The position numbers and the translations under genes were made by a program. A model generated the notes under the pieces. It had not been told where the DNA came from, made no database searches, and saw nothing but the letters and a program-made list of their open reading frames with translations. Below, in pieces: positions 1 to 64,000 of a stretch of DNA of 64,000 bases. The DNA lies in assembly GCA_965369655.1 (NCBI GenBank), contig CBDUQR010000001.1:64001-128000 (forward strand), given 5' to 3'. The DNA comes from an uncultured bacterium. GTDB lineage: Bacteria; Zixibacteria; MSB-5A5; JAABVY01; JAHJOQ01. The first letter of the stretch is position 1, and the number at the start of each line of letters is the position of its first letter.

Positions 1-209
1 GTCCCTTCCGGCATCTGTTCAACAATGTTGCGCAATTCAGCGATCTCATGCTTTCGCGCTTCGGACTCGCTCTCGACCATCGCTTTTAGCGTGGTTTCAA
101 GTTTGTCAACTGCATCAATGAGATTGCCGAAATCCTGAGCTGGTGCGACTGACACCATGAACAGAACCGTAAGAACTGCCGCAACCCCTGTCGCAATGCT
201 CCCTTTCAT
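1..209 (-). CDS. Secreted protein, N-terminal part only (runs off the window edge)
   Basis: Manual translation, not in the ORF track. RBS GAGGAGG, then ATG at 209: MKGSIATGVAAVLTVLFMVSVAPAQDFGNLIDAVDKLETTLKAMVESESEARKHEIAELR... Signal peptide followed by a coiled-coil-like stretch. Confidence 0.7.
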   Translation of the reverse strand, partial: MKGSIATGVAAVLTVLFMVSVAPAQDFGNLIDAVDKLETTLKAMVESESEARKHEIAELRNIVEQMPEG

Positions 210-434
210 ACGTTCTCCCTCCTCCTCGATTGAGACCGATATTCGTGTGTCTTGTTGACCTGCATAGCATATCGACAATGAAGTTTGCAACATTAGCATT
301 CACGACCCGCAACTCATTGAATCAGAAGAGTTTGTTGCAGTATGAAACGAAGAGGTATGCAATCTGTCAGGATTCTGAACATCAAAAAAAGCGGGAAGAA
401 ATCTTCCCGCCCTCAAACTGATTCTCTCACGCAA

Positions 435-1415
435 CTATTCGTAGTCGCTCTGAAGATATGTCTTGCTGGCAAGCTGTCGCTGAATCTTCTCCGAAAGTCT
501 TCGAGAGAATTCGACGGCGGCGTTCTCGCCGTAGGTCTTCTGCATGTGATTCATCGCGATCACTTCGGAGATCACCGTGATATTCTTGCCCGGCGACACC
601 GGAATTGTCACGACAGGTATCTCGACTCCAAGAAGGGTCGTGTATTTCTCTTCCATGCCGAGCCGTTCATACTTGTCTTTTGTCTCATTCCAGAGCACGA
701 GCCGTACCTCGACCTCGACTCTCTTCTGCATTCGTATCGCTCTTATGCCGAAGAGCCGCTCGATATCTATGACTCCGATACCACGAACTTCCATGTGATG
801 ACCGAGCAGTTCGGACGCGGACCCGACGATCAGATTCTGCGATTTCTTGACAATGTTTATCATGTCGTCTGCGACCAGACGATGGCCACGCTCGACAAGA
901 TCAAGGGAGCATTCCGACTTACCGATCCCCGCCTTGCCTGTGTAGAGCAGTCCGACGCCGTAGACATCAACCAGAGTTCCGTGTACTGTAATGCGCGGGG
1001 CAAAGAATTCGTCCAGAAACCCTGAGAGTTGAATCACGAAGTCGGCAGTATTAAAACGAGTCTGAAGGATCGCAGTATTATTCTCAGAAGCTAACTTAAT
1101 CAACTCCGTGGGAGGGTTCAGGCCCTTTGTAATAAAGAGCACCGGAACATCAAAAGAGAAGAAATTCCTGAGAAGGCGAGTCCTTTCTTCAGAAGTGAGG
1201 CTCGCGAGAAACGCCATCTCAGTCTCGCCGAGAATCAGAGCCCGTCTGTGAGGAAACCTCTGGGTGTACCCGGCGAGCGCAAGTCCCGGTCTGTGTATGG
1301 CGGGAGTCTCGATCTTCTTCATCAAGCCGGAGCCGTTGGTGAGAAGATATAGCTCAAACTCCTCCTTATGCTCCTGGTACAGTTTTTCGACAGTGATCTC
1401 AGGCATGGGACTCAA
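435..1415 (-). CDS. hprK: HPr(Ser) kinase/phosphorylase
   Basis: RPGLALAG, HGTLVDVYGVGLL, Walker A GKAGIGKSE, GHRLVADD, MEVRGIGVID. Confidence 0.97.
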   Translation of the reverse strand: MSPMPEITVEKLYQEHKEEFELYLLTNGSGLMKKIETPAIHRPGLALAGYTQRFPHRRALILGETEMAFLASLTSEERTRLLRNFFSFDVPVLFITKGLNPPTELIKLASENNTAILQTRFNTADFVIQLSGFLDEFFAPRITVHGTLVDVYGVGLLYTGKAGIGKSECSLDLVERGHRLVADDMINIVKKSQNLIVGSASELLGHHMEVRGIGVIDIERLFGIRAIRMQKRVEVEVRLVLWNETKDKYERLGMEEKYTTLLGVEIPVVTIPVSPGKNITVISEVIAMNHMQKTYGENAAVEFSRRLSEKIQRQLASKTYLQSDYE

Positions 1416-1774
1416 TAGTCAAGTGTTATGTCATCATCTGATGTCAGATCAGGGGGAGTGCTCTTCTCGGCGGAGATTTTTTTCTGCTGCTTGTCTTTGA
1501 GTTTTCCCTTGTATCTCTTCAATTGACGCTTCAGCTTATCGATACTCTCTTCGACCGAGACATACATGTCATCGGACTCACCGGTTCCGGTCAGAGTCGC
1601 TCCATAGACTTTCAGTGTCACCTCTGAGCGTTGACGGTAGCTTTCGACCTCGAGCACCACATTTCCGGAGACGATATTGTCGAAAAACCTGTTGAGTTTC
1701 TGGAGTTCATCGTTGACAAACGTCCTCAACTCGGGACTCAAATCGAAGTGTCTGGCGGTAATTGAAACCTTCAT
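1412..1774 (-). CDS. hpf: Ribosome hibernation promoting factor (HPF/RaiA)
   Basis: MKVSITARHFDLS...DMYVSVEESIDKLKRQLKRYK; lies downstream of rpoN. Confidence 0.93.
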   Translation of the reverse strand: MKVSITARHFDLSPELRTFVNDELQKLNRFFDNIVSGNVVLEVESYRQRSEVTLKVYGATLTGTGESDDMYVSVEESIDKLKRQLKRYKGKLKDKQQKKISAEKSTPPDLTSDDDITLDY

Positions 1775-2102
1775 GTCAAACTCCTTTCGGGGACATGTTT
1801 GCGTTCAGGTTGAGATGCAAAACCGCTGCTATCTCCACCCACAGCCGTGCAAGAGGATTTTACCGGTTTGAACCTCATGAAGTTGCCAACATCTGAAAAA
1901 CGCATACCGAAACCGATCAGGTAGGCAAAAAACCGCGACGAATCCTGCGAAATAGTAGATCCGACACCACAATAGCCAACTGCAGCAAGGCAGCACAACT
2001 GGTTCTCGAAATTATGCGCTTCTGAACATGGGCAAGCGAGGTAAGCTTCAGTTTTGACTTTCCTCATTCCAGTAATCAAGAAAACCCACTACTCCCGGGA
2101 AG

Positions 2103-3518
2103 TCAACTACTATCTTTGACCACACGCTTTCTGAAGCGCGCGGGAAGAATCTTCAGTTCCTCGCGGTATTTGGTCACGGTCCTGCGGGCAATACTGATGC
2201 CCTCAGTTTTCAACTGCCTATGGATATCCTGATCGGAGAATGGCGACGCCGGGTCCTCGGACTTGATTATATCTTCGAGTTTCTGCTTGACCCGCCGCTT
2301 GACCAACTGTTCGCCGCCCTCCATGGGAAGACCCGTGTTGAAGAAATACTTGATTTCATAGACTCCCAGCGGCGTCTGGACATACTTACCGCTGGAGACG
2401 CGCGATATCGTGGCGACATTCATGCTGACCTTCTCGGCGATATCCTCCATAATAAGCGGTTTCAGGTAGTCAGGACCCTTCTCGAAAAACTCCAACTGTG
2501 AATCCACGATCGCGGTCATCACCCTTATCATCGTGGTACGGCGCTGATTAACCGAATTCAGGAGCCATCTCGCCTGCTCGAGCTTCTCCCTGATGTACTT
2601 CTTCGTCTCGGAAGGCGTCGCGTTGCCCCGCTTCAAAAGAGACCTGTATGACGAGTTTATACGAAGCCGTGGAGTATTCTTGTCGTTGTGGAAAACGATA
2701 TACTCGTCACCCACTTTTTCCACAATCAGATCCGGAACGATCGGAATCGCCGCCGGATCGAACCTGCCCGTAGTCGGCTTCGGAGACAGGGTCTTGACCA
2801 AATCCATCGCTTCCTGGACTCGTTCGAGCGTGGAGCCGGTCGCCTTCGATAATTGCAGGTGGCTTTTCCTGTCGAGAGATTCAAAACACTCGTCTATGAT
2901 TCGATATGCCAGCGAGTCCTCGTGCCCCTTCTCCCTGAGCTGTATCAGCAGCGACTCCTGCAGATTCTGCGCACCGACACCAACAGGATCAAACTTCTTT
3001 ATCTGCCGGAGCATGCTCTCCACACTCTCGCGATCGACCTTGAGCATCTCGGCGATCTCATCGACAGAACATGTCAGGTAACCGCTTTCATCGATATTTC
3101 CTATTATGAACTCTCCAAGGGACAGTTCCTCCCTGGAGAGTTTCAGAAAGCCAAGTTGTTCGAGAAGGTGCTCGTAGAGTGTCCTGTCGGTTGCAGGAGT
3201 CTCTCTCCAGCGATCCTCGACATGCTCTCGCATTCTCCGGAATGTGTAGTCGTCGGCATCGTCGCCCAGATAGTAGTCCCAGTCGATCTTATCCATCTTC
3301 GGATCGAGCTTCGGATCATCGGTCGATACTGTCGGGCTCTCCACCTCATCATCCAGTAGATTCTCTACAGTCTCGATCTCTTCGAGCAGCGGATTGATCG
3401 AGAGTTCCTGGCGAAGCTTCTGTTCGAGCCTGAGGACCGGCATCTGCAGCATCTTCAGCGACTGAATGAGCTGCGGAGCCAGAGTCTGCCTGAGTTTAAG
3501 CTGAAGTTCAAGTCTCAC
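2103..3518 (-). CDS. rpoN: RNA polymerase sigma-54 factor
   Basis: PQLIQSLKMLQM N-terminus, ATISRV..KY helix-turn-helix, RpoN box ARRTVTKYRE. Confidence 0.98.
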   Translation of the reverse strand: MRLELQLKLRQTLAPQLIQSLKMLQMPVLRLEQKLRQELSINPLLEEIETVENLLDDEVESPTVSTDDPKLDPKMDKIDWDYYLGDDADDYTFRRMREHVEDRWRETPATDRTLYEHLLEQLGFLKLSREELSLGEFIIGNIDESGYLTCSVDEIAEMLKVDRESVESMLRQIKKFDPVGVGAQNLQESLLIQLREKGHEDSLAYRIIDECFESLDRKSHLQLSKATGSTLERVQEAMDLVKTLSPKPTTGRFDPAAIPIVPDLIVEKVGDEYIVFHNDKNTPRLRINSSYRSLLKRGNATPSETKKYIREKLEQARWLLNSVNQRRTTMIRVMTAIVDSQLEFFEKGPDYLKPLIMEDIAEKVSMNVATISRVSSGKYVQTPLGVYEIKYFFNTGLPMEGGEQLVKRRVKQKLEDIIKSEDPASPFSDQDIHRQLKTEGISIARRTVTKYREELKILPARFRKRVVKDSS

Positions 3519-3599
3519 TGCAATACCTTGTTACACAATAGGATGCAAAACCCTTGCGAAATTTGACTGTTCATATAGTCTATCGGTCATTCTCCGAAT

Positions 3600-4337
3600 T
3601 CAGTTTAATCGGAACTTCTCCCCAAGGTATATTTTTCGTGCTTCAGGATCATTCGCAAGATACTCAGACGTTCCAGCCTTCAGTATCCTGCCTTCACACA
3701 TAATATAGGCCCTGTCAGTTATGGAGAGCGTCTCCCTCACATTGTGATCCGTGATAAGAATGCCGAGCTTCTCATCTCTGAGCGCCGCGATAATCCCTTG
3801 AATGTCCTCGACAGCAATCGGGTCTATGCCCGCAAACGGTTCATCCAGGAGCAGGAAATCAGGCTCCATGACCAGCGCGCGCGCGATCTCCACTCTTCGA
3901 CGTTCACCCCCCGACAATGTATAGGCATAACTCCGGCGAAGTCTTGCGATATCGAGTTGTTCGAGCAGAGAATCCAGGCGCGATTTCCTGTCTGCCCTGC
4001 TCATGGGTCGCATCTGCAGAATCGTCTTCAGGTTGTCCTCCACAGTCATTTTCCTGAAAACCGACGGTTCCTGAGCAAGGTATCCAATTCCGCGCCGCGC
4101 ACGCTTGTACATTGGCAAACCTGTCAGGTCGTAGTCGTCGATCTTGACCCGTCCCCGCCTGGGCTGGAGGAATCCGATAATCATATAGAATGTCGTGGTC
4201 TTGCCGGCGCCATTTGGACCGAGCAACCCCACAATCTCACCGCTGTCAACCTCGATTGAGACCTCGTCGACGACCTTCCGCCCCTTGAAGACCTTTATGA
4301 GTCCTTCTGAATAGAGTCTGCTCATAGCACTCGGCAA
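3600..4337 (-). CDS. lptB: LPS export ABC transporter ATP-binding protein (start may be 4325)
   Basis: [48 protein letters not shown]. Confidence 0.97.
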
Positions 4338-4436
4338 TGCGTGTAAGTCATTGCTGCATCACAGGATTATCGCAATACAGCACGTTCTGTCTCTCGGAGA
4401 CAATGCGCTCACGCGACAACAATTTTACTAATAATC

Positions 4437-4465
4437 AATATACGCTTTGCTGGAATTGTCCGCAA
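4437..4465 (-). promoter_or_regulatory. Putative sigma70 promoter of the lptB-rpoN-hpf-hprK operon
   Basis: Minus strand TTGCGG-N17-TATATT. Confidence 0.45.
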
Positions 4466-4480
4466 GGCATAAATTTTGCA
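4465..4480 (+). promoter_or_regulatory. Sigma54 -24/-12 site, antisense to lptC
   Basis: aGGCATaaattTTGCA, exact GG-N10-GC spacing. Confidence 0.5.
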
Positions 4481-4495
4481 CCGCGCGCGAGGATG

Positions 4496-5059
4496 TCACT
4501 TCCGCTTGACGCTCTCTACGTCCTCGAATACTGCCTTTACGTCTCTCTTGATCCTGAAATTGGTGAGCCTGCTATCCGACTCCAGGCCGTAGCCGGTCTG
4601 CACATTGCCTTTTTGCGTGATCCTGACGAATGACTCAGTCATAATTCGATTGCTTTTCTGGTCCCAGTAGAGGCTGTCGGCCTCGAGTTTTATCCCTTCT
4701 TTGGAGGTTACAACTACGTCGCCCCAGGCCTTGAGTTCACGCGTCTTCTCCCTGACTATTCCGGAGTCGGAGATCAGGGTCGAGGAGACGACTCCGAGCG
4801 AGTCGTAGAATGTTGCCACGATCTCCGCCATTACGGTACTGTCGATACTGATGTACTTCTCGAGATGAGCGGAATGGACCAGCACCTCTTTGACGCCGCG
4901 ATTTGACAGGAGTATATCTGAATTGGTCAGAATCTGATCCGGTAGATTAGAATCTGATACGTCGTCCGGCTGTCTGCTGCCCTCATGCGCTCGGTCGGAA
5001 CAGGAGAGGACAAGCAGCACAATCGCGAATATGAACAAGCGATCGAGTTTCATCGGCAT
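4496..5059 (-). CDS. lptC: LPS export periplasmic protein LptC
   Basis: Lipobox-like LVLSC; AWGDVVV...LEADSLYWD...GYGLESD pattern; next to lptB. Start 5059 or 5053 preferred over the ORF-track start. Confidence 0.85.
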   Translation of the reverse strand: MPMKLDRLFIFAIVLLVLSCSDRAHEGSRQPDDVSDSNLPDQILTNSDILLSNRGVKEVLVHSAHLEKYISIDSTVMAEIVATFYDSLGVVSSTLISDSGIVREKTRELKAWGDVVVTSKEGIKLEADSLYWDQKSNRIMTESFVRITQKGNVQTGYGLESDSRLTNFRIKRDVKAVFEDVESVKRK

Positions 5060-5197
5060 TCCTGTGTCTATTATACTATCGGCGGGGAGCAAGTTCAATA
5101 CAAATTGAAAACCCTGACACCGATAATGCGAAACAGACAGGGCGGGTTGTCCCCTGCCCATTATCGTAAACTCAAGCGTACCCATTGACGATACCGG

Positions 5198-5296
5198 TCA
5201 GTCTTCCATGCTGAGTTCGTTGAAATCAAACCAGTATCCACTGCCGGTCAGATAGTCGAGTTCGGCCTTAACAATGCTGTCGTCGGCATATGTGGT
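5198..5296 (-). pseudogene. Start-less C-terminal gene remnant abutting a REP hairpin
   Basis: TTYADDSIVKAELDYLTGSGYWFDFNELSMED*; in-frame TGA just upstream inside the REP, no start codon. Confidence 0.35.
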
Positions 5297-5336
5297 AGGT
5301 CACACGAATCCGTTTACGCGGATTCGCAAGACCTTC
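5295..5336 (+). repeat. REP-like hairpin, family A (GT(C)AGGTCACAC...CA(A)GACCT)
   Basis: Outer stem shared with 6966-7007 and 54220-54260; inner hairpin GAATCCG...CGGATTC. Confidence 0.7.
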
Positions 5337-5378
5337 CAGGACAGTGTAACGGATTGAACTAATGAGTCAGACAAAGCT

Positions 5379-6620
5379 TCATACCACCCTGAAACCAGCC
5401 TCCACGACCGCATGACGAAGCGTGGAAAGATTGAGGTTATCGCCATATACTGTGGCAGATTTGCCTATGAGATCGACATCGACTGATTCGACACCATCGC
5501 ACGAAGACAAGGCTTTTTCCACGTTTGCTGCACAGTGGTTGCATGTCATGCCGTTGATCTTGAGAATTTCAGAGGGGCGAGATGTAGCATCCAATGATCT
5601 TCTCCTTCGCAATATATAGGGCTGGACGACCGCGTTCAGCAATATCCCAAGCAGCAGTATCGAACTGGTAGTTCCGACCCAGTCGGGAAACATCGAGTGC
5701 TCGGTGTAGAAATGCGACCCCGAAAATCCTGATATGATTGAATCGAGAGCGAGTCCGGATCCGAGGGCTGCGAGTGCAACCGTGCCCAGATAGATCAGGG
5801 TGGAACGCCTGCCGAGCACATTCCACAATGTCGTAATGGCTGCAATATTCGTCGCAGGGCCAGCTACGAGGAATACAAGCGCAGCTCCGGGAGAGATTCC
5901 CTTGATTATCAGAGCGGCAGCCACCGGAACCGAGGCGGTAGCGCAAATATAAATCGGAATGCCGACAAGTATCATCACGAGCATCGAGCCAATCCCTGCG
6001 CCAAGCAAACCCATGAAGAAGTCGTCCGGGATCATCGCGGTGATCAGCCCCGCAACGATCAACCCAATCAGCAGGCCACGTCCGATATCCTGCGGCAGAG
6101 ATATGAATCCATACTTCAGGGCGCGACTGATCCTGTTCGACTCAGGCGTGTCTCCAGTCGATACAGTCTCAATGACCGGCAGATGGCTGTGATGCTCGTC
6201 TTTTTCTCCGAGCGATTCGACAAGCTGGCCTCCGACCAGTCCTGTCACCAGCGCAGCAAGCGGACGAAACACAGCGAACACCGGGCCGAGAAGGCTCAGT
6301 GTTACCATCACGCTGTCGATACCGGTCTGAGGCGTCGAGAGCAGGAACGATGCTGTCGCACCGCGACTCGCGCCGTTTCGTCGAAGCGATGCGGCAACAG
6401 GAATCACGCCGCACGAGCAGAGCGGCAGCGGCACACCGAGGATTGAAGCCTTGAAAATCGGCCAGATGCCCCGCCCGCCGAGATGTCTCTCGACGAGACG
6501 CGTGGAAATCATGACCGAGAGAATACCGGCGACCAGAAAACCGAACAGGAGATACGGAGCCATCTCGGACAGGACGTCCCAGAAACCAATCACGATCTCC
6601 TGAACATAATCAACCAGCAC
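5379..6620 (-). CDS. Metal permease (DUF318, SO_0444-type Cu/Zn efflux) with C-terminal HMA domain
   Basis: PLPLCSCGVIP, PIYICATASVP, GMTCNHC; multiple TM helices. Confidence 0.9.
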   Translation of the reverse strand: MLVDYVQEIVIGFWDVLSEMAPYLLFGFLVAGILSVMISTRLVERHLGGRGIWPIFKASILGVPLPLCSCGVIPVAASLRRNGASRGATASFLLSTPQTGIDSVMVTLSLLGPVFAVFRPLAALVTGLVGGQLVESLGEKDEHHSHLPVIETVSTGDTPESNRISRALKYGFISLPQDIGRGLLIGLIVAGLITAMIPDDFFMGLLGAGIGSMLVMILVGIPIYICATASVPVAAALIIKGISPGAALVFLVAGPATNIAAITTLWNVLGRRSTLIYLGTVALAALGSGLALDSIISGFSGSHFYTEHSMFPDWVGTTSSILLLGILLNAVVQPYILRRRRSLDATSRPSEILKINGMTCNHCAANVEKALSSCDGVESVDVDLIGKSATVYGDNLNLSTLRHAVVEAGFRVV

Positions 6621-6622
6621 TA

Positions 6623-6829
6623 TCAGTTTCCTCCACTCAAATGGTCGGTTACATTCGCGCCGAACTCCATGCCGAGCCTCGTCAGTGCGAAGTCATATTT
6701 CGTCGGATCGGGATGTATACGAACGCGCCGGTTGTGCTTGCGATACAGCTTTTCAAGCCACTCTCTGCCGACTCTTTGTTCAGTCTCAAGCATTGTCAAT
6801 GTATCGCCTTTCTCGATCCTTGCCGTCAT
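6623..6829 (-). pseudogene. Internally deleted TIGR02757/DUF2400-like gene
   Basis: N-terminal motif LEKLYRKHNRR..IHPDP is fused directly to the C-terminal motif DPTKYDFALTRLG; only 68 aa. Confidence 0.65.
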
Positions 6830-6965
6830 CCTGACAAACCGAAGGGCAATCAGGATATTTTCTATAGTATATACGAACAGACCTTAGGCAAGTCAAATTC
6901 CACTGAGATTCTCTGACTGTTCAGGCTGATTTTGCGCCGAAGACGTGTGATTTGCTTGGCTGAAC

Positions 6966-7007
6966 GTGTCAGGTCACACCCGTGCTTCGCACGTTCAGAC
7001 CTGACAC
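6966..7007 (+). repeat. REP-like hairpin, family A
   Basis: GTGTCAGGTC...GACCTGACAC outer inverted repeat with inner CGTGC-TTC-GCACG. Confidence 0.75.
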
Positions 7008-7130
7008 AACCCCACATACTGCACTGAGATATTGCCTTATCATAGCAATTGTCGTATATAAAAAACGGAACAGATAGTTACACAGCCAGTATTTGCATCT
7101 TGTCCAGCAACCATTTCCGCGAGGTTACCA

Positions 7131-7739
7131 ATGATTCAAAAGCGAAACAAGACCATGATCCTCAGAATCTCGTTGCTCGATATCAAGCCAGAGGTTTGGA
7201 GAGAGATCGAAGTTCCAGCAACCTACAGTTTCTGGGATCTTCATGTTGCGATTCAGGATGCGATGGGTTGGCTCGATTGCCACTTACATATGTTCATTGT
7301 TCATAATCCAAAGACTAGAGAAATGGACGAGATTGGAATCCCCGATGAAGGTGAATTCCTGAATAGTCCTCCAATTCTACCAGGATGGGAGACAAGTATT
7401 GCAGACTATTTCATAGAACCAAGTGATCAAACCTCCTACGAATATGATTTCGGTGATGGCTGGGAACACATCATAACGTTAGCAAGCATGGGAGAAAGTA
7501 AGACAGAAACAGAGTACCCCAGGTGTTTGAAAGGTGAGCGTTCGTGTCCACCTGAGGATTGTGGCGGAGTCGGGGGATACGAGAGACTGCTGGAGATCAT
7601 TCAAGATCCGAAGCATGAGGAATATGAGAGCATGATGGATTGGTTGGACGGCGGGTTTGATCCAGACGGATTTGACCCAGATTCGGTCTCTTTTGATAAC
7701 CCAAAAGAGCGATGGGAATTCACCTTTCTTGAAAGGTAG
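7131..7739 (+). CDS. Plasmid pRiA4b ORF-3 family protein
   Basis: VWREIEVP, DLHVAIQDAMGWLDCHLHMF, YEYDFGDGWEH, CPPEDCGGVGGY. Confidence 0.93.
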   Translation: MIQKRNKTMILRISLLDIKPEVWREIEVPATYSFWDLHVAIQDAMGWLDCHLHMFIVHNPKTREMDEIGIPDEGEFLNSPPILPGWETSIADYFIEPSDQTSYEYDFGDGWEHIITLASMGESKTETEYPRCLKGERSCPPEDCGGVGGYERLLEIIQDPKHEEYESMMDWLDGGFDPDGFDPDSVSFDNPKERWEFTFLER

Positions 7740-7769
7740 ATCGTAGAGTAGGAGCCCTGCCATTCCGGC

Positions 7770-8675
7770 TTATATCAACATCCCCTCGTCCCAGCCAATC
7801 TTCACGAGATCGATCTTTTCGGGATCGGCGATGCCGAGATGGTGTTTTGTCTCCGCGAATCGGACATGATGCGGTGTTGGTTTGAGGGGATTGTCCTCAC
7901 CGAAATAGTCAAGGCGTTTCGCATGAAGCAATCTCAGACCGACCGAATCCGCTGCGACAGGATCGCGACTGACGATGATTCCATTGTATGGCCAGGTATA
8001 CTTCTTGTCGAAATGGTGTGCGCCGATTCCGTGAAACAGTGGCGTGAGCACGACAAGTATATTCAGCCGCGTCTTGCCTTTCGTGACCGGCAGATCCCAG
8101 AGTTTGGCGAGATCAGCGCAGTAGTTGTCGTGGTATGTCCACGGCTCCGGCGTGAACATGACATAATTCTTGATGCAGCTCCCAATCCCGGACCAGTGGT
8201 GCGTCCTGAGCGGGCGGATATTGATAAGTGCAGTCGAATTCCTGAATACCTTGCTGTGAAGCACCGCTCTGTCATCGATATCGATCTTGTCTTTGCTGAC
8301 GCCGATATCCATGACACGATTCCTGATCGCATTCTCGAATTCGACAGGCGTCGGCAGCGGTCCCCATTCGTTGCTCTTGACCCCGACGATGTCATCAGGT
8401 TGGATAATCTGCTTCCATGCATCGATCGGTTTCTCGGCATCGAATAGAATACTCACAGCATCATCGAGCATCTCGACCGCGATCTTTGCGTTCACATTGC
8501 CGTCAGCATCGATGATGTCTTTGTGCCTGACAAGGACAACTCTTGTCTTCTCGACTGGACTCTCATCATCGGCGATCAGATGCAACGGTAAAGCCACACC
8601 TAACGCTGCGCATGCAGCACCACGCATAAAATCACGACGAGTGATGGATGAGTTCTTATCGTTCATATTCAGCAC
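7770..8675 (-). CDS. DUF362 domain protein with Tat signal peptide
   Basis: TRRDFMR twin-arginine motif; VGVKSN, LRTHHWSGIGSCIKN, DPVAAD. Confidence 0.85.
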   Translation of the reverse strand: MLNMNDKNSSITRRDFMRGAACAALGVALPLHLIADDESPVEKTRVVLVRHKDIIDADGNVNAKIAVEMLDDAVSILFDAEKPIDAWKQIIQPDDIVGVKSNEWGPLPTPVEFENAIRNRVMDIGVSKDKIDIDDRAVLHSKVFRNSTALINIRPLRTHHWSGIGSCIKNYVMFTPEPWTYHDNYCADLAKLWDLPVTKGKTRLNILVVLTPLFHGIGAHHFDKKYTWPYNGIIVSRDPVAADSVGLRLLHAKRLDYFGEDNPLKPTPHHVRFAETKHHLGIADPEKIDLVKIGWDEGMLI

Positions 8676-8699
8676 ATCTGCATTCTACTGTTCATCACT

Positions 8700-8735
8700 A
8701 ACCCACCCGACGCTTCGCTCTGGGTGGGCTACCGA
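8700..8735. repeat. REP-like hairpin; its right arm is repeated at 9183-9200
   Basis: ACCCACCCGA-cgcttcgc-TCTGGGTGGGCTAC; the 18-mer CTCTGGGTGGGCTACCGA occurs at 8718 and 9183. Confidence 0.8.
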
Positions 8736-8739
8736 CTGC

Positions 8740-9168
8740 TCAGTTGGATTGTGATCTCTCATTAGTATCCGCCTTAAACTCCCTTAGAAAATAACTCCCA
8801 AATGCTTCGTTGAGATTTGCTACCCAATCGACCGTCCCCTGAGATTCATCCCAAAAATCCACAAACCGTTGGTCCCAGTACTTCCTTTGAAAATGGAACG
8901 TTCCGTTTCTAAATCTTCTCAATAGTTCAACATTTGGTGATTGCAACAAAGTGTCAACGATTGGATCCTGTAAACCAAGTTCTACCCAACCCTCGACTAC
9001 AACGTATAGCGAGCCATACCAATGTGACATGAACAATCCAAGTTTATCAGCCCAAATCACTTCATTGTTTTTATCGCGCTGTTGAACAGCATCATAAAAA
9101 TAAGTCCTAAGGCTGTTCGCCCATATGAAATACCTATGTAGACTCAAGAATGCTTGGGGATCTTTCAC
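8740..9168 (-). CDS. Hypothetical AT-rich helical protein (HEPN-like R-x4-H motif)
   Basis: Probable GTG start at 9168 after GAGG; LLRRFRNGTFHFQ motif. Confidence 0.7.
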   Translation of the reverse strand: MKDPQAFLSLHRYFIWANSLRTYFYDAVQQRDKNNEVIWADKLGLFMSHWYGSLYVVVEGWVELGLQDPIVDTLLQSPNVELLRRFRNGTFHFQRKYWDQRFVDFWDESQGTVDWVANLNEAFGSYFLREFKADTNERSQSN

Positions 9169-9193
9169 TTTATAATTCCTCACTCTGGGTGGG

Positions 9194-10144
9194 CTACCGA
9201 TTACCAATCACATTACTCATCAGTTGAATTGCTGCCTCTTCATCTTCTGCATCAAACACAACAATGACATAATTCCGCTCAATCATTGCCGTGACCCACT
9301 TGCTGTTCTCGGTCTGTGATGTGCCGCTGTCTGAAGCGTCGGGAATATATGAGATCAGGAAATTCCTATACGCCTGTGCGGCGCGATCTGCGTTCGGATA
9401 CATGATATACAAAAGATAATGGCCGCCCGGTTTGTACGTAGCGAGCACGGCTTCAGTGTCTCTGTCGAGCTCGAGTATGTTGTCATCCGCGACATAGTAG
9501 TGATAATTCAGCGATGTATACAGATGGAAATACCGAATGCTGTTCGTGTCGAGTCCATCGGGTGGGAGTAGTCTCAGGATATCCGGCTTCTCTCCGACAG
9601 CAGCGATGTTCCTCTCGATTGCCTCTGCAAATTGATATATTGCGGCCTTGCTTTCGGGTGTCTCCTTCTCCGCCATAATAGAAACATAGAAACGATCTTT
9701 CCAGAAGCTTAGAAGTCCTGAACGGTACTCAGCGCCGTTGCCGGGATGATCGACTTCGTTCTCGCGCGAATGGCTGAACACGCCGTACGCATCTTCGGAT
9801 GTTGTCATGTCGAATACTTCGACTGTAATCTCCGGCATGCCATCGCGCATGTATCGTCTGACCACCATTTCACGATATGAATAGAGCCTGTAGATTTCCC
9901 CCGCGCCATTCATGTAACGAAAGATACCGATTGTATCGTATGTCTCGCCATCGCTCTCAGCTTTCCACCCGGCCATCTCATCCGGCATTAGATCATGCAT
10001 ATTCGTAACGCCTCTCGATTCGTCATTCTCTCCACAGCCATGTGCAGCAACCAATATCATAATCGCAGTCAGGCACACACCGAATAGGGCAGACATTGAC
10101 TCATGCCCCAAGTGGGCATGAGCTACAAGACTATGTTTTCTCAT
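9194..10144 (-). CDS. Putative lipoprotein (DUF6599-like)
   Basis: Hydrophobic leader with LVAAHGC; YMNGAGEIY, VEVFDM..SEDAYGVFS; near the DUF362 gene. Confidence 0.7.
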   Translation of the reverse strand: MRKHSLVAHAHLGHESMSALFGVCLTAIMILVAAHGCGENDESRGVTNMHDLMPDEMAGWKAESDGETYDTIGIFRYMNGAGEIYRLYSYREMVVRRYMRDGMPEITVEVFDMTTSEDAYGVFSHSRENEVDHPGNGAEYRSGLLSFWKDRFYVSIMAEKETPESKAAIYQFAEAIERNIAAVGEKPDILRLLPPDGLDTNSIRYFHLYTSLNYHYYVADDNILELDRDTEAVLATYKPGGHYLLYIMYPNADRAAQAYRNFLISYIPDASDSGTSQTENSKWVTAMIERNYVIVVFDAEDEEAAIQLMSNVIGNR

Positions 10145-11000
10145 GATCTCGCTCCAGGTATTTTGTTAATGGATACACACATTCATCCGGCAGTTGCTGC
10201 CCGGCGAGACACAGGAGCGATCGCGAACCATTCCTGCCATCTCTGTCACTTCCGTCAATCAGGCATCCGAACCGGCAGCCGAGACATTTCTCGGTCTGGA
10301 TATCGATCCTCGATGCGGTCGCAGCGGCAACATCGGCTTCGGTCCGGCTCCATTCCGGTTCGTTTCCATTTTTCGTGACTTCCATATTGTGGAGCCTCGT
10401 GAACACCAGCCTGCCGCGATCGAAATTCAGCACAGCGCGACATGAAATCTTGTCGCCTTCGGAAAGCTGGTATCTTTCCTGAGTCTTGTCTGATATCCGC
10501 GCGAAACAGGTGTCATCGAACAGGTCGATATTGACATGCGCGCTGTCGAACACAGCCAGCCAGTTGCGGAAAACATAGCGTTCGCGATTCGGATGGCCTA
10601 TGGTCCTGAAGTTTGGCTTGATCGTTCTCACCACAGCTTCGAGTTCGATTTTCCTCCCTGCGACATCGCTGAGCCAGTAGTCGAACTCTTCCATATCCAA
10701 TTTGAACTTCCGGAAATCAATGTCCGAGATGTTCAGCTTCGGCTTCTGTATGTATTTATCCTCGAAGAACTCCTTGCAGCTAAAACAAAGCCTGCCGACA
10801 TGTTTGAACTTCTTCGGGCATGCATGACCTTTGTCGAGCAAACGACACTTCCACATAAAGACGATACAGCCATCCGGATAACACTTCTTCTCGTTGAGGA
10901 TATGATGCGGCGTTACCATGCCGCCAAATCTGTAGTGCGCGGAGTGGGGGCAACTGAAAACATCCGAGCGCTTGTAGAGATTTTTGAAAACTTTGCGCAT
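10131..11000 (-). CDS. Cys-rich hypothetical protein with an OB-fold-like central part
   Basis: CPHSAH, CYPDGC, CFSC, CLGCRFGC, CLAG..EC; likely ATG at 11000 after GAGG. Confidence 0.75.
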   Translation of the reverse strand: MRKVFKNLYKRSDVFSCPHSAHYRFGGMVTPHHILNEKKCYPDGCIVFMWKCRLLDKGHACPKKFKHVGRLCFSCKEFFEDKYIQKPKLNISDIDFRKFKLDMEEFDYWLSDVAGRKIELEAVVRTIKPNFRTIGHPNRERYVFRNWLAVFDSAHVNIDLFDDTCFARISDKTQERYQLSEGDKISCRAVLNFDRGRLVFTRLHNMEVTKNGNEPEWSRTEADVAAATASRIDIQTEKCLGCRFGCLIDGSDRDGRNGSRSLLCLAGQQLPDECVYPLTKYLERDHEKT

Positions 11001-11158
11001 AAGCCCTCGAAATGAATACGATACATATATAGTTGTCTGTCGCTGTTTCTCCAAGTAATAAACGCTTCTGTTCAACTCCCGCGCAGCATCAGAGCTGTCA
11101 GTGGATCACGTGTCTAATCGGTCGTAGTACTGTTCACATCTGAAACGGTTACGCGACA

Positions 11159-11174
11159 TGTGATTGAAGTCACA
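11159..11174. promoter_or_regulatory. CRP/FNR-family box
   Basis: TGTGA-ttgaag-TCACA, perfect CRP core, between divergent genes. Confidence 0.5.
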
Positions 11175-11333
11175 GTCCCCAACAATGTATTGACTATCTC
11201 CCATAAAACTGATGTCGATATGGCTTCCATCTGAGCAGCAGCGCGAGTTGTCCAATATCTACACAGCTCACATCACCTTGAGAAACAACGCATTACGGTA
11301 ATAACACCGCCTCCTGTGAGATACGATTCCGGA

Positions 11334-11349
11334 CGGCACCGCCGTTGCA
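11334..11349 (+). promoter_or_regulatory. Sigma54 promoter
   Basis: cGGCACcgccgTTGCA, about 50 bp upstream of the 11399 start. Confidence 0.7.
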
Positions 11350-11398
11350 ATAGAGACTCGCGAGTGCTTTTGACGAGCTTCTTACGAGAGGAGTTGGG

Positions 11399-11617
11399 GT
11401 GAAGGTCAAGTTTACTCTTACGATGGATGACCTGACAGTCTCAGGTGACCACTACGATGAGGTCACAATCGACTGGGTCTCTGAGGTCGCGCAGGACGAA
11501 GTCCTTCGATTATCACAGCAGTGGATCACATCACAGAACTTCCTTACACATCGGATGGTAGGCCTGACCAACGTAGGCGAGTCATCGCTTACAATTGAAC
11601 CGATGGAAGGACGCTGA
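11399..11617 (+). CDS. Small hypothetical protein (72 aa)
   Basis: RBS GAGGAG, GTG start, protein-like alpha/beta composition. Confidence 0.75.
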   Translation: MKVKFTLTMDDLTVSGDHYDEVTIDWVSEVAQDEVLRLSQQWITSQNFLTHRMVGLTNVGESSLTIEPMEGR

Positions 11618-11634
11618 CACTGGGATCGAATCTC

Positions 11635-11958
11635 ATGGAAATCAACATTGACCAGATCGCGGCATTTGTGACTCCCATACTCGATATGTTCTCGGAGCAT
11701 GCCGTTGAGGTCGATGAGTTCCTGAGATCCCACATCACTTTCGTTCCGCCGGTAGTCATCTATCTGGCGATCTTCATGCTCGCGGCAGCCCTGATAGTAC
11801 ATGCGACGAAGGTAGCTTTCAAGCTGGCGATATTTGTCGTCCTTCCCACAATCGGATCTGCGTTCCTCGTCACACAAGTGTTTCCCGCACTTCAGACGAC
11901 GACGGTGCTACCTGCGGCGGCAGCAATCTTCGCAGGACTGTTCATCCTGAAAAGGTGA
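11635..11958 (+). CDS. Small membrane protein (about 3 TM)
   Basis: Hydrophobic C-terminal two thirds; 17 bp after the previous gene. Confidence 0.7.
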   Translation: MEINIDQIAAFVTPILDMFSEHAVEVDEFLRSHITFVPPVVIYLAIFMLAAALIVHATKVAFKLAIFVVLPTIGSAFLVTQVFPALQTTTVLPAAAAIFAGLFILKR

Positions 11959-12184
11959 CATCGCGTTACGTCTATTCGAAAAGAAACAGAAGTCAATTCA
12001 TAGATACTGGCCTGCACCTAACTCCTGGAATGTATCCGTTCTGATATCTGCGACATCGCTCTATAGCGCACACTCGCTGACTGTGGACTGAAACCCACAG
12101 TCAGAAGTCAAATCGCGCATGTCCCCAAGTGAAACGGCCGCGGAAGTCTCGATCCGACAAGCGCTTCGGGTGCATGCCATAGAT

Positions 12185-12200
12185 CGGCATGCCTGTTGCG
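12185..12200 (+). promoter_or_regulatory. Sigma54 promoter
   Basis: cGGCATgcctgTTGCg, GG-N10-GC spacing, 35 bp upstream of 12236. Confidence 0.65.
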
Positions 12201-12235
12201 AATACATGTACTGACAATGAGTAACAACGGGAGGA

Positions 12236-12418
12236 ATGACTATGTGGTTCCGTCGAAGGACCCGGCGCGAGCGGTGCCCGATATGCTCCAGCAGGCTCAG
12301 TATGATCGGAAAGCGTCGCGTCTGCCGGTCGTGTTGCATTGAAATCGAAGGTTCGAGCCTCAAGCCGCTGAAAGACCTCGACTGGTACGGCCATCTGCGT
12401 GTCGATCAGAATCGCTGA
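12236..12418 (+). CDS. Small basic zinc-ribbon protein
   Basis: RBS GGAGGA; CPIC...CRSC. Confidence 0.65.
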   Translation: MTMWFRRRTRRERCPICSSRLSMIGKRRVCRSCCIEIEGSSLKPLKDLDWYGHLRVDQNR

Positions 12419-12430
12419 GCAGCTATCGGT

Positions 12431-12913
12431 ATGAAAGAAACCAGGCGCTGTGCCATTTGCGGGAAGAGCATGAAGGAGTTCAAGGGCATCTTCATGTGTC
12501 TTTCCTGCAACGACAAGTATGGGGAGTACTACAATTTCTTCTCATCCGCGGTCGCTGATTTCAAGAACTCCAGCGGCAAAGATGTGGTGATGATCGAATG
12601 CCCCGGTGTTACGATCTACGATGAGACGAACTCCAATGTGATCCGCGGAGTCAAATGGAATGATCCGCAGGATTTCTCAAAGGGATATGTCATCGTCGGG
12701 AGTCCAATGTATGCGCCCGGTCACAAGCCGAAACGAGTCGTGCCGAGCGACAAACGCAACAACATCGCGCGCTGCAAGGCATGCCAGGATTTCACAGTAC
12801 GAATGAGGATATTCAATAATCAAAAAATGAAAGGCGAGTTCACGCACGAATCGCCGTTGATGCCGAGAGATCATCCCCGCGACGGTTTCAGCCCTCGCAA
12901 CATCACAACCTGA
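12431..12913 (+). CDS. Zinc-finger hypothetical protein
   Basis: CAIC...CLSC N-terminus and a later RCKACQ motif. Confidence 0.75.
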   Translation: MKETRRCAICGKSMKEFKGIFMCLSCNDKYGEYYNFFSSAVADFKNSSGKDVVMIECPGVTIYDETNSNVIRGVKWNDPQDFSKGYVIVGSPMYAPGHKPKRVVPSDKRNNIARCKACQDFTVRMRIFNNQKMKGEFTHESPLMPRDHPRDGFSPRNITT

Positions 12914-13082
12914 ATACAAACGCCGGGAGCCATGTCCTCCGACCTGTAACGGCTCGGTGGTGGTTATATCTTATTGTCCCAGTATTAGTTGCATAGATAA
13001 TCGAGTAGGCTCGTACTCTGGACCATCAAGCTAGTATCATGTCCCAGGAATCAATTCACAATAAAAAGCGGCAAATTAAATC

Positions 13083-13131
13083 GTGGCATGGGCATCTTGC
13101 CCATGATTCACGGGCAGGATGCCCGTGCTAC
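13083..13131. repeat. REP-like hairpin doublet
   Basis: CATGGGCA-tct-TGCCCATG followed by CACGGGCA-gga-TGCCCGTG. Confidence 0.75.
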
Positions 13132-13209
13132 TACAAAAAAATATATAAACATATACCCGGGACACGACACTAGCAAGAAATGTACGAACTGTCAGAATCG
13201 CCTGCTGAC

Positions 13210-13226
13210 TGTCCAGAAACTGGACA
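13210..13226. promoter_or_regulatory. Candidate enhancer (bEBP) site
   Basis: Palindrome TGTCCAG-aaa-CTGGACA about 170 bp upstream of a sigma54 promoter. Confidence 0.45.
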
Positions 13227-13398
13227 ATCTGGGTTCGTGCTAATTCGTTATCATCCAAGAGGTTTCCCCAAAGCCTAATTCCCTATCCACAAAAGCGTCG
13301 AGATCGCGGACACTTTGATTAAAAACAGCTCTCCGACCAAACGTTACCATCAAGTTCAACTCATTGTTACACGGCGACTTACACATACAGTGATGGGG

Positions 13399-13414
13399 TG
13401 GCATGACTGTTGCT
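13399..13414 (+). promoter_or_regulatory. Sigma54 promoter for the PEP-CTERM genes
   Basis: TGGCATgactgTTGCT; PEP-CTERM genes are commonly sigma54-driven. Confidence 0.8.
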
Positions 13415-13487
13415 CAGTATTTGAGCAAGGAAGTGTACAGATTTGAAGAATTATGAGTCACATATTCAATATTCCGGGAGGAAAGAA

Positions 13488-14135
13488 ATGAAGAAACTGA
13501 CAAGAATCGCACTGACACTCGCGATGGCTTTTGCACTCTGCGGAACCGCCAACGCAGCCTGGTTCCTCGATTTCGAGTGGGGACTCGGCCATGACGATGA
13601 GCAGATCGCATCCGGTATCCCGGGCCTTCAGTTCACCAGTACAGGTGATTTCGATTGGCTCTACGCCGACATCACAACTGGTTCTTACAGCGTCACCAGC
13701 GACAACGGCTCAACCTACGGTGGTGAATGGTATTTCATGTCTGGTGATGTGTTTGCATGGCTTGGACGGAACGCCGATATGGGCAGGATTGATTTCCTCG
13801 GTGGCGACGGTTCGTGGTTCACCACGGGCTATTGCTCGTTTAGCGATTTCTATCTTGAAGCCTATGATCAGTTTGACAACCAGCTCGATATAGCTGTAGG
13901 CGCACCGAACACGACGGATGACGGTGGTACCGGCTTGAATTATCTTACGGTGACATCCGGCTTGAGCAATATTTCTTATGTACTGATGCACGACACTGGA
14001 AACCAGTGGCTTGCTGACAATATGTCGGGCGATGCTTCTGATGTCGAGGATCCGTCAATCCCTGAGCCGACAACGCTACTGCTTCTCGGCGCCGGGCTGC
14101 TCGGCGGCGGCATCCTTAGGAAAAGAATTCGATAG
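13488..14135 (+). CDS. PEP-CTERM sorting domain protein
   Basis: Signal peptide; C-terminal IPEPTTLLLLGAGLLGGGILRKRIR; RBS GGGAGG. Confidence 0.93.
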   Translation: MKKLTRIALTLAMAFALCGTANAAWFLDFEWGLGHDDEQIASGIPGLQFTSTGDFDWLYADITTGSYSVTSDNGSTYGGEWYFMSGDVFAWLGRNADMGRIDFLGGDGSWFTTGYCSFSDFYLEAYDQFDNQLDIAVGAPNTTDDGGTGLNYLTVTSGLSNISYVLMHDTGNQWLADNMSGDASDVEDPSIPEPTTLLLLGAGLLGGGILRKRIR

Positions 14136-14150
14136 AGTCAGGAGGCTATT

Positions 14151-14804
14151 ATGACAAAAGTTATTGCAACAGTTGCGCTGGCCGTAATCATGACTCTGGC
14201 GATCTCGACACCCGGTCATGCCTGGTTCCTCGATTTCGAGTGGGCACTCGGCCAAAACTGGCAGGACATCTCGAACGATGTTTCCGGGCTTAACTTCACC
14301 ACGACAGACGGTAACGACTGGCTGTATGCGGACATCAATTCCGGCATGTACAATGTGCAGAATAATCTTGGCGACTGGTACGGGAGTGGTGAGTGGCACC
14401 TGAGTGAATATGTTTTCGCATGGCTTGGACCGCACCAGGATGCCGGTCGTATCGATTTCCTGAACAAGGATGCGTCGTTCTTCACGGTTGGTTACAACTC
14501 GTTCTTCAATTTTTATGTCGAAGCGTACGACGAATTCGACAACATGATCGATGTAACAATCGGCCCTCCGAATACCATGTCGTACGGTGGTACCGGGCTC
14601 GACTATCTGACTGTCAATGCCCCGGGCAATGATATGGCATATGTCATTCTTCATGACACTGGCGACATGTGGCTGGTAGATAATATGTCCGGTGACGCGA
14701 GCGGAGTCGATGAAACGCCCATTCCCGAGCCGGCAACGCTTCTGCTGCTCGGCACAGGTCTGATTGCTGGCGGAATCCTCCGTCGCAAGTACCGCAGGAA
14801 GTAG
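14151..14804 (+). CDS. PEP-CTERM sorting domain protein (paralogue of 13488)
   Basis: Signal peptide, AWFLDFEW start of the mature protein, IPEPATLLLLGTGLIAGGILRRKYRRK. Confidence 0.93.
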   Translation: MTKVIATVALAVIMTLAISTPGHAWFLDFEWALGQNWQDISNDVSGLNFTTTDGNDWLYADINSGMYNVQNNLGDWYGSGEWHLSEYVFAWLGPHQDAGRIDFLNKDASFFTVGYNSFFNFYVEAYDEFDNMIDVTIGPPNTMSYGGTGLDYLTVNAPGNDMAYVILHDTGDMWLVDNMSGDASGVDETPIPEPATLLLLGTGLIAGGILRRKYRRK

Positions 14805-14828
14805 TCACACAGCAATACTTCGATTTAC

Positions 14829-14856
14829 GAGGGGTCGCTCACGCGGCCCCTTTTTC
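14829..14856 (+). terminator. Intrinsic terminator
   Basis: AGGGGTCGC-tcac-GCGGCCCCT followed by a T-run. Confidence 0.75.
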
Positions 14857-15013
14857 TATCCGAAAAACTCGATCGAACAGGTTCCACAAGTGCGGAAAGG
14901 GCTGCGGACTGCTGACAGGAAGCAGATTAAACGGTGACCGATAGATACAAATAAAGCGGCCCGCCTGCAAGCAGACAAACCGCCCGAGATTAGTTCGTAC
15001 CCCTTCCGACCAC

Positions 15014-16384
15014 TTATACGACAAGAAGCTTCATCAGTTCCGAGATCGAATCGACCTTTTCGAGATTGTAGACGGCATCCCTGATCCTGGTTCTGCGATC
15101 ATCAGAGAGAAAATCTGCGGTCAGACCGTAGAACTTGTCAATCAGATCATTGTCCGTCATCGTCTCCCTCGGATCGCCTTTCGCATAATCGACTCGCTGT
15201 GAGAGCGTCTTCCCTGTCTTCATCCCGATATCGACAACTGATGGTTGCAGCTTCGGGAATTCGGCTTCGAGTCGAGCATCGGCTACGACTTTGATCTTCT
15301 GGATCAGATCGATCAGCTTCTGATCGGCGATCCGTTCTTTCTTGAATTGCAGCGGCGTCACCATTCTATCCATGATAGCCGCCCCGACACAGTAGGGCAT
15401 CGAGTGATCGGCAGTCTCTTTCGACGTCGGATGATACTTCGTTGGATCAGCCAGGATATCGACAGCGCGCGCGATTGTATGCACGGTGACTTCTTCGACA
15501 TCCTCCCACTTGATGTCATGCTCTTTCACCAGTTTCAGCGCAGCGGTAACTGGGGACTGGGTAAGGAACTCAGTTGGGAACGCTTTGAACGAACAATCCT
15601 TGATCTTGAATTGACTTCCGAGACCATCGAACAATGCTTCTTCTTTGTAGCCCTCTCCCATCTCCTGACAGAATCCCTCTTTGCCCTCGAAGATCGCTTC
15701 GGTACCGATATACCCCTGTTGCGCGAGTAGTGCCGCGAGAACTCCCGACTGTGTCGCCATCGGATCGACAGTGTTTTTCATCATGGTCAACTTGCCGGCG
15801 GCGACAGCGCCGAGCGTGAAATTGTGGCAGCCCGAAATGCCAACTGCATTAGTGAGTTGATCGACATTCAGACCGAGCATCTTTCCGGCGACAAGGGGCG
15901 ATATAAACTGTGTCAATGTTGCATGGTGCCAGCCGCGCTCACGAATTCCGGGAGTGACATACTCGCAGAGCCGCATCTCAAGTTCGTGACCGATGATGAT
16001 ACCGACCAGGATATCCTTGCCTGACTTGCCCTCGCGCTCCCCAACCGCAAGCGCCGCAGGGATTATGTCTGACGGATGCGACGGGTCCTCTTTCCAGTAT
16101 ATATCGTTGTAATCCATTACGCGAACCATCAGAGCATTCGCCAGCGTTGCCATGAAAGCATTTGTCCTGAAACCGGTAGCGATAAGAGTTGCCTCCGGCG
16201 TTCCGCCGAGATTTTCAATGACGCTCAGAGACATTTTGCAGTCCTCGGCTCGATGTCCGCCGAGCGCGCATCCCAGTGTGTCGAACAGGAATCTTTTTGC
16301 GTGACGAATCGATTCGCTGTCGATGTCATTGAATTTCAGATTGTACACGAACTCGGCGAATCGTCTCGAAATTGTCTTTTCCAT
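15014..16384 (-). CDS. prpD: MmgE/PrpD family protein
   Basis: RVMDYND...SHPSD, GWHHAT, KETADHSMPY. Confidence 0.88.
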   Translation of the reverse strand: MEKTISRRFAEFVYNLKFNDIDSESIRHAKRFLFDTLGCALGGHRAEDCKMSLSVIENLGGTPEATLIATGFRTNAFMATLANALMVRVMDYNDIYWKEDPSHPSDIIPAALAVGEREGKSGKDILVGIIIGHELEMRLCEYVTPGIRERGWHHATLTQFISPLVAGKMLGLNVDQLTNAVGISGCHNFTLGAVAAGKLTMMKNTVDPMATQSGVLAALLAQQGYIGTEAIFEGKEGFCQEMGEGYKEEALFDGLGSQFKIKDCSFKAFPTEFLTQSPVTAALKLVKEHDIKWEDVEEVTVHTIARAVDILADPTKYHPTSKETADHSMPYCVGAAIMDRMVTPLQFKKERIADQKLIDLIQKIKVVADARLEAEFPKLQPSVVDIGMKTGKTLSQRVDYAKGDPRETMTDNDLIDKFYGLTADFLSDDRRTRIRDAVYNLEKVDSISELMKLLVV

Positions 16385-16607
16385 CAGGTCATCCTCGTTC
16401 TTGCTATGCAGAACTTAGTCCGCGACATGCGATCTCACGGAATCCACTTTCAGGCGCGTAAACTAAGGTCGCCGCATGAAAAAGCAACCGAAAAAGGAAT
16501 CACAGCGATCTGACATGATAGAAATCGGTTGATCCTTGTCGGCTTTTGAATTACGTTGCGCCAAAGGAAATTGTGAAGCACAGTTCGATATCAGAGAGGA
16601 AAATGCA

Positions 16608-17129
16608 ATGAGCAGGACAGAGGAAAATCTCAAAGCGGCATTTGCCGGTGAATCGCAAGCCAGAAACAAGTACACGTATTTTGCGAAGGTGGCGAGGAAA
16701 GAAGGCTATCACTATATCGCGAAGATTTTCGAGGAGACCGCGGACAACGAAATGCGTCACGCAAAAGACGAATTCGCTATGCTTGGCGGCATCGGCGATA
16801 CGATTGCGAACCTGAAGGAAGCCATCGACGGGGAGAACTACGAGACCACCGAGATGTATCCTGAGTTTGCGAAAGCCGCCAAAGATGAAGACAACACTGC
16901 TGCGGCAACTTTGTTCGAGCAGATCGCCAAAGTCGAGGCGCATCACCGCGACCGGTACAAGAAGCTGCTCGATATGGTCGAGGCTGGAACGGTCTACAAA
17001 CGCGAGAAACCGATCAAATGGAAATGCAGCGTGTGCGGGTATGTGCATGAAGGCACCGAACCACCGGAGAAGTGCCCGAGCTGTCAGCATCCGAAAGAAT
17101 ACTACGAACCGGCGAGTATGGATTTCTAA
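16608..17129 (+). CDS. rbr: Rubrerythrin
   Basis: NLKAAFAGESQA, ETADNEMRHA, C-terminal CSVCG...CPSC. Confidence 0.95.
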   Translation: MSRTEENLKAAFAGESQARNKYTYFAKVARKEGYHYIAKIFEETADNEMRHAKDEFAMLGGIGDTIANLKEAIDGENYETTEMYPEFAKAAKDEDNTAAATLFEQIAKVEAHHRDRYKKLLDMVEAGTVYKREKPIKWKCSVCGYVHEGTEPPEKCPSCQHPKEYYEPASMDF

Positions 17130-17155
17130 GTTTCATCGCGATGATATAGTATACA

Positions 17156-17188
17156 AAGAATCGCCGGGGCATCGCCTCGGCGATTGTG
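17156..17188. terminator. Hairpin between convergent genes
   Basis: AATCGCCG-ggGC-atc-GCct-CGGCGATT. Confidence 0.5.
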
Positions 17189-17238
17189 GTCGCTATATAG
17201 AACTTGGAGGATAAGCTCATGCTCAGTCCATTGAAGTG

Positions 17239-18096
17239 TTAGAATTCAGGTTCTGAACCAGCGTACTTTCTTACGAAACTTTCATTGAAGGTTTTAGACT
17301 TAAATGAGGCATATACCCATCGCTTGGCGGAAATAACTGTCCCCCGGTTGAACGAGTTAACTTGATTGTTGGTTAACGAAACAAAACAGTCTTCACCGTT
17401 CCCCCATCCAGCCACTACTGCCAAGTGTTTTGAAATCGGAAACGTCAGTGAGACATCTTTTGACAGAAGCCCAGAGGAGTATGCTTGTTTCGGACTGCGC
17501 CCGGGTACATTGTAGTAAACTGGGTTATCGGATGTGACGAATCTATGACCATCTGTAGATCGAGCAATGAACCACCTCATTCGTGAAATCAGAGTGGCGT
17601 ACTTCCTAGCTGAATCCATTATTGCCAATTTCCACCCACTGTCGGCGACCTCTTCCCAAAATAAATCATCTGCAAAGGAAGAGTCAACATGAGCAAAGTC
17701 CTCATCTTGCTCTCTTTTGCGACTCAAGTATCTGCGTGCCTGTCTCCTGTAATTAGGAACTCTGACCAGCATAACTGCGATGAAGTGTGAGAATTGGTTT
17801 TTCTGTAGACTGTCCAACTCGTGGTCAGACTCCAATGTTCGGACTATTTCAGCACAAGCACCCTCCAAAGGAGATAGGAACTCCTCAATTGACTGTGTGT
17901 CCTTTTCTTGATCCCTAAATTCAAGAGTGTGGAAATCCTTCATTACTCCTGCGTTTTTAGTAGAGACCTTCCTTATCAGCCCTCCATCCTTTTCATACAT
18001 CCACAAAAACCGTTTGTCGCCTTTGGAAAGATGAGAATCGGCGAAGCCATTCAGATAGAACCGGGATATGAAATGATGGCGCTTTGTCTGCCCCAT
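17239..18096 (-). CDS. DUF4238 domain protein (candidate anti-phage)
   Basis: HHFISRFYL..F N-terminus, FVTSDNPV, FPIS; AT-richer than neighbours. Confidence 0.88.
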   Translation of the reverse strand: MGQTKRHHFISRFYLNGFADSHLSKGDKRFLWMYEKDGGLIRKVSTKNAGVMKDFHTLEFRDQEKDTQSIEEFLSPLEGACAEIVRTLESDHELDSLQKNQFSHFIAVMLVRVPNYRRQARRYLSRKREQDEDFAHVDSSFADDLFWEEVADSGWKLAIMDSARKYATLISRMRWFIARSTDGHRFVTSDNPVYYNVPGRSPKQAYSSGLLSKDVSLTFPISKHLAVVAGWGNGEDCFVSLTNNQVNSFNRGTVISAKRWVYASFKSKTFNESFVRKYAGSEPEF

Positions 18097-18150
18097 AAGG
18101 ACAAATGCTCCGATTGTGTTACTACTATACGCTCAAGATTCATCTACTGA

Positions 18151-18177
18151 CTGGATTCCTGCCTTCGCAGGAATGAC
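18151..18177. repeat. REP-like hairpin (GTCATTCCTGCGAAGGCAGGAATCC type)
   Basis: ATTCCTGC-cttc-GCAGGAAT; related sequences near 51318 and 51365-51411. Confidence 0.75.
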
Positions 18178-18303
18178 GCGATCTGTATGCTCTTGTGACA
18201 GCATAAACTCTCCTACACCAGTCCCATCTCTTTCATCATCGCCTTGATTTTTTGTGATGTGGCCGGTCTTGAACCTCTCGAGATTGACTGATTCAATTGT
18301 CCA

Positions 18304-18332
18304 AATGTATGCTAACAGCAATGCGCTGTCAA
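18304..18332 (-). promoter_or_regulatory. Sigma70 promoter
   Basis: TTGACA-N17-TACATT on the minus strand. Confidence 0.55.
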
Positions 18333-18350
18333 TTTATCCCGATGGATGGA

Positions 18351-19283
18351 TCAAACATCTTCTGAATCTGACTGCAGAAGATGTTCGAGGGCATTTCGGA
18401 GATGAGGGAAAGCGAATTCAAAGCCGGATTCCAGGAGTTTCTTCGGGATGACTCTCTGACCGGCGAGGACTGTCCCGACTGCCATCTTTCCAAGCACGAG
18501 CTTCGCAGCGAAAGCCGGAACCGATGCAGACGACGACTTGCTGAGCGTATCCCCGAGCGTTTTCGAAAAGTCCGCGTTTGACACAGGATTGGGAGCGACC
18601 AGATTCACCGGACCGTTTATGCCGTCGTTTTCGATCAGATGTTTGATGGCGGCGAGCCAGTCATCGAGGGCAATCCAGCTCATCATCTGCCTGCCACTCC
18701 CCATCTTCCCACCCAGACCCTTTTTGAACAATGGCAGCAGCTTCGCGAGCGCACCTCCCGCCGGAGTCAGCACAATGCCGGTTCTCATCAGGATCGTGCG
18801 TATTCCTGCATTCACGGCAGGTTTCGCGGCGTTTTCCCAATCCCGACAGACATTGGCGAGAAACCCCTCGCCGACCGAGCTTGATTCATCGAGCGATTCG
18901 TCCGGATCGCGATCGCCATAAATCCCGATCGCCGATGCGGACATGAACAGCGCAGGTTTCCTCTCCAATCGCGCTATCGATTCGGCAAGAAACTGTGTCG
19001 TCTCAATCCTGCTGTCACGGATCAATTTCATGCGAGCATCAGTCCAGCGAGACTCGGCAATTCCGGCACCGGAGAGATTTATGATGACATCGATGCCATC
19101 CAGCTTATCGACATTCAGGGTTCGCTCCAGTGGATTCCAGAGTACAGCCTCTGCGCCCGATTCATAGCGAGCATCGTCCCTGACCAGAACGACCACCGAG
19201 TGACCGTCACGAGTCAAAGCTGGAACCAGCGCCGATCCGAGCAGCCCCGATGATCCCGATATCGCGATTCGCATTGACATCAA
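18351..19283 (-). CDS. TIGR01777 family NAD-dependent epimerase/oxidoreductase
   Basis: ISGSSGLLG, SASAIGIYG, FLANVCRDWE, GPVNLVAP. Confidence 0.93.
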   Translation of the reverse strand: MMSMRIAISGSSGLLGSALVPALTRDGHSVVVLVRDDARYESGAEAVLWNPLERTLNVDKLDGIDVIINLSGAGIAESRWTDARMKLIRDSRIETTQFLAESIARLERKPALFMSASAIGIYGDRDPDESLDESSSVGEGFLANVCRDWENAAKPAVNAGIRTILMRTGIVLTPAGGALAKLLPLFKKGLGGKMGSGRQMMSWIALDDWLAAIKHLIENDGINGPVNLVAPNPVSNADFSKTLGDTLSKSSSASVPAFAAKLVLGKMAVGTVLAGQRVIPKKLLESGFEFAFPHLRNALEHLLQSDSEDV

Positions 19284-19328
19284 TAATACTCAGTCTGTGA
19301 TATCATGACGGAAATGCCGACCCGTGAT

Positions 19329-19988
19329 CTACGGTCTCTCTACGCTTACGGTTAATTTTGGCAAGCTGAATATCTCCGCCTCGACAAGGTCGCCGTGGCG
19401 CAGCGCCCCCACACCTTTCGGAGTCCCGGTCATGAATACATCACCCGGTTCGAGCGTCATGAATCCGGAAACATATTCGATAACCTCACCCGGCGTGAAA
19501 ATCATCTGACCGGTGTTGGCTGACTGCCGGAGTTCGCCGTTAACCGAGAGTTGGATGTCGAGAGAGAGGGGATCGAAATCGGTCGGTACCGAGACAAACT
19601 CGCCGAACACAGCGGCTGAATCGAAACATTTCGAGATTGTCCATGGTCCGCCTGATTTCCTGGCGGCATCCTGAATGTCGCGAAGTGTCAGGTCGAGGCC
19701 GACTCCCCAGCACGAGATCAACTCCTGGGCATCGTCCGCCGACACAGACTTGCACTGTTCTGCTATCACGAAACAGAGTTCTACCTCATGGTGCAGCGTT
19801 CCAAGCTTAGACGGAATGGTGATTCGATCTGCTCCAGCCGTTATTGATGAATTCGGCTTTAGGAATATGGTCGGTTCCGACATGGGCTTCGATCCGCCCA
19901 TCTCCTGGATATGAGCGAGGTAATTTCTGCCCACGCAGATTATCTTGCCGGGAATGATCTTCGCCCCGACAGCCTTTATGGTATTCAT
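19329..19988 (-). CDS. Fumarylacetoacetate hydrolase family protein
   Basis: ICVGRNY, FLKP, HHEVEL, GDVFMTGTPKGVG. Confidence 0.95.
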   Translation of the reverse strand: MNTIKAVGAKIIPGKIICVGRNYLAHIQEMGGSKPMSEPTIFLKPNSSITAGADRITIPSKLGTLHHEVELCFVIAEQCKSVSADDAQELISCWGVGLDLTLRDIQDAARKSGGPWTISKCFDSAAVFGEFVSVPTDFDPLSLDIQLSVNGELRQSANTGQMIFTPGEVIEYVSGFMTLEPGDVFMTGTPKGVGALRHGDLVEAEIFSLPKLTVSVERP

Positions 19989-20013
19989 TCAGCCAACTCC
20001 GATTGCCTTGCTC

Positions 20014-20172
20014 TTACATGGGAGCAAATTGATTTTTCTCCGCAGAACATACCGGACAGAGGAAATCATCCGGCAGATCCTCGAACAGAGTACCCGGCTC
20101 GATGCCGTTTTCAGGATCGCCTTCTTCCGGATCATAGACCCAGCCACAGACGGTGCATACATATTTTTGCAT
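20014..20172 (-). CDS. Rubredoxin (52 aa, below the ORF-track cut-off)
   Basis: Manual translation [62 protein letters not shown]. Confidence 0.95.
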
Positions 20173-20261
20173 CAATTCCTCCTCGGATCGAGACTATCAT
20201 TACGTGAGAATACCAGTCGCGGAATGCGGTGTCAAGAGCGCAAATGCAATATGGAAGCTCC

Positions 20262-20783
20262 TCAGCGGCTGCCGGAGAAGAGAGCATGTGCGATAAGACC
20301 GGCAATCGGCGGGAATATGAGCGTGCTGGCGAACCTGATCGCTGTCAGTTTCCATCCGAGGACGCCGATCTCCATTGGTATCCTGCTGACTGCGTAAAGG
20401 GACCATCCGGTCAGGAATGCAACCATAGTGCCGACGCCAGCCCCTGATCGCAGAAGACCCGCAGCGATTGGAAGGCTTACATACGGTCCCCCGGGCGTCA
20501 GACCACCAGCTAACGATCCAATCAGAATCCCTCGTAAACCCGATTCTTCGCCTACCCATTTTGCGACAGTCTCCTGAGGAATAAGCGTCTGGACCATGCC
20601 CGCGATGATAAATGCAAACGCAAGAAGCGGGACAATCTCGATAGTCATATTGTACGCCGATTTGAGACCGGCGATATGCGCGCCTTCACCGCCGCGATAT
20701 CCGAGATACAACAGCACAGCGGCGAGTATCCCCATGATTATTGTAGGAATCAGCATGTTGTTTTTCTTTCGTTTGGGCGGCAT
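20262..20783 (-). CDS. Small permease (DUF318-like half-size); start may be 20756
   Basis: WVGEESGLRG, TPGGPYVSLPIAA, multiple TMs. Confidence 0.8.
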   Translation of the reverse strand: MPPKRKKNNMLIPTIIMGILAAVLLYLGYRGGEGAHIAGLKSAYNMTIEIVPLLAFAFIIAGMVQTLIPQETVAKWVGEESGLRGILIGSLAGGLTPGGPYVSLPIAAGLLRSGAGVGTMVAFLTGWSLYAVSRIPMEIGVLGWKLTAIRFASTLIFPPIAGLIAHALFSGSR

Positions 20784-20815
20784 CTATGGATACCTGTTTA
20801 TAAGTCGAATCATTA

Positions 20816-22423
20816 TCAGAAACTCTTCCTCTTGAATTTGCGGCGAAGAGCGAGAACAAATAGAGCAATCAGTGAAGCTACAAACAGTGTCTCTAATATG
20901 ATGAGTGTCTCCTGCCAACCGAATCTAAGATATAAATCCATTTTGTCCCGGTTAACCCAAAGTAGCTTGAGATTGATTATGCACACATCGAAGTATACAC
21001 CTTCAGAAAAATCTTCCCAAATGATACCGGGCTTTAGGCGGACAACGTCCGAATCGTAGCCCTCAAACTCATGAGCAACTTGATTTACAAAATAACTGTC
21101 AGTATCCACATTAACACCATAATGCAAGAGCAATAGCGGAATAAAGAGAAGAATAAACGCCAGCAGCCCTAACGGCCTTCTATAGCTTTCGCCGTAGTTG
21201 CTTACAAGCTTGTACCAAATGTCGAGACAGATGAAACTTCGCCACCACCCCTTAGATTTTCTAACCATTTCCCTTTCACCAACATAGAAATCACCAGCCT
21301 CCGGGTATCTATAACTTTCGCCGTAATTGGCTTGGAGTCTCCTGAATAATTGAGCGACAGCTTGATACTCACGTGCCTCAGATGATGCGCTCAACAGTTG
21401 CTCGTCAAAAACCGACTTTCTTCGTGTGGGGTAAAGGAATCGGAGTATTGAAACTAGAGAACTCGGCACACTAAGTTTGGATCCTATTGACACTATTGCT
21501 CGAATCAATCTCCCTGAGCGATGCTCCGCCCAGCGAACATAGGAGATATCTACTTTGCTGATATCACATCCACTGAGTTGTACGTTTGACATGTCGATGT
21601 CTTCAAATCGGACCTTCTCAGGTGCACTGAATTTACACATTCGCATATCTGATCCACAGAGAAACTCAGTGTTGCGAAAGATAACCTCGTTCCTAAATAC
21701 AGTCCGTGTGAAGCTAACATTCAAGAATTTTGTCTTGATAAAACTGGCTCGGCCATCAAAAGTTGTGGATTGAATCCCTTCAATTTCCATTAGCTCAATC
21801 GTCGAGAAGAGAGTTCTACGATACATCTTTGCTAAGTTGAAGGAGACCTCTTTATTGAAATGAACATTTCGGAAATCCGCTACACACCAAAACCAGCAAT
21901 GCCGGAAACTGGCTTTTCCCTCAAAAGTACATAATTTGAAGTCAGCTTGCTTATTGGTATCCCCGTCACCAGTGCCAAACTTGCACCCGTCGAAATTAGT
22001 ATTTTGAAAGAAAGTTGATCCCGCAAACGTTACAGACATGCCGAATTTTGTACCTGTTGAAAACCTCGTTTTCCCACGAAACTCACATTTGTGATAATAG
22101 ACATTATCTCTGAATTCTGAGAAAGAGAAGTCAACTTCGTAAAAGACTGAGTGACTGAAATACACTGGCTTATAGATGATACGATGCGAAGCGGTCAAGC
22201 TACCATGCGGAAAGTGAACCCTGGTCAGATCGTGACAATCTTCTGTTGGATCGCCAAAAACCGCTTCAAGTTCGTTTGTGAAATCTGTAAGGTTCTTTGT
22301 TGGGCGCTGATCGTGCAAGATGCAGTGGTGAAATATCTGGTCATCCCAATTATAACCATATGCCCGTCTCCCGCACTCCTTTCCATTTGCCATTCTTTCT
22401 CTGCAAGTATCAGACATGGTCAA
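20816..22423 (-). CDS. Pentapeptide-repeat protein with a C-terminal membrane domain
   Basis: Repeated xDF..xF pentapeptides, N-terminal Cys/His cluster, YGESYRRP plus TM helices; AT-rich. Confidence 0.85.
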   Translation of the reverse strand: MTMSDTCRERMANGKECGRRAYGYNWDDQIFHHCILHDQRPTKNLTDFTNELEAVFGDPTEDCHDLTRVHFPHGSLTASHRIIYKPVYFSHSVFYEVDFSFSEFRDNVYYHKCEFRGKTRFSTGTKFGMSVTFAGSTFFQNTNFDGCKFGTGDGDTNKQADFKLCTFEGKASFRHCWFWCVADFRNVHFNKEVSFNLAKMYRRTLFSTIELMEIEGIQSTTFDGRASFIKTKFLNVSFTRTVFRNEVIFRNTEFLCGSDMRMCKFSAPEKVRFEDIDMSNVQLSGCDISKVDISYVRWAEHRSGRLIRAIVSIGSKLSVPSSLVSILRFLYPTRRKSVFDEQLLSASSEAREYQAVAQLFRRLQANYGESYRYPEAGDFYVGEREMVRKSKGWWRSFICLDIWYKLVSNYGESYRRPLGLLAFILLFIPLLLLHYGVNVDTDSYFVNQVAHEFEGYDSDVVRLKPGIIWEDFSEGVYFDVCIINLKLLWVNRDKMDLYLRFGWQETLIILETLFVASLIALFVLALRRKFKRKSF

Positions 22424-22426
22424 CCA

Positions 22427-23545
22427 TCACTTCCTCGCTTTCCACATCAGCAACAGCCCGACTACAAAAAAGACAGTGTTGACGCCCCATGCTGCGATGA
22501 TCGGCGGGATCGTGCCTTCGGCGCCGAGTCTCTGTCCGACCTCGAAGAGTAAAATGTAACAGAACGCAATGCCCGCCGAAAATGAGAACCCAATCGCGAC
22601 AGATCCGCGTCGTTTGTCGGATGCAAGCGGTACAGCAAGCAGCACTATGATAAAGCTTGCCAGCGGCAACGAAAACTTGATGTGGTAGAAGACTTCCTCG
22701 CGCGTGGTTTCGACCGCCGCTTTGCGACGATAGTCGATCGTCCTTGCGAGTTCCGCAACCGACATGTCGAAACCGAGGTTTCTGCCAGAAGCTTTGCTGA
22801 TCACTTCGGAATGCTCGAACCTCTCGGGCGGTTCGGATATATCCGTCAGATAGAGTGTATCGAACTCGGTGACAACTTCGGCACCGGCACCCTCGCCATC
22901 GGATGAAAACTGACGCAGCACGCCATCCATCGCAACCCAGATCGTGTCCTCCCATCGCATTATCTCGCAGTCGAGTTTGCTCGACAGCCGATTCTCGGAG
23001 ACGGTGAATATCTCGACGCGTTTCGCGGTATTCGTCGGCGGATGATAGTTACCCAGCTTGAATATCCTCCCCTGTTCGCCGAGATACAGCAGCCCGTGCA
23101 CATTCTCTTTGCCGTAGTTCGGGTTCTTCTCGATCTCACCGTACCTGATCTGCATCTTTCGCCTGTTTGCTTCCGGGACGATCCTGTCGGAGAAGAAGAA
23201 CATCGCTACGCTGATCAACAGCCCCCCAAGCAGCAGCGGCCTGGCGACACGATACAGGCTGACCCCGGAAGAACTGGTTGCCAGAAGCTCGTTTCGCCGC
23301 GCCATAAGCCCGACCGTGAACATCGAGCCGAGCAACACAGCAACCGGCGTTACCTGCACGATTATGAACGGAAAATAGTAAACGTAGTAGCGGATTACGG
23401 TCCCAAACGGCGCCTCGTTGTCGATGTAGTCGTCGAGATGTTCTACCACATCGACTATCAGGTAGATGAGCAGGAACACGAATATCGAAATCAGGGCGGC
23501 CTTGAGAAACGACTTGAGCATGTATCTGTCGAGGACTTTGAACAT
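22427..23545 (-). CDS. lptG: LPS export permease LptG
   Basis: MFKVLDRY start overlapping the lptF stop; NELLA..SSGVS; YjgP/YjgQ family. Confidence 0.88.
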   Translation of the reverse strand: MFKVLDRYMLKSFLKAALISIFVFLLIYLIVDVVEHLDDYIDNEAPFGTVIRYYVYYFPFIIVQVTPVAVLLGSMFTVGLMARRNELLATSSSGVSLYRVARPLLLGGLLISVAMFFFSDRIVPEANRRKMQIRYGEIEKNPNYGKENVHGLLYLGEQGRIFKLGNYHPPTNTAKRVEIFTVSENRLSSKLDCEIMRWEDTIWVAMDGVLRQFSSDGEGAGAEVVTEFDTLYLTDISEPPERFEHSEVISKASGRNLGFDMSVAELARTIDYRRKAAVETTREEVFYHIKFSLPLASFIIVLLAVPLASDKRRGSVAIGFSFSAGIAFCYILLFEVGQRLGAEGTIPPIIAAWGVNTVFFVVGLLLMWKARK

Positions 23546-24888
23546 CAGCGCGTCCTGCGGACCAATTTGATAAGTTCCGCGATAAACTTCTTCTCCGTCA
23601 TAACCTTGAACAGCAAAATCACCCCGGCAATCCCCAGAAGGATATTCGCGGACCACATGGCGATTTCAGGCGAGACAAACCCGCGATCGGAGAGCTCCTC
23701 GCCGCCGATCAGAAACGCCCAGTAGACGATAAATAGCGCTATTGATATGCCGATAGAGATCGCCATGCCGCCTCGTCTCGCAAGAATCCCGAGCGGTGCG
23801 CCGACCAGCACGAACACGAAGCAGGCGGCAGGCAGTGAATACTTCTTGTGTACTTCAAGGAGGTACTTATTGATTAACTCCTGAGTATGGCTCATGCTTT
23901 TGACAGACTGCCGCAGGTCTCGTTCGATGTCGACAGCTCTCTGGAATGCGAGCATCACCGCCTTCCGATAGAACATTTTCCCAGCGTCGGCATGATCGAC
24001 AGTAACGCCGTCGAGCAGCCTGCGGTTCTCGTTCTCGATTCGCCTCCAGGCTGTCACGCGCGCATTGTCCATCCTGTTGCGCCATTTGCGAATCTCGGCG
24101 AGCATATCCTCGGATGATCTCTCCCTGTCTCCCCTGTACGACGATGACGATGTCTTCTTGAGAGATCGACTGACATCTCTGATATTGAATGTCTGCTTTT
24201 CGAATTTGACCCACTGCCATTTGTTGGGTGAATCGGGCACCGGTTCATGTATCTCGCCGTCCTCGAGTTCGAAGCTGAGAACAGCGCCGCCGTCAAGATA
24301 CTTTAGCCTGCCGCGCTCTGCCAGAATAGTGCGCGGGTTCTTTGAATCCTTCTGATCGAAAATGGTTACGTCTTTTATGCGAGACGTCTTGTGGTCGATG
24401 TCCCTTATCAGGATCACGTACCCGGGTATATCGTTCAGAAAGATATTGCTTCTAATCGACAGGGTCGGCCGCGTCACGCGTATATCGCCCATCAGCACTC
24501 TTGCCTCATGGTTGGCGTCCGGCAGGACTTCATTGTTGAACCAGACCATGAATGCCGCGAGAAACATGCTTGCAATGAGGACGGGCCGTATCAGTGATAT
24601 GACATGAATGCCAGAGCTTTTCATCGCAAGGATTTCAAAATCGGACGTCATTCTTCCAAACGCCATCAACGTGGCGACAAGCGTAGACATCGGAACCGAC
24701 AGGGCGAGCATCCAGGCGAGATTGAGGACAAAAACCCAGAGTATAGTGAGAACATCGAGGTCCTTGCCTATCGCCATCTCTATCACGTTCGGAACGAAAT
24801 CGAGAATCAGAACGAATGTCACCACGAAGAACGCAAAAAAGAACGGACCCAGATGTTCTTTGAGGATATATCTGGACAGTATGCGCAT
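23545..24888 (-). CDS. lptF: LPS export permease LptF
   Basis: MRILSRYILKE, DFEILAMKSSGI, HKKYSLP. Confidence 0.88.
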   Translation of the reverse strand: MRILSRYILKEHLGPFFFAFFVVTFVLILDFVPNVIEMAIGKDLDVLTILWVFVLNLAWMLALSVPMSTLVATLMAFGRMTSDFEILAMKSSGIHVISLIRPVLIASMFLAAFMVWFNNEVLPDANHEARVLMGDIRVTRPTLSIRSNIFLNDIPGYVILIRDIDHKTSRIKDVTIFDQKDSKNPRTILAERGRLKYLDGGAVLSFELEDGEIHEPVPDSPNKWQWVKFEKQTFNIRDVSRSLKKTSSSSYRGDRERSSEDMLAEIRKWRNRMDNARVTAWRRIENENRRLLDGVTVDHADAGKMFYRKAVMLAFQRAVDIERDLRQSVKSMSHTQELINKYLLEVHKKYSLPAACFVFVLVGAPLGILARRGGMAISIGISIALFIVYWAFLIGGEELSDRGFVSPEIAMWSANILLGIAGVILLFKVMTEKKFIAELIKLVRRTR

Positions 24889-24962
24889 TTCGGCCAAGTT
24901 ATTCATGTTGCGTTTATTATACAAGTATTTTCCTTGCAGGGTCTTCCGCGCGATTATATCTT

Positions 24963-25901
24963 GTGACAGAGGTATATGTGATGATTTCAGATTTCGTACA
25001 AGGGGACACAGTCACAGAGTTTTTCGCGCTTGCATCGGTGCAGTTGCGGCAGTACGATCAGGGTGAAATGCTGCGGCTGGAGTTCACCGACGCTTCCGGC
25101 AGGATCGATGGCATAGCCTGGGACAACGCATCCAATACATACAGCCGGATCAAGAACGCCGATATTGTCAAGGTTCAGGCTCTGGTATCGACGTACCGTG
25201 ACAAACTGCAACTAAAAGTCAACAGGATTCGTGAGGCGGAAGATGGAGAATACGATATCGAGAAGCTGCTGCGGGTTGTCGATGGTGGTCTGGACAGACA
25301 GAGAGAGTTCTTTGACACGATCTTCGCGACAATATCAGACGAATATCTGTCTGAACTCCTGCGCAAAATCAGGCATGACGATGATCTTTTCGGGAAATAC
25401 CTGAGAGCTCCCGCCGGGAAGCGATTTCATCATGATTATATCGGCGGTCTAGCCGAGCACTCTCTCTCTATGGCGAATCTCGCCTCAAGATGCTGCGAGC
25501 ATTATCCCGAACTGAATCGTGACCTGACCGTCTGCGGAGCAATTCTCCACGATATCGGCAAGGTGCAGGAACTGGCGGGCGGAACAAGGCTGGAATATAC
25601 CGACAAGGGGAAACTGATCGGGCACATCACGCTTGGCGACAGGATCGTCGCGGACATTATCGCAACAATCCCGGACTTTCCCGAAAAGCTGGAGACCAAG
25701 CTGCGCCATTTGATGCTCTCGCATCATGGCGAACGACAGTTCGGCTCACCTGTTGTCCCGATGACAAGAGAGGCGTATGTGCTCCACTATGTTGACAGGC
25801 TCGACAGCGGTTTGAATGTTTTCTCGCACTATGAGTCAAACCATGTCGACGATTGGTCCAACTATGTCAACCTGTGGGAAAGATTTCTCTACTTCGGGTA
25901 G
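24963..25901 (+). CDS. yhaM: OB-fold plus HD domain 3'-5' exoribonuclease (YhaM/CBF1 family)
   Basis: DASGRIDG..W, PAGKRFHH..GGL.EH, LHDIGK, HHG. Confidence 0.88.
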   Translation: MTEVYVMISDFVQGDTVTEFFALASVQLRQYDQGEMLRLEFTDASGRIDGIAWDNASNTYSRIKNADIVKVQALVSTYRDKLQLKVNRIREAEDGEYDIEKLLRVVDGGLDRQREFFDTIFATISDEYLSELLRKIRHDDDLFGKYLRAPAGKRFHHDYIGGLAEHSLSMANLASRCCEHYPELNRDLTVCGAILHDIGKVQELAGGTRLEYTDKGKLIGHITLGDRIVADIIATIPDFPEKLETKLRHLMLSHHGERQFGSPVVPMTREAYVLHYVDRLDSGLNVFSHYESNHVDDWSNYVNLWERFLYFG

Positions 25902-27005
<1,104 letters not shown>

Positions 27006-27102
27006 GCGACCCCGCGAGACAGTGCCACATTGGCATGTAAATACCGCCACATTTGCATTTTTACTCTTGACAATTCAGCCTCTCAACACGTAGATTCCTG
27101 AT

Positions 27103-29268
27103 GTGGCAGTTTCAAGAAGCCGAATCATAGCGTATATCGAGTCAGAGAGTTACCGACCTTTGAGGATTCGGGAACTCGCCAAAGGGCTCAAAATACCTGA
27201 ATCCGAGTACCGCACATTTCGACAGCAGATCAAGGATCTGATTGCAGACAGCTCGATCGTGAGGTTGAAAGGCGGTCGAATCGGCCAACCGAGCAAACTC
27301 AATCTCAAGTCGGGCATCCTTCAGGTCAACCGCAAGGGCGTAGGATTCATGGCGCCCGAGGATGGCTCTGAGGATATATTCATCCCCGCCGACGAGATGT
27401 CGACCGGACTCGACAAAGACCGCGTCCTGGTTCGTGTGAAACCGGGCAGGCGCGGACGACTCCGCGAAGGCGCAATCCTGAAAGTGCTCAAACGCGAGAG
27501 GAACACGATAGTCGGTACTTTCCATCGAACCAGACATTTCATGTCGGTCGAACCTGACGACGAGAGGATCGGGCGGGACATCTATGTTCATGACTGTGGC
27601 GATCTTCGCGTGGAAAATGGGCAGAAAGTTGTCATCGCGCTCTCGGAGTGGAAAAACCCGAATATGAACCCGCAGGGGAAAATAATCGAGATACTCGGAT
27701 ACCCAGACGATCCGGGCGTCGATATCCTTTCGACAATCAGGAAGTTCAGTCTTCCCACAGAGTTTCCGGAGGCGGTCGAGAAAGAATCGACGGGCCTGAA
27801 ACTCGATATTTCTCCCGCCGCTCTCGAAGGCAGGCTCGATCTCAGGGACAAGATAACTCTAACGATAGATCCTGCGGATGCAAAGGACTATGACGACGCC
27901 GTATCTCTCGAGATTCTGGACAACGGGAACTACATGCTTGGGGTCCACATCGCCGATGTCGCGCACTATGTTCTTGAGGGGACCTCGCTCGACACGGAGG
28001 CGAGAGAAAGGGCAACATCTGTCTATCTTGTCGACAGGGTTCTGCCGATGCTGCCGGAGCGGCTCTCCAATGATATATGCAGTCTTCGAGAGAACGAGGA
28101 TCGCCTGACCTACTCCTGCCTCATGGAAGTTACAAAGAGCGGTGACGTCAAGAAGACCCGGATTGTCCAGTCGGTGATCTGCTCACGGGCGAGACTGTCG
28201 TATGATGACGTGCAGGAGTATTTCGACGATGGCAATCAGACGGACAAACTGAGCGGACTGACACAATCTCTCGATCTGATGCAGAAGCTGGCGAAAATAC
28301 TGAGGAAAAGGCGTCTCGAAATGGGCAGCCTTGATTTCGATCTGCCGGAGCCGAGAGTGGTCCTTGATACATCGGGCGACGTCGTAGATATCAGACCGCG
28401 TCCCAGAAAGGAAAGCCACAAGTTAGTCGAGGAATTCATGCTGCTGGCGAACCGAGCCGTGGCAGAGCAGTTCATGAGGCTTGGACTTCCCATACTGTAC
28501 AGGGTACACGAGGCTCCCGACCCGGACAGACTGGACGCATACCGCGAATTTGCGAGGGGCTTCGGCTGGGAACTCAAGATAACCAATCCGCCAAAACCGA
28601 TTCAACTGGCTCGATTCCTGAAAAAGATCGAAGGCTCTGACGCCGAGAGCATACTCAACGAGATGCTGCTCAGATCTCTGAAGAAAGCGTGCTATCAACC
28701 CGACAATATCGGTCATTTCGGACTCGCGTTCAGCCATTATCTCCATTTCACATCACCGATACGAAGATACCCTGACCTGCTTGTCCATCGACTGCTCAAA
28801 GAGATCAGGAACAGGCGCTATCCGGGAAAGCTGATGCCTTCGATAAAGAGACTGCTCAAACAGGTCGGCGAGCATTCATCGATGAGGGAAAAACTCGCTG
28901 AGGAAGCCGAACGCGAAACGGTGCGCATTAAACAGGCGATATACCTGTCGAAACATGTTGGCGATGTATTCGAGGGGGTGGTCTCCGGGATCATGTCGTT
29001 CGGATTCTTTGTCAGGCTGAAGAAATTCTCTGCCGAGGGCATGGTGCGACTCTCGACGCTCGGCGACGACTACTATCAGGTAGACGACAACAGGCTTTCG
29101 ATAACCGGCAGCCACACCGGAAAAGCTTTTTCACTCGGTGACAGAGTCTTTGTCCAGATCATCAATGTCGACCTCGACCACTATCAGATAAATCTGTCTA
29201 TTGTCAGCGATGACTCTCCGAAAAAACCCCGCAGGAGAAAAAACTCTATAGGAAAAAGGAAGAAATGA
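27103..29268 (+). CDS. rnr: Ribonuclease R
   Basis: TIDPADAKDYDDA, VEEFMLLAN, HFTSPIRRYPDL, S1 domain, basic tail. Confidence 0.96.
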   Translation: MAVSRSRIIAYIESESYRPLRIRELAKGLKIPESEYRTFRQQIKDLIADSSIVRLKGGRIGQPSKLNLKSGILQVNRKGVGFMAPEDGSEDIFIPADEMSTGLDKDRVLVRVKPGRRGRLREGAILKVLKRERNTIVGTFHRTRHFMSVEPDDERIGRDIYVHDCGDLRVENGQKVVIALSEWKNPNMNPQGKIIEILGYPDDPGVDILSTIRKFSLPTEFPEAVEKESTGLKLDISPAALEGRLDLRDKITLTIDPADAKDYDDAVSLEILDNGNYMLGVHIADVAHYVLEGTSLDTEARERATSVYLVDRVLPMLPERLSNDICSLRENEDRLTYSCLMEVTKSGDVKKTRIVQSVICSRARLSYDDVQEYFDDGNQTDKLSGLTQSLDLMQKLAKILRKRRLEMGSLDFDLPEPRVVLDTSGDVVDIRPRPRKESHKLVEEFMLLANRAVAEQFMRLGLPILYRVHEAPDPDRLDAYREFARGFGWELKITNPPKPIQLARFLKKIEGSDAESILNEMLLRSLKKACYQPDNIGHFGLAFSHYLHFTSPIRRYPDLLVHRLLKEIRNRRYPGKLMPSIKRLLKQVGEHSSMREKLAEEAERETVRIKQAIYLSKHVGDVFEGVVSGIMSFGFFVRLKKFSAEGMVRLSTLGDDYYQVDDNRLSITGSHTGKAFSLGDRVFVQIINVDLDHYQINLSIVSDDSPKKPRRRKNSIGKRKK

Positions 29269-30728
29269 CGCGGAAGGTCTCCATAGTCACGCCATCCGAA
29301 ATAATTGGTGAGAAAATCAGCATAGCAGCCGCAGCGAATGGCGTCGAGGTGACGCTCTTTTCATCGTCGTCCGAATACCTCGCATCACCGTGGTCGACAG
29401 CGCAGAGTTTCACACTGATCGATTTCTCCGGCTGCGAATCCGACCTTGCTCCGCTGCTGCGAACAATCCTAAAGCAGCATTTTCGGACGCCTGTCTATCT
29501 TTTCAATGTCCCTCCCGATTACTCGATGCCCGACTCGATGAAGTTAGCAATCTCGGGCAGTTTCGAGTCTGGCCGATCAGCCGAGCAGATTCTGTCTCTG
29601 CTCTCGGATCACGACAGATTACTGGGAATCCTCGATTCGGAGGGCATTTGTGGCCACTCCGCACAGCTTATCGAGGCTGCTCAGACAATGGAGCAGGTCG
29701 CTGCCAGCGATGCTACTGTGCTGATCGGCGGCGAGAGCGGAACAGGCAAAGAAATGTTCGCGCGGGCGATTCACTCTTTGAGCGCGAGGAAATCGAAGCC
29801 GTTTATTCCGGTCAACTGTGGCGCGATCGCCGAGGGTCTGATCGAAAGCGAACTGTTCGGTCACGAGAAGGGATCATTTACGGGCGCGAGTTCGTTGCGC
29901 AGGGGATACTTCGAGACTGCCGACGGCGGAACGCTTTTCCTCGACGAAATCGGTGAGATAAAACCTGATGTTCAGGTACGGCTTCTTCGTGTTCTTGATC
30001 AGCGAAGCTTCATGCGCGTCGGCGGAACCGAGCAGATATCTGTCGATATTCGCCTAATCGCAGCATCGAACAAAGACTTGAGACTCCTGACGGATGAAGG
30101 TCGGTTCCGCGAGGATTTGTATTACAGGCTGTCAGTAGTGTCGCTCATGACGACTCCACTCCGCGAGCGTCCGGTTGACATAATGCCGCTCGTAATGAAA
30201 TTCCTTGCTGACAGGGGCAGGGAGGATTTTACCGTCGAGCCGGATGCAGTCGAACTTCTGTTGCGGTATAGCTGGCCCGGCAATGTGAGAGAACTGAGGA
30301 ATTTCGTCGAGTCGACACTCGTGACACTCCACGACAATCGGATATCAGCTTCGGCGGTATCACGATTCGTAGGTGCGCAGACGCGATCGAACAGGCAGCT
30401 TCCGGTAGCTACCGGCCGTTCGCGACAGGATGCGGATTTTCAGTTGATCTATCAGGCACTCCTGAATCTCGCGCAGGAAGTGGCGGGGTTGAGGAATGTG
30501 ATCCTCGGCAGAATCGAGACGGAAGACGCGCGGGAATCGGATGCGGGTCTGTCCGATGCTTCAGAGGTTCCGTCACAATCCATCGTCGGGTCGCTTCAGG
30601 AGATGGAGCGGGAGATGATCGAGAAGACGCTGAGTCAGGTCAGCGGCAACAGGAGAAAAGCCGCAGAACTGCTCGGTATCGGGCAGAGGACACTGTATCG
30701 CAAAATCAAGGAATATGACTTGAGATAG
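29265..30728 (+). CDS. Sigma54-dependent Fis-family transcriptional activator
   Basis: GESGTGKE, GSFTGA loop, FLDEIGE, WPGNVREL, C-terminal HTH; atypical N-terminal domain. Confidence 0.93.
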   Translation: MTRKVSIVTPSEIIGEKISIAAAANGVEVTLFSSSSEYLASPWSTAQSFTLIDFSGCESDLAPLLRTILKQHFRTPVYLFNVPPDYSMPDSMKLAISGSFESGRSAEQILSLLSDHDRLLGILDSEGICGHSAQLIEAAQTMEQVAASDATVLIGGESGTGKEMFARAIHSLSARKSKPFIPVNCGAIAEGLIESELFGHEKGSFTGASSLRRGYFETADGGTLFLDEIGEIKPDVQVRLLRVLDQRSFMRVGGTEQISVDIRLIAASNKDLRLLTDEGRFREDLYYRLSVVSLMTTPLRERPVDIMPLVMKFLADRGREDFTVEPDAVELLLRYSWPGNVRELRNFVESTLVTLHDNRISASAVSRFVGAQTRSNRQLPVATGRSRQDADFQLIYQALLNLAQEVAGLRNVILGRIETEDARESDAGLSDASEVPSQSIVGSLQEMEREMIEKTLSQVSGNRRKAAELLGIGQRTLYRKIKEYDLR

Positions 30729-30747
30729 ATGAAGAGGTGCGTCCGAC

Positions 30748-32307
30748 ATGAGGACCATAAGGGTCTGCCAGTGCATATTGATCGCGGTGATCTTAGTGGC
30801 ATTGCCGCAGGATCGGCTCCATGGTCAGCTCTTAACGGAATACGTCTTCCCGGATTATGAAACGCTCGAATGGTTGTACGAATCGGGGCAAATCGATCAG
30901 GATGAGTTCGACAGGTGGAGTGAGCTTTTCCTGGATTCGTTGCCTCACTCAATCGATAGTCTCGATTCGGCGCTCATCGGGGAAACGCCGCCTATCGTCA
31001 CCCGATCCAGACCCACCGCGTACAGAGTCGATTACAAAGCATACCAGAGAGCAGACGAGTCTGACCCATACTGGCATCTGATACGAATTCAGTCGAGAAA
31101 GAACCCTGGCATCTACGGCGATCTGACCGCCGAGAAACTGAGTGACGGCAGCTTTGCACTCAGGAATCGCATGATCGGCTGGTCGGACGGTTCATTGACG
31201 ATTGAGTTGGGCGGTGTCGATCTGGTCTGGTGCGGAGGGCTTGTAGCCGGAAGGCATCCTATACTGTTGAAAAAAGGCGACAGATCGAGGACCGCACTCT
31301 ATCCCTTGAAATCAAGATTTAACGGGCTGCTCGTACAAACTGCGCACGGGAATCTGACGGTCGCCACACTCGCATCCTACGATCAGGGAGATCAATTTTC
31401 ATCGTCTGCCTTTGGCGGAGATATTACATATAGCATTGGAAAGAGTATTATCGAGGCTTCCATTCTAAGTGGAAGAATCAGGAATATCGATGATGGTCGT
31501 ATCGCAAACATAATCGCATTCGGGACCGGTGCCGGCATCGTGCGCAGGAATTCATTTGCTGCGAGACTGAACACGTCGTTTGACAGTGATGGCGACGGCG
31601 CTTTTCTGGTCAGCCTGTTCTCAGCGAGACGCCAACACTCTGTCCGCGTCTGGCGCTACGACAGAGATTACACCAATCCATTTGGAGCCGGAAGAGCTAA
31701 TCCCGATACGCGCCCAGTGGAACTCGATGAAATCGACCTCGAATACAGGTCACGGTACGCTGACGAAACCGGAATCCAGACCAGAAGTCTTCTGCCGTTC
31801 TCGACTTATTCAATGCTGGTCGAATCGAACTGGTGGAGATCGGGAGTCACCGAGAAATACCGGGCCAGGCTCACGCACATATTCAAAGCGAACGACCGCA
31901 ATCGCCTTAAACTGACTCTCCTATCCGGCGACGATGACCTTGGTCAAACAGGATTCGACATCTACACAGCGCACCTGCAATACCGCAATACAGGCATATC
32001 CGCTGGTGATCTGATGCTCGCGGGAAGGGTCAGGTCGAAAGGCTATGCGGACAGAGACAGGATTTCATACTCCGCAGAAAGCAAGTTCGAGACGGGAAGT
32101 CCAGGGCATCGATCCGCACTGCTGATCCGCTGGTACGATCCCGACACGCGCAAAGACCGTGACCATTACCTGTACGGGTACATCAGGGAATCGTTTGACT
32201 TGGATGATCTGATGAGATTCTCCCTGCTCATAAGCTCGCGGTTCGGTCCGGCTCAGAACACGGTCGGAAGCACCCGGTTGAGACTCGAAACAGTCTGGCG
32301 GTTTTAG
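30748..32307 (+). CDS. Putative outer-membrane beta-barrel protein
   Basis: Signal peptide, alternating beta-strand pattern, C-terminal ...ETVWRF. Confidence 0.65.
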   Translation: MRTIRVCQCILIAVILVALPQDRLHGQLLTEYVFPDYETLEWLYESGQIDQDEFDRWSELFLDSLPHSIDSLDSALIGETPPIVTRSRPTAYRVDYKAYQRADESDPYWHLIRIQSRKNPGIYGDLTAEKLSDGSFALRNRMIGWSDGSLTIELGGVDLVWCGGLVAGRHPILLKKGDRSRTALYPLKSRFNGLLVQTAHGNLTVATLASYDQGDQFSSSAFGGDITYSIGKSIIEASILSGRIRNIDDGRIANIIAFGTGAGIVRRNSFAARLNTSFDSDGDGAFLVSLFSARRQHSVRVWRYDRDYTNPFGAGRANPDTRPVELDEIDLEYRSRYADETGIQTRSLLPFSTYSMLVESNWWRSGVTEKYRARLTHIFKANDRNRLKLTLLSGDDDLGQTGFDIYTAHLQYRNTGISAGDLMLAGRVRSKGYADRDRISYSAESKFETGSPGHRSALLIRWYDPDTRKDRDHYLYGYIRESFDLDDLMRFSLLISSRFGPAQNTVGSTRLRLETVWRF

Positions 32308-32310
32308 ATC

Positions 32311-33969
32311 ATGTTCAGGATGCTTATCACATCGCTCTTCATGGTCTCAGCACTGTCCATTTCGACGCAGGCGAAGCTGCTTCTCAACGAAGTCATGTCT
32401 AACGAACCGGGGAGAAATGTGTATCTCGAATGGGTGGAGATATGGAATTTCTCCGACACAGCGGTCAATCTCGACAAAACCGCTTTCGAGGATGGTGACA
32501 AGTTGACCGATCTGAGCAGTCTCGGAGATGTCGGGGCGGGAGAGTTCGTGATCCTGGCAAGAGATGTCGTCGAGTTCGAACTGTATTATGGCGATGCGTC
32601 GGGAGAGTGGGGCGACGATTCATCTGAAAACTACTCTCTCCTGTCGGCCTCGATGAGTCTTAGAAACGACATTGATTCTGTCGCCATTGTCGACTCGGCG
32701 GGGGTCGTGATTTCATATTGCAGATGGTCATCGCCGTCACCTGACGGTATTTCGCTGGAAAGAATCGACCCGCGTTTCGAGGATGCCGCAGCATCATGGC
32801 TCCAGAGCATGGCACCCACAGGTTCGACGCCGGGACGACGGAACTCAGTCACCCCCGGCGACAATGACCTTCAGTTGGGACTCGACGCAATAGTCACAGG
32901 CGAGTTCCGCGATCAGCTTCAGGTGTCGGCCACGGTGAAGAATGTCGGCCTGCAAGTATCCGAGCCGAATATGTTCACTGCCGGTCTCGATATGAATTAT
33001 GACGGTGTTCTCGATAACGATGAGCTTTTCGTTGAGACGCCTGTCGATCCGCTTCAGCCGTTCGATTCCATCATAATACAAACGCAGCAGATGCTGATAT
33101 CCGGCAGGTATACTCTGATGGCAGGATTGCAAGGTGATGACAACACATCGGACAACGACACGACTTTGACTGTCAGGTTCGGGCTCGACCCGTCTGAGAT
33201 TGTCATCAACGAATTCCTTGCGAACCCTGAGAACACGCTCGAATCAGAGTGGATCGAACTGCTGAATGTCTCGGGTGAGAATCTTAATCTGTTGGGCTGG
33301 TATCTTTGCGATGCTGTCTCGTGCGCGGAACTTCCGGACATTCAGATCGGAGCAGGCGAGTATCTCATTTTGACACAGGACAAGTTGTCTTTCAGCGCGT
33401 TCTACTTCGATGTAGACGCTCAGGTGATCGAGATCGACAGCTGGCGACAGTTGAACAACAGCGGCGACACGATATTCCTTGTCGATCAATCCGGGCTGAT
33501 GATCGACTCCGTGATATACCTGAAAACAAACGACGACAATGTGTCGCTTGAGCGAATCGACCCCGGCAGCGTCGGTTTCGAGTTATCGAACTGGTATCGC
33601 TCCACAGCATCTCGCGGATCGACGCCGGGCGAGTCGAACAGCGTGCTCGGCGGCTTTGACACTGAATCAGTATTCAGCCTCAATCGAAAAATCATATCCC
33701 CCGACGGTGACGGCATCGATGATCTGATCGCCATCAGCTACAGACTTCCGAGAGAATCGGTGGTGACACTTCGCGTGTTCGACCTGGTGGGCAGAGTTGT
33801 GAGAACCATCTTCGACGGCGCGTATCTCGTCTCAGGTGAACATGATTTCGACGGTGTGTCCGATAACGGTGTGCCTCTCGTTATCGGCATTTACATAATG
33901 CTCGCCGAGGTGTCCGGCGATACTGAGTCGACTCACAGGCTCGTATTCGCGGTGGCAGGCAGGAAATGA
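32311..33969 (+). CDS. Secreted lamin-tail-domain protein with CARDB-like and FlgD/T9SS-like C-terminal domains
   Basis: Two NE..N...EWxE.xN ... STPG..NS modules; ISPDGDGIDD; VFDLVGRVVR. Confidence 0.85.
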   Translation: MFRMLITSLFMVSALSISTQAKLLLNEVMSNEPGRNVYLEWVEIWNFSDTAVNLDKTAFEDGDKLTDLSSLGDVGAGEFVILARDVVEFELYYGDASGEWGDDSSENYSLLSASMSLRNDIDSVAIVDSAGVVISYCRWSSPSPDGISLERIDPRFEDAAASWLQSMAPTGSTPGRRNSVTPGDNDLQLGLDAIVTGEFRDQLQVSATVKNVGLQVSEPNMFTAGLDMNYDGVLDNDELFVETPVDPLQPFDSIIIQTQQMLISGRYTLMAGLQGDDNTSDNDTTLTVRFGLDPSEIVINEFLANPENTLESEWIELLNVSGENLNLLGWYLCDAVSCAELPDIQIGAGEYLILTQDKLSFSAFYFDVDAQVIEIDSWRQLNNSGDTIFLVDQSGLMIDSVIYLKTNDDNVSLERIDPGSVGFELSNWYRSTASRGSTPGESNSVLGGFDTESVFSLNRKIISPDGDGIDDLIAISYRLPRESVVTLRVFDLVGRVVRTIFDGAYLVSGEHDFDGVSDNGVPLVIGIYIMLAEVSGDTESTHRLVFAVAGRK

Positions 33970-34781
33970 TGAGACCACTATTGACACTCATATTACTTGT
34001 TGCGCCTGTCACGGCTGCATTTGCAGCTTTCGATCAACCGTCTGCATCACCGCTGCTCGCATCATGCGGGGAAACGCCTGCGAATGTCGGATTTCCCGCC
34101 GCGACGATGTCACTCTGTCCCGCGCTGATCACTCGGTCGGCTGGAATGTTTGTCGAACTGTCGGCTCAAAGGCTCTACTCGCTGCCGGAACTTGACAGCT
34201 ATAATGCGGCGATTGCGTATAGCAAAGGACGATTCGCTATCGGCGGCAGCTTTAATTCTATCGGAGCGAACGACCTGTATCTCGAAACATCGCTGGAGTT
34301 TCACGCTGCTGCAAGTCTCACCCGTTTTCTCAGTATAGGCGGAACTCTGTCCTATAGGCGAGTCGATATAGCCGAAGGATATAGCAGCTTGAGCAGTCTC
34401 TCGTCAGGCGTCGGTCTAACCACCGAGTTGTCGGATCAATTACTCGCATACGCCACGATCGAAAATCCATTCGAACCGGAGATTGCCGCAGGTACAAAGA
34501 TTCGCAGGCAATTCAGGTCGGGAATCGTGCTGGCAGGTTTTGAGAAAGTCAACTTCGCGATGGGTATCAGTCTGCGCTCAGGTAATCATATAAGATACCA
34601 TCTCGGAGAGACATACAGGTTGTCGGATGCGTTCACTATCTCTGGCGGCATCATGACAGCCCCATTTGTCCCGTCGCTCGGATGCAGCTTCTCATTCAAT
34701 ATATTTGCTCTCTCCTATGCTTACAGGTATCATCCCGATCTCGGGGGGACCCATGTCTGGGGAATCTCGCTGTCGAGGTGA
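33966..34781 (+). CDS. Putative PorP/PorV-like outer-membrane barrel
   Basis: Signal peptide, beta-strand pattern, C-terminal YAYRYHPDLGGTH. Confidence 0.6.
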   Translation: MMRPLLTLILLVAPVTAAFAAFDQPSASPLLASCGETPANVGFPAATMSLCPALITRSAGMFVELSAQRLYSLPELDSYNAAIAYSKGRFAIGGSFNSIGANDLYLETSLEFHAAASLTRFLSIGGTLSYRRVDIAEGYSSLSSLSSGVGLTTELSDQLLAYATIENPFEPEIAAGTKIRRQFRSGIVLAGFEKVNFAMGISLRSGNHIRYHLGETYRLSDAFTISGGIMTAPFVPSLGCSFSFNIFALSYAYRYHPDLGGTHVWGISLSR

Positions 34782-34824
34782 CAGGAAGCTTGGCTATCGA
34801 CAAATAGAGAGTATATTATAGTAC

Positions 34825-36003
34825 ATGAGTCCATTGAAAGACATTCTCAACTCGCGCCTGCGGATCGAGAAGACCGAAAAGGAGACCCTCGCGCCGTATG
34901 CCGCTCTGAGCGGCGAGTCGAGAGGCAGACGATATCCGGAGGAAGATCATCCCTTTCGGACAGGGTTCCAGCGCGACAGAGACCGGGTCATTCACTCCGC
35001 CGCTTTCAGGAGGCTGGAGTACAAGACGCAGGTGTTCGTAAACAGCGAGGGCGATCACTTCCGCACAAGGCTGACTCACACGCTCGAGGTCGCACAGATT
35101 TCCCGAACGATAGCGCGAGGACTCAGGCTCAACGAAGACCTCGCCGAGACCATAGCGTTGGTCCACGACCTTGGTCATACGCCGTTCGGTCACGCGGGAG
35201 AGAATATCCTGGACAGTCTGATGATGAAACACGCTGGCGGGAGTTTCAATCATAACAGGCAGAGCCTCAGAATCGTCGAGCATATCGAGCGGAGATACCC
35301 CGATTTCCCCGGGCTGAACCTGACCTACGAGACGAGAGAAGGTATAGTCAAACATGAGACGTCGTATGATCTGCCCGAGGCGGATGACTACGAGCCGGAT
35401 CTAAGCGCCACGCTTGAGGCACAGATAGTCAACTTCGCCGATGAAATCGCCTACAACTGCCACGATGTCGACGATGGTCTCTTCTCCGATATCCTTAAGC
35501 TCGATGACATTATGGATGTACCGCTCTGGCGTGAGCTTTATTTCCAATCGGAGAAACTTCACCCCGGCCTTTCCAGATCGAAGCGTCAGTTCCATGTCAT
35601 ACGAATGATGATAAACCGCGAGGTGACCGACGTAATCGACAGTTCCGCCGGACAACTCGACCAGATGAATATCGAATCCCTTGACGATGTACGACGATGT
35701 AAGAATCGGCTGATGCTCTTCTCTGCCGAGCTTGTCGAACAGAACAATCGCCTGAAAGAATTCCTCTTGGAGAACATGTACCGGCATTGGAAATTGATCA
35801 GGATGACCGGGAAGGCTCACCGCATCATAACAGCCCTTTTCGAGGCGTACCTCGAAGAGCCTCGACAACTTCCGCCAAGCTACAGCAGAAAGACCGAGGA
35901 GAGTTCGGTGACGCAGATCATCTGCGACTACATCGCCGGCATGACGGATCGTTTCGCGCTCCTCGAGTACCGGCGGCTGTTCGATCCGAGCGAGCCGGTA
36001 TGA
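34825..36003 (+). CDS. dgt: dGTP triphosphohydrolase
   Basis: FQRDRDRVIHS.AFRRL..KTQV, RTRLTHTLEV, HDLGHTPFGHAGE, IAGMTD. Confidence 0.96.
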   Translation: MSPLKDILNSRLRIEKTEKETLAPYAALSGESRGRRYPEEDHPFRTGFQRDRDRVIHSAAFRRLEYKTQVFVNSEGDHFRTRLTHTLEVAQISRTIARGLRLNEDLAETIALVHDLGHTPFGHAGENILDSLMMKHAGGSFNHNRQSLRIVEHIERRYPDFPGLNLTYETREGIVKHETSYDLPEADDYEPDLSATLEAQIVNFADEIAYNCHDVDDGLFSDILKLDDIMDVPLWRELYFQSEKLHPGLSRSKRQFHVIRMMINREVTDVIDSSAGQLDQMNIESLDDVRRCKNRLMLFSAELVEQNNRLKEFLLENMYRHWKLIRMTGKAHRIITALFEAYLEEPRQLPPSYSRKTEESSVTQIICDYIAGMTDRFALLEYRRLFDPSEPV

Positions 36004-36192
36004 TAAGATTGGATTGGCTGTCTGTATTGCATTAGTGTGAATCGCATTTCACATTCCTGAACCTTCTCCAACCCGTTCTCACTTCCCCTTGATGCTGTTC
36101 ACTGCTTGAACACCTGGGCTTGCAGTATGTATTTCAAAGAGTTGAGTCCTGATCATATCCGCTAAAAGCCAGCCCCAACTTCTAAGAGTATT

Positions 36193-36208
36193 GGGCACAC
36201 GCGTTGCT
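36193..36208 (+). promoter_or_regulatory. Sigma54 promoter
   Basis: gGGCACacgcgTTGCT, 37 bp upstream of ATG 36246; palindrome TGTGAA-N6-TTCACA near 36036. Confidence 0.65.
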
Positions 36209-36245
36209 CGACTATCTGAATGCGACAACACAATCAGGAGACATC

Positions 36246-36623
36246 ATGGAATGCTACTTCACATCCAATCTGATTGATTCGGAATCAGACAATCACAACG
36301 CTTTGCTCTCGTTCGCTGTGCCGGAATACGGGATAGTGTTCAGGGCGCAGTTCTCCGGGAAAGAGACAGAGTGCGAATATGCTTCTCTCTTGAGTCTTCT
36401 TGAATTCGTCGAGATAAACCCTCAGCTTTTCAAGAACAAGACAGTCGAAATATACGGTGACAGCACTATCGTGGTGAATCAGGTAAATGACAAGATGTAT
36501 TGCAACAAGCAGCTCGAACCATTTCGCAAGATGGCTCAGTTGTTCAGAAAGAAAATACCATACGTTCTTAATTATATCCCACCCAAAGAAAACCCGGCCC
36601 AGAAGGATATCGCCGCGCCATAG
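36246..36623 (+). CDS. RNase HI-like fold protein with a degenerate active site
   Basis: EYASLL..LE, IYGDS.IVVNQV, IPPKENPA; RBS AGGAG. Confidence 0.75.
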   Translation: MECYFTSNLIDSESDNHNALLSFAVPEYGIVFRAQFSGKETECEYASLLSLLEFVEINPQLFKNKTVEIYGDSTIVVNQVNDKMYCNKQLEPFRKMAQLFRKKIPYVLNYIPPKENPAQKDIAAP

Positions 36624-36750
36624 CTTCACGGCTCCAGACAGAGCACGGTGGACGGCAGACGACCCCGCAAAGTCCTGAGTCTCGAAGGGCAAGTCCTGAG
36701 CTTCGAAGGATCTGCCCCTTTTCAGTCACAGTTGAATCGGCAGATGTGGA

Positions 36751-36905
36751 GAGGTAGTCTCAAAAGTAGGTCGTGTTCCGAACACGAGACACGAGTGTGA
36801 GAAACGCGACAAATATATCTTGTTGAACTACAGTCGGGTTTCTTGCAGGCTCCGCCTGCTGCGGAACACCGACCTACTGAAGAACAGACCTTTTGGGACA
36901 GCCTC
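36751..36905. mobile_element. Non-autonomous TIR element (MITE-like) copy 1, 155 bp, TSD TGGA
   Basis: GAGGTAGTCTCAAAAG ... CTTTTGGGACAGCCTC, inserted in palindrome TCGGCAGATGT-GG-ACATCTGCCGA. Confidence 0.8.
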
Positions 36906-37019
36906 TGGACATCTGCCGAGCACGTGCTCGCAATGACAGCTTTATTTAAGTAGCTTCACTCAGTCATCCGGTGTTCAAATTCGATTGACTTCGACTGGGC
37001 GCCGCTCTACTATTCTGTT

Positions 37020-38066
37020 ATGGCTCAGGATCCGAAGAGCAAACTCGGACTGGAGGAGATGTGTGCCGCTATCGAAAAGGGCAGGATCGACCCGGTCTAT
37101 TTCCTGAACGGCAGCGAAGAGTATCTCAAGATCGAGGTGCTGGCACTGCTCCGGCGCCAGTTGTTTGGCGACGCGAAGGCTTCGGCGAATGTCGAGCGAA
37201 TAACGGCAACCTCCGGCTCAGCACAGACTATTGCAGACCTCGTGTCAGACTACTCGCTATTCAGCGGCGGGCGACTCGTGATTGTTTATGATATTCAAAA
37301 ACTATCGCCCAAGGGTCAGGAAACGCTCATCCCATCTCTGTCGTCCATACCGCAGGGCAATCATCTCGTGATCTTCGGCCCGCCATCGTTTGATCGTCGC
37401 AGGAAACTATTCAAGTACCTTGCGCAGAATACAACATGGGCAACCCTGCTGCCACTTAGCGAGAAATCCGCGCCATACTGGATCAAACGCAGGTTCAAGC
37501 AGCACGGCATTGCGATCTCTCAGCCCGCTGTCGATAAGCTGCTCAGATTCGTCGGGCATTCCTACGGCCTTCTCGCCACTCAGATCGACAAACTCGCAAT
37601 CGCATTCTCAGGCAAAGAGGAAATCGAGGTTGCAGATATCGAGAGCCATACCGCAGCCGCCGCGGAATATGACGTGTTCCGGCTTCTCAATGCTGTCGGG
37701 AAGAATGATCGTCCGAGGTCGCTCGAAGCACTCAACCGACTCCTCGAACGATCCGACGGCGTCGGTTCTGTCCTGTACTGGCTTGCCGAAACGAATTTCC
37801 AGAACTTCTACATAGAGTGCAACAAGGAGAAAATGTCGAGATCGGAGCTATCCTCTCGCCTTCGCGTTTCGCCGAAAAAACTGAATTGGCTGCTCCGCGA
37901 GTCATCCAGACATCCAGTCGGATATTACGAAGAATCCATCAGGTCGATCACCGAGGCGGAGATATCGATAAGGTTCGATCAAATTCCACCTCGGATCATA
38001 CTCGAAAGCCTGATAATTTCTCTGACGGCGCAGAACGACGGGAATAAACAAGCCGGGCGATTGTAA
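37020..38066 (+). CDS. holA: DNA polymerase III delta subunit
   Basis: PVYFLNGSEEY, SLFSGGRLVIV, IDKL, DVFRL. Confidence 0.88.
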   Translation: MAQDPKSKLGLEEMCAAIEKGRIDPVYFLNGSEEYLKIEVLALLRRQLFGDAKASANVERITATSGSAQTIADLVSDYSLFSGGRLVIVYDIQKLSPKGQETLIPSLSSIPQGNHLVIFGPPSFDRRRKLFKYLAQNTTWATLLPLSEKSAPYWIKRRFKQHGIAISQPAVDKLLRFVGHSYGLLATQIDKLAIAFSGKEEIEVADIESHTAAAAEYDVFRLLNAVGKNDRPRSLEALNRLLERSDGVGSVLYWLAETNFQNFYIECNKEKMSRSELSSRLRVSPKKLNWLLRESSRHPVGYYEESIRSITEAEISIRFDQIPPRIILESLIISLTAQNDGNKQAGRL

Positions 38067-38068
38067 GG

Positions 38069-38644
38069 ATGAAGACGGAATCGGCACGAGAGAGTCGACC
38101 TGACGAATCTGCTCTCATCGGCAAGGCAAGAAAAGGCGACAAGGAAGCTTTCTCGCAACTGGTAAGGCTGCATCAGAAGCGTATCTATTACCTCGTTTAC
38201 CGATTCTGCAGGGATCATGACGCCGCCGATGATCTTGCTCAGGAAACGTTTGTGAAGGCGTATATGGCACTCGATTCGTTTCGCGAGGAATTCAGGTTTT
38301 CGAGCTGGATTTCGACAATCGCCACAAACCTCGCGCTGAATCATCTCAGGCGTCAGAAACGCCAGGTGTCGACTGAGGATTATCCGATCGAGGAGATCAT
38401 TGCCGATCCCAACCCGGGGGCGGATCCGGCAAGGAGGCTGGCCGACAAGGAGATCATGGCCAAACTTGACGATGAAGTCGACAAACTGCCACCGGAGTTC
38501 AAGGCGGTGTTCGTGCTGAGGATGCACGAGGAACTCAGTTACGAAGATATCGCGGGAAGACTCGGCATAGAAATCGGGACTGTGATGTCGCGACTCTACC
38601 GCGCGCGGACAAGGCTGAAGAAAGCGCTGGAGGAATACCTGTGA
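38069..38644 (+). CDS. ECF RNA polymerase sigma factor
   Basis: GDKEAFSQLV, DDLAQETFVKA, FSSWI, GTVMSRLYRAR. Confidence 0.95.
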   Translation: MKTESARESRPDESALIGKARKGDKEAFSQLVRLHQKRIYYLVYRFCRDHDAADDLAQETFVKAYMALDSFREEFRFSSWISTIATNLALNHLRRQKRQVSTEDYPIEEIIADPNPGADPARRLADKEIMAKLDDEVDKLPPEFKAVFVLRMHEELSYEDIAGRLGIEIGTVMSRLYRARTRLKKALEEYL

Positions 38645-39867
38645 GCGAGATCAATCACGATCAGTTCGAGGCCTGGATAAACAGGTATCTCGACGGCGAA
38701 CTCACGGACAATGAGTTCGAGCAATATCTCCGGAGCTTCGATGCAAGTCTCGACCTTGAGAAACTCAGACTGCTGAGGACTCGCATCGAGAGGATCGAGG
38801 AGCTATACAGGCAGATCGAGGAACCGGCTGTCCCGGATGGCTACTGGGATGAGTTTGCGGATCGAGTCACCGCAAGACTTTCACCAGACACCCGGCCATC
38901 ACTGAAGGATAGAATCCTCGCTTTGTTTTCTCCCAGCCGATGGCCCAACGCAACTTACAGGTATGCTGGCGCTGTCGCATCGGTGCTGGTCGTGTTCCTG
39001 ATCGGCAAATCTTTGATGAAGAGCGGAAGCGATGAGTATATGCCACATGATTTTCCTGCGGCAATAGTTGAGCAGCTTCCACCGTCATCAAGCAAACAGG
39101 TCTCCGATGACAAACGAGGGGATATCGAAAGCGTAGTAGAAGCAGAACCTAAACAGGTGATCGAGCATGCTGAGCAGCAGGACGATGAATCAGAGCCTGT
39201 CCAGCCCGCGATATCCATAGCGTCCGAGGCACTGAAGAAATCGAGTTCGGAGATTCGCGATGAAATGACAGGCGCAGACGACATCGTGGTTGAGTCAGAT
39301 ATGGAAATCGAAACGGGTGCCGCTCAGTCCGTCGTCGAAACATCGGCACCGAGCGAATCCATAGAAGATCTCGTACCACCGTCAGTCGATGCAGTAGTAC
39401 CGCAGTCATTAACCGAAGAATCAAAGATCGAACCGCTCGCGATTTCGCTCGAAGAACCGGAGGAAAAGGTTGTTGCAGACAAGATTGAGCGGCGCTCAGA
39501 AACAGACAAATCGCTTACATATATGAAAACAAGCGCAGTTGAATCGGACATAGAGCCATCCGCCGTATCAGTGGACAGAGGACGCACTGCCTGGAATTAT
39601 GACAACTGGGATCTCGACAGCCTGCGTGCGCAACTGAGCCTATATGAAGAACTCCCGGCCGATTCATTGTCTGCAGACTCTGCGTTCATCGAGATTGCAG
39701 AAATCAAGTCGTCGATTGCGTTCATAACCCGCGACTCCACAGATGTTTACGATGCAATCTGCGCGATCGACTCACTACTTATCCACAACCCCGACGCAGA
39801 CACTCAGAGATGGACCGTGAGACGGGCGCATCTCGATAGAATCCTCGAAAATCTTAATAACAGGTAG
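38641..39867 (+). CDS. Putative anti-sigma factor
   Basis: YLDGEL N-terminus, PDGYWDEF, one TM, acidic extracytoplasmic part; 4-bp overlap with the ECF gene. Confidence 0.7.
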   Translation: MSEINHDQFEAWINRYLDGELTDNEFEQYLRSFDASLDLEKLRLLRTRIERIEELYRQIEEPAVPDGYWDEFADRVTARLSPDTRPSLKDRILALFSPSRWPNATYRYAGAVASVLVVFLIGKSLMKSGSDEYMPHDFPAAIVEQLPPSSSKQVSDDKRGDIESVVEAEPKQVIEHAEQQDDESEPVQPAISIASEALKKSSSEIRDEMTGADDIVVESDMEIETGAAQSVVETSAPSESIEDLVPPSVDAVVPQSLTEESKIEPLAISLEEPEEKVVADKIERRSETDKSLTYMKTSAVESDIEPSAVSVDRGRTAWNYDNWDLDSLRAQLSLYEELPADSLSADSAFIEIAEIKSSIAFITRDSTDVYDAICAIDSLLIHNPDADTQRWTVRRAHLDRILENLNNR

Positions 39868-39872
39868 ATTCT

Positions 39873-39900
39873 CGGGAATATTGCTCCCTCCCATTTGTAA
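39873..39900 (+). promoter_or_regulatory. Putative ECF promoter
   Basis: CGGGAATA-N14-TTGTAA; same motif and spacing at 38039-38066. Confidence 0.55.
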
Positions 39901-39934
39901 TTTTAGCAGAAGACAAATTCAATGGGAGGTCAAA

Positions 39935-42205
39935 ATGGCTCGGCTAATCTCAGCAAAACTGATCGCAATTCTCGCGGCACTGACATTTTGCAGCAATGCT
40001 TTCGGTATCATTATTGTCGAACGCAGGAACCCGAACGACAGATTCATCAGCCTCAAACAGCAGCATGTCGATGTATCGATAGTCGATGGCGTTTCTAAAA
40101 CGACAATCGAGCAGGTGTTCCACAACAGCGCCTCACGGCAACTCGAGGGAACGTATCTGTTCCCCATACCCGAAGGGGCGTCGGTCTCGAATTTCACGAT
40201 GATGATCGGCGGCGTCGAGGTCAAGGGCGAGATTCTCCCCAAGGATGAGGCTGCTCGCAAGTATCACGACATAGTCCGTCGGATGCGGGACCCCGGACTG
40301 CTCGAATACGTCGGAAAAGACCTGTTTCAGGCGCGAGTCTACCCGATTCCTCCTCACGGAGATGTCGCAATCAAAGTCCACTATCAGCAGGTGCTGCCTT
40401 ATGACAATGGTCTCGTGACATACAGGTTCACTTCTGAGGACCCGAAATTCTACAGCGCACCGATTAGGGACTACCGACTCAATATCGATATCCAGTCCAA
40501 GACCGAAATCAAGGCTGTCTATTCTCCTACGCACAATGTCGAGATCGACAGGCCGGACAATCGAAACGCGGATGTCCTTCTGACAAGAAACGACCTGTCG
40601 CGCACGAAGGATTTCGTGCTCTACTACACTGTGTCCAACAAGGATTTCGGGCTGAGCCTGTTGACATATTTCGATCCGGATGAGAAACAGGGCTATTTCG
40701 TGGGACTGATCGCTCCGGATCTTGCGCAGAGCGAAAAGACGCGAACACAGAAGAACGTACTCTTTGTTCTCGATGTCTCAGGATCGATGTCGGGCGAGAA
40801 GATCGAACAGGCGAAACAGGCTCTACAGTTCTGTCTCAATTCTCTCGACAGGAACGACCGTTTCTCGATAGTCAGCTATTCGGATATTGTAGATCGATTC
40901 TCCGACAGGATGATTCCGGCGACGCGCGACAACATAAGAAATGCACAGCAGTATGTCGACCGGCTAAGGGCTGCCGGAGGGACTGACATAAACGGAGCGC
41001 TCACTGAGGCAATGTCAATCGAGGGCGCGAGGGCGTATGCCGACTATATTATCTTCCTCACCGATGGTGAGCCGACTGTCGGCGAGACGAATCCGAAGAG
41101 GATCGCCGAGAATATCAGGGCGGCGAATATCAACAATTGGAAAGTCTTCTGCTTCGGCGTTGGGTATGATGTCGATGTTGACCTTCTCGATCAACTCGCG
41201 TCAGATTCCAGAGCGGTAGCATCATACGTCAGGCCGGGCGAGGATGTCGAGGTCAAGGTATCGAACTTTTTCGCGAAGATCTCTAATCCAGCGATGACCG
41301 GGATCAGACTCGTCTGCGATGACAACAGGTTGTCACAGGTGTTTCCTCGCAACCTGCCCGATCTTTTCTATGGCATGCAATTGGTCATTGCCGGCAGGTA
41401 CGACAATCCGGGCGGCGCGACAATCAGGCTCGAAGGTTTCGTGCAGGGCAAACCCAAGACATACACATACAGTGTCGAGTTGTCAGGTCGCGAGGGCGAC
41501 GACGAACTGATCCCGCGTCAGTGGGCGATCAGGCGAATCGGCTTCCTGCTCGAAGAGATCAACGGCGGCGGTGAGAATATCGAACTGAAAGAGGAGATAG
41601 TCAGGCTGTCGAAGAAATACGGCATCGTGACGCCGTACACATCGTTCTTCGTGGATGAGCCCGCGCGCCAGTTCTATTCAAATGGCGCTGATATTCGGCG
41701 AGACATTATGGAGATGTCCAAACCGACAAATAACGTTGTAATTGCAGACAAGATGGCTCTTCCCTATGGGGAGAGAAAGAAAGCAGCCGTGGACCATTCG
41801 CAGTTCTTGACGACAATGTCGGGAAAGTCAATAATCGTTGAAACGGATGAGTTTATCCCGCAGGACGGTGAAGCTGGCTCGTATGCACCCGCCACTGCAT
41901 TGGAAGAACAGGTGGCAGCGCAGGTCGGTTCGGCCAGACTCCGGCGACTAATCACGATCGGTGACAGGACATTCCAGAGAATCGGTAACGTCCTGTACGA
42001 CAGCAAGCTCGATGGTTCACAGGAGATATTCAAGATCATGATGTTCAGCGATGCATATTTCGAGCTGCTCGAATTGCGTCCTGAGATCGGCAAGTATCTT
42101 ACGACTGGCGACGAGATCATACTTGCCGTCGGCGATATCGCAATCCATTTCAGCGAGGAGGGCGACGACACACTAAGCGACAAAGTGAAACAACTGGTAA
42201 GCTGA
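39935..42205 (+). CDS. VIT and VWA domain secreted protein
   Basis: Signal peptide; EQVFHN..LEGTYLFP; DVSGSM MIDAS, GGTDI, FLTDG; IVTPYTSF. Confidence 0.93.
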   Translation: MARLISAKLIAILAALTFCSNAFGIIIVERRNPNDRFISLKQQHVDVSIVDGVSKTTIEQVFHNSASRQLEGTYLFPIPEGASVSNFTMMIGGVEVKGEILPKDEAARKYHDIVRRMRDPGLLEYVGKDLFQARVYPIPPHGDVAIKVHYQQVLPYDNGLVTYRFTSEDPKFYSAPIRDYRLNIDIQSKTEIKAVYSPTHNVEIDRPDNRNADVLLTRNDLSRTKDFVLYYTVSNKDFGLSLLTYFDPDEKQGYFVGLIAPDLAQSEKTRTQKNVLFVLDVSGSMSGEKIEQAKQALQFCLNSLDRNDRFSIVSYSDIVDRFSDRMIPATRDNIRNAQQYVDRLRAAGGTDINGALTEAMSIEGARAYADYIIFLTDGEPTVGETNPKRIAENIRAANINNWKVFCFGVGYDVDVDLLDQLASDSRAVASYVRPGEDVEVKVSNFFAKISNPAMTGIRLVCDDNRLSQVFPRNLPDLFYGMQLVIAGRYDNPGGATIRLEGFVQGKPKTYTYSVELSGREGDDELIPRQWAIRRIGFLLEEINGGGENIELKEEIVRLSKKYGIVTPYTSFFVDEPARQFYSNGADIRRDIMEMSKPTNNVVIADKMALPYGERKKAAVDHSQFLTTMSGKSIIVETDEFIPQDGEAGSYAPATALEEQVAAQVGSARLRRLITIGDRTFQRIGNVLYDSKLDGSQEIFKIMMFSDAYFELLELRPEIGKYLTTGDEIILAVGDIAIHFSEEGDDTLSDKVKQLVS

Positions 42206-42223
42206 CATATCCTCCGGGCTATG

Positions 42224-42251
42224 AAGGGCGCCTCAATCAGGCGCCCTTTTT
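42224..42251 (+). terminator. Intrinsic terminator
   Basis: AAGGGCGCCT-caatc-AGGCGCCCTT-TTT. Confidence 0.85.
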
Positions 42252-42286
42252 GTTATTGACATCGAATCGCCGCCGGTTATTATTCA

Positions 42287-43033
42287 ATGTGTATGATTGT
42301 TTTCAAAGTTCTTCAAATCGCACTGCTGGTTCTGATCGCAATGTTTAACTTCGCTTCTGCAGAAAGCGACTCGGTGTTCTATTCGCCGGACTCTGACTCG
42401 TACAAAACAGAGCGACTTCAGATGGTCAGGAAGCAGATCGAATCGCGTGGTGTGACAGATGAGAAAGTCCTCGAAGCGATGCGGACTGTGCCAAGGCATC
42501 TTTTCGTACCCCGCTCGCATATCAAGCTTGCATACAGCGATGGCCCGCTCCCGATCGGACACGATCAGACGATCAGCCAGCCGTATATCGTCGCGCTGAT
42601 GACCGAACTACTCGAACTCGAAGGGGGAGAGCGTGTGCTGGAAATTGGCACGGGGTCAGGCTATCAAACAGCAGTGCTGGCCGAAATAGTCGATACAGTC
42701 TACTCGATTGAGATCATCTGTGAACTGACAAAGAGCGCGCAGGAGATTATTGATAAGCTCGGATACAGCAACACCCTGATCCGTTGTGCAGACGGCTACA
42801 GAGGAATACCTGATGCCGCGCCGTTTGACCGGGTGATCGTCACCGCCGCGCCGGACCATATCCCTGATCCATTGATTGAACAGCTCAGCGTCGGCGGGAA
42901 GATGGTGCTGCCGGTTGGTGATTTCTATCAGGAACTTGTAGTTGTCGAGAAGACCAAAGATGGCGTCATAAAGAAGAGATCGATCCCGGTCCGGTTCGTA
43001 CCGATGACCGGTGAAGCACAGGATAAAAAGTAG
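42287..43033 (+). CDS. pcm: Protein-L-isoaspartate O-methyltransferase with an N-terminal hydrophobic leader
   Basis: VPRHLF, QTISQP, VLEIGTGSGYQ, APFDRVIVTAA, VRFVPM. Confidence 0.95.
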   Translation: MCMIVFKVLQIALLVLIAMFNFASAESDSVFYSPDSDSYKTERLQMVRKQIESRGVTDEKVLEAMRTVPRHLFVPRSHIKLAYSDGPLPIGHDQTISQPYIVALMTELLELEGGERVLEIGTGSGYQTAVLAEIVDTVYSIEIICELTKSAQEIIDKLGYSNTLIRCADGYRGIPDAAPFDRVIVTAAPDHIPDPLIEQLSVGGKMVLPVGDFYQELVVVEKTKDGVIKKRSIPVRFVPMTGEAQDKK

Positions 43034-43042
43034 GAGGTCGTT

Positions 43043-43222
43043 ATGTTTCTCGGATTCCTTCTGGTCATTCTTGGCGCGATCTTCCTTCTCCGCAATATGG
43101 GTATCCTTCCATTCTGGTACGGCTGGAGCGAACTCTGGCCGGTCCTTCTGATAGCACTCGGACTCGCCATGGTCGGCGACAGCATCTTCAAGAAATCGAA
43201 GAAGAAAAATAAGCCGGAATAA
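43043..43222 (+). CDS. Small 2-TM protein (DUF5668/LiaF-TM-like), not in the ORF track
   Basis: RBS AGGAGG; MFLGFLLVILGAIFLLRNMG...ELWPVLLIALG...KKSKKKNKPE. Confidence 0.85.
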   Translation: MFLGFLLVILGAIFLLRNMGILPFWYGWSELWPVLLIALGLAMVGDSIFKKSKKKNKPE

Positions 43223-43299
43223 CCTATAGGTGGTGCGCTCAAGCTGTGATTGGGTTTGCATTCCTACGCCAAGGTGTGGACCGCAGGTATTTACGCGAG

Positions 43300-43875
43300 T
43301 TAGGCAATCATGGAACCAGACATGCACGTGTCAACAATCTCATGCCAGTCGCTGCATCGGACAAACCTACCTTGCGCATTAATGGAATGGTTCCACGGTG
43401 CATCAAGAAGGCATGATATATCTGCGAAATCGGATGCTGCAATAACCTCTCTAAGATCATCGTCAATAACAACTTCAGCCATAGGATATAGGTCAGATTT
43501 ACTTGCTACTGTGGAATGGCTTTCATGCAAAGACATGAACGCATGAAAGTCAAGCCCATTGTCGCGAAGCCACTTCTTTGTTTTTGAGTGGAGAGATATT
43601 GGTCTGCTGGTAGCAACAACGATACGAAACTTCGTCGCAAGTTTTTCCAATCCCTCAGCAGCTCCTTCGACCAATTGCATTTTCGAATAATCAAGTCGTT
43701 GAAATACCTTTTTGAAATCACTTTCTTTGACTCCTACAACCCTATCGATTTCGAACATCCGAATGTCGGTTCTGTTCAGATTGCAGTCATAAAGACTATT
43801 AATAACAGGGATTGCAGAACCTACAAGATCACAGATGACACCATCAACGTCTACCACTATGACTTTTCTATCCAT
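43300..43875 (-). CDS. HAD-superfamily 5'(3')-deoxyribonucleotidase (NT5C-like)
   Basis: Motif I VDVDGVICD, motif II ATSRP, motif IV IDDD, APWN. Confidence 0.88.
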   Translation of the reverse strand: MDRKVIVVDVDGVICDLVGSAIPVINSLYDCNLNRTDIRMFEIDRVVGVKESDFKKVFQRLDYSKMQLVEGAAEGLEKLATKFRIVVATSRPISLHSKTKKWLRDNGLDFHAFMSLHESHSTVASKSDLYPMAEVVIDDDLREVIAASDFADISCLLDAPWNHSINAQGRFVRCSDWHEIVDTCMSGSMIA

Positions 43876-43892
43876 CGAACCTAGCCCCGTAT

Positions 43893-44483
43893 CTAATTGA
43901 CGATGTACTTAATAACGAGCACTGAGACTATTGGTATTCCATAGAACAGGATGACCAGCCTTTTGGCTGCTGGCGGGTGAACGACTCTGCTTATGCTAGT
44001 AGTCAGGCCAAAGAGACCAAACCTCTTTCCTAAGTCCGACTCGTCGAACTTCAAGGCCTGCGCCACCGAACCTAGGAGAAGTTGGTGATAATAGAAGTAG
44101 TCCATTACGAAGGCTATTGCCCATAGGATTAGTAGGAGGAAAAAGAAAATGAGAAAATGCTCCTCGTTAATCTTCTCGGCCTTCTGTAAAGCCACGCTTG
44201 CCCCTACTAACGTTATGAAAGCTGTCAGGACAATGGACCGAAACCGTATAATCAGATCATTGAAGTGCATTTGCGTCTCAATGATGGTTTTCCATTCTGT
44301 TTGGTAAAGCGGGATTACTGCCTTTTCCTGATCTGAAATATCCGGGACCGGATATGGCAACCTATTAACCGGCGTATCCTTACCTTTACTCTTACCTTTG
44401 CCAACTACAATGCGATCAATTGTAATAACAATTGCGGTGTAAATGATTACAAGAAGAATAAGAACAGGTATCGATATTGTCAC
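43893..44483 (-). CDS. Multi-TM membrane protein
   Basis: Likely GTG start at 44483 after GAGGGAG; QMHFNDLIIRFR helix followed by TMs; AT-rich. Confidence 0.75.
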   Translation of the reverse strand: MTISIPVLILLVIIYTAIVITIDRIVVGKGKSKGKDTPVNRLPYPVPDISDQEKAVIPLYQTEWKTIIETQMHFNDLIIRFRSIVLTAFITLVGASVALQKAEKINEEHFLIFFFLLLILWAIAFVMDYFYYHQLLLGSVAQALKFDESDLGKRFGLFGLTTSISRVVHPPAAKRLVILFYGIPIVSVLVIKYIVN

Positions 44484-44750
44484 AACCTTCTCCCTCAAAG
44501 TGATTGTGTTGTGTGCATCAGACAGACAACTCAAACAGTTTCGATCCGCACAAAGTCAGTCACGCGGTTGTTCCAGCCCGACTACTATTGATTCGCAACT
44601 TAATGTAAACTAATGCATTTCGAAGCACTAAGTCAATCACAAAACGCAATAGGGCCGGGTGCAATCATCCGGGGTGCTTTTTGAAAAATTCAAACTGATC
44701 GCCATACTACAGTCCAGTAGCCCAGTAGCGCCTCACTCCTGCGTAACAAA

Positions 44751-44889
44751 TAGCAGGTGTCGAGGACACCTGCTCTACAAGAACTGTGACAGATACTGAG
44801 ATCGCCACGTCGCTCCGCTCCTCGCGATGACACCGCCCGCTCTCGGCGGTCGCAAGAACTGCCGGAACGGACGCTTTGGGAACAACCTC
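44751..44889. repeat. REP cluster plus a solo right end of the TIR element
   Basis: Hairpin AGCAGGTGTC-GA-G-GACACCTGCT; GAGATCGCCACGTCGCT..CTCGCGATGAC; 44831-44889 aligns with 54339-54396. Confidence 0.7.
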
Positions 44890-44967
44890 CTCCGTACCCC
44901 ATCGCGGAAAAGCATCGAATCTGCTTGACAATTACCGCGCCATTTGTATCATTGGCTGCCGTATCTG

Positions 44968-45531
44968 ATGATTAGACTCGTTGCTGGACTCGGGAATCCG
45001 GGAAAGAAATACATCAAGACCAGACACAACCTTGGTTTCATGGTTGTCGAACGGTTAGCTGACAAGTACGAGTCCGGCTTCAGAAAGAAGAAAGGAGATT
45101 TCAGGCAGAGTTCAGTCGCAATCGGCAGTGGCAATGTCATTCTGATCAAGCCGACCACATTCATGAATCTCTCGGGAGTGGCGGTGAGGCAGGCGGCTGA
45201 CTATCATGGATTTAGACCGTCGGAGATTCTGATCGTAAGCGATGACATCAATCTCCCCCTGGGAAAGATAAGGATAAGGAGCGGTGGTTCCGACGGCGGG
45301 CATAAAGGCCTGAAATCAGTTATACAGGAGTTAGGATCAGAGGAGTTTCGTCGCGTACGTCTGGGGATTGGTCTGCCAGAAGAGATTGACGTCCCGGTAG
45401 ATGCGTATGTCCTGGAGAAGTTCTCCGAAGACGAACAGAAGACCGTTGAAGAGATGATAAAAACTGCGGTTTCCGCTGTCGAGCAAATTATACAAGACGG
45501 CGTTGAGGCTGCACAGGTAACATTCAATTAA
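44968..45531 (+). CDS. pth: Peptidyl-tRNA hydrolase
   Basis: GLGNPG..Y..TRHNLGF, KPTTFMNLSG, GGHKGL. Confidence 0.96.
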   Translation: MIRLVAGLGNPGKKYIKTRHNLGFMVVERLADKYESGFRKKKGDFRQSSVAIGSGNVILIKPTTFMNLSGVAVRQAADYHGFRPSEILIVSDDINLPLGKIRIRSGGSDGGHKGLKSVIQELGSEEFRRVRLGIGLPEEIDVPVDAYVLEKFSEDEQKTVEEMIKTAVSAVEQIIQDGVEAAQVTFN

Positions 45532-45533
45532 CC

Positions 45534-45578
45534 ACCCTGCTTTCTCGACGCGAGAAGGCCGGAAGACCGGAGGGAGGT
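45534..45578 (+). promoter_or_regulatory. S6:S18 ribosomal protein leader (autoregulatory RNA)
   Basis: CCCTGC-TTTCTCG-acg-CGAGAAG-GC-CG..AGACC..GAGGGAGG immediately upstream of rpsF; CCCT can pair with the RBS. Confidence 0.65.
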
Positions 45579-45581
45579 TTC

Positions 45582-45920
45582 ATGAAGCTCTACGAAACCG
45601 GCATTATTCTCAGTTCACTGCTCGAAGAATCCCAGATCACCCGTCAGACTGAGCAGATTCAGTCGCTCATTACCGACAACGGCGGCAAGATTATTGACGT
45701 CGATCGCTGGGGAATGAGGAAGCTGGCCTATGAGATCAAGAAGATGCAGCAGGGATTCTATGTGTTCTTCCGCTACGAAGCCGACGGCAGCGTGCCACAG
45801 AAGCTGGAGAAAGCATTTCAGGTGAACGAGTCTGTGCTGAGGTTCCTGACGACAGTCCCTGACAAGGCCGAAGAAAGCCGGAAGCCAAGTGAAGAGACTT
45901 CGGAGGCGCCATCGTATTGA
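45582..45920 (+). CDS. rpsF: 30S ribosomal protein S6
   Basis: YET..I, WGMRKLAYEIKK, NESVLRFL. Confidence 0.96.
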   Translation: MKLYETGIILSSLLEESQITRQTEQIQSLITDNGGKIIDVDRWGMRKLAYEIKKMQQGFYVFFRYEADGSVPQKLEKAFQVNESVLRFLTTVPDKAEESRKPSEETSEAPSY

Positions 45921-45992
45921 TCCGTTTAGCCGCATGGCGCACATCGGCGTCTGCAGGGAAATTCAAATTCAAATATTGGGAGAGTCATAGTT

Positions 45993-46238
45993 GTGAAGCG
46001 TAGATCAATGGGATTCGATAATCGAAGAAAACGGCGTGGTCGGTTCGCCGATATCAAGCTCGGAATAATCGACTATAAAGATGACAAGCTCTTAAGGAAG
46101 TTCATCACCGAGAATGGCAAGATTATCCCGCGCAGAGTCACCGGGGTGTCGGCCAAGACACAGCGGAAACTCTGTCGTGCGATAAAGCGAGCGCGGATGA
46201 TGGCGCTACTGCCGTTTGTCGAGGAGGCATACAGGTAG
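45993..46238 (+). CDS. rpsR: 30S ribosomal protein S18 (no CxxC zinc motif)
   Basis: [33 protein letters not shown]. Confidence 0.96.
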
Positions 46239-46245
46239 GGAAAGG

Positions 46246-47208
46246 ATGCCCTCGTTGCGAACGAAGCTGAGTTTAGCTGCGGTCGGCATGGTGGCGTCGT
46301 ACAATGCACTCTGCTGGCTACCTGCAAGTATCTGGGCGTTCGCCATTGCATCTTCCACCGGCCTTGTATTTCTCCTTGCTGTGCGCCCGCTCAGGTATGG
46401 CGCCGCTCTGATGATCGCATCGATGATCGTCGGAGTATTGACAGCGAGGATGCTGCCCGATGGTTACACATATTACTTTGTGGGATTTACACTCATGCTC
46501 GTCGCACTCCCGAGCGCAATCATGGCTGCCGGTATCAGAAACGGGATATCGGCTCACAGGACTCAACTTTGGGCGCTTCTTCCAATCTCGATCCTGCTGT
46601 TCCTGTATGTCATGAATGTGTATGGCGCTGCAACTCTCTGGAGGGAAGTGATCGATGGGATGAGTATGAATACCGTCGAGTGGTACAGTGAGGCGATAAA
46701 CTCTATGCCTGGGACCATTTCAGCCGAGGAAGCCGAGCGATTGAAAGGACTTGTTACAGACTTGTTCAATTTCCTGTACAGGTTCACGCCGGGACTGCTC
46801 ATAACCCTGGCGGCAGCGGTCAATATTGCGTCATACTTCTTCGCAGGTAAGATGATTCGCGTCGAGGGAGGATTCTATAGACGAATGATGGGATTCGGAC
46901 TATGGAAAGCAGGCGTCATTCACATGGCGCTTCTGGCAGTCGGGATCGTAACGTGGATGACGCGGATCGAAGCGATAATACCGCTCTCGGAGAATCTGCT
47001 GTTCCTGCTCGGCATCGTATATATGGTGGCGGGTTTTTCGGTCATCGACCACTATTTGAAGAAATACAGAATACATGCTGCACTCCGGACGGCATTTGTA
47101 GTAGCACTGATCCTGTCGGGCTGGTTCGGAGGACTGCTGGCCGCCATAGTCGGCCTGGTCGATTCTCATTTCGACTTCAGGCGCGTGCGGGCGCAGCAGA
47201 TCGGATGA
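46246..47208 (+). CDS. YybS/DUF2232 family membrane protein
   Basis: Multi-TM; GLVDSHFDFR C-terminus; sits between rpsR and rplI. Confidence 0.8.
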   Translation: MPSLRTKLSLAAVGMVASYNALCWLPASIWAFAIASSTGLVFLLAVRPLRYGAALMIASMIVGVLTARMLPDGYTYYFVGFTLMLVALPSAIMAAGIRNGISAHRTQLWALLPISILLFLYVMNVYGAATLWREVIDGMSMNTVEWYSEAINSMPGTISAEEAERLKGLVTDLFNFLYRFTPGLLITLAAAVNIASYFFAGKMIRVEGGFYRRMMGFGLWKAGVIHMALLAVGIVTWMTRIEAIIPLSENLLFLLGIVYMVAGFSVIDHYLKKYRIHAALRTAFVVALILSGWFGGLLAAIVGLVDSHFDFRRVRAQQIG

Positions 47209-47263
47209 AATATCCCTTTGCTATGAACAACAAGAGTGCGTACATATAGAGAGGTGAATTCAG

Positions 47264-47710
47264 ATGAAAGTGATTTTGAGAGAAGATATGGATAATCTCG
47301 GCAAATGCGGGGATATCATAGAGGTCAAGAACGGGTTCGGGCGGAACTACCTGCTGCCTCGCAACCTGGCCATTCCGGCGACTAAGGGAAACCTGAAGTC
47401 TATAGGCGAGGTCACGGCGCAGAAAGAGCTCCGTGATAAGAAATACCGCAGGGAAGCCGAAAGAATCAAAGATCGCATCGAGAGAATCTCCTGTACCGCC
47501 GAGGTCAATGTTGGCGAAGAGGATAAGATGTTCGGATCGATAACGTCGGCCATCATCGTCGGTTTGCTCAAAGAGGAAGGCGTCGAGATCGATCGTCGCA
47601 AGATCATGCTCGATGAACCGATCAAGAACCTGGGAGTCTACACAATTCCGGTGAAGATAGCTCCGGATGTTGTCGCTAATCTCAAACTCTGGGTGGTCAA
47701 GAAGAGTTGA
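47264..47710 (+). CDS. rplI: 50S ribosomal protein L9
   Basis: MKVIL..LGKCGD..VKNGFGRNYLLP, KMFGSIT. Confidence 0.97.
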   Translation: MKVILREDMDNLGKCGDIIEVKNGFGRNYLLPRNLAIPATKGNLKSIGEVTAQKELRDKKYRREAERIKDRIERISCTAEVNVGEEDKMFGSITSAIIVGLLKEEGVEIDRRKIMLDEPIKNLGVYTIPVKIAPDVVANLKLWVVKKS

Positions 47711-48219
47711 CGTCGGACAACGAAGAAAAAGTCGATTTGGTGGAAGTGAGCGTTAACGGGCTTGCTCTGGATGTCACCACCAACTCGCCGGTCGTGTTGC
47801 TCGGACCTGTGAATTCCGAGAAGGTCTTGCCGATCTGGATCGGCCACTATGAAGCGTGGGCGATTGCCATGGAGATGTCAGGCATGCCGTCAAAGAGACC
47901 TATGACGCACGACCTTCTCAGGACGGTGATAGAAGGTCTAAAGGCAGAGGTCGTCAGGGTTGAGATATTCGATCTCAAGGATCAGACATTCTACGCGCGG
48001 GTTATCTTAAGAAATAACGGGAACGAACTCGATATCGATGCGCGGCCTTCGGATTCGATAGCCCTTGCGCTCAAGGCAAAGGCTCCAATCTTCGCCAACC
48101 CCAAGTTGTTCGACCTGAAGCAGCCTCCTTCGGACAGCAAGCAAGCTGCAGATCCGCAGGAACTCAAGGATCGCCTGAAAAGGATCAATCCAGAGGACTT
48201 CGGCAAGTACTCCCTCTGA
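47707..48219 (+). CDS. Bifunctional nuclease family (DUF151)
   Basis: LPIWIG..EA, RPMTHDL, DARPSDSIALAL. Confidence 0.93.
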   Translation: MTSDNEEKVDLVEVSVNGLALDVTTNSPVVLLGPVNSEKVLPIWIGHYEAWAIAMEMSGMPSKRPMTHDLLRTVIEGLKAEVVRVEIFDLKDQTFYARVILRNNGNELDIDARPSDSIALALKAKAPIFANPKLFDLKQPPSDSKQAADPQELKDRLKRINPEDFGKYSL

Positions 48220-50003
48220 TGGATTTCATCGTGTGCAAGGTACGGAGTCAGACAGTCACCATTCTGATGGCATTGTTCGCACTGATTGCAGCCGGTACGC
48301 CGGTCTCACTTGGCTTGGACCTCCCGGCTCAGATTGAGCATGCCGAATCGCTGTTTCGCTCCGGAGACTACGGCAAGGCAGCAGAGGTATTCGCCGAGAT
48401 CGCTGCTCTCAGCCCGAGTTACGAGGGACTTCCCGCGCTGCTTCTGAAAGAAGCAAGAGCCAGATATTACGCCCGGCAATATGCCAGGTCCGAAAATGTC
48501 CTCCAGCGCTTGATATCAGAATTCAGAGATTCTCCATATGTTTCCTCCAGTTACTATTTCCTTGCCAGGATCGATTTCGACAGATCCGACTACCGGCGAG
48601 CGACGGCGAACTTCGTCTCGGCCCATCATTATGCGTCGGGCAGAAGGCTGAAAGATATTTGCCGGGCAAATGTTGTCAATATGCTGGTCGGCTATCTCTC
48701 GTATGCGGAGCAGAAATCAATTCTGTCGGCGTGCCACCGACTCGACAAGAGACTGTTCAGCAGCGCAATATATGATGCCTCGATGAGATTCAGCGAACTC
48801 GGTCTGGATACGCAGGCCGAAAGGATGCTTGACATCTACGCCGCATTCGAGCGGGATGGTGATCCGCGATTCGAAACGCTCCGGAATGAACTGCGGTCAG
48901 GATTGCCGCGCTCGATCGACATAGCGCTGCTATTCCCCCTTTCCGGCGAACTTGCAGCTTACGGGAGACAGATGAATTCAGCCGTTGAGCTGGCTGTCGA
49001 GGCATACGACGATGTGACAATCAATTTGAAGACGTACGATACGTTCGGTAACTCGATAGTCGCAGCGCAGCTTGCGCAGCGAGCCACAGCCGAGGGTGTG
49101 TCGGTCGTGCTCGGTCCGCTGACCTCGCAGGAGGCTGTCGGAGCCGTACCGTATTCCGACTTCTGGTCCGTCCCGATGGTCCTTCCTGTCGCGTCCGAAA
49201 AAGGTCTGACATCCATATCGAAGATGACATATCAGCTCTCGCCCACTCCTGAGGCCATGGGAGAAAGACTCGCGGAGGCAGCCATAGAGGAACTCGGACT
49301 CGATTCCGTCGCGATTCTCGCTCCGAATGACGGCTACGGCAGACAGATGACGGATGGTTTCAAGCGAGTGATGAAGAAGAATCAAGTAGATATCTTTAGT
49401 GAAGTCTACTATCCGCGCGGCGCGACCGACTACCGGAGATTCATGCTGGACCTGAAGAAGACAGTGTTGCCGGATACTTTCGACCCCAGGATCTTCCTCG
49501 ATGAGGAGGGTGATACACTTGAACTCGAAGAGATCGATGTTCAGATACCGGCAATCTTTATTCCCGCTTTTGCTGAAGAACTGCGTTACATTATCCCGCA
49601 ATTGCGCTTCTATCGCATTGGGTCAATCCTTCTCGGAGGCGAGGACCTCGGGAACGATGAAGTTCTGTCGCTGAAAGCTACTAAACTTTTCCCATCGATG
49701 TTCGTGTCGCACACGACTTTCACGCCATCTGACACGGCATGGATCAAGTTCGAGTATCTGTTCAGACAAAAGAACGGCCGAGAACCCACTTCCGTTGCCG
49801 GCATGACGTACGACGCAGTCTGCATGACGCTCGAAGCCGCTGCGCTCGGCGGGTTCACTGCCGACGGAATCGTGCGCGGCTGGGAGCGGCTCGGTCGCTA
49901 CGATGGCGTTACCGGTCCGTTTGAATTCAATGATCAGCGCGAGAATGTGGCGGCGCCGGTCTATTTCCTGCTTGATGGACAGATCGAGAAATGGCTGCAC
50001 TGA
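48219..50003 (+). CDS. TPR plus periplasmic-binding-fold protein (LpoA/LppC-like)
   Basis: N-terminal TPR-like helices; IALLFPLSG, VLGPL, YDGVTG.FEF. Confidence 0.75.
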   Translation: MDFIVCKVRSQTVTILMALFALIAAGTPVSLGLDLPAQIEHAESLFRSGDYGKAAEVFAEIAALSPSYEGLPALLLKEARARYYARQYARSENVLQRLISEFRDSPYVSSSYYFLARIDFDRSDYRRATANFVSAHHYASGRRLKDICRANVVNMLVGYLSYAEQKSILSACHRLDKRLFSSAIYDASMRFSELGLDTQAERMLDIYAAFERDGDPRFETLRNELRSGLPRSIDIALLFPLSGELAAYGRQMNSAVELAVEAYDDVTINLKTYDTFGNSIVAAQLAQRATAEGVSVVLGPLTSQEAVGAVPYSDFWSVPMVLPVASEKGLTSISKMTYQLSPTPEAMGERLAEAAIEELGLDSVAILAPNDGYGRQMTDGFKRVMKKNQVDIFSEVYYPRGATDYRRFMLDLKKTVLPDTFDPRIFLDEEGDTLELEEIDVQIPAIFIPAFAEELRYIIPQLRFYRIGSILLGGEDLGNDEVLSLKATKLFPSMFVSHTTFTPSDTAWIKFEYLFRQKNGREPTSVAGMTYDAVCMTLEAAALGGFTADGIVRGWERLGRYDGVTGPFEFNDQRENVAAPVYFLLDGQIEKWLH

Positions 50004-50836
50004 CCGCCGACCTTCGGCGCAAATATGATTCCCTGATCGAATTGATCTCCACTCTCGAAAGGGTGGTAGTCGCCTTCTCCGGAGGACTCGATTCCGCATT
50101 CGTCCTGTACGCATCGCTTCAATCGCTCGGATCGGACAATGTGCTGGCGGTGACAGGCGATTCACCGAGTCTCGCACGATTCGAGAAAGAGTGCGCTGCG
50201 CGATTTATGCGCTCGCTCAATATTCGCAAACGTCACCTGATTATCGACACCAACGAGATGCAGGATGAAGGCTATATAGCTAATACAATCGATCGCTGTT
50301 TCTACTGCAAGAATGAGCTATATTCGAAACTCGTCGGTATAGCGAATCAGGAGGGGTTCAGTTGTGTGGTCGATGGCTGTAACGCCTCTGACATCGGCGA
50401 TCACAGACCTGGAAGACGGGCTGCCGAGAAATTCTCGGTGAGAAGTCCGTTACTTGAAGTCGGACTGCATAAACCCGAGATCAGAGAGATCGCCCGGCAT
50501 GAGGGTCTCGAAATATGGGACAAGCCCCAGACCGCCTGCCTCGCATCAAGAATTCCATACGGAGAGATTGTGACAGCCGATAAACTATCGATGATCGAAA
50601 AAGCTGAGGCGTTTCTCCGTGAGAACGGTTTCCGCCAGTTGCGGGTGCGCCACCACGGCAAATTAGCCAGAATCGAGCTTGAAGAGCAGGGCTTTGAGTT
50701 GATGACCGATGCTGCAATCAGGAAACGCATCGTCGATCGATTCAGAGATATTGGATTTACGTGGATATCCGTTGATCTCAAGCCCTTTGAAACAGGAAGC
50801 ATGAACATCTCAATAAAGGACTCAGAGAGTGACTGA
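49991..50836 (+). CDS. larE: LarE-family ATP-dependent sulfur transferase
   Basis: AFSGGLDS, DRCFYCK, DHRPG, ACLASRIPYG, LRVRHHG. Confidence 0.92.
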   Translation: MAALTADLRRKYDSLIELISTLERVVVAFSGGLDSAFVLYASLQSLGSDNVLAVTGDSPSLARFEKECAARFMRSLNIRKRHLIIDTNEMQDEGYIANTIDRCFYCKNELYSKLVGIANQEGFSCVVDGCNASDIGDHRPGRRAAEKFSVRSPLLEVGLHKPEIREIARHEGLEIWDKPQTACLASRIPYGEIVTADKLSMIEKAEAFLRENGFRQLRVRHHGKLARIELEEQGFELMTDAAIRKRIVDRFRDIGFTWISVDLKPFETGSMNISIKDSESD

Positions 50837-51071
50837 CAATGAAAAGGAGAAGCGCGTCGCGCTGAAGATGGTTATTGACGGCGAAATCCGCGAGATTTCG
50901 TTCGAAGAGCTGGCTCTCTCGAACAACATGGCTCAGGAGGCGCTCGTCAGACTGATGGTGCGTAAGAAAATAATCGAACCGCGCGAATTCATGGAGGAGA
51001 TGAACGCCGTCCAGAAAGAAAGGTACCGTTCAGGCGACCCGTCTGACGAAGGCCAGACCCCCAACGCGTGA
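50829..51071 (+). CDS. Small hypothetical protein (80 aa)
   Basis: Overlaps the larE stop; helical, protein-like composition. Confidence 0.7.
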   Translation: MTDNEKEKRVALKMVIDGEIREISFEELALSNNMAQEALVRLMVRKKIIEPREFMEEMNAVQKERYRSGDPSDEGQTPNA

Positions 51072-51106
51072 ACCAGACGACGAATATGATCAGACCAGGA
51101 GAGGGA

Positions 51107-51142
51107 ATGTTGAAGGAATCATTTCGGACACATACCTGCGGG
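51107..51142 (+). pseudogene. aspS: Aspartyl-tRNA synthetase-like N-terminal stub
   Basis: RBS AGGAGAGGG then MLKESFRTHTCG (AspS RTHTCG motif), cut by the REP at 51146. Confidence 0.55.
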
Positions 51143-51145
51143 ATC

Positions 51146-51250
51146 GTCATCACGAGGAGCGGTAGCGACGTGGCGATCTCAGGCTCCAGTACTGTGGGTG
51201 GCAGACGTCCTTGCAGAGTCCTGAGCCTCGAAGAGTCTGCCCCATTTTCG
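51146..51250. repeat. REP cluster
   Basis: GTCATCACGAGGAGCG..CGACGTGGCGATCTC, then GGCAGACG..GTCCTGAGCCTCGAAG..TCTGCCCC, homologous to about 36630-36725. Confidence 0.75.
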
Positions 51251-51270
51251 CTTGCATCGGCAGATGTCCA

Positions 51271-51469
51271 GAGGCTGTCCCCAAAGTGCCACTCAACTTG
51301 AGCGGAAAGCTGACCCTGTCGCTCCCGCGAAGGCGGGAGCCTATTTAACGATTACCCATTCAATAGATTCCCGTAATATCCTGAGCACAGCGAAGGGCCT
51401 GTGCGGGAATGACCTCGCTTTCTTTCGCAAGCATGAACACCAACCTATCAGACCTTTTGGGACAGCCTC
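51271..51469. mobile_element. Non-autonomous TIR element copy 2, 199 bp, TSD TCCA
   Basis: GAGGCTGTCCCCAAAG ... CTTTTGGGACAGCCTC inside TGCATCGGCAGATGT-CC-ACATCTGCCGATGCA. Confidence 0.85.
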
Positions 51470-51586
51470 TCCACATCTGCCGATGCACAGAATTCGGTAA
51501 TGTTTAGTGTGGGGCAACTCGCCTTTTTCAATCTGCAGCAACAGATGATTTGACAGGTCATTGATGGTCTGTATATTGATGACCTT

Positions 51587-53788
51587 ATGGCGCCACTGAT
51601 CGACAGGATGCGGACGGAACTGAACGATAGGCAGTTTGAAGCCGCAACTACGGTAGATGGTCCGCTTCTTATCCTTGCCGGAGCCGGTTCTGGCAAGACG
51701 CGGGTTCTGACCTATCGTGCCGCTTATCTTGTGTCCGACCGTGCCGTATCTCCCTTCAATATCCTGGCCGTGACTTTTACGAACAAAGCTGCCAGCGAGA
51801 TGAAAGAACGGATGGAGACGCTTGTCGGTCAGGCGGTGAGAGATATGCAGGTGTCAACCTTTCATTCGTTCTGTGTCAGGATACTCCGGCGATACGGCGA
51901 CAGGTGCGGGCTTCCTCGCGATTTCTCGATATACGATCAGGAAGATTCCCTGAATCTGATACGGCACTGCATGGAGGATCTGCTCATATCGCCGAAGTCG
52001 CATCCACCGAAAGTGATCCGTGAGTTTATTTCATCCGCAAAGGACAAACTGATAGGACCCGATCAGTACGCCGAATCAGCGAAGGCGTATTTCAACAAGG
52101 TAGTGGCCAATGTATATGAATCGTATCAACGGCGGTTGGAAGTTGCCGCTGCGCTCGATTTCGACGATCTGCTCTGCAAGGCGGTCAGATTGCTTCTGGA
52201 TCATCCGGAACTGCTCGAACAGATGCAGAATAGCTACAGATATATCATGGTCGATGAGTATCAGGACACGAATCATGTGCAGTATCTGCTCGTGAAAAAC
52301 CTCGCAGCACGCGACCGGAATATTTGCGTGGTCGGCGATGACGATCAGTCGATATACGGATGGCGCGGCGCGGAGATCAGAAACATCCTCGAATTCGAAA
52401 AGGACTTTCCGGGTTGCAGCGTGGTCAAGCTCGAACAAAACTACAGATCGACTAAGACCATACTCAAGGCTGCATCTAGCGTCGTCGGGAACAACCAATC
52501 CCGGAAATCGAAGACTTTGTTTTCCGAGGGTGACGAGGGCGACAAGATCACTCTGCTGGTTGCAGACAATGATCGCGGCGAAGCGGAGATGGTCGCCGAC
52601 AAGATCGAAGGATTAATCTCTGCTGATCGATTCGGTCGCAGGGAGATAGCGATTCTCTACAGGACTAACGCGCAGTCCCGCGCACTCGAAGAGACGCTCA
52701 AGAACCGTTTCATACCTTACACGATTGTCGGCGGGCTGAGATTCTACCAGCGCAAAGAAATCAAGGATGTGATGGCGTATCTCAAGGTGATGACCAACCC
52801 TCACGATCTGATTTCACTCAGGCGCATAGTCAACACGCCCCCACGCGGTCTCGGCAAAGTTGCGCTCGCGAAAATCGAGAACATAGCGGTCAAAAAGAAG
52901 GTCGGGCCGATTCAATTGATACTGGATGACGACGATTATCTGTTCCTGCCAGGCAGGGCGAGAACCGGCTTGCGCCAGTTTGCAGTTATTCTGAGAACTC
53001 TCGTGACCGCAAAGGACGAAAAGGATCCAGTCGAATTGGTGAAGACTGTCATAGAGCATAGTGAAATACTGCGCGAGATCGACAATGGTGACGCCATTGA
53101 AGCAGAATCGCGGCGAGAAAACCTTGATGAACTGGTGGCGGCGGTCGATGAATTCTGCCAGCGCAACGAGGATGCGACTATCGAATCGTTCCTCGAAGAG
53201 GTATCGCTCTACACCGACATAGACCAGTGGGACAACTCCATCGATTCCGTTACGCTGATGACGCTGCATTCCGCCAAGGGACTCGAATTCCCCGCTGTAT
53301 TCATCACCGGACTCGAGGAAGGTCTGTTTCCATTGGCGAAGTCGCTCGAAAGCGATGCGGAACTCGAGGAGGAGCGCAGGCTTTTCTATGTCGGCATTAC
53401 CCGCGCCGAGAAGCTGCTGTTTATCGCGCACGCGAAAACGCGTCGGCGGTTCGGCGACATGCTCACGCTCGAATCGCGTTTCATATCGGAGCTGCCCGCC
53501 GATGTCGTCGAGATTGAGGAGAAGCTCTACACGCCTCGCGCTGTGTCGCATCGTTCATACCTGTCCAGCGAATCAAAGGTGACATCGTTCGATTCGGACA
53601 CGGTTGATCCTGACGATACATACAGCTATCTGGAGGTCGGTCGATGGGTCACGCATCCAACCTGGGGAGACGGCAGGATTATCGCACGGCGCGGTACATC
53701 AGACTCGACCGAGATCGACGTCATGTTTGAATATGTAGGCCGCAAGAAACTACTCGCCCAATATGCGAACTTGCAGGTGAAAGAGTAA
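51587..53788 (+). CDS. pcrA: ATP-dependent DNA helicase PcrA/UvrD
   Basis: AGAGSGKT, VDEYQDTN, LEQNYRST, TLHSAKGLEF, EEERRLFYVGITRA, C-terminal Tudor-like domain. Confidence 0.96.
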   Translation: MAPLIDRMRTELNDRQFEAATTVDGPLLILAGAGSGKTRVLTYRAAYLVSDRAVSPFNILAVTFTNKAASEMKERMETLVGQAVRDMQVSTFHSFCVRILRRYGDRCGLPRDFSIYDQEDSLNLIRHCMEDLLISPKSHPPKVIREFISSAKDKLIGPDQYAESAKAYFNKVVANVYESYQRRLEVAAALDFDDLLCKAVRLLLDHPELLEQMQNSYRYIMVDEYQDTNHVQYLLVKNLAARDRNICVVGDDDQSIYGWRGAEIRNILEFEKDFPGCSVVKLEQNYRSTKTILKAASSVVGNNQSRKSKTLFSEGDEGDKITLLVADNDRGEAEMVADKIEGLISADRFGRREIAILYRTNAQSRALEETLKNRFIPYTIVGGLRFYQRKEIKDVMAYLKVMTNPHDLISLRRIVNTPPRGLGKVALAKIENIAVKKKVGPIQLILDDDDYLFLPGRARTGLRQFAVILRTLVTAKDEKDPVELVKTVIEHSEILREIDNGDAIEAESRRENLDELVAAVDEFCQRNEDATIESFLEEVSLYTDIDQWDNSIDSVTLMTLHSAKGLEFPAVFITGLEEGLFPLAKSLESDAELEEERRLFYVGITRAEKLLFIAHAKTRRRFGDMLTLESRFISELPADVVEIEEKLYTPRAVSHRSYLSSESKVTSFDSDTVDPDDTYSYLEVGRWVTHPTWGDGRIIARRGTSDSTEIDVMFEYVGRKKLLAQYANLQVKE

Positions 53789-54195
53789 TTGGCAAGGACC
53801 ACTGTGCGTCCAGAGAAGATACAGTGAATAGGCATACAAGATCGGCGAAGGTGATATCCCGTTCAGTTTGGAGAGAGAACACTCTCGGCAATGCTCAGAG
53901 GATATTCGGATTGGTTGAATCCAAACCCTTTAGCTCGGCCAGATCAGGATGAACCCTATACCTCAGCACGCCGTCAATTGCAGTGGTATGTTCTGCTACA
54001 GCTTTGTATTCAGTTATCAATCGATCAAGAGCTGAAGGAACTCGCATCGTCCGTTCGACGATTGAACATCCTTTCCTCGGCGACATCCACACGATTTCCT
54101 CCCGGTACCTCCCCTGCGAAGGAGAAACACATGGATAACGGTAATCATCTCCCAATGGAACCCAACGAGGTCGTACCGTGGGTGGCAGATGTCCA

Positions 54196-54396
54196 GAGGT
54201 TGTCCCATAAGGTAGTTTCGACGGGTCTTGGCGACGACGGAGTCGTCGGTGTGACCTGACGATCTTCTGTAAGCTGTTGCCAGGCATTGCTTCCATTTTC
54301 CGGCAGTTCATCGGTCGCTGATCCCGATCCCTGAGGGACACGTCCGCCTTCGGCGGACGCAAGAACAGCCGGAATGGATGCTTTTGGGACAGCCTC
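54196..54396. mobile_element. Non-autonomous TIR element copy 3, 201 bp, TSD TCCA
   Basis: GAGGTTGTCCCATAAG ... CTTTTGGGACAGCCTC inside TGGCAGATGT-CC-ACATCTGCCA. Confidence 0.85.
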
Positions 54397-54469
54397 TCCA
54401 CATCTGCCAAAATTGTCAATCCGAATTCGATTCAGAGCATGGAATTCAATTGGTCTGTCTCGGAAGGTG

Positions 54470-55288
54470 TTATTCACTGTAAGCTGTAGCATCGTAGTGA
54501 TTATAATGGTCTTGATTTACCAGCTTGGATTTCTTAAGTAACTGAAAAAGCCCGAACTTCTCAACATAAGCCTTCAATTCTCTGTAGTTAGGTGTAAGGC
54601 AATAATAGAATATCATGTATTTCTCATCATCAGAAATCTGCGCTCTAACGAGAGTTGCGTAGAACTCCTTGTCGACAATGCTACTCCGATCAACAAACCA
54701 CAATAGATGATAAAGGGTCTTGAAGTAATTGGATATGTCAAGCGGAAACCCACTCGAGAATTGGTTATGAGCTATCTCCAGAAGTTTCGTATCATCTGAG
54801 ATTGAGGGTCCCATTTTTCGTACTGTATCATCATATTTCCATCGAAAACGACTGTACCATTTGTTGAAACAAGCCTTTCCTTTCAAGCCCTCACTTCGAT
54901 CCTCCAAATTCCGAACCAACTCATTAAACAAATCCATCAATTGAAAAAAAGTGTTCTCGAACTGCTGAAGACTAAGGGTTCTATTCTGCAACTGCATTTG
55001 CTCTCTTTGACCCTGAATCTCATTTCGTGTTAGCTTGAGTTCTTTCCGCTGCAAATGTAGATCTTGTCTCTGTAGATATATGGCGTAAATGAAGCCAGCA
55101 AATGCAAGTGCGGTGAAGAGCGCATTCGCTGCACCAAACATGTCCCCGAACTGGCCTCTATACGGCCAATCTTCGGGCATAAAATGAATAACTGCCACCC
55201 AGTTGCTGAGCCAGATTAGGATTGCTACGACAAGCAATAGTGGTAGCAGCCACCTCTTTTCATTCTTCAACTCATCCTGGCTATCCAT
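54470..55288 (-). CDS. Putative phage abortive infection protein
   Basis: GQFGDMFG.ANALF TM segment, QQFENTFFQL, YFKTLYH, RAQIS..E, VEKFGLF; AT-rich. Confidence 0.85.
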   Translation of the reverse strand: MDSQDELKNEKRWLLPLLLVVAILIWLSNWVAVIHFMPEDWPYRGQFGDMFGAANALFTALAFAGFIYAIYLQRQDLHLQRKELKLTRNEIQGQREQMQLQNRTLSLQQFENTFFQLMDLFNELVRNLEDRSEGLKGKACFNKWYSRFRWKYDDTVRKMGPSISDDTKLLEIAHNQFSSGFPLDISNYFKTLYHLLWFVDRSSIVDKEFYATLVRAQISDDEKYMIFYYCLTPNYRELKAYVEKFGLFQLLKKSKLVNQDHYNHYDATAYSE

Positions 55289-55320
55289 GACAATCTCCTA
55301 TCCAGTATTGAAGTCTTTTG

Positions 55321-55356
55321 CTGTGAGCGGCAGATGTGGACATCTGCCGTGCACAG
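55321..55356. repeat. Empty target palindrome of the TIR element
   Basis: CTGTG..CGGCAGATGT-GG-ACATCTGCCG..CACAG. Confidence 0.85.
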
Positions 55357-55364
55357 GGCAGAAT

Positions 55365-57395
55365 CTATCTACCTGCGGCGGATGTATCAGGCCACTCGCA
55401 ATCATAGCCGACGCCCATCTCGACTTCGACCGGATGTTCCGTGTTGGTGCCATACTGCCGCCAGAGCTTGTTGTTGCTGGTGAAGTCATATTTTACAGGA
55501 TATGTATCGTCTCCGCCAGTGTCGAGGAACAATCCGAGACACATGATATGATCGCGCAGTCCACCCCTCTTCCCTGCAACATTTGATCTGCCGAGTGTCG
55601 TAGCTGCGGTGACTCGATATATGTCGTCGCCCGACTTGTCCCAGAAAATACCGATGCCGTTCGCATTGCCACCACCGAGAGAGAGATTCGGCGCGTCATA
55701 GACGTCGTTGCCCTCGCAATCGATCAGTGTGCCGAGCGTAAAATCATGCCCCGCACCCTGCGCCATATTTTTAGTCGCCGTATAATGATCGTCGCCGGTG
55801 CTGTCGATCAGGATGCCGAGTCCGAAATGCGCGCCCGATCCCTGGACATACCACACACCGCGGTACTCGTCGTCGCCCTTGTCATCGGCGAGGATTCCAA
55901 TCGCGTACCAGTAGGCGCATCCCTGTGCAAACAACCCTGCGGAATACTTGTCGTTTCCTTCGGCATCGACCAGCATCCCGATGCCTCCGGCCCAGGAGTG
56001 CCCGTCGATGTAGTCGCCCCGTTTGCCAAATCCGACACCCTGCGCGAGATTCGAGTTGTAGTCTTTCGTCTGCGAGGCTGGGAACACGATATCAAGCGTG
56101 TCGGCATGGTAATCGTCGTCACCCTTCATATCGATCAGCATCCCCATGCCTTTCGTGAATCCGAATCCCTGCCCAAGCAGATACATATGGTAAGAATCAT
56201 TGCCATCAAGGTCCGAGAGGATTCCGATACCGAATTGTCCCGCACCCTGCGCGCAGATGAACCCATCGTACGAATCTGTCCCTGCCTTGTCGAGCAATGC
56301 GCCGACGCCGAAAAGCCCGACACCACCGGTCATATTGCGGCCGGAGTATATGTCGTTGCCATCGACATCCACAAGAAACGCATATCCGAACAGACCTGCG
56401 CCAAACGATGGTATCCCCTCACCGCTCGACTCGTATGTGTCGTCGCCACCCAGATCGATCAGGATCGATATCCAGTTCTCGATCGATCTGTTGGCGCCAC
56501 CGCCTTCGTAGCAGTCATCGCCGCCAACATCGATTATGAGATAATACTCGTCGTCAGGGTAGTTCTGATCGGACCCATCGTTAATGACAATCCTTCCGAG
56601 CGGTGTATCGTACTCGAAGGAGAAACTGTCGTCGAACGTCACCGCCGCGAGCGAATCTGCGGCATAATCGACAGCGCGCGCAAGATCCTGAACATGGGTA
56701 TAGAGATATTTGAAATCAACAAGCGACGCGAACTCCTCGAGCGTGAAATCGATAATATCATCATCCGAAGCGAGCAGCAACTGCGCCCTGCCGTACATCT
56801 CAGAGAGATCATACTTCTCGGCAGCCTTCTCGAACGCTCGCGCGTGGTAGTGCAGGGAATCGACAGATGCGTAGATCAGGAGCGCGGCAATTAGCTGCAA
56901 TTCATCAGGCAGGGTCGATACGCTTTGTTCGAGTGACACGATTTCATCTTCGGAAAGCGATCCGTTTCCTGTCGATTCAATCAGTCTCTCGATAGCGTTT
57001 GCGAGCGCGTATTGCTCAGCGATCAATGGATAGATTTCTTTCAGCGGATCCCCGATCAGGCCGCGTCGCACGCTTTCATCGAGTCTGCTCGACGCGAATC
57101 CGATCAGGTTCTGCAGCCGACCCGCGTTGCGCTTGACGCTTGCTTTGTAGATGTTCGTGTAATGTTCGATCTTGAAGAAGTCAGAGTGCAGCGTGTAGAA
57201 CAGCGGCAGCACGAACCTGTCGCCGCCGTAGTTGGCCATGTCGCCGTAATCAAATGTCATCGACTCCCGCGTAAGCCCGACTTCAGAGAGAGCCTCCTCG
57301 AATGGATCGATGGACGCCTCATTCGTTTCGTCTCCAGCGAAAAGAGCCGCACTCAGAATCAGCAGTATCGGCGCGAGTATTCTAAGACTGAACAT
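55365..57395 (-). CDS. Secreted protein with Gly/Asp-rich tandem repeats (possible Ca2+-binding beta-solenoid)
   Basis: Signal peptide; about 10 repeats of G.G.L.D..G(D/N)D.Y with (A)QG.G. Confidence 0.8.
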   Translation of the reverse strand: MFSLRILAPILLILSAALFAGDETNEASIDPFEEALSEVGLTRESMTFDYGDMANYGGDRFVLPLFYTLHSDFFKIEHYTNIYKASVKRNAGRLQNLIGFASSRLDESVRRGLIGDPLKEIYPLIAEQYALANAIERLIESTGNGSLSEDEIVSLEQSVSTLPDELQLIAALLIYASVDSLHYHARAFEKAAEKYDLSEMYGRAQLLLASDDDIIDFTLEEFASLVDFKYLYTHVQDLARAVDYAADSLAAVTFDDSFSFEYDTPLGRIVINDGSDQNYPDDEYYLIIDVGGDDCYEGGGANRSIENWISILIDLGGDDTYESSGEGIPSFGAGLFGYAFLVDVDGNDIYSGRNMTGGVGLFGVGALLDKAGTDSYDGFICAQGAGQFGIGILSDLDGNDSYHMYLLGQGFGFTKGMGMLIDMKGDDDYHADTLDIVFPASQTKDYNSNLAQGVGFGKRGDYIDGHSWAGGIGMLVDAEGNDKYSAGLFAQGCAYWYAIGILADDKGDDEYRGVWYVQGSGAHFGLGILIDSTGDDHYTATKNMAQGAGHDFTLGTLIDCEGNDVYDAPNLSLGGGNANGIGIFWDKSGDDIYRVTAATTLGRSNVAGKRGGLRDHIMCLGLFLDTGGDDTYPVKYDFTSNNKLWRQYGTNTEHPVEVEMGVGYDCEWPDTSAAGR

Positions 57396-57513
57396 ATTCC
57401 CTCCCGTTGTTGCGAATAGCAGACTCTACTCAACGGGATCGCCGAAGTCAAGCATTAACTCCGATTCCGATCCTGAAAGGCTTGCCAAATAAGTCCGAAA
57501 CCATCAAAGCATT

Positions 57514-57602
57514 GTCATCGCGAGGAGCGAAAGCTACGTGGCGATCTCATTGTTTATAAAATCGCAAAAACACTGAGATTGCCACGCTTCGCTCGCAATG
57601 AC
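57514..57602. repeat. Inverted REP doublet (REPIN-like)
   Basis: GTCATCGCGAG..CGTGGCGATCTC - AT-rich spacer - GAGATTGCCACG..CTCGCAATGAC. Confidence 0.8.
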
Positions 57603-57724
57603 GACAACAAGGTTATCTTTACAAGCTCTGAACAAACATATCTCTTATCGACCTGACATTTTCGCTTGCCGAAAACCGAGATTTGTTTATATTAGTTTGA
57701 TAATAATTTCACAAGGAGACCATT

Positions 57725-59143
57725 ATGACCCTGAAAGCTCTTCAGACGATGGCCAAGCGGGATAAAGTCGAATTCATTGATATCAAGTTCGCAGACCTCT
57801 TAGGCCGCTGGCGACATGTCACGCTTCCAGTCGAATCATTGAAGCAGAAACTGTTCGATCACGGGATTGGCGTGGATGGCTCGTCAGTGTCAGGATTTGC
57901 GCAGGTCAAAGCCGGCGATATGCTACTTTCTGTTGATCGAAGTACCGCATTCATCGATCCATTCTGGGAGCATCCGACGATGTCGTTCATCGGCGATGTC
58001 GTTTCGGTCAAAGACGGCAAAGTCTCGCCATTTTCACGCAATCCGAGAACTGTCGCGAAGCGTGCGGAGGACTTTCTCAGAAAATCTAAGATTGCTGATG
58101 AGAGCAGATGGTTGCCTGAGTTCGAGTTCAATCTGTTTACATCTGTCGCGTATCATCAGGACACTGGCTGCGGATACTACTTCGTCGACTCCAAAGAAGC
58201 CGAATGGAACACCGGCGAGGATGATCCGGAGAATTACGGCTACCAGATACCATACAAGCGCGGCTACCATGCCGCGCCGCCATCGGATCAGACATACGAA
58301 ATCCGCAGCGACATGTGCGCAATCCTGAAAAGCCTCGGCGTGCCGATCAAGTACCATCATCACGAGGTAAGCGGCGCATCGCAGCAAGAGATTGAGGTCG
58401 ACTACGGCAGCCTGCTCGAAACAGCAGATCGTTGCATGTTGGTCAAGTATGTGGTTAAGAACACCGCTTTGAGACACAATATGTCTGCGACATTTATGCC
58501 GAAGCCGCTCTACAATGAGCCGGGCAACGGCATGCACTTCCATCAGTATCTGGTCAAAAGCGGCAAGTCTGTGTTTTACAATTCTAAGAAGAACCTCAAG
58601 CTTTCCAATGCGGGAAGATACTATATCGGCGGCCTGCTCAAGCATGCTCCAGCGCTGCTCTGTATCTGTTCGCCATCGACCAACTCGTACAAGCGGCTCG
58701 TGCCCGGATTCGAGGCGCCGGTTAAGAGTACATACTCGATCGCTAACAGGAGCGCTGCGATTCGCATTCCCGGCTACCAACTCGACCCATCGACATACGA
58801 CATGGAGTTCCGTCCGCCGGATGCCACCTGCAATCCATATCTTGCGATTGCCGCACAGCTCATGGCCGGACTCGACGGCATCAGAAACAAAATCGATCCG
58901 GGTGCGGACACATCGGAAGACATCACCCACATGTCAGAGCGGAAACTATCGAAGATACCGACACTGCCGGCATCGTTGAGGCATGCGATCATCGCCCTCA
59001 AGAAAGATTGCGATTTCCTCCTTAAAGGCGGCGTGTTCACCGAGGACCTGATCGACGAGTGGGTGCGTATCAAGCAGGACGAAGCCGATGCCATCAGCGT
59101 CCGCCCACACCCACATGAGTTTAGTTTGTACTTTAACTGTTAA
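57725..59143 (+). CDS. glnA: Glutamine synthetase type I
   Basis: DGSS, HHHEV, TFMPKP, GNGMHFH, NSYKRLVPGFEAP, NRSAAIRIP, EFRPPD. Confidence 0.97.
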   Translation: MTLKALQTMAKRDKVEFIDIKFADLLGRWRHVTLPVESLKQKLFDHGIGVDGSSVSGFAQVKAGDMLLSVDRSTAFIDPFWEHPTMSFIGDVVSVKDGKVSPFSRNPRTVAKRAEDFLRKSKIADESRWLPEFEFNLFTSVAYHQDTGCGYYFVDSKEAEWNTGEDDPENYGYQIPYKRGYHAAPPSDQTYEIRSDMCAILKSLGVPIKYHHHEVSGASQQEIEVDYGSLLETADRCMLVKYVVKNTALRHNMSATFMPKPLYNEPGNGMHFHQYLVKSGKSVFYNSKKNLKLSNAGRYYIGGLLKHAPALLCICSPSTNSYKRLVPGFEAPVKSTYSIANRSAAIRIPGYQLDPSTYDMEFRPPDATCNPYLAIAAQLMAGLDGIRNKIDPGADTSEDITHMSERKLSKIPTLPASLRHAIIALKKDCDFLLKGGVFTEDLIDEWVRIKQDEADAISVRPHPHEFSLYFNC

Positions 59144-59259
59144 TCTGACAGTATCGCAGAGTGCATGCTCATGTAAGAACACAGATTGCTGTTGACAGTA
59201 TGCTCAACCATCGGTACTTTGCTCATGGGTGAGCCCTCCAACCTAAAGGTTGAGTTAGA

Positions 59260-60933
59260 ATGTTCAGAGTCTTTTTCGCTATTTCCCTGGCATCGCTCAC
59301 GATTCTCGTGAGTTGCAGTGGCGAAAATGAAACGCCGACTGTGACTGATACGATACCGCCACATGTGGTCTCGACAATTCCTCTTGCTGACGCTGATTCG
59401 GTTAGTATCAATACGGTGATTTCAGCAACATTCTCGGAGAATATCAATCCTGCTACGATTGACTCTACAACTTTCATACTCGATATAACGCAGTCAGGAG
59501 AGCAAATCTCAAGTACAATAGACGTCGATGAACACACCGTCACTCTTGCTCCTTCAACTACGCTTATGTATGACACTTCGTACACAGCCAGGCTGGTGAG
59601 TGGTATCACAGACATGGCAGGTAACGCGCTTCATGATGAATACTCCTGGTCATTTCGGACTTGCGATAGCAGTATGATTGATACGATACCGCCACATGTG
59701 GTCTCGACAATTCCTCTTGCTGACGCTGATTCGGTTAGTATCAATACGGTGATTTCAGCAACATTCTCGGAGAATATCAATCCTGCTACGATTGACTCTA
59801 CAACTTTCATACTCGATATAACGCAGTCAGGAGAGCAAATCTCAGGTACAATAGACGTCGATGAACACACCGTCACTCTTGCCCCTTCAACTACGCTTAT
59901 GTATGACACTTCATACACCGCCAGACTTATGAGCCAAATCACAGACACAGCAGGCAACGAACTCCGTAGTGAATACTCCTGGTCATTCAACACAATTGGA
60001 CGTAGCTCACCCGACACTGGCTGGTCACTCCGTGCCTCGGGTACCTCAGTCTACCTTACCGATGTTGTTTGGACCGGTGATGGGTTCATCGCTGTGGGAA
60101 TAACCAGCACGGTGGTCACTTCTAGTGACGGGATTTCATGGCGGGCTTCACAAATCAGCGTTGAAGACAATTACCTTGCCTCAATAGCTCATTGTGGAGA
60201 CGCACTAATGATAGTAGGTTGGCATCAGCAATCATATCAACCTCGCACGTTTGTTTCCACTGATGGGATATCTTGGATTCCTGCTATCTCGTTCAGCGAC
60301 AGTTCGAAAACTCTAATAGACGTAGCCCATACAGGAACACACTACATCGCTGTAGGAGGTTGGGGTGTCGCAATGGAATCACCCGATGGATTGCACTGGA
60401 CAAGAATCATAGATCTCTGGGATGTGAGCGCCTTCAAAGCTGCATTGTGGCATGACAGCAAGCTATTCGCTGTAGGATATACACGCGATTACGATGATGA
60501 CCTTTACCCATCTCCATACAGATCGGTCGTTTATACGTATGATCTGTTCACATGGTCGGAAGTGTGGAGATCTGGCGACCTTCCATGTGACACTTGGCTT
60601 AACGATATTATACACACTGGAGATATGTTCATCGCAGTTGGTTTTGGTTCGACAGAGTACGGGGGTGGTTCAATAATCACCTCAACTGATGGTACGGCTT
60701 GGAAGTATCGCTATCCAGGTCAACACACATGCCACTATAGTGAAGTCATCCACGTAAGTGGTGTTACCTATGTAGCCGGAAGCCAAGGAGTTGTGTTAAG
60801 AACTGATGATTTTACATCCTGGGAAGTCTGTCAGACGAATACAGACGAACATCTGAACGCAATAGCCTATGGAAACTCTACAATAGTAGTTGTGGGGTCC
60901 AATGGTACTATCCTCACTTCACCATTGAGATGA
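59260..60933 (+). CDS. Lipoprotein with two Ig-like (Big_5-type) domains and a beta-propeller/BNR-like domain
   Basis: Lipobox LVSC; duplicated DTIPPHVVST...YSWSF; S.DG.SW repeats. Confidence 0.85.
   Translation: MFRVFFAISLASLTILVSCSGENETPTVTDTIPPHVVSTIPLADADSVSINTVISATFSENINPATIDSTTFILDITQSGEQISSTIDVDEHTVTLAPSTTLMYDTSYTARLVSGITDMAGNALHDEYSWSFRTCDSSMIDTIPPHVVSTIPLADADSVSINTVISATFSENINPATIDSTTFILDITQSGEQISGTIDVDEHTVTLAPSTTLMYDTSYTARLMSQITDTAGNELRSEYSWSFNTIGRSSPDTGWSLRASGTSVYLTDVVWTGDGFIAVGITSTVVTSSDGISWRASQISVEDNYLASIAHCGDALMIVGWHQQSYQPRTFVSTDGISWIPAISFSDSSKTLIDVAHTGTHYIAVGGWGVAMESPDGLHWTRIIDLWDVSAFKAALWHDSKLFAVGYTRDYDDDLYPSPYRSVVYTYDLFTWSEVWRSGDLPCDTWLNDIIHTGDMFIAVGFGSTEYGGGSIITSTDGTAWKYRYPGQHTCHYSEVIHVSGVTYVAGSQGVVLRTDDFTSWEVCQTNTDEHLNAIAYGNSTIVVVGSNGTILTSPLR
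59346..59987 (+). repeat. Intragenic tandem duplication, 333-bp period
   Basis: Copies begin at 59346 and 59679; the first ~240 bp differ at only 3 positions I could see. Confidence 0.92.
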
Positions 60934-61776
60934 ATTTGTAGAATATTCAACGCTCTCCCACTTCGGATAGCTCCCCAGCACTTTCACAAAATGCGTGATT
61001 TCTTCGAGGTGGTTGAGGGCGTTCCGGACTTCCTGTTGCTGTACTGTGCCCTCGAAATCGAGATAAAAATAATACTGCCAGGCTTTCTTGCGGACAGGAC
61101 GTGATTCTATTTTGGTCAAATCAATATCGCGCAGCGCAAACACAGAAAGAACCTTGAACAACACTCCCGGCTGATTCTTCATAGAAAACACAATCGATGT
61201 CTTCCCGGGACCGCTGAACTTTTTCGGCTTTCGTCCAAGCAGCAGAAACCGCGTGAAATTCGTCTTTTCGTCTTCGAGAGATTTCCGCAGCACTTTCATT
61301 CCATAGATTTCAGCGGCATACGGCTGCGCAAGTGCGGCGGCATCGTCGGGTTTGTCTTCTGCGAGCATTTTCACCGCACCGCCGGTATCGTAATACAACA
61401 CAGGTTCGATCTGTGGATTGCGCTCGAAAAATCCGCTGCACTGCTCCAACGCCGCAGGATGCGAATAGACTTTTGATATTCGCTTGAACCCAATCCCTCT
61501 CGGCGCGATCAAACTGAGCGAAATGCGAAGCTGCGTCTCGCCCACAACGCTCAGATCGCGTTCCAGCAGCAGATCGTAACTCTTGTGGATCGATCCGATC
61601 AGCGAGTTTTCGATTGGGATGATTCCAAGAGAAGCCTTGCGCGATTCGACAAGATCGAATACGGAAGCAAATGACTTGGCGCCGACAACAGAAATGCTGT
61701 CGCCAAGAAGCCGCCGTGCGGCTACTTCTGAAAATGCGCCTCGTTCACCCTGGAATGCAACTCTTGAGCGGCTCAT
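60919..61776 (-). CDS. pheA: Prephenate dehydratase
   Basis: FQGERGAFSE, PIENS, VYSHP, NFTRF, LTKIESRP ACT domain. Confidence 0.95.
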   Translation of the reverse strand: MSRSRVAFQGERGAFSEVAARRLLGDSISVVGAKSFASVFDLVESRKASLGIIPIENSLIGSIHKSYDLLLERDLSVVGETQLRISLSLIAPRGIGFKRISKVYSHPAALEQCSGFFERNPQIEPVLYYDTGGAVKMLAEDKPDDAAALAQPYAAEIYGMKVLRKSLEDEKTNFTRFLLLGRKPKKFSGPGKTSIVFSMKNQPGVLFKVLSVFALRDIDLTKIESRPVRKKAWQYYFYLDFEGTVQQQEVRNALNHLEEITHFVKVLGSYPKWESVEYSTNSSQW

Positions 61777-61829
61777 ACCTGATTGGTCGGTACGAACGCA
61801 AGAATGCTTAAAGAAGAAAAGACGGCAGC

Positions 61830-63077
61830 TTAGTTCTTCATCGAATCCAGGAATTTAGTGTTCGACTTGGTCTTCTTGACTCTATCCAGCAAGAATTCCA
61901 TACCCTCGACCGGGTTCATCTCAGCAAGGAATTTCCGCATAATCCAGACCTTATTGAGCTGATCGGATGTGAGCAGAAGTTCTTCCTTACGAGTACCGGA
62001 GCGATTGATGTCCATCGCCGGGAAAATTCTTCGATCCGAAAGCCTGCGGTCGAGCACGATTTCCATATTGCCGGTGCCCTTGAATTCCTCGAAGATGACC
62101 TCATCCATTCGGGAGCCGGTCTCGATCAGCGCTGTGCCGATGATAGTCAGCGATCCGCCCTCTTCGATGTTTCGCGCTGCGCCGAAGAATCTTTTCGGCC
62201 TGTGCAAGGCGTTCGAATCGACGCCACCCGACAGGATCTTGCCGGAATGCGGGACGACCGCGTTGTGCGCGCGCGCGAGTCTCGTGATCGAGTCGAGCAG
62301 GATAACCACGTCGTGTTGATGCTCGACAAGGCGCTTCGCTTTCGCGATCACCATGTCCGCAACCTGCACATGACGCTCTGCGGGCTCATCGAATGTTGAC
62401 GATACGACCTCGCCCTTCACCGACCGAGCCATTTCGGTAACCTCTTCCGGACGCTCATCGATCAGCAGCACGATCAGCTTCATCTCCGGATGGTTCGTCG
62501 CGATAGCATTCGCGATACGCTGCAGGATGATAGTCTTTCCCGCTTTCGGAGGCGAGGTGATTAGTCCGCGCTGGCCCTTCCCGATCGGCGTCATCAGGTC
62601 CATGATCCTCGTAGTGTACTCCGACGGAGAATACTCGAGCTTGATCTTCTCCTGCGGATAGAGCGGCGTGAGGTTATCAAAGAGAATCTTGTGCTTCGCA
62701 ATCTCGGGATTCTCGAAATTGACTGCCTCGATCTTGAGCAGTGCGAAATACCGCTCGGATTCCTTCGGCGGCCTTACCTGACCCGAGACCGTGTCGCCGG
62801 TGCGCAGATCGAATCTCTTTATCTGCGATGGCGAAACATAGATGTCGTCCGGTCCCGGAAGGTAGTTGTAATCTGATGAGCGAAGAAACCCGTAGCCCTC
62901 GTCAAGAATCTGCAGGACGCCTTCGGCGAAAATCAGGCCGTCTTTCTCGGTATTCGCTTCAAGAATCTTGAAGATCAGTTCCTGTTTTCGCAGCCCGGAT
63001 ACTCCCGGGATATCGAGCTCCTCGGCCATCTTGAGAAGCTCGGCGATGGTTTTACTTTTCAGGTCGACAATGTCCAT
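61830..63077 (-). CDS. rho: Transcription termination factor Rho
   Basis: [43 protein letters not shown]. Confidence 0.98.
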
Positions 63078-63165
63078 AGTGATTAACCTTTCACTCTATG
63101 AAATAACTCATTTTATCGATTGTAGTGAACGTGCTGTTTCGTGGATTGAGGGGATCGCCTAAGTG

Positions 63166-63519
63166 TTACTTTTCCTCCAATCTTTCGGATGGAGCGTCAC
63201 CCCACAGTCGTTCGAGACCGTAGAATTCCCTCTTTTCCTGAAGAAATATGTGCACAACAACATCAACATAGTCCAAAAGAACCCAACTGCCGTATGAAAG
63301 CCCTTCGATATGCCACGGCTTCTGATCTTCTTCTGCAAGGCCGTCCCTAATACTCTCAGCTATTGCCTTGTTGTGGATATCAGCGGCGCCGGAACATATC
63401 ACAAAGAAGTCTGTTACCGACGTGAGCCCTCGTAAGTCCAGAATAACTACATCATTCGCTTTCTTGTCAAGGGCAAAAGTTCCTGCAAGGCGGGCTAATT
63501 CGTGCGAGTCAGATACCAA
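63166..63519 (-). CDS. rsfS: Ribosome silencing factor
   Basis: DKKA.DVVILDL, DFFVICS, WVLLDYVDVVVHIF, YGLERLW. Confidence 0.95.
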   Translation of the reverse strand: MVSDSHELARLAGTFALDKKANDVVILDLRGLTSVTDFFVICSGAADIHNKAIAESIRDGLAEEDQKPWHIEGLSYGSWVLLDYVDVVVHIFLQEKREFYGLERLWGDAPSERLEEK

Positions 63520-63558
63520 TAGCCTGAGTCAGCTCCTTCCCAACAGGTTGATTCCAGG

Positions 63559-64000
63559 TCATTCTGAACCTGTCCTGGCGTTGAGCACCCGTTCGACATC
63601 CTTGCCGATTATTACGGTGATGTCTATGCTCAGGAAATTATCGTCAAGAGACCTCAGCACGACATTAGCCGGATCAGCGCCGAGTTCGGCTGCAAGTCTG
63701 TCGGCATACTCGATGGCGCGCTCGTCGCGTACGATCAGCATTGTCTCCGTCACATTGTAGGATTCGAAATTCTCGACCTCAATAACGTCGAACTCCGCGC
63801 CCTCAACTTTGCTCGCCCTGATTAAATCGGCGGTCAGGGATGCCGCTTTAGTTATTCCGCATCCGTTCAGCACCTGAACCCTGAGATATGTCCTCTCCGG
63901 CGGAAGGCTCGAAGATTCTCCCGACATGATCTTCAGCACGGTCGAAGAGACGAATACGAGCACAACCAGCGACAAGACTCCGATCACATAGTTCAAACCT
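63559..64000 (-). CDS. LytR C-terminal domain membrane protein (5' end possibly outside the window)
   Basis: TM helix then VQVLNGCG..A, DITVIIGKD. Confidence 0.8.
   Translation of the reverse strand, partial: GLNYVIGVLSLVVLVFVSSTVLKIMSGESSSLPPERTYLRVQVLNGCGITKAASLTADLIRASKVEGAEFDVIEVENFESYNVTETMLIVRDERAIEYADRLAAELGADPANVVLRSLDDNFLSIDITVIIGKDVERVLNARTGSE

Follow-up and report, generated by a model that had tools for sequence, protein, structure and literature searches.

The three short elements in the window (the whole stretch of 64,000 nucleotides that we analysed) are very probably MITEs of type II (ends-only) that belong to an IS1182 clade targeting hairpin loops, with interiors that stem from REPIN-bearing founders and lengths that are helically phased. 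The family consists of non-autonomous IS1182 derivatives, as its terminal inverted repeats (TIRs), its target and its duplication are the same as those of autonomous elements. In what follows, G000 denotes the assembly holding the window, G001 and G003 the genomes of relatives, and L-numbers loci from relatives or metagenomes.

The elements, here called A, B and C, were found at exactly the coordinates given in an earlier note on this DNA, together with the 16-bp TIRs and the 4-bp duplications described there (Table 1). The note was also right that they are non-autonomous and that no transposase lies within the window. The right TIRs of A, B and C are exact and the left ones have 3, 1 and 2 mismatches, respectively; allowing at most three mismatches, the TIR 16-mer gave 9 matches in the window compared to 0.42 expected by chance, and 0 of 100 shuffles reached 9. 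The three interiors are mutually unrelated, as had been noted, with no alignment between them and a best cross-match of E 0.074. A search of positions 36000-56000 against Rfam gave 0 matches. Table 1 also lists a C-type end and two target hairpins with small inserts, which the earlier note had overlooked.

Table 1. Elements and target REPs in the window, with their parts
Feature	Coordinates	Strand	Details
Partner target REP of head-to-head dimer	36648..36716	+	without MITE; small hairpin inserts interrupt the loop
Filled target REP around MITE A	36737..36927	-	stem arms on both sides; GTG tag on minus strand
MITE A target loop, duplicated	36747-36750 + 36906-36909		TGGA
MITE subfamily A	36751..36905	.	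155 bp; TIRs 36751-36766 + 36890-36905
MITE A interior	36766-36877		GTAG...CTAC REP doublet, then 12-bp spacer
Truncated subfamily-C right end	44834..44889	-	single TIR 44874-44889 + half REP doublet
Partner target REP	51194..51241	+	without MITE; small insert in loop; a like REP in G001 apparently occupied by a B-type element (tentative, 79% identity)
MITE B duplication	51267-51270 + 51470-51473		TCCA
MITE subfamily B	51271..51469	.	199 bp (175-bp core + 24-bp insert at 51374-51397); TIRs 51271-51286 + 51454-51469
MITE B interior	51318-51413		CGTC-type REP doublet
MITE C duplication	54192-54195 + 54397-54400		TCCA
MITE subfamily C	54196..54396	.	201 bp (173-bp core + 28-bp insert at 54311-54338); TIRs 54196-54211 + 54381-54396
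MITE C interior			REP heterodimer, same class as REPs flanking the RAYT gene at G000:C37
Empty target REP, GTG-tagged	55323..55354	.	8-bp core stem 55329-55336/55341-55348, loop TGGA 55337-55340; among the 68 empty copies in G000

Each interior proved to be a multi-copy subfamily of fixed length, which contradicts the earlier view that the elements are unlike an ordinary MITE family. The ends are paired in 60 elements across G000, 22 belonging to A (155 bp), 32 to B (175 or 199 bp) and 5 to C (173 or 201 bp), and the A, B and C interiors gave 34, 22 and 11 BLAST matches covering at least 60%, self included. The duplication is exact over 4 bp in 35 of the 60 and has at most one mismatch in 42; it should be underlined that the other 18 lack a matching duplication, which counts against our explanation. 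The elements are short and multi-copy, have TIRs and a duplication and lack a transposase, all of which are traits of type II MITEs. The 24-bp (B) and 28-bp (C) inserts are probably later additions. In none of the 32 B elements do both REPs contain the 24-bp insert, and the 199-bp forms of B may therefore themselves move. In G001, all 19 paired elements recovered were B-type.

With regard to the insertion site, the proposal that the landing site is a REP hairpin was borne out, insertion duplicating the four loop nucleotides of a GTG-tagged REP hairpin. Once the element and one duplicate are taken out, GGCAGATG-loop-CATCTGCC is restored, in agreement with the empty site at 55329-55348. This restored site has an 8-bp stem closed by a 4-nt loop and is not the perfect palindrome first described. 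At least 7 of the 8 stem pairs were present around the duplicated 4 nt in 22 of 42 elements, as against 9 of 20000 random sites. "One palindrome" is nevertheless too strict, since the loop comes in several variants and hairpins with at most 4 of 8 stem pairs hold 11 of the 42 duplication-bearing elements. Empty target copies with at least 7 of 8 stem pairs number 68 in G000 (0 in 3 shuffles); 67 of them have the GTG at a distance of 6 nt from the stem, and 15 head-to-head dimers occur. In the tag, GTG is followed by G or C and does not always fit GT[AG]G. Element orientation showed no bias relative to the REP tag (10 same, 12 opposite).

No clean empty orthologous allele, of the kind the earlier note called for, was seen in the reads of four runs or in G001. 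The read search covered contigs only, with three of the runs from one study (run X4, share 0.06, was left out), and says nothing on the absence of empty alleles because contigs break at repeats. Of 14 sites compared by eye in the strongly diverged G001, none formed a clean filled/empty pair, and the two genomes had one insertion in common; G001 otherwise offered an A/B swap and a filled/empty pair that is tentative.

Intact IS1182 elements that share these 16-bp ends are inserted in this hairpin too, both in relatives and in metagenomes; the metagenome loci were picked by a target-plus-end pattern, whereas the loci of further relatives at 42-73% identity, which have the same ends, were not. 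The earlier suggestion of IS1182/IS5-type ends thus holds as IS1182 family membership, these intact elements carrying identical ends. L173 (1541 bp) has perfect TIRs, a 470-aa ORF scoring 330 bits against NF033551 (cut-off 270), and lies in a hairpin of the same type. L316 (1552 bp; TCCA, in an identical target) and L347 (1629 bp; AGGA) also pass NF033551, and in both the 4-bp loop of the REP that the MITEs use is duplicated exactly. Among two-ended IS judged by eye, the duplication was exact in 4 of 11 and had one mismatch in 2 more. The full IS with these ends that the earlier note suggested looking for is thus present in relatives and metagenomes but was not found in G000 (99.5% complete, 100 contigs), where tblastn with the L173 protein recovered only 30-34% fragments of other elements. 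Matches to PF13751, PF05598 and PF01609 in G000 were likewise rejected as the cognate transposase, being fragments with other ends. The cognate transposase is present in G003, of the same family as G000. Multi-copy IS often remain unassembled.

Across many related bacteria, the TIR-to-TIR lengths of the clusters peak every ~10.4 bp (153, 164, 174, 184 and 195 bp). For 33 clusters the phasing gave R 0.64 at 10.5 bp, which 0 of 5000 jitter nulls reached, and 9 new clusters held out at the pre-set phase were equalled by 21 of 20000 nulls; significance was taken from jitter nulls only. A first hold-out comprised 2 new clusters only, and the loosest clustering leaves 3 hold-out clusters, which are not significant alone. 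The 199-bp form of B, the commonest B length in G000 (20/32), is off-phase, and 19 clusters that share the 16-mer but come from other phyla were unphased (2226/10000 nulls). A need for the two ends to come together on a single face of the helix would be expected to produce such a periodicity.

The interiors were said to be made of REP-like hairpins, and they are indeed REP doublets, unalignable to an IS body. One could argue that each subfamily is a type I MITE, i.e. an internal deletion of its own unsampled IS1182 parent with REP hairpins near its ends. Deletion is the usual origin of MITEs according to the parts of a review used here (Minnick, PMC10969869), and the IS bodies sampled were 12 only. 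We nevertheless regard this as unlikely, since 183 interiors gave no real match to these 12 IS1182 bodies (a single 27-nt match, E 0.006), a result that also speaks against one ancestral IS body, the alternative named in the earlier note. Moreover, subterminal IS DNA is unstructured (folding z < -2 in 26 of 34 cluster representatives versus 0 of 12 IS subterminal controls), and family medians show no clear retention of it in the MITEs (p 0.03-0.38). In favour of a deletion origin, one B copy out of 37 elements scored resembles the IS left end over 10 nt past the TIR (p 0.004). The only long elements sharing MITE interiors, L324 and L353, were rejected as parents, consisting of an IS110 gene nested in a MITE.

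The pack-type capture envisaged in the earlier note, in which the ends repeatedly take a nearby REP and carry it to a landing pad, would account for one end type being common to 42 mostly hairpin-rich interior clusters (among 123 small elements), for full-length interiors without either TIR (A 6/37, C 9/22, B 7/51) and for the orthologous holA site holding A in G000 and B in G001. Per copy, however, it is largely refuted: 59 of the 60 paired elements in G000 belong to three fixed families, the paired elements recovered from G001 are all B-type, and some TIR-free copies, in which remnants of the flanks persist, may be MITEs in decay. We consider it very improbable, surviving only as rare founder capture. 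A "target core nearby" flag for the TIR-free copies was dropped (background 31%), and minimal TIR-TIR elements of 30-63 bp, sought as capture precursors, were absent from G000. Each interior being multi-copy and of fixed length, capture would therefore be rare, founding a family that then amplifies as ordinary MITEs do. Least credible of all is that RAYT moves the REP doublet as the mobile unit, with the TIRs as passive relics. G000 does hold five Y1/RAYT matches, one flanked by C-type REPs, and TIR-free doublets exist, but it is the tips of the TIRs, and not the REP tags, that are bordered by the duplications and target stems, and the phasing concerns TIR-to-TIR length across unrelated interiors; movement by RAYT may explain the TIR-free copies only.

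Links between interiors and RAYT loci are consistent with REPINs as a source of type II MITE interiors. RAYT-flanking REPs were matched by 6 of 42 clusters (0 in 10 shuffles), the C cluster matching the flank in L007 (E 2e-10) and an A-like cluster that in L265 (E 2e-9); the other 36 had no match among 28 RAYT loci, and the B doublet is CGTC-type by motif. Two RAYT genes with REPs sit just inside an IS1182-type end, one (L280) without a clear second TIR or duplication and the other (L298) without a left end. In a small sample of 28 RAYT-like ORFs in 480 loci, none was flanked by the target REP. A-like doublets have a total length of 154-155 bp, the offsets from end to tag being 0/11-12 (G000, L480) or 3/20 (L477, L351), and a metagenome scan for the TIR plus the family-A start gave 0 matches.

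Starting from the observed ends, duplication, target and cognate IS, we propose that an IS1182 DDE transposase, probably supplied in trans, would bind both 16-bp ends, bring them together and join them either side of the 4-nt loop of the GTG-tagged REP hairpin, so that the loop is duplicated; the substrate may be an extruded hairpin or cruciform. The interiors would be REP doublets (REPINs) of REP classes other than that of the target, having entered between the ends in rare founding events. The most likely course, at roughly even chances, is that a REPIN or REP-RAYT-REP unit nests in an IS or MITE and the remainder is deleted. While the length periodicity is observed, its helical-face cause is presumptive: founders with both ends on the same face (~153, 164, 174, 184, 195 bp) would synapse best and amplify into fixed-length subfamilies, A, B and C presumably being three of these. 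More tentatively, and with somewhat less than an even chance, there may be a standing hand-over in which HUH (RAYT)-made REPINs are repeatedly taken up between IS1182 ends via nested REP-RAYT-REP units, the DDE enzyme spreads them into the loops of another REP, and a helical-phase filter picks the captures that amplify. If so, dozens of unrelated families would bear the record of a helical-twist experiment done by nature on a single transpososome.

Hairpin-targeting IS1182, IS in REPs and type II MITEs sharing only their ends with an IS were already known. Added to this are REP doublets, many times founded, as a source of type II MITE interiors, which blurs the REPIN/MITE divide and would give REPINs a RAYT-free route of spread, and a ~10.4-bp period in the lengths of natural MITEs. 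The latter leads to a prediction on IS1182 synapsis that is sharp and cheap to test, and could flag transposition-competent lengths. The intact transposases have a defined hairpin target of 20 bp, which makes them candidates for a structure-guided insertion assay. In the literature searched, mostly open-access, we found no description of ~10-bp length periodicity in bacterial MITEs and no paper combining IS1182, REP and MITE.

A close relative is IS1272 (Wan et al. 2017, PMC5678879), which, in the sections of that paper drawn on here, shares the transposase family NF033551, ~16-bp IRs and hairpin targets; loop-only duplication corresponds to pathway c of its Fig. 13, and Siguier et al. are cited there for palindrome-targeting IS1182 members. 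IS1272 is described as deleting the stem-loop at targets without a common sequence, whereas the IS1182 MITEs here duplicate the loop, have one REP family as their main target and are mostly gene-less. Insertion at the REP symmetry axis with a short duplication is likewise reported for IS1397, ISPsy8, ISRm22, ISPpu9/10 and IS621 (Tobes & Pareja 2006, PMC1525189; Delihas 2011, PMC3184786), and hybrid copies with unmatched repeats occur in ISRm22 (3/9) as here (18/60). In the portions of these two papers considered, the REP-targeting IS are autonomous and belong to the IS3, IS110, IS4, IS256 and IS5 families, IS1182 and MITEs not being among them.

Type II MITEs, as characterised in the part of PMC10969869 used, resemble autonomous IS in their TIRs only, as do ours, which differ in their REP-doublet interiors, in combining a single end type with 42 interior clusters and in their helical-step lengths. 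Both target and cargo are tagged hairpins in head-to-head dimers, like the GTAG-/CGTC-tagged REP dimers or REPINs associated with RAYT (PMC3733652, PMC3337134, PMC6006769, bioRxiv 2021.07.10.451892), and the B REP matches a Neisseria REPIN 21-mer from this literature. There, in the excerpts relied on, Di Nocera et al. are credited with REP dimers inside longer palindromes in three species, and REPINs are set apart from MITEs, whereas here REPINs lie inside DDE-type MITE ends. Finally, Paramecium IES (Arnaiz et al. [quoted passage not shown] They are excision units of a ciliate, and the bacterial helical-twist experiments cited in that paper used engineered constructs, whereas the periodicity described here is that of natural bacterial MITE families.

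All three window elements are present as the earlier note described them, with their terminal inverted repeats (TIRs), 4-bp duplications and the empty site (Table), and all are intergenic: one upstream of holA, one upstream of pcrA and one downstream of pcrA. Right-hand element junctions were also found in public-run contigs (X2 record 9, X1 records 7 and 8), runs X1–X3 coming from one study and X1 possibly being the source. The observation is real, and the interpretation given in the earlier note was right in part. A genome-wide end search of the source genome, G000, gave 60 paired elements, and a further 39 ends with at most two mismatches lacked a partner. The paired elements belong to interior families B (32), A (22) and C (5), plus one 64-bp oddity. 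Named Zixibacteria records share family C. Pairwise identity in aligned subsets was 75–100% for A (14 copies) and 77–93% for B (6 copies), some B copies being 99% identical to each other. The window interiors seemed unrelated because the window has a single copy of each family.

Reconstruction of the target by removing an element and one duplicate stands, but the supposed perfect palindrome consists of an 8-bp stem closed by a 4-nt loop; in the window elements it is this loop that was duplicated at insertion. The targeted hairpin is a GTG-tagged REP, present in G000 as 68 empty copies, with 15 head-to-head dimers; three shuffles gave no matches. The duplication was exact in 35 of the 60 paired elements and had at most one mismatch in 42; around these 42, at least 7 of 8 stem pairs formed in 22 and at most 4 in 11, the random-site background for at least 7 pairs being 9 in 20000.

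Among 285 phylum genomes, 82 contain the 16-bp TIR, whereas its reversed-sequence control gave three matches in total. At locus L173, one TIR pair 1541 bp apart encloses a 470-aa IS1182 transposase and is inserted in the same hairpin type. This transposase has matches in 24 of the 285 genomes, and the closer matches (42–73% identity) have the same ends, often adjoining the same hairpin. Metagenome contigs chosen by the target-plus-end pattern yielded four further IS1182 copies, and in two of these the loop duplication is exact. The full IS with these ends that the earlier note had suggested looking for was found in phylum relatives and metagenomes, but not in G000; an L173-type transposase had no match in G000 or in G001, a relative of the same genus.

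Interior A is a GTAG...CTAC doublet directly against one TIR, B a CGTC-type doublet, and C a heterodimer. The C motif is present 69 times in G000 versus 0–1 in shuffles, and it flanks the RAYT (REP-associated transposase) gene at contig C37 on both sides. Relatives and metagenomes gave 123 distinct small elements in 42 interior clusters, which fell to 33 and 20 when the threshold was loosened. A comparison of 183 interiors with 12 IS1182 bodies gave a single weak match. More structure than in shuffles was seen in 26 of 34 cluster representatives versus 0 of 12 IS subterminal controls. Six of the 42 clusters match flanks of 28 RAYT-like ORFs (shuffles 0 in 10), and the remaining 36 have no match to these flanks. 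Two RAYT genes with their own REPs sit immediately inside an end, each with one clear end only; the L280 unit (Table) is a possible capture intermediate. TIR-free full-length interiors also exist, and could be either source or decay product of the MITEs.

Two further end types in G000 likewise enclose REP doublets, and the ends-plus-REP architecture therefore recurs; one has 11 pairs, a few of which are fragments of IS elements or chance pairings, the other 14 copies of a 123–135-bp element. Duplication-free inserts of 21–28 bp (also about 80 bp) lie in REP hairpin tips at many G000 sites, and at joins of unrelated IS fragments (C5, C13, C15). Loci from other phyla (L068, L083, L095, L106, L118, L130) hold 41–48-bp TIR-to-inverted-TIR hairpins, mostly without duplications.

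Elements and associated features (window positions unless a genome, contig or locus is named)
Feature	Position	Observation
Element A	36751-36905	155 bp
Element B	51271-51469	199 bp
Element C	54196-54396	201 bp
Empty target REP	~55329-55348	
Small inserts	51374-51397, 54311-54338, 36660-36712, 51212-51235	
ORFs of 272 and 676 aa	54470-55288, 55365-57395	no NCBIfam match; empty REP between
CGTC-type hairpin fused to truncated C end	44797-44832	very high depth in 4/4 runs
Second IS1182-like end type	G000 C13:15306-16256, C62:1606-1801, C51:14106-14373 and others	in CGTC- and C-type REP loops without duplication, also inside B elements; carries CGTC-type doublets
135-bp MITE with other ends	G000 C1:77035-77169 and 13 more	CTAG-like 4-bp duplications in 13/14; REP doublet resembles those beside Y1 match at G000 C23
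IS1182 end, 4 nt, REP-RAYT-REP-REP unit	L280:1243-1930 (G003:C139, same family)	poor second end, other type
Y1/RAYT domain	L004 (G000:C23:20496-20732)	inside 1072-aa open frame
IS110 transposase genes	L324:484-1916, L353:1909-3486	nested in 162-164-bp MITEs of this end type

G001, about 79% identical to G000, carries B upstream of holA, where G000 carries A. After larE, the REP that B occupies in G001 is apparently the partner REP, orthology being tentative at this identity. Fourteen further G001 sites gave one shared insertion (B, 176 bp), the rest being too diverged to call, and the empty allele was not seen in public-run contigs, which break at the repeats.

Element lengths were phased. With one modal length for each of 33 clusters of 110–240 bp, which are not wholly independent (a 273-bp cluster was left out), R was 0.64 at 10.5 bp, the best period was 10.3, and 0 of 5000 jitter nulls reached this R; the loosest clustering (16 clusters) gave 1 of 5000. 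At fixed phase, nine hold-out clusters (seven from searches over 137–198 bp, plus other collected material) gave 21 of 20000 nulls and seven at a looser threshold 83 of 20000; the three at the loosest threshold were not significantly phased. Two results run counter to phasing: it did not appear in 19 other-phyla clusters with the same TIR, mostly lacking 4-bp duplications, and 20 of the 32 B copies in G000 are 199 bp. The 199-bp form is the 175-bp element with 24 bp inserted into one or the other REP, and both forms occur among nearest neighbours, which is consistent with later insertion. G001 copies of B are 175–176 bp in 16 of 19. By the helical-twist argument presented in PMC3464196, the periodicity would reflect a looping constraint on the element.

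None of the papers listed by the literature searches describes REPINs inside IS1182 MITEs, or bacterial MITE lengths that follow the helical repeat; recurrent REPIN founders and a testable length periodicity are the main value of these results. Wan et al. (PMC5678879) model IS1272 as attacking a cruciform, with a loop-only duplication drawn as one outcome. The 18 elements with unmatched duplications often join two like target halves, for which mis-assembly may be a source. The same pattern is seen in ISRm22, where Tobes and Pareja (PMC1525189) explain it by recombination or adjacent deletion.
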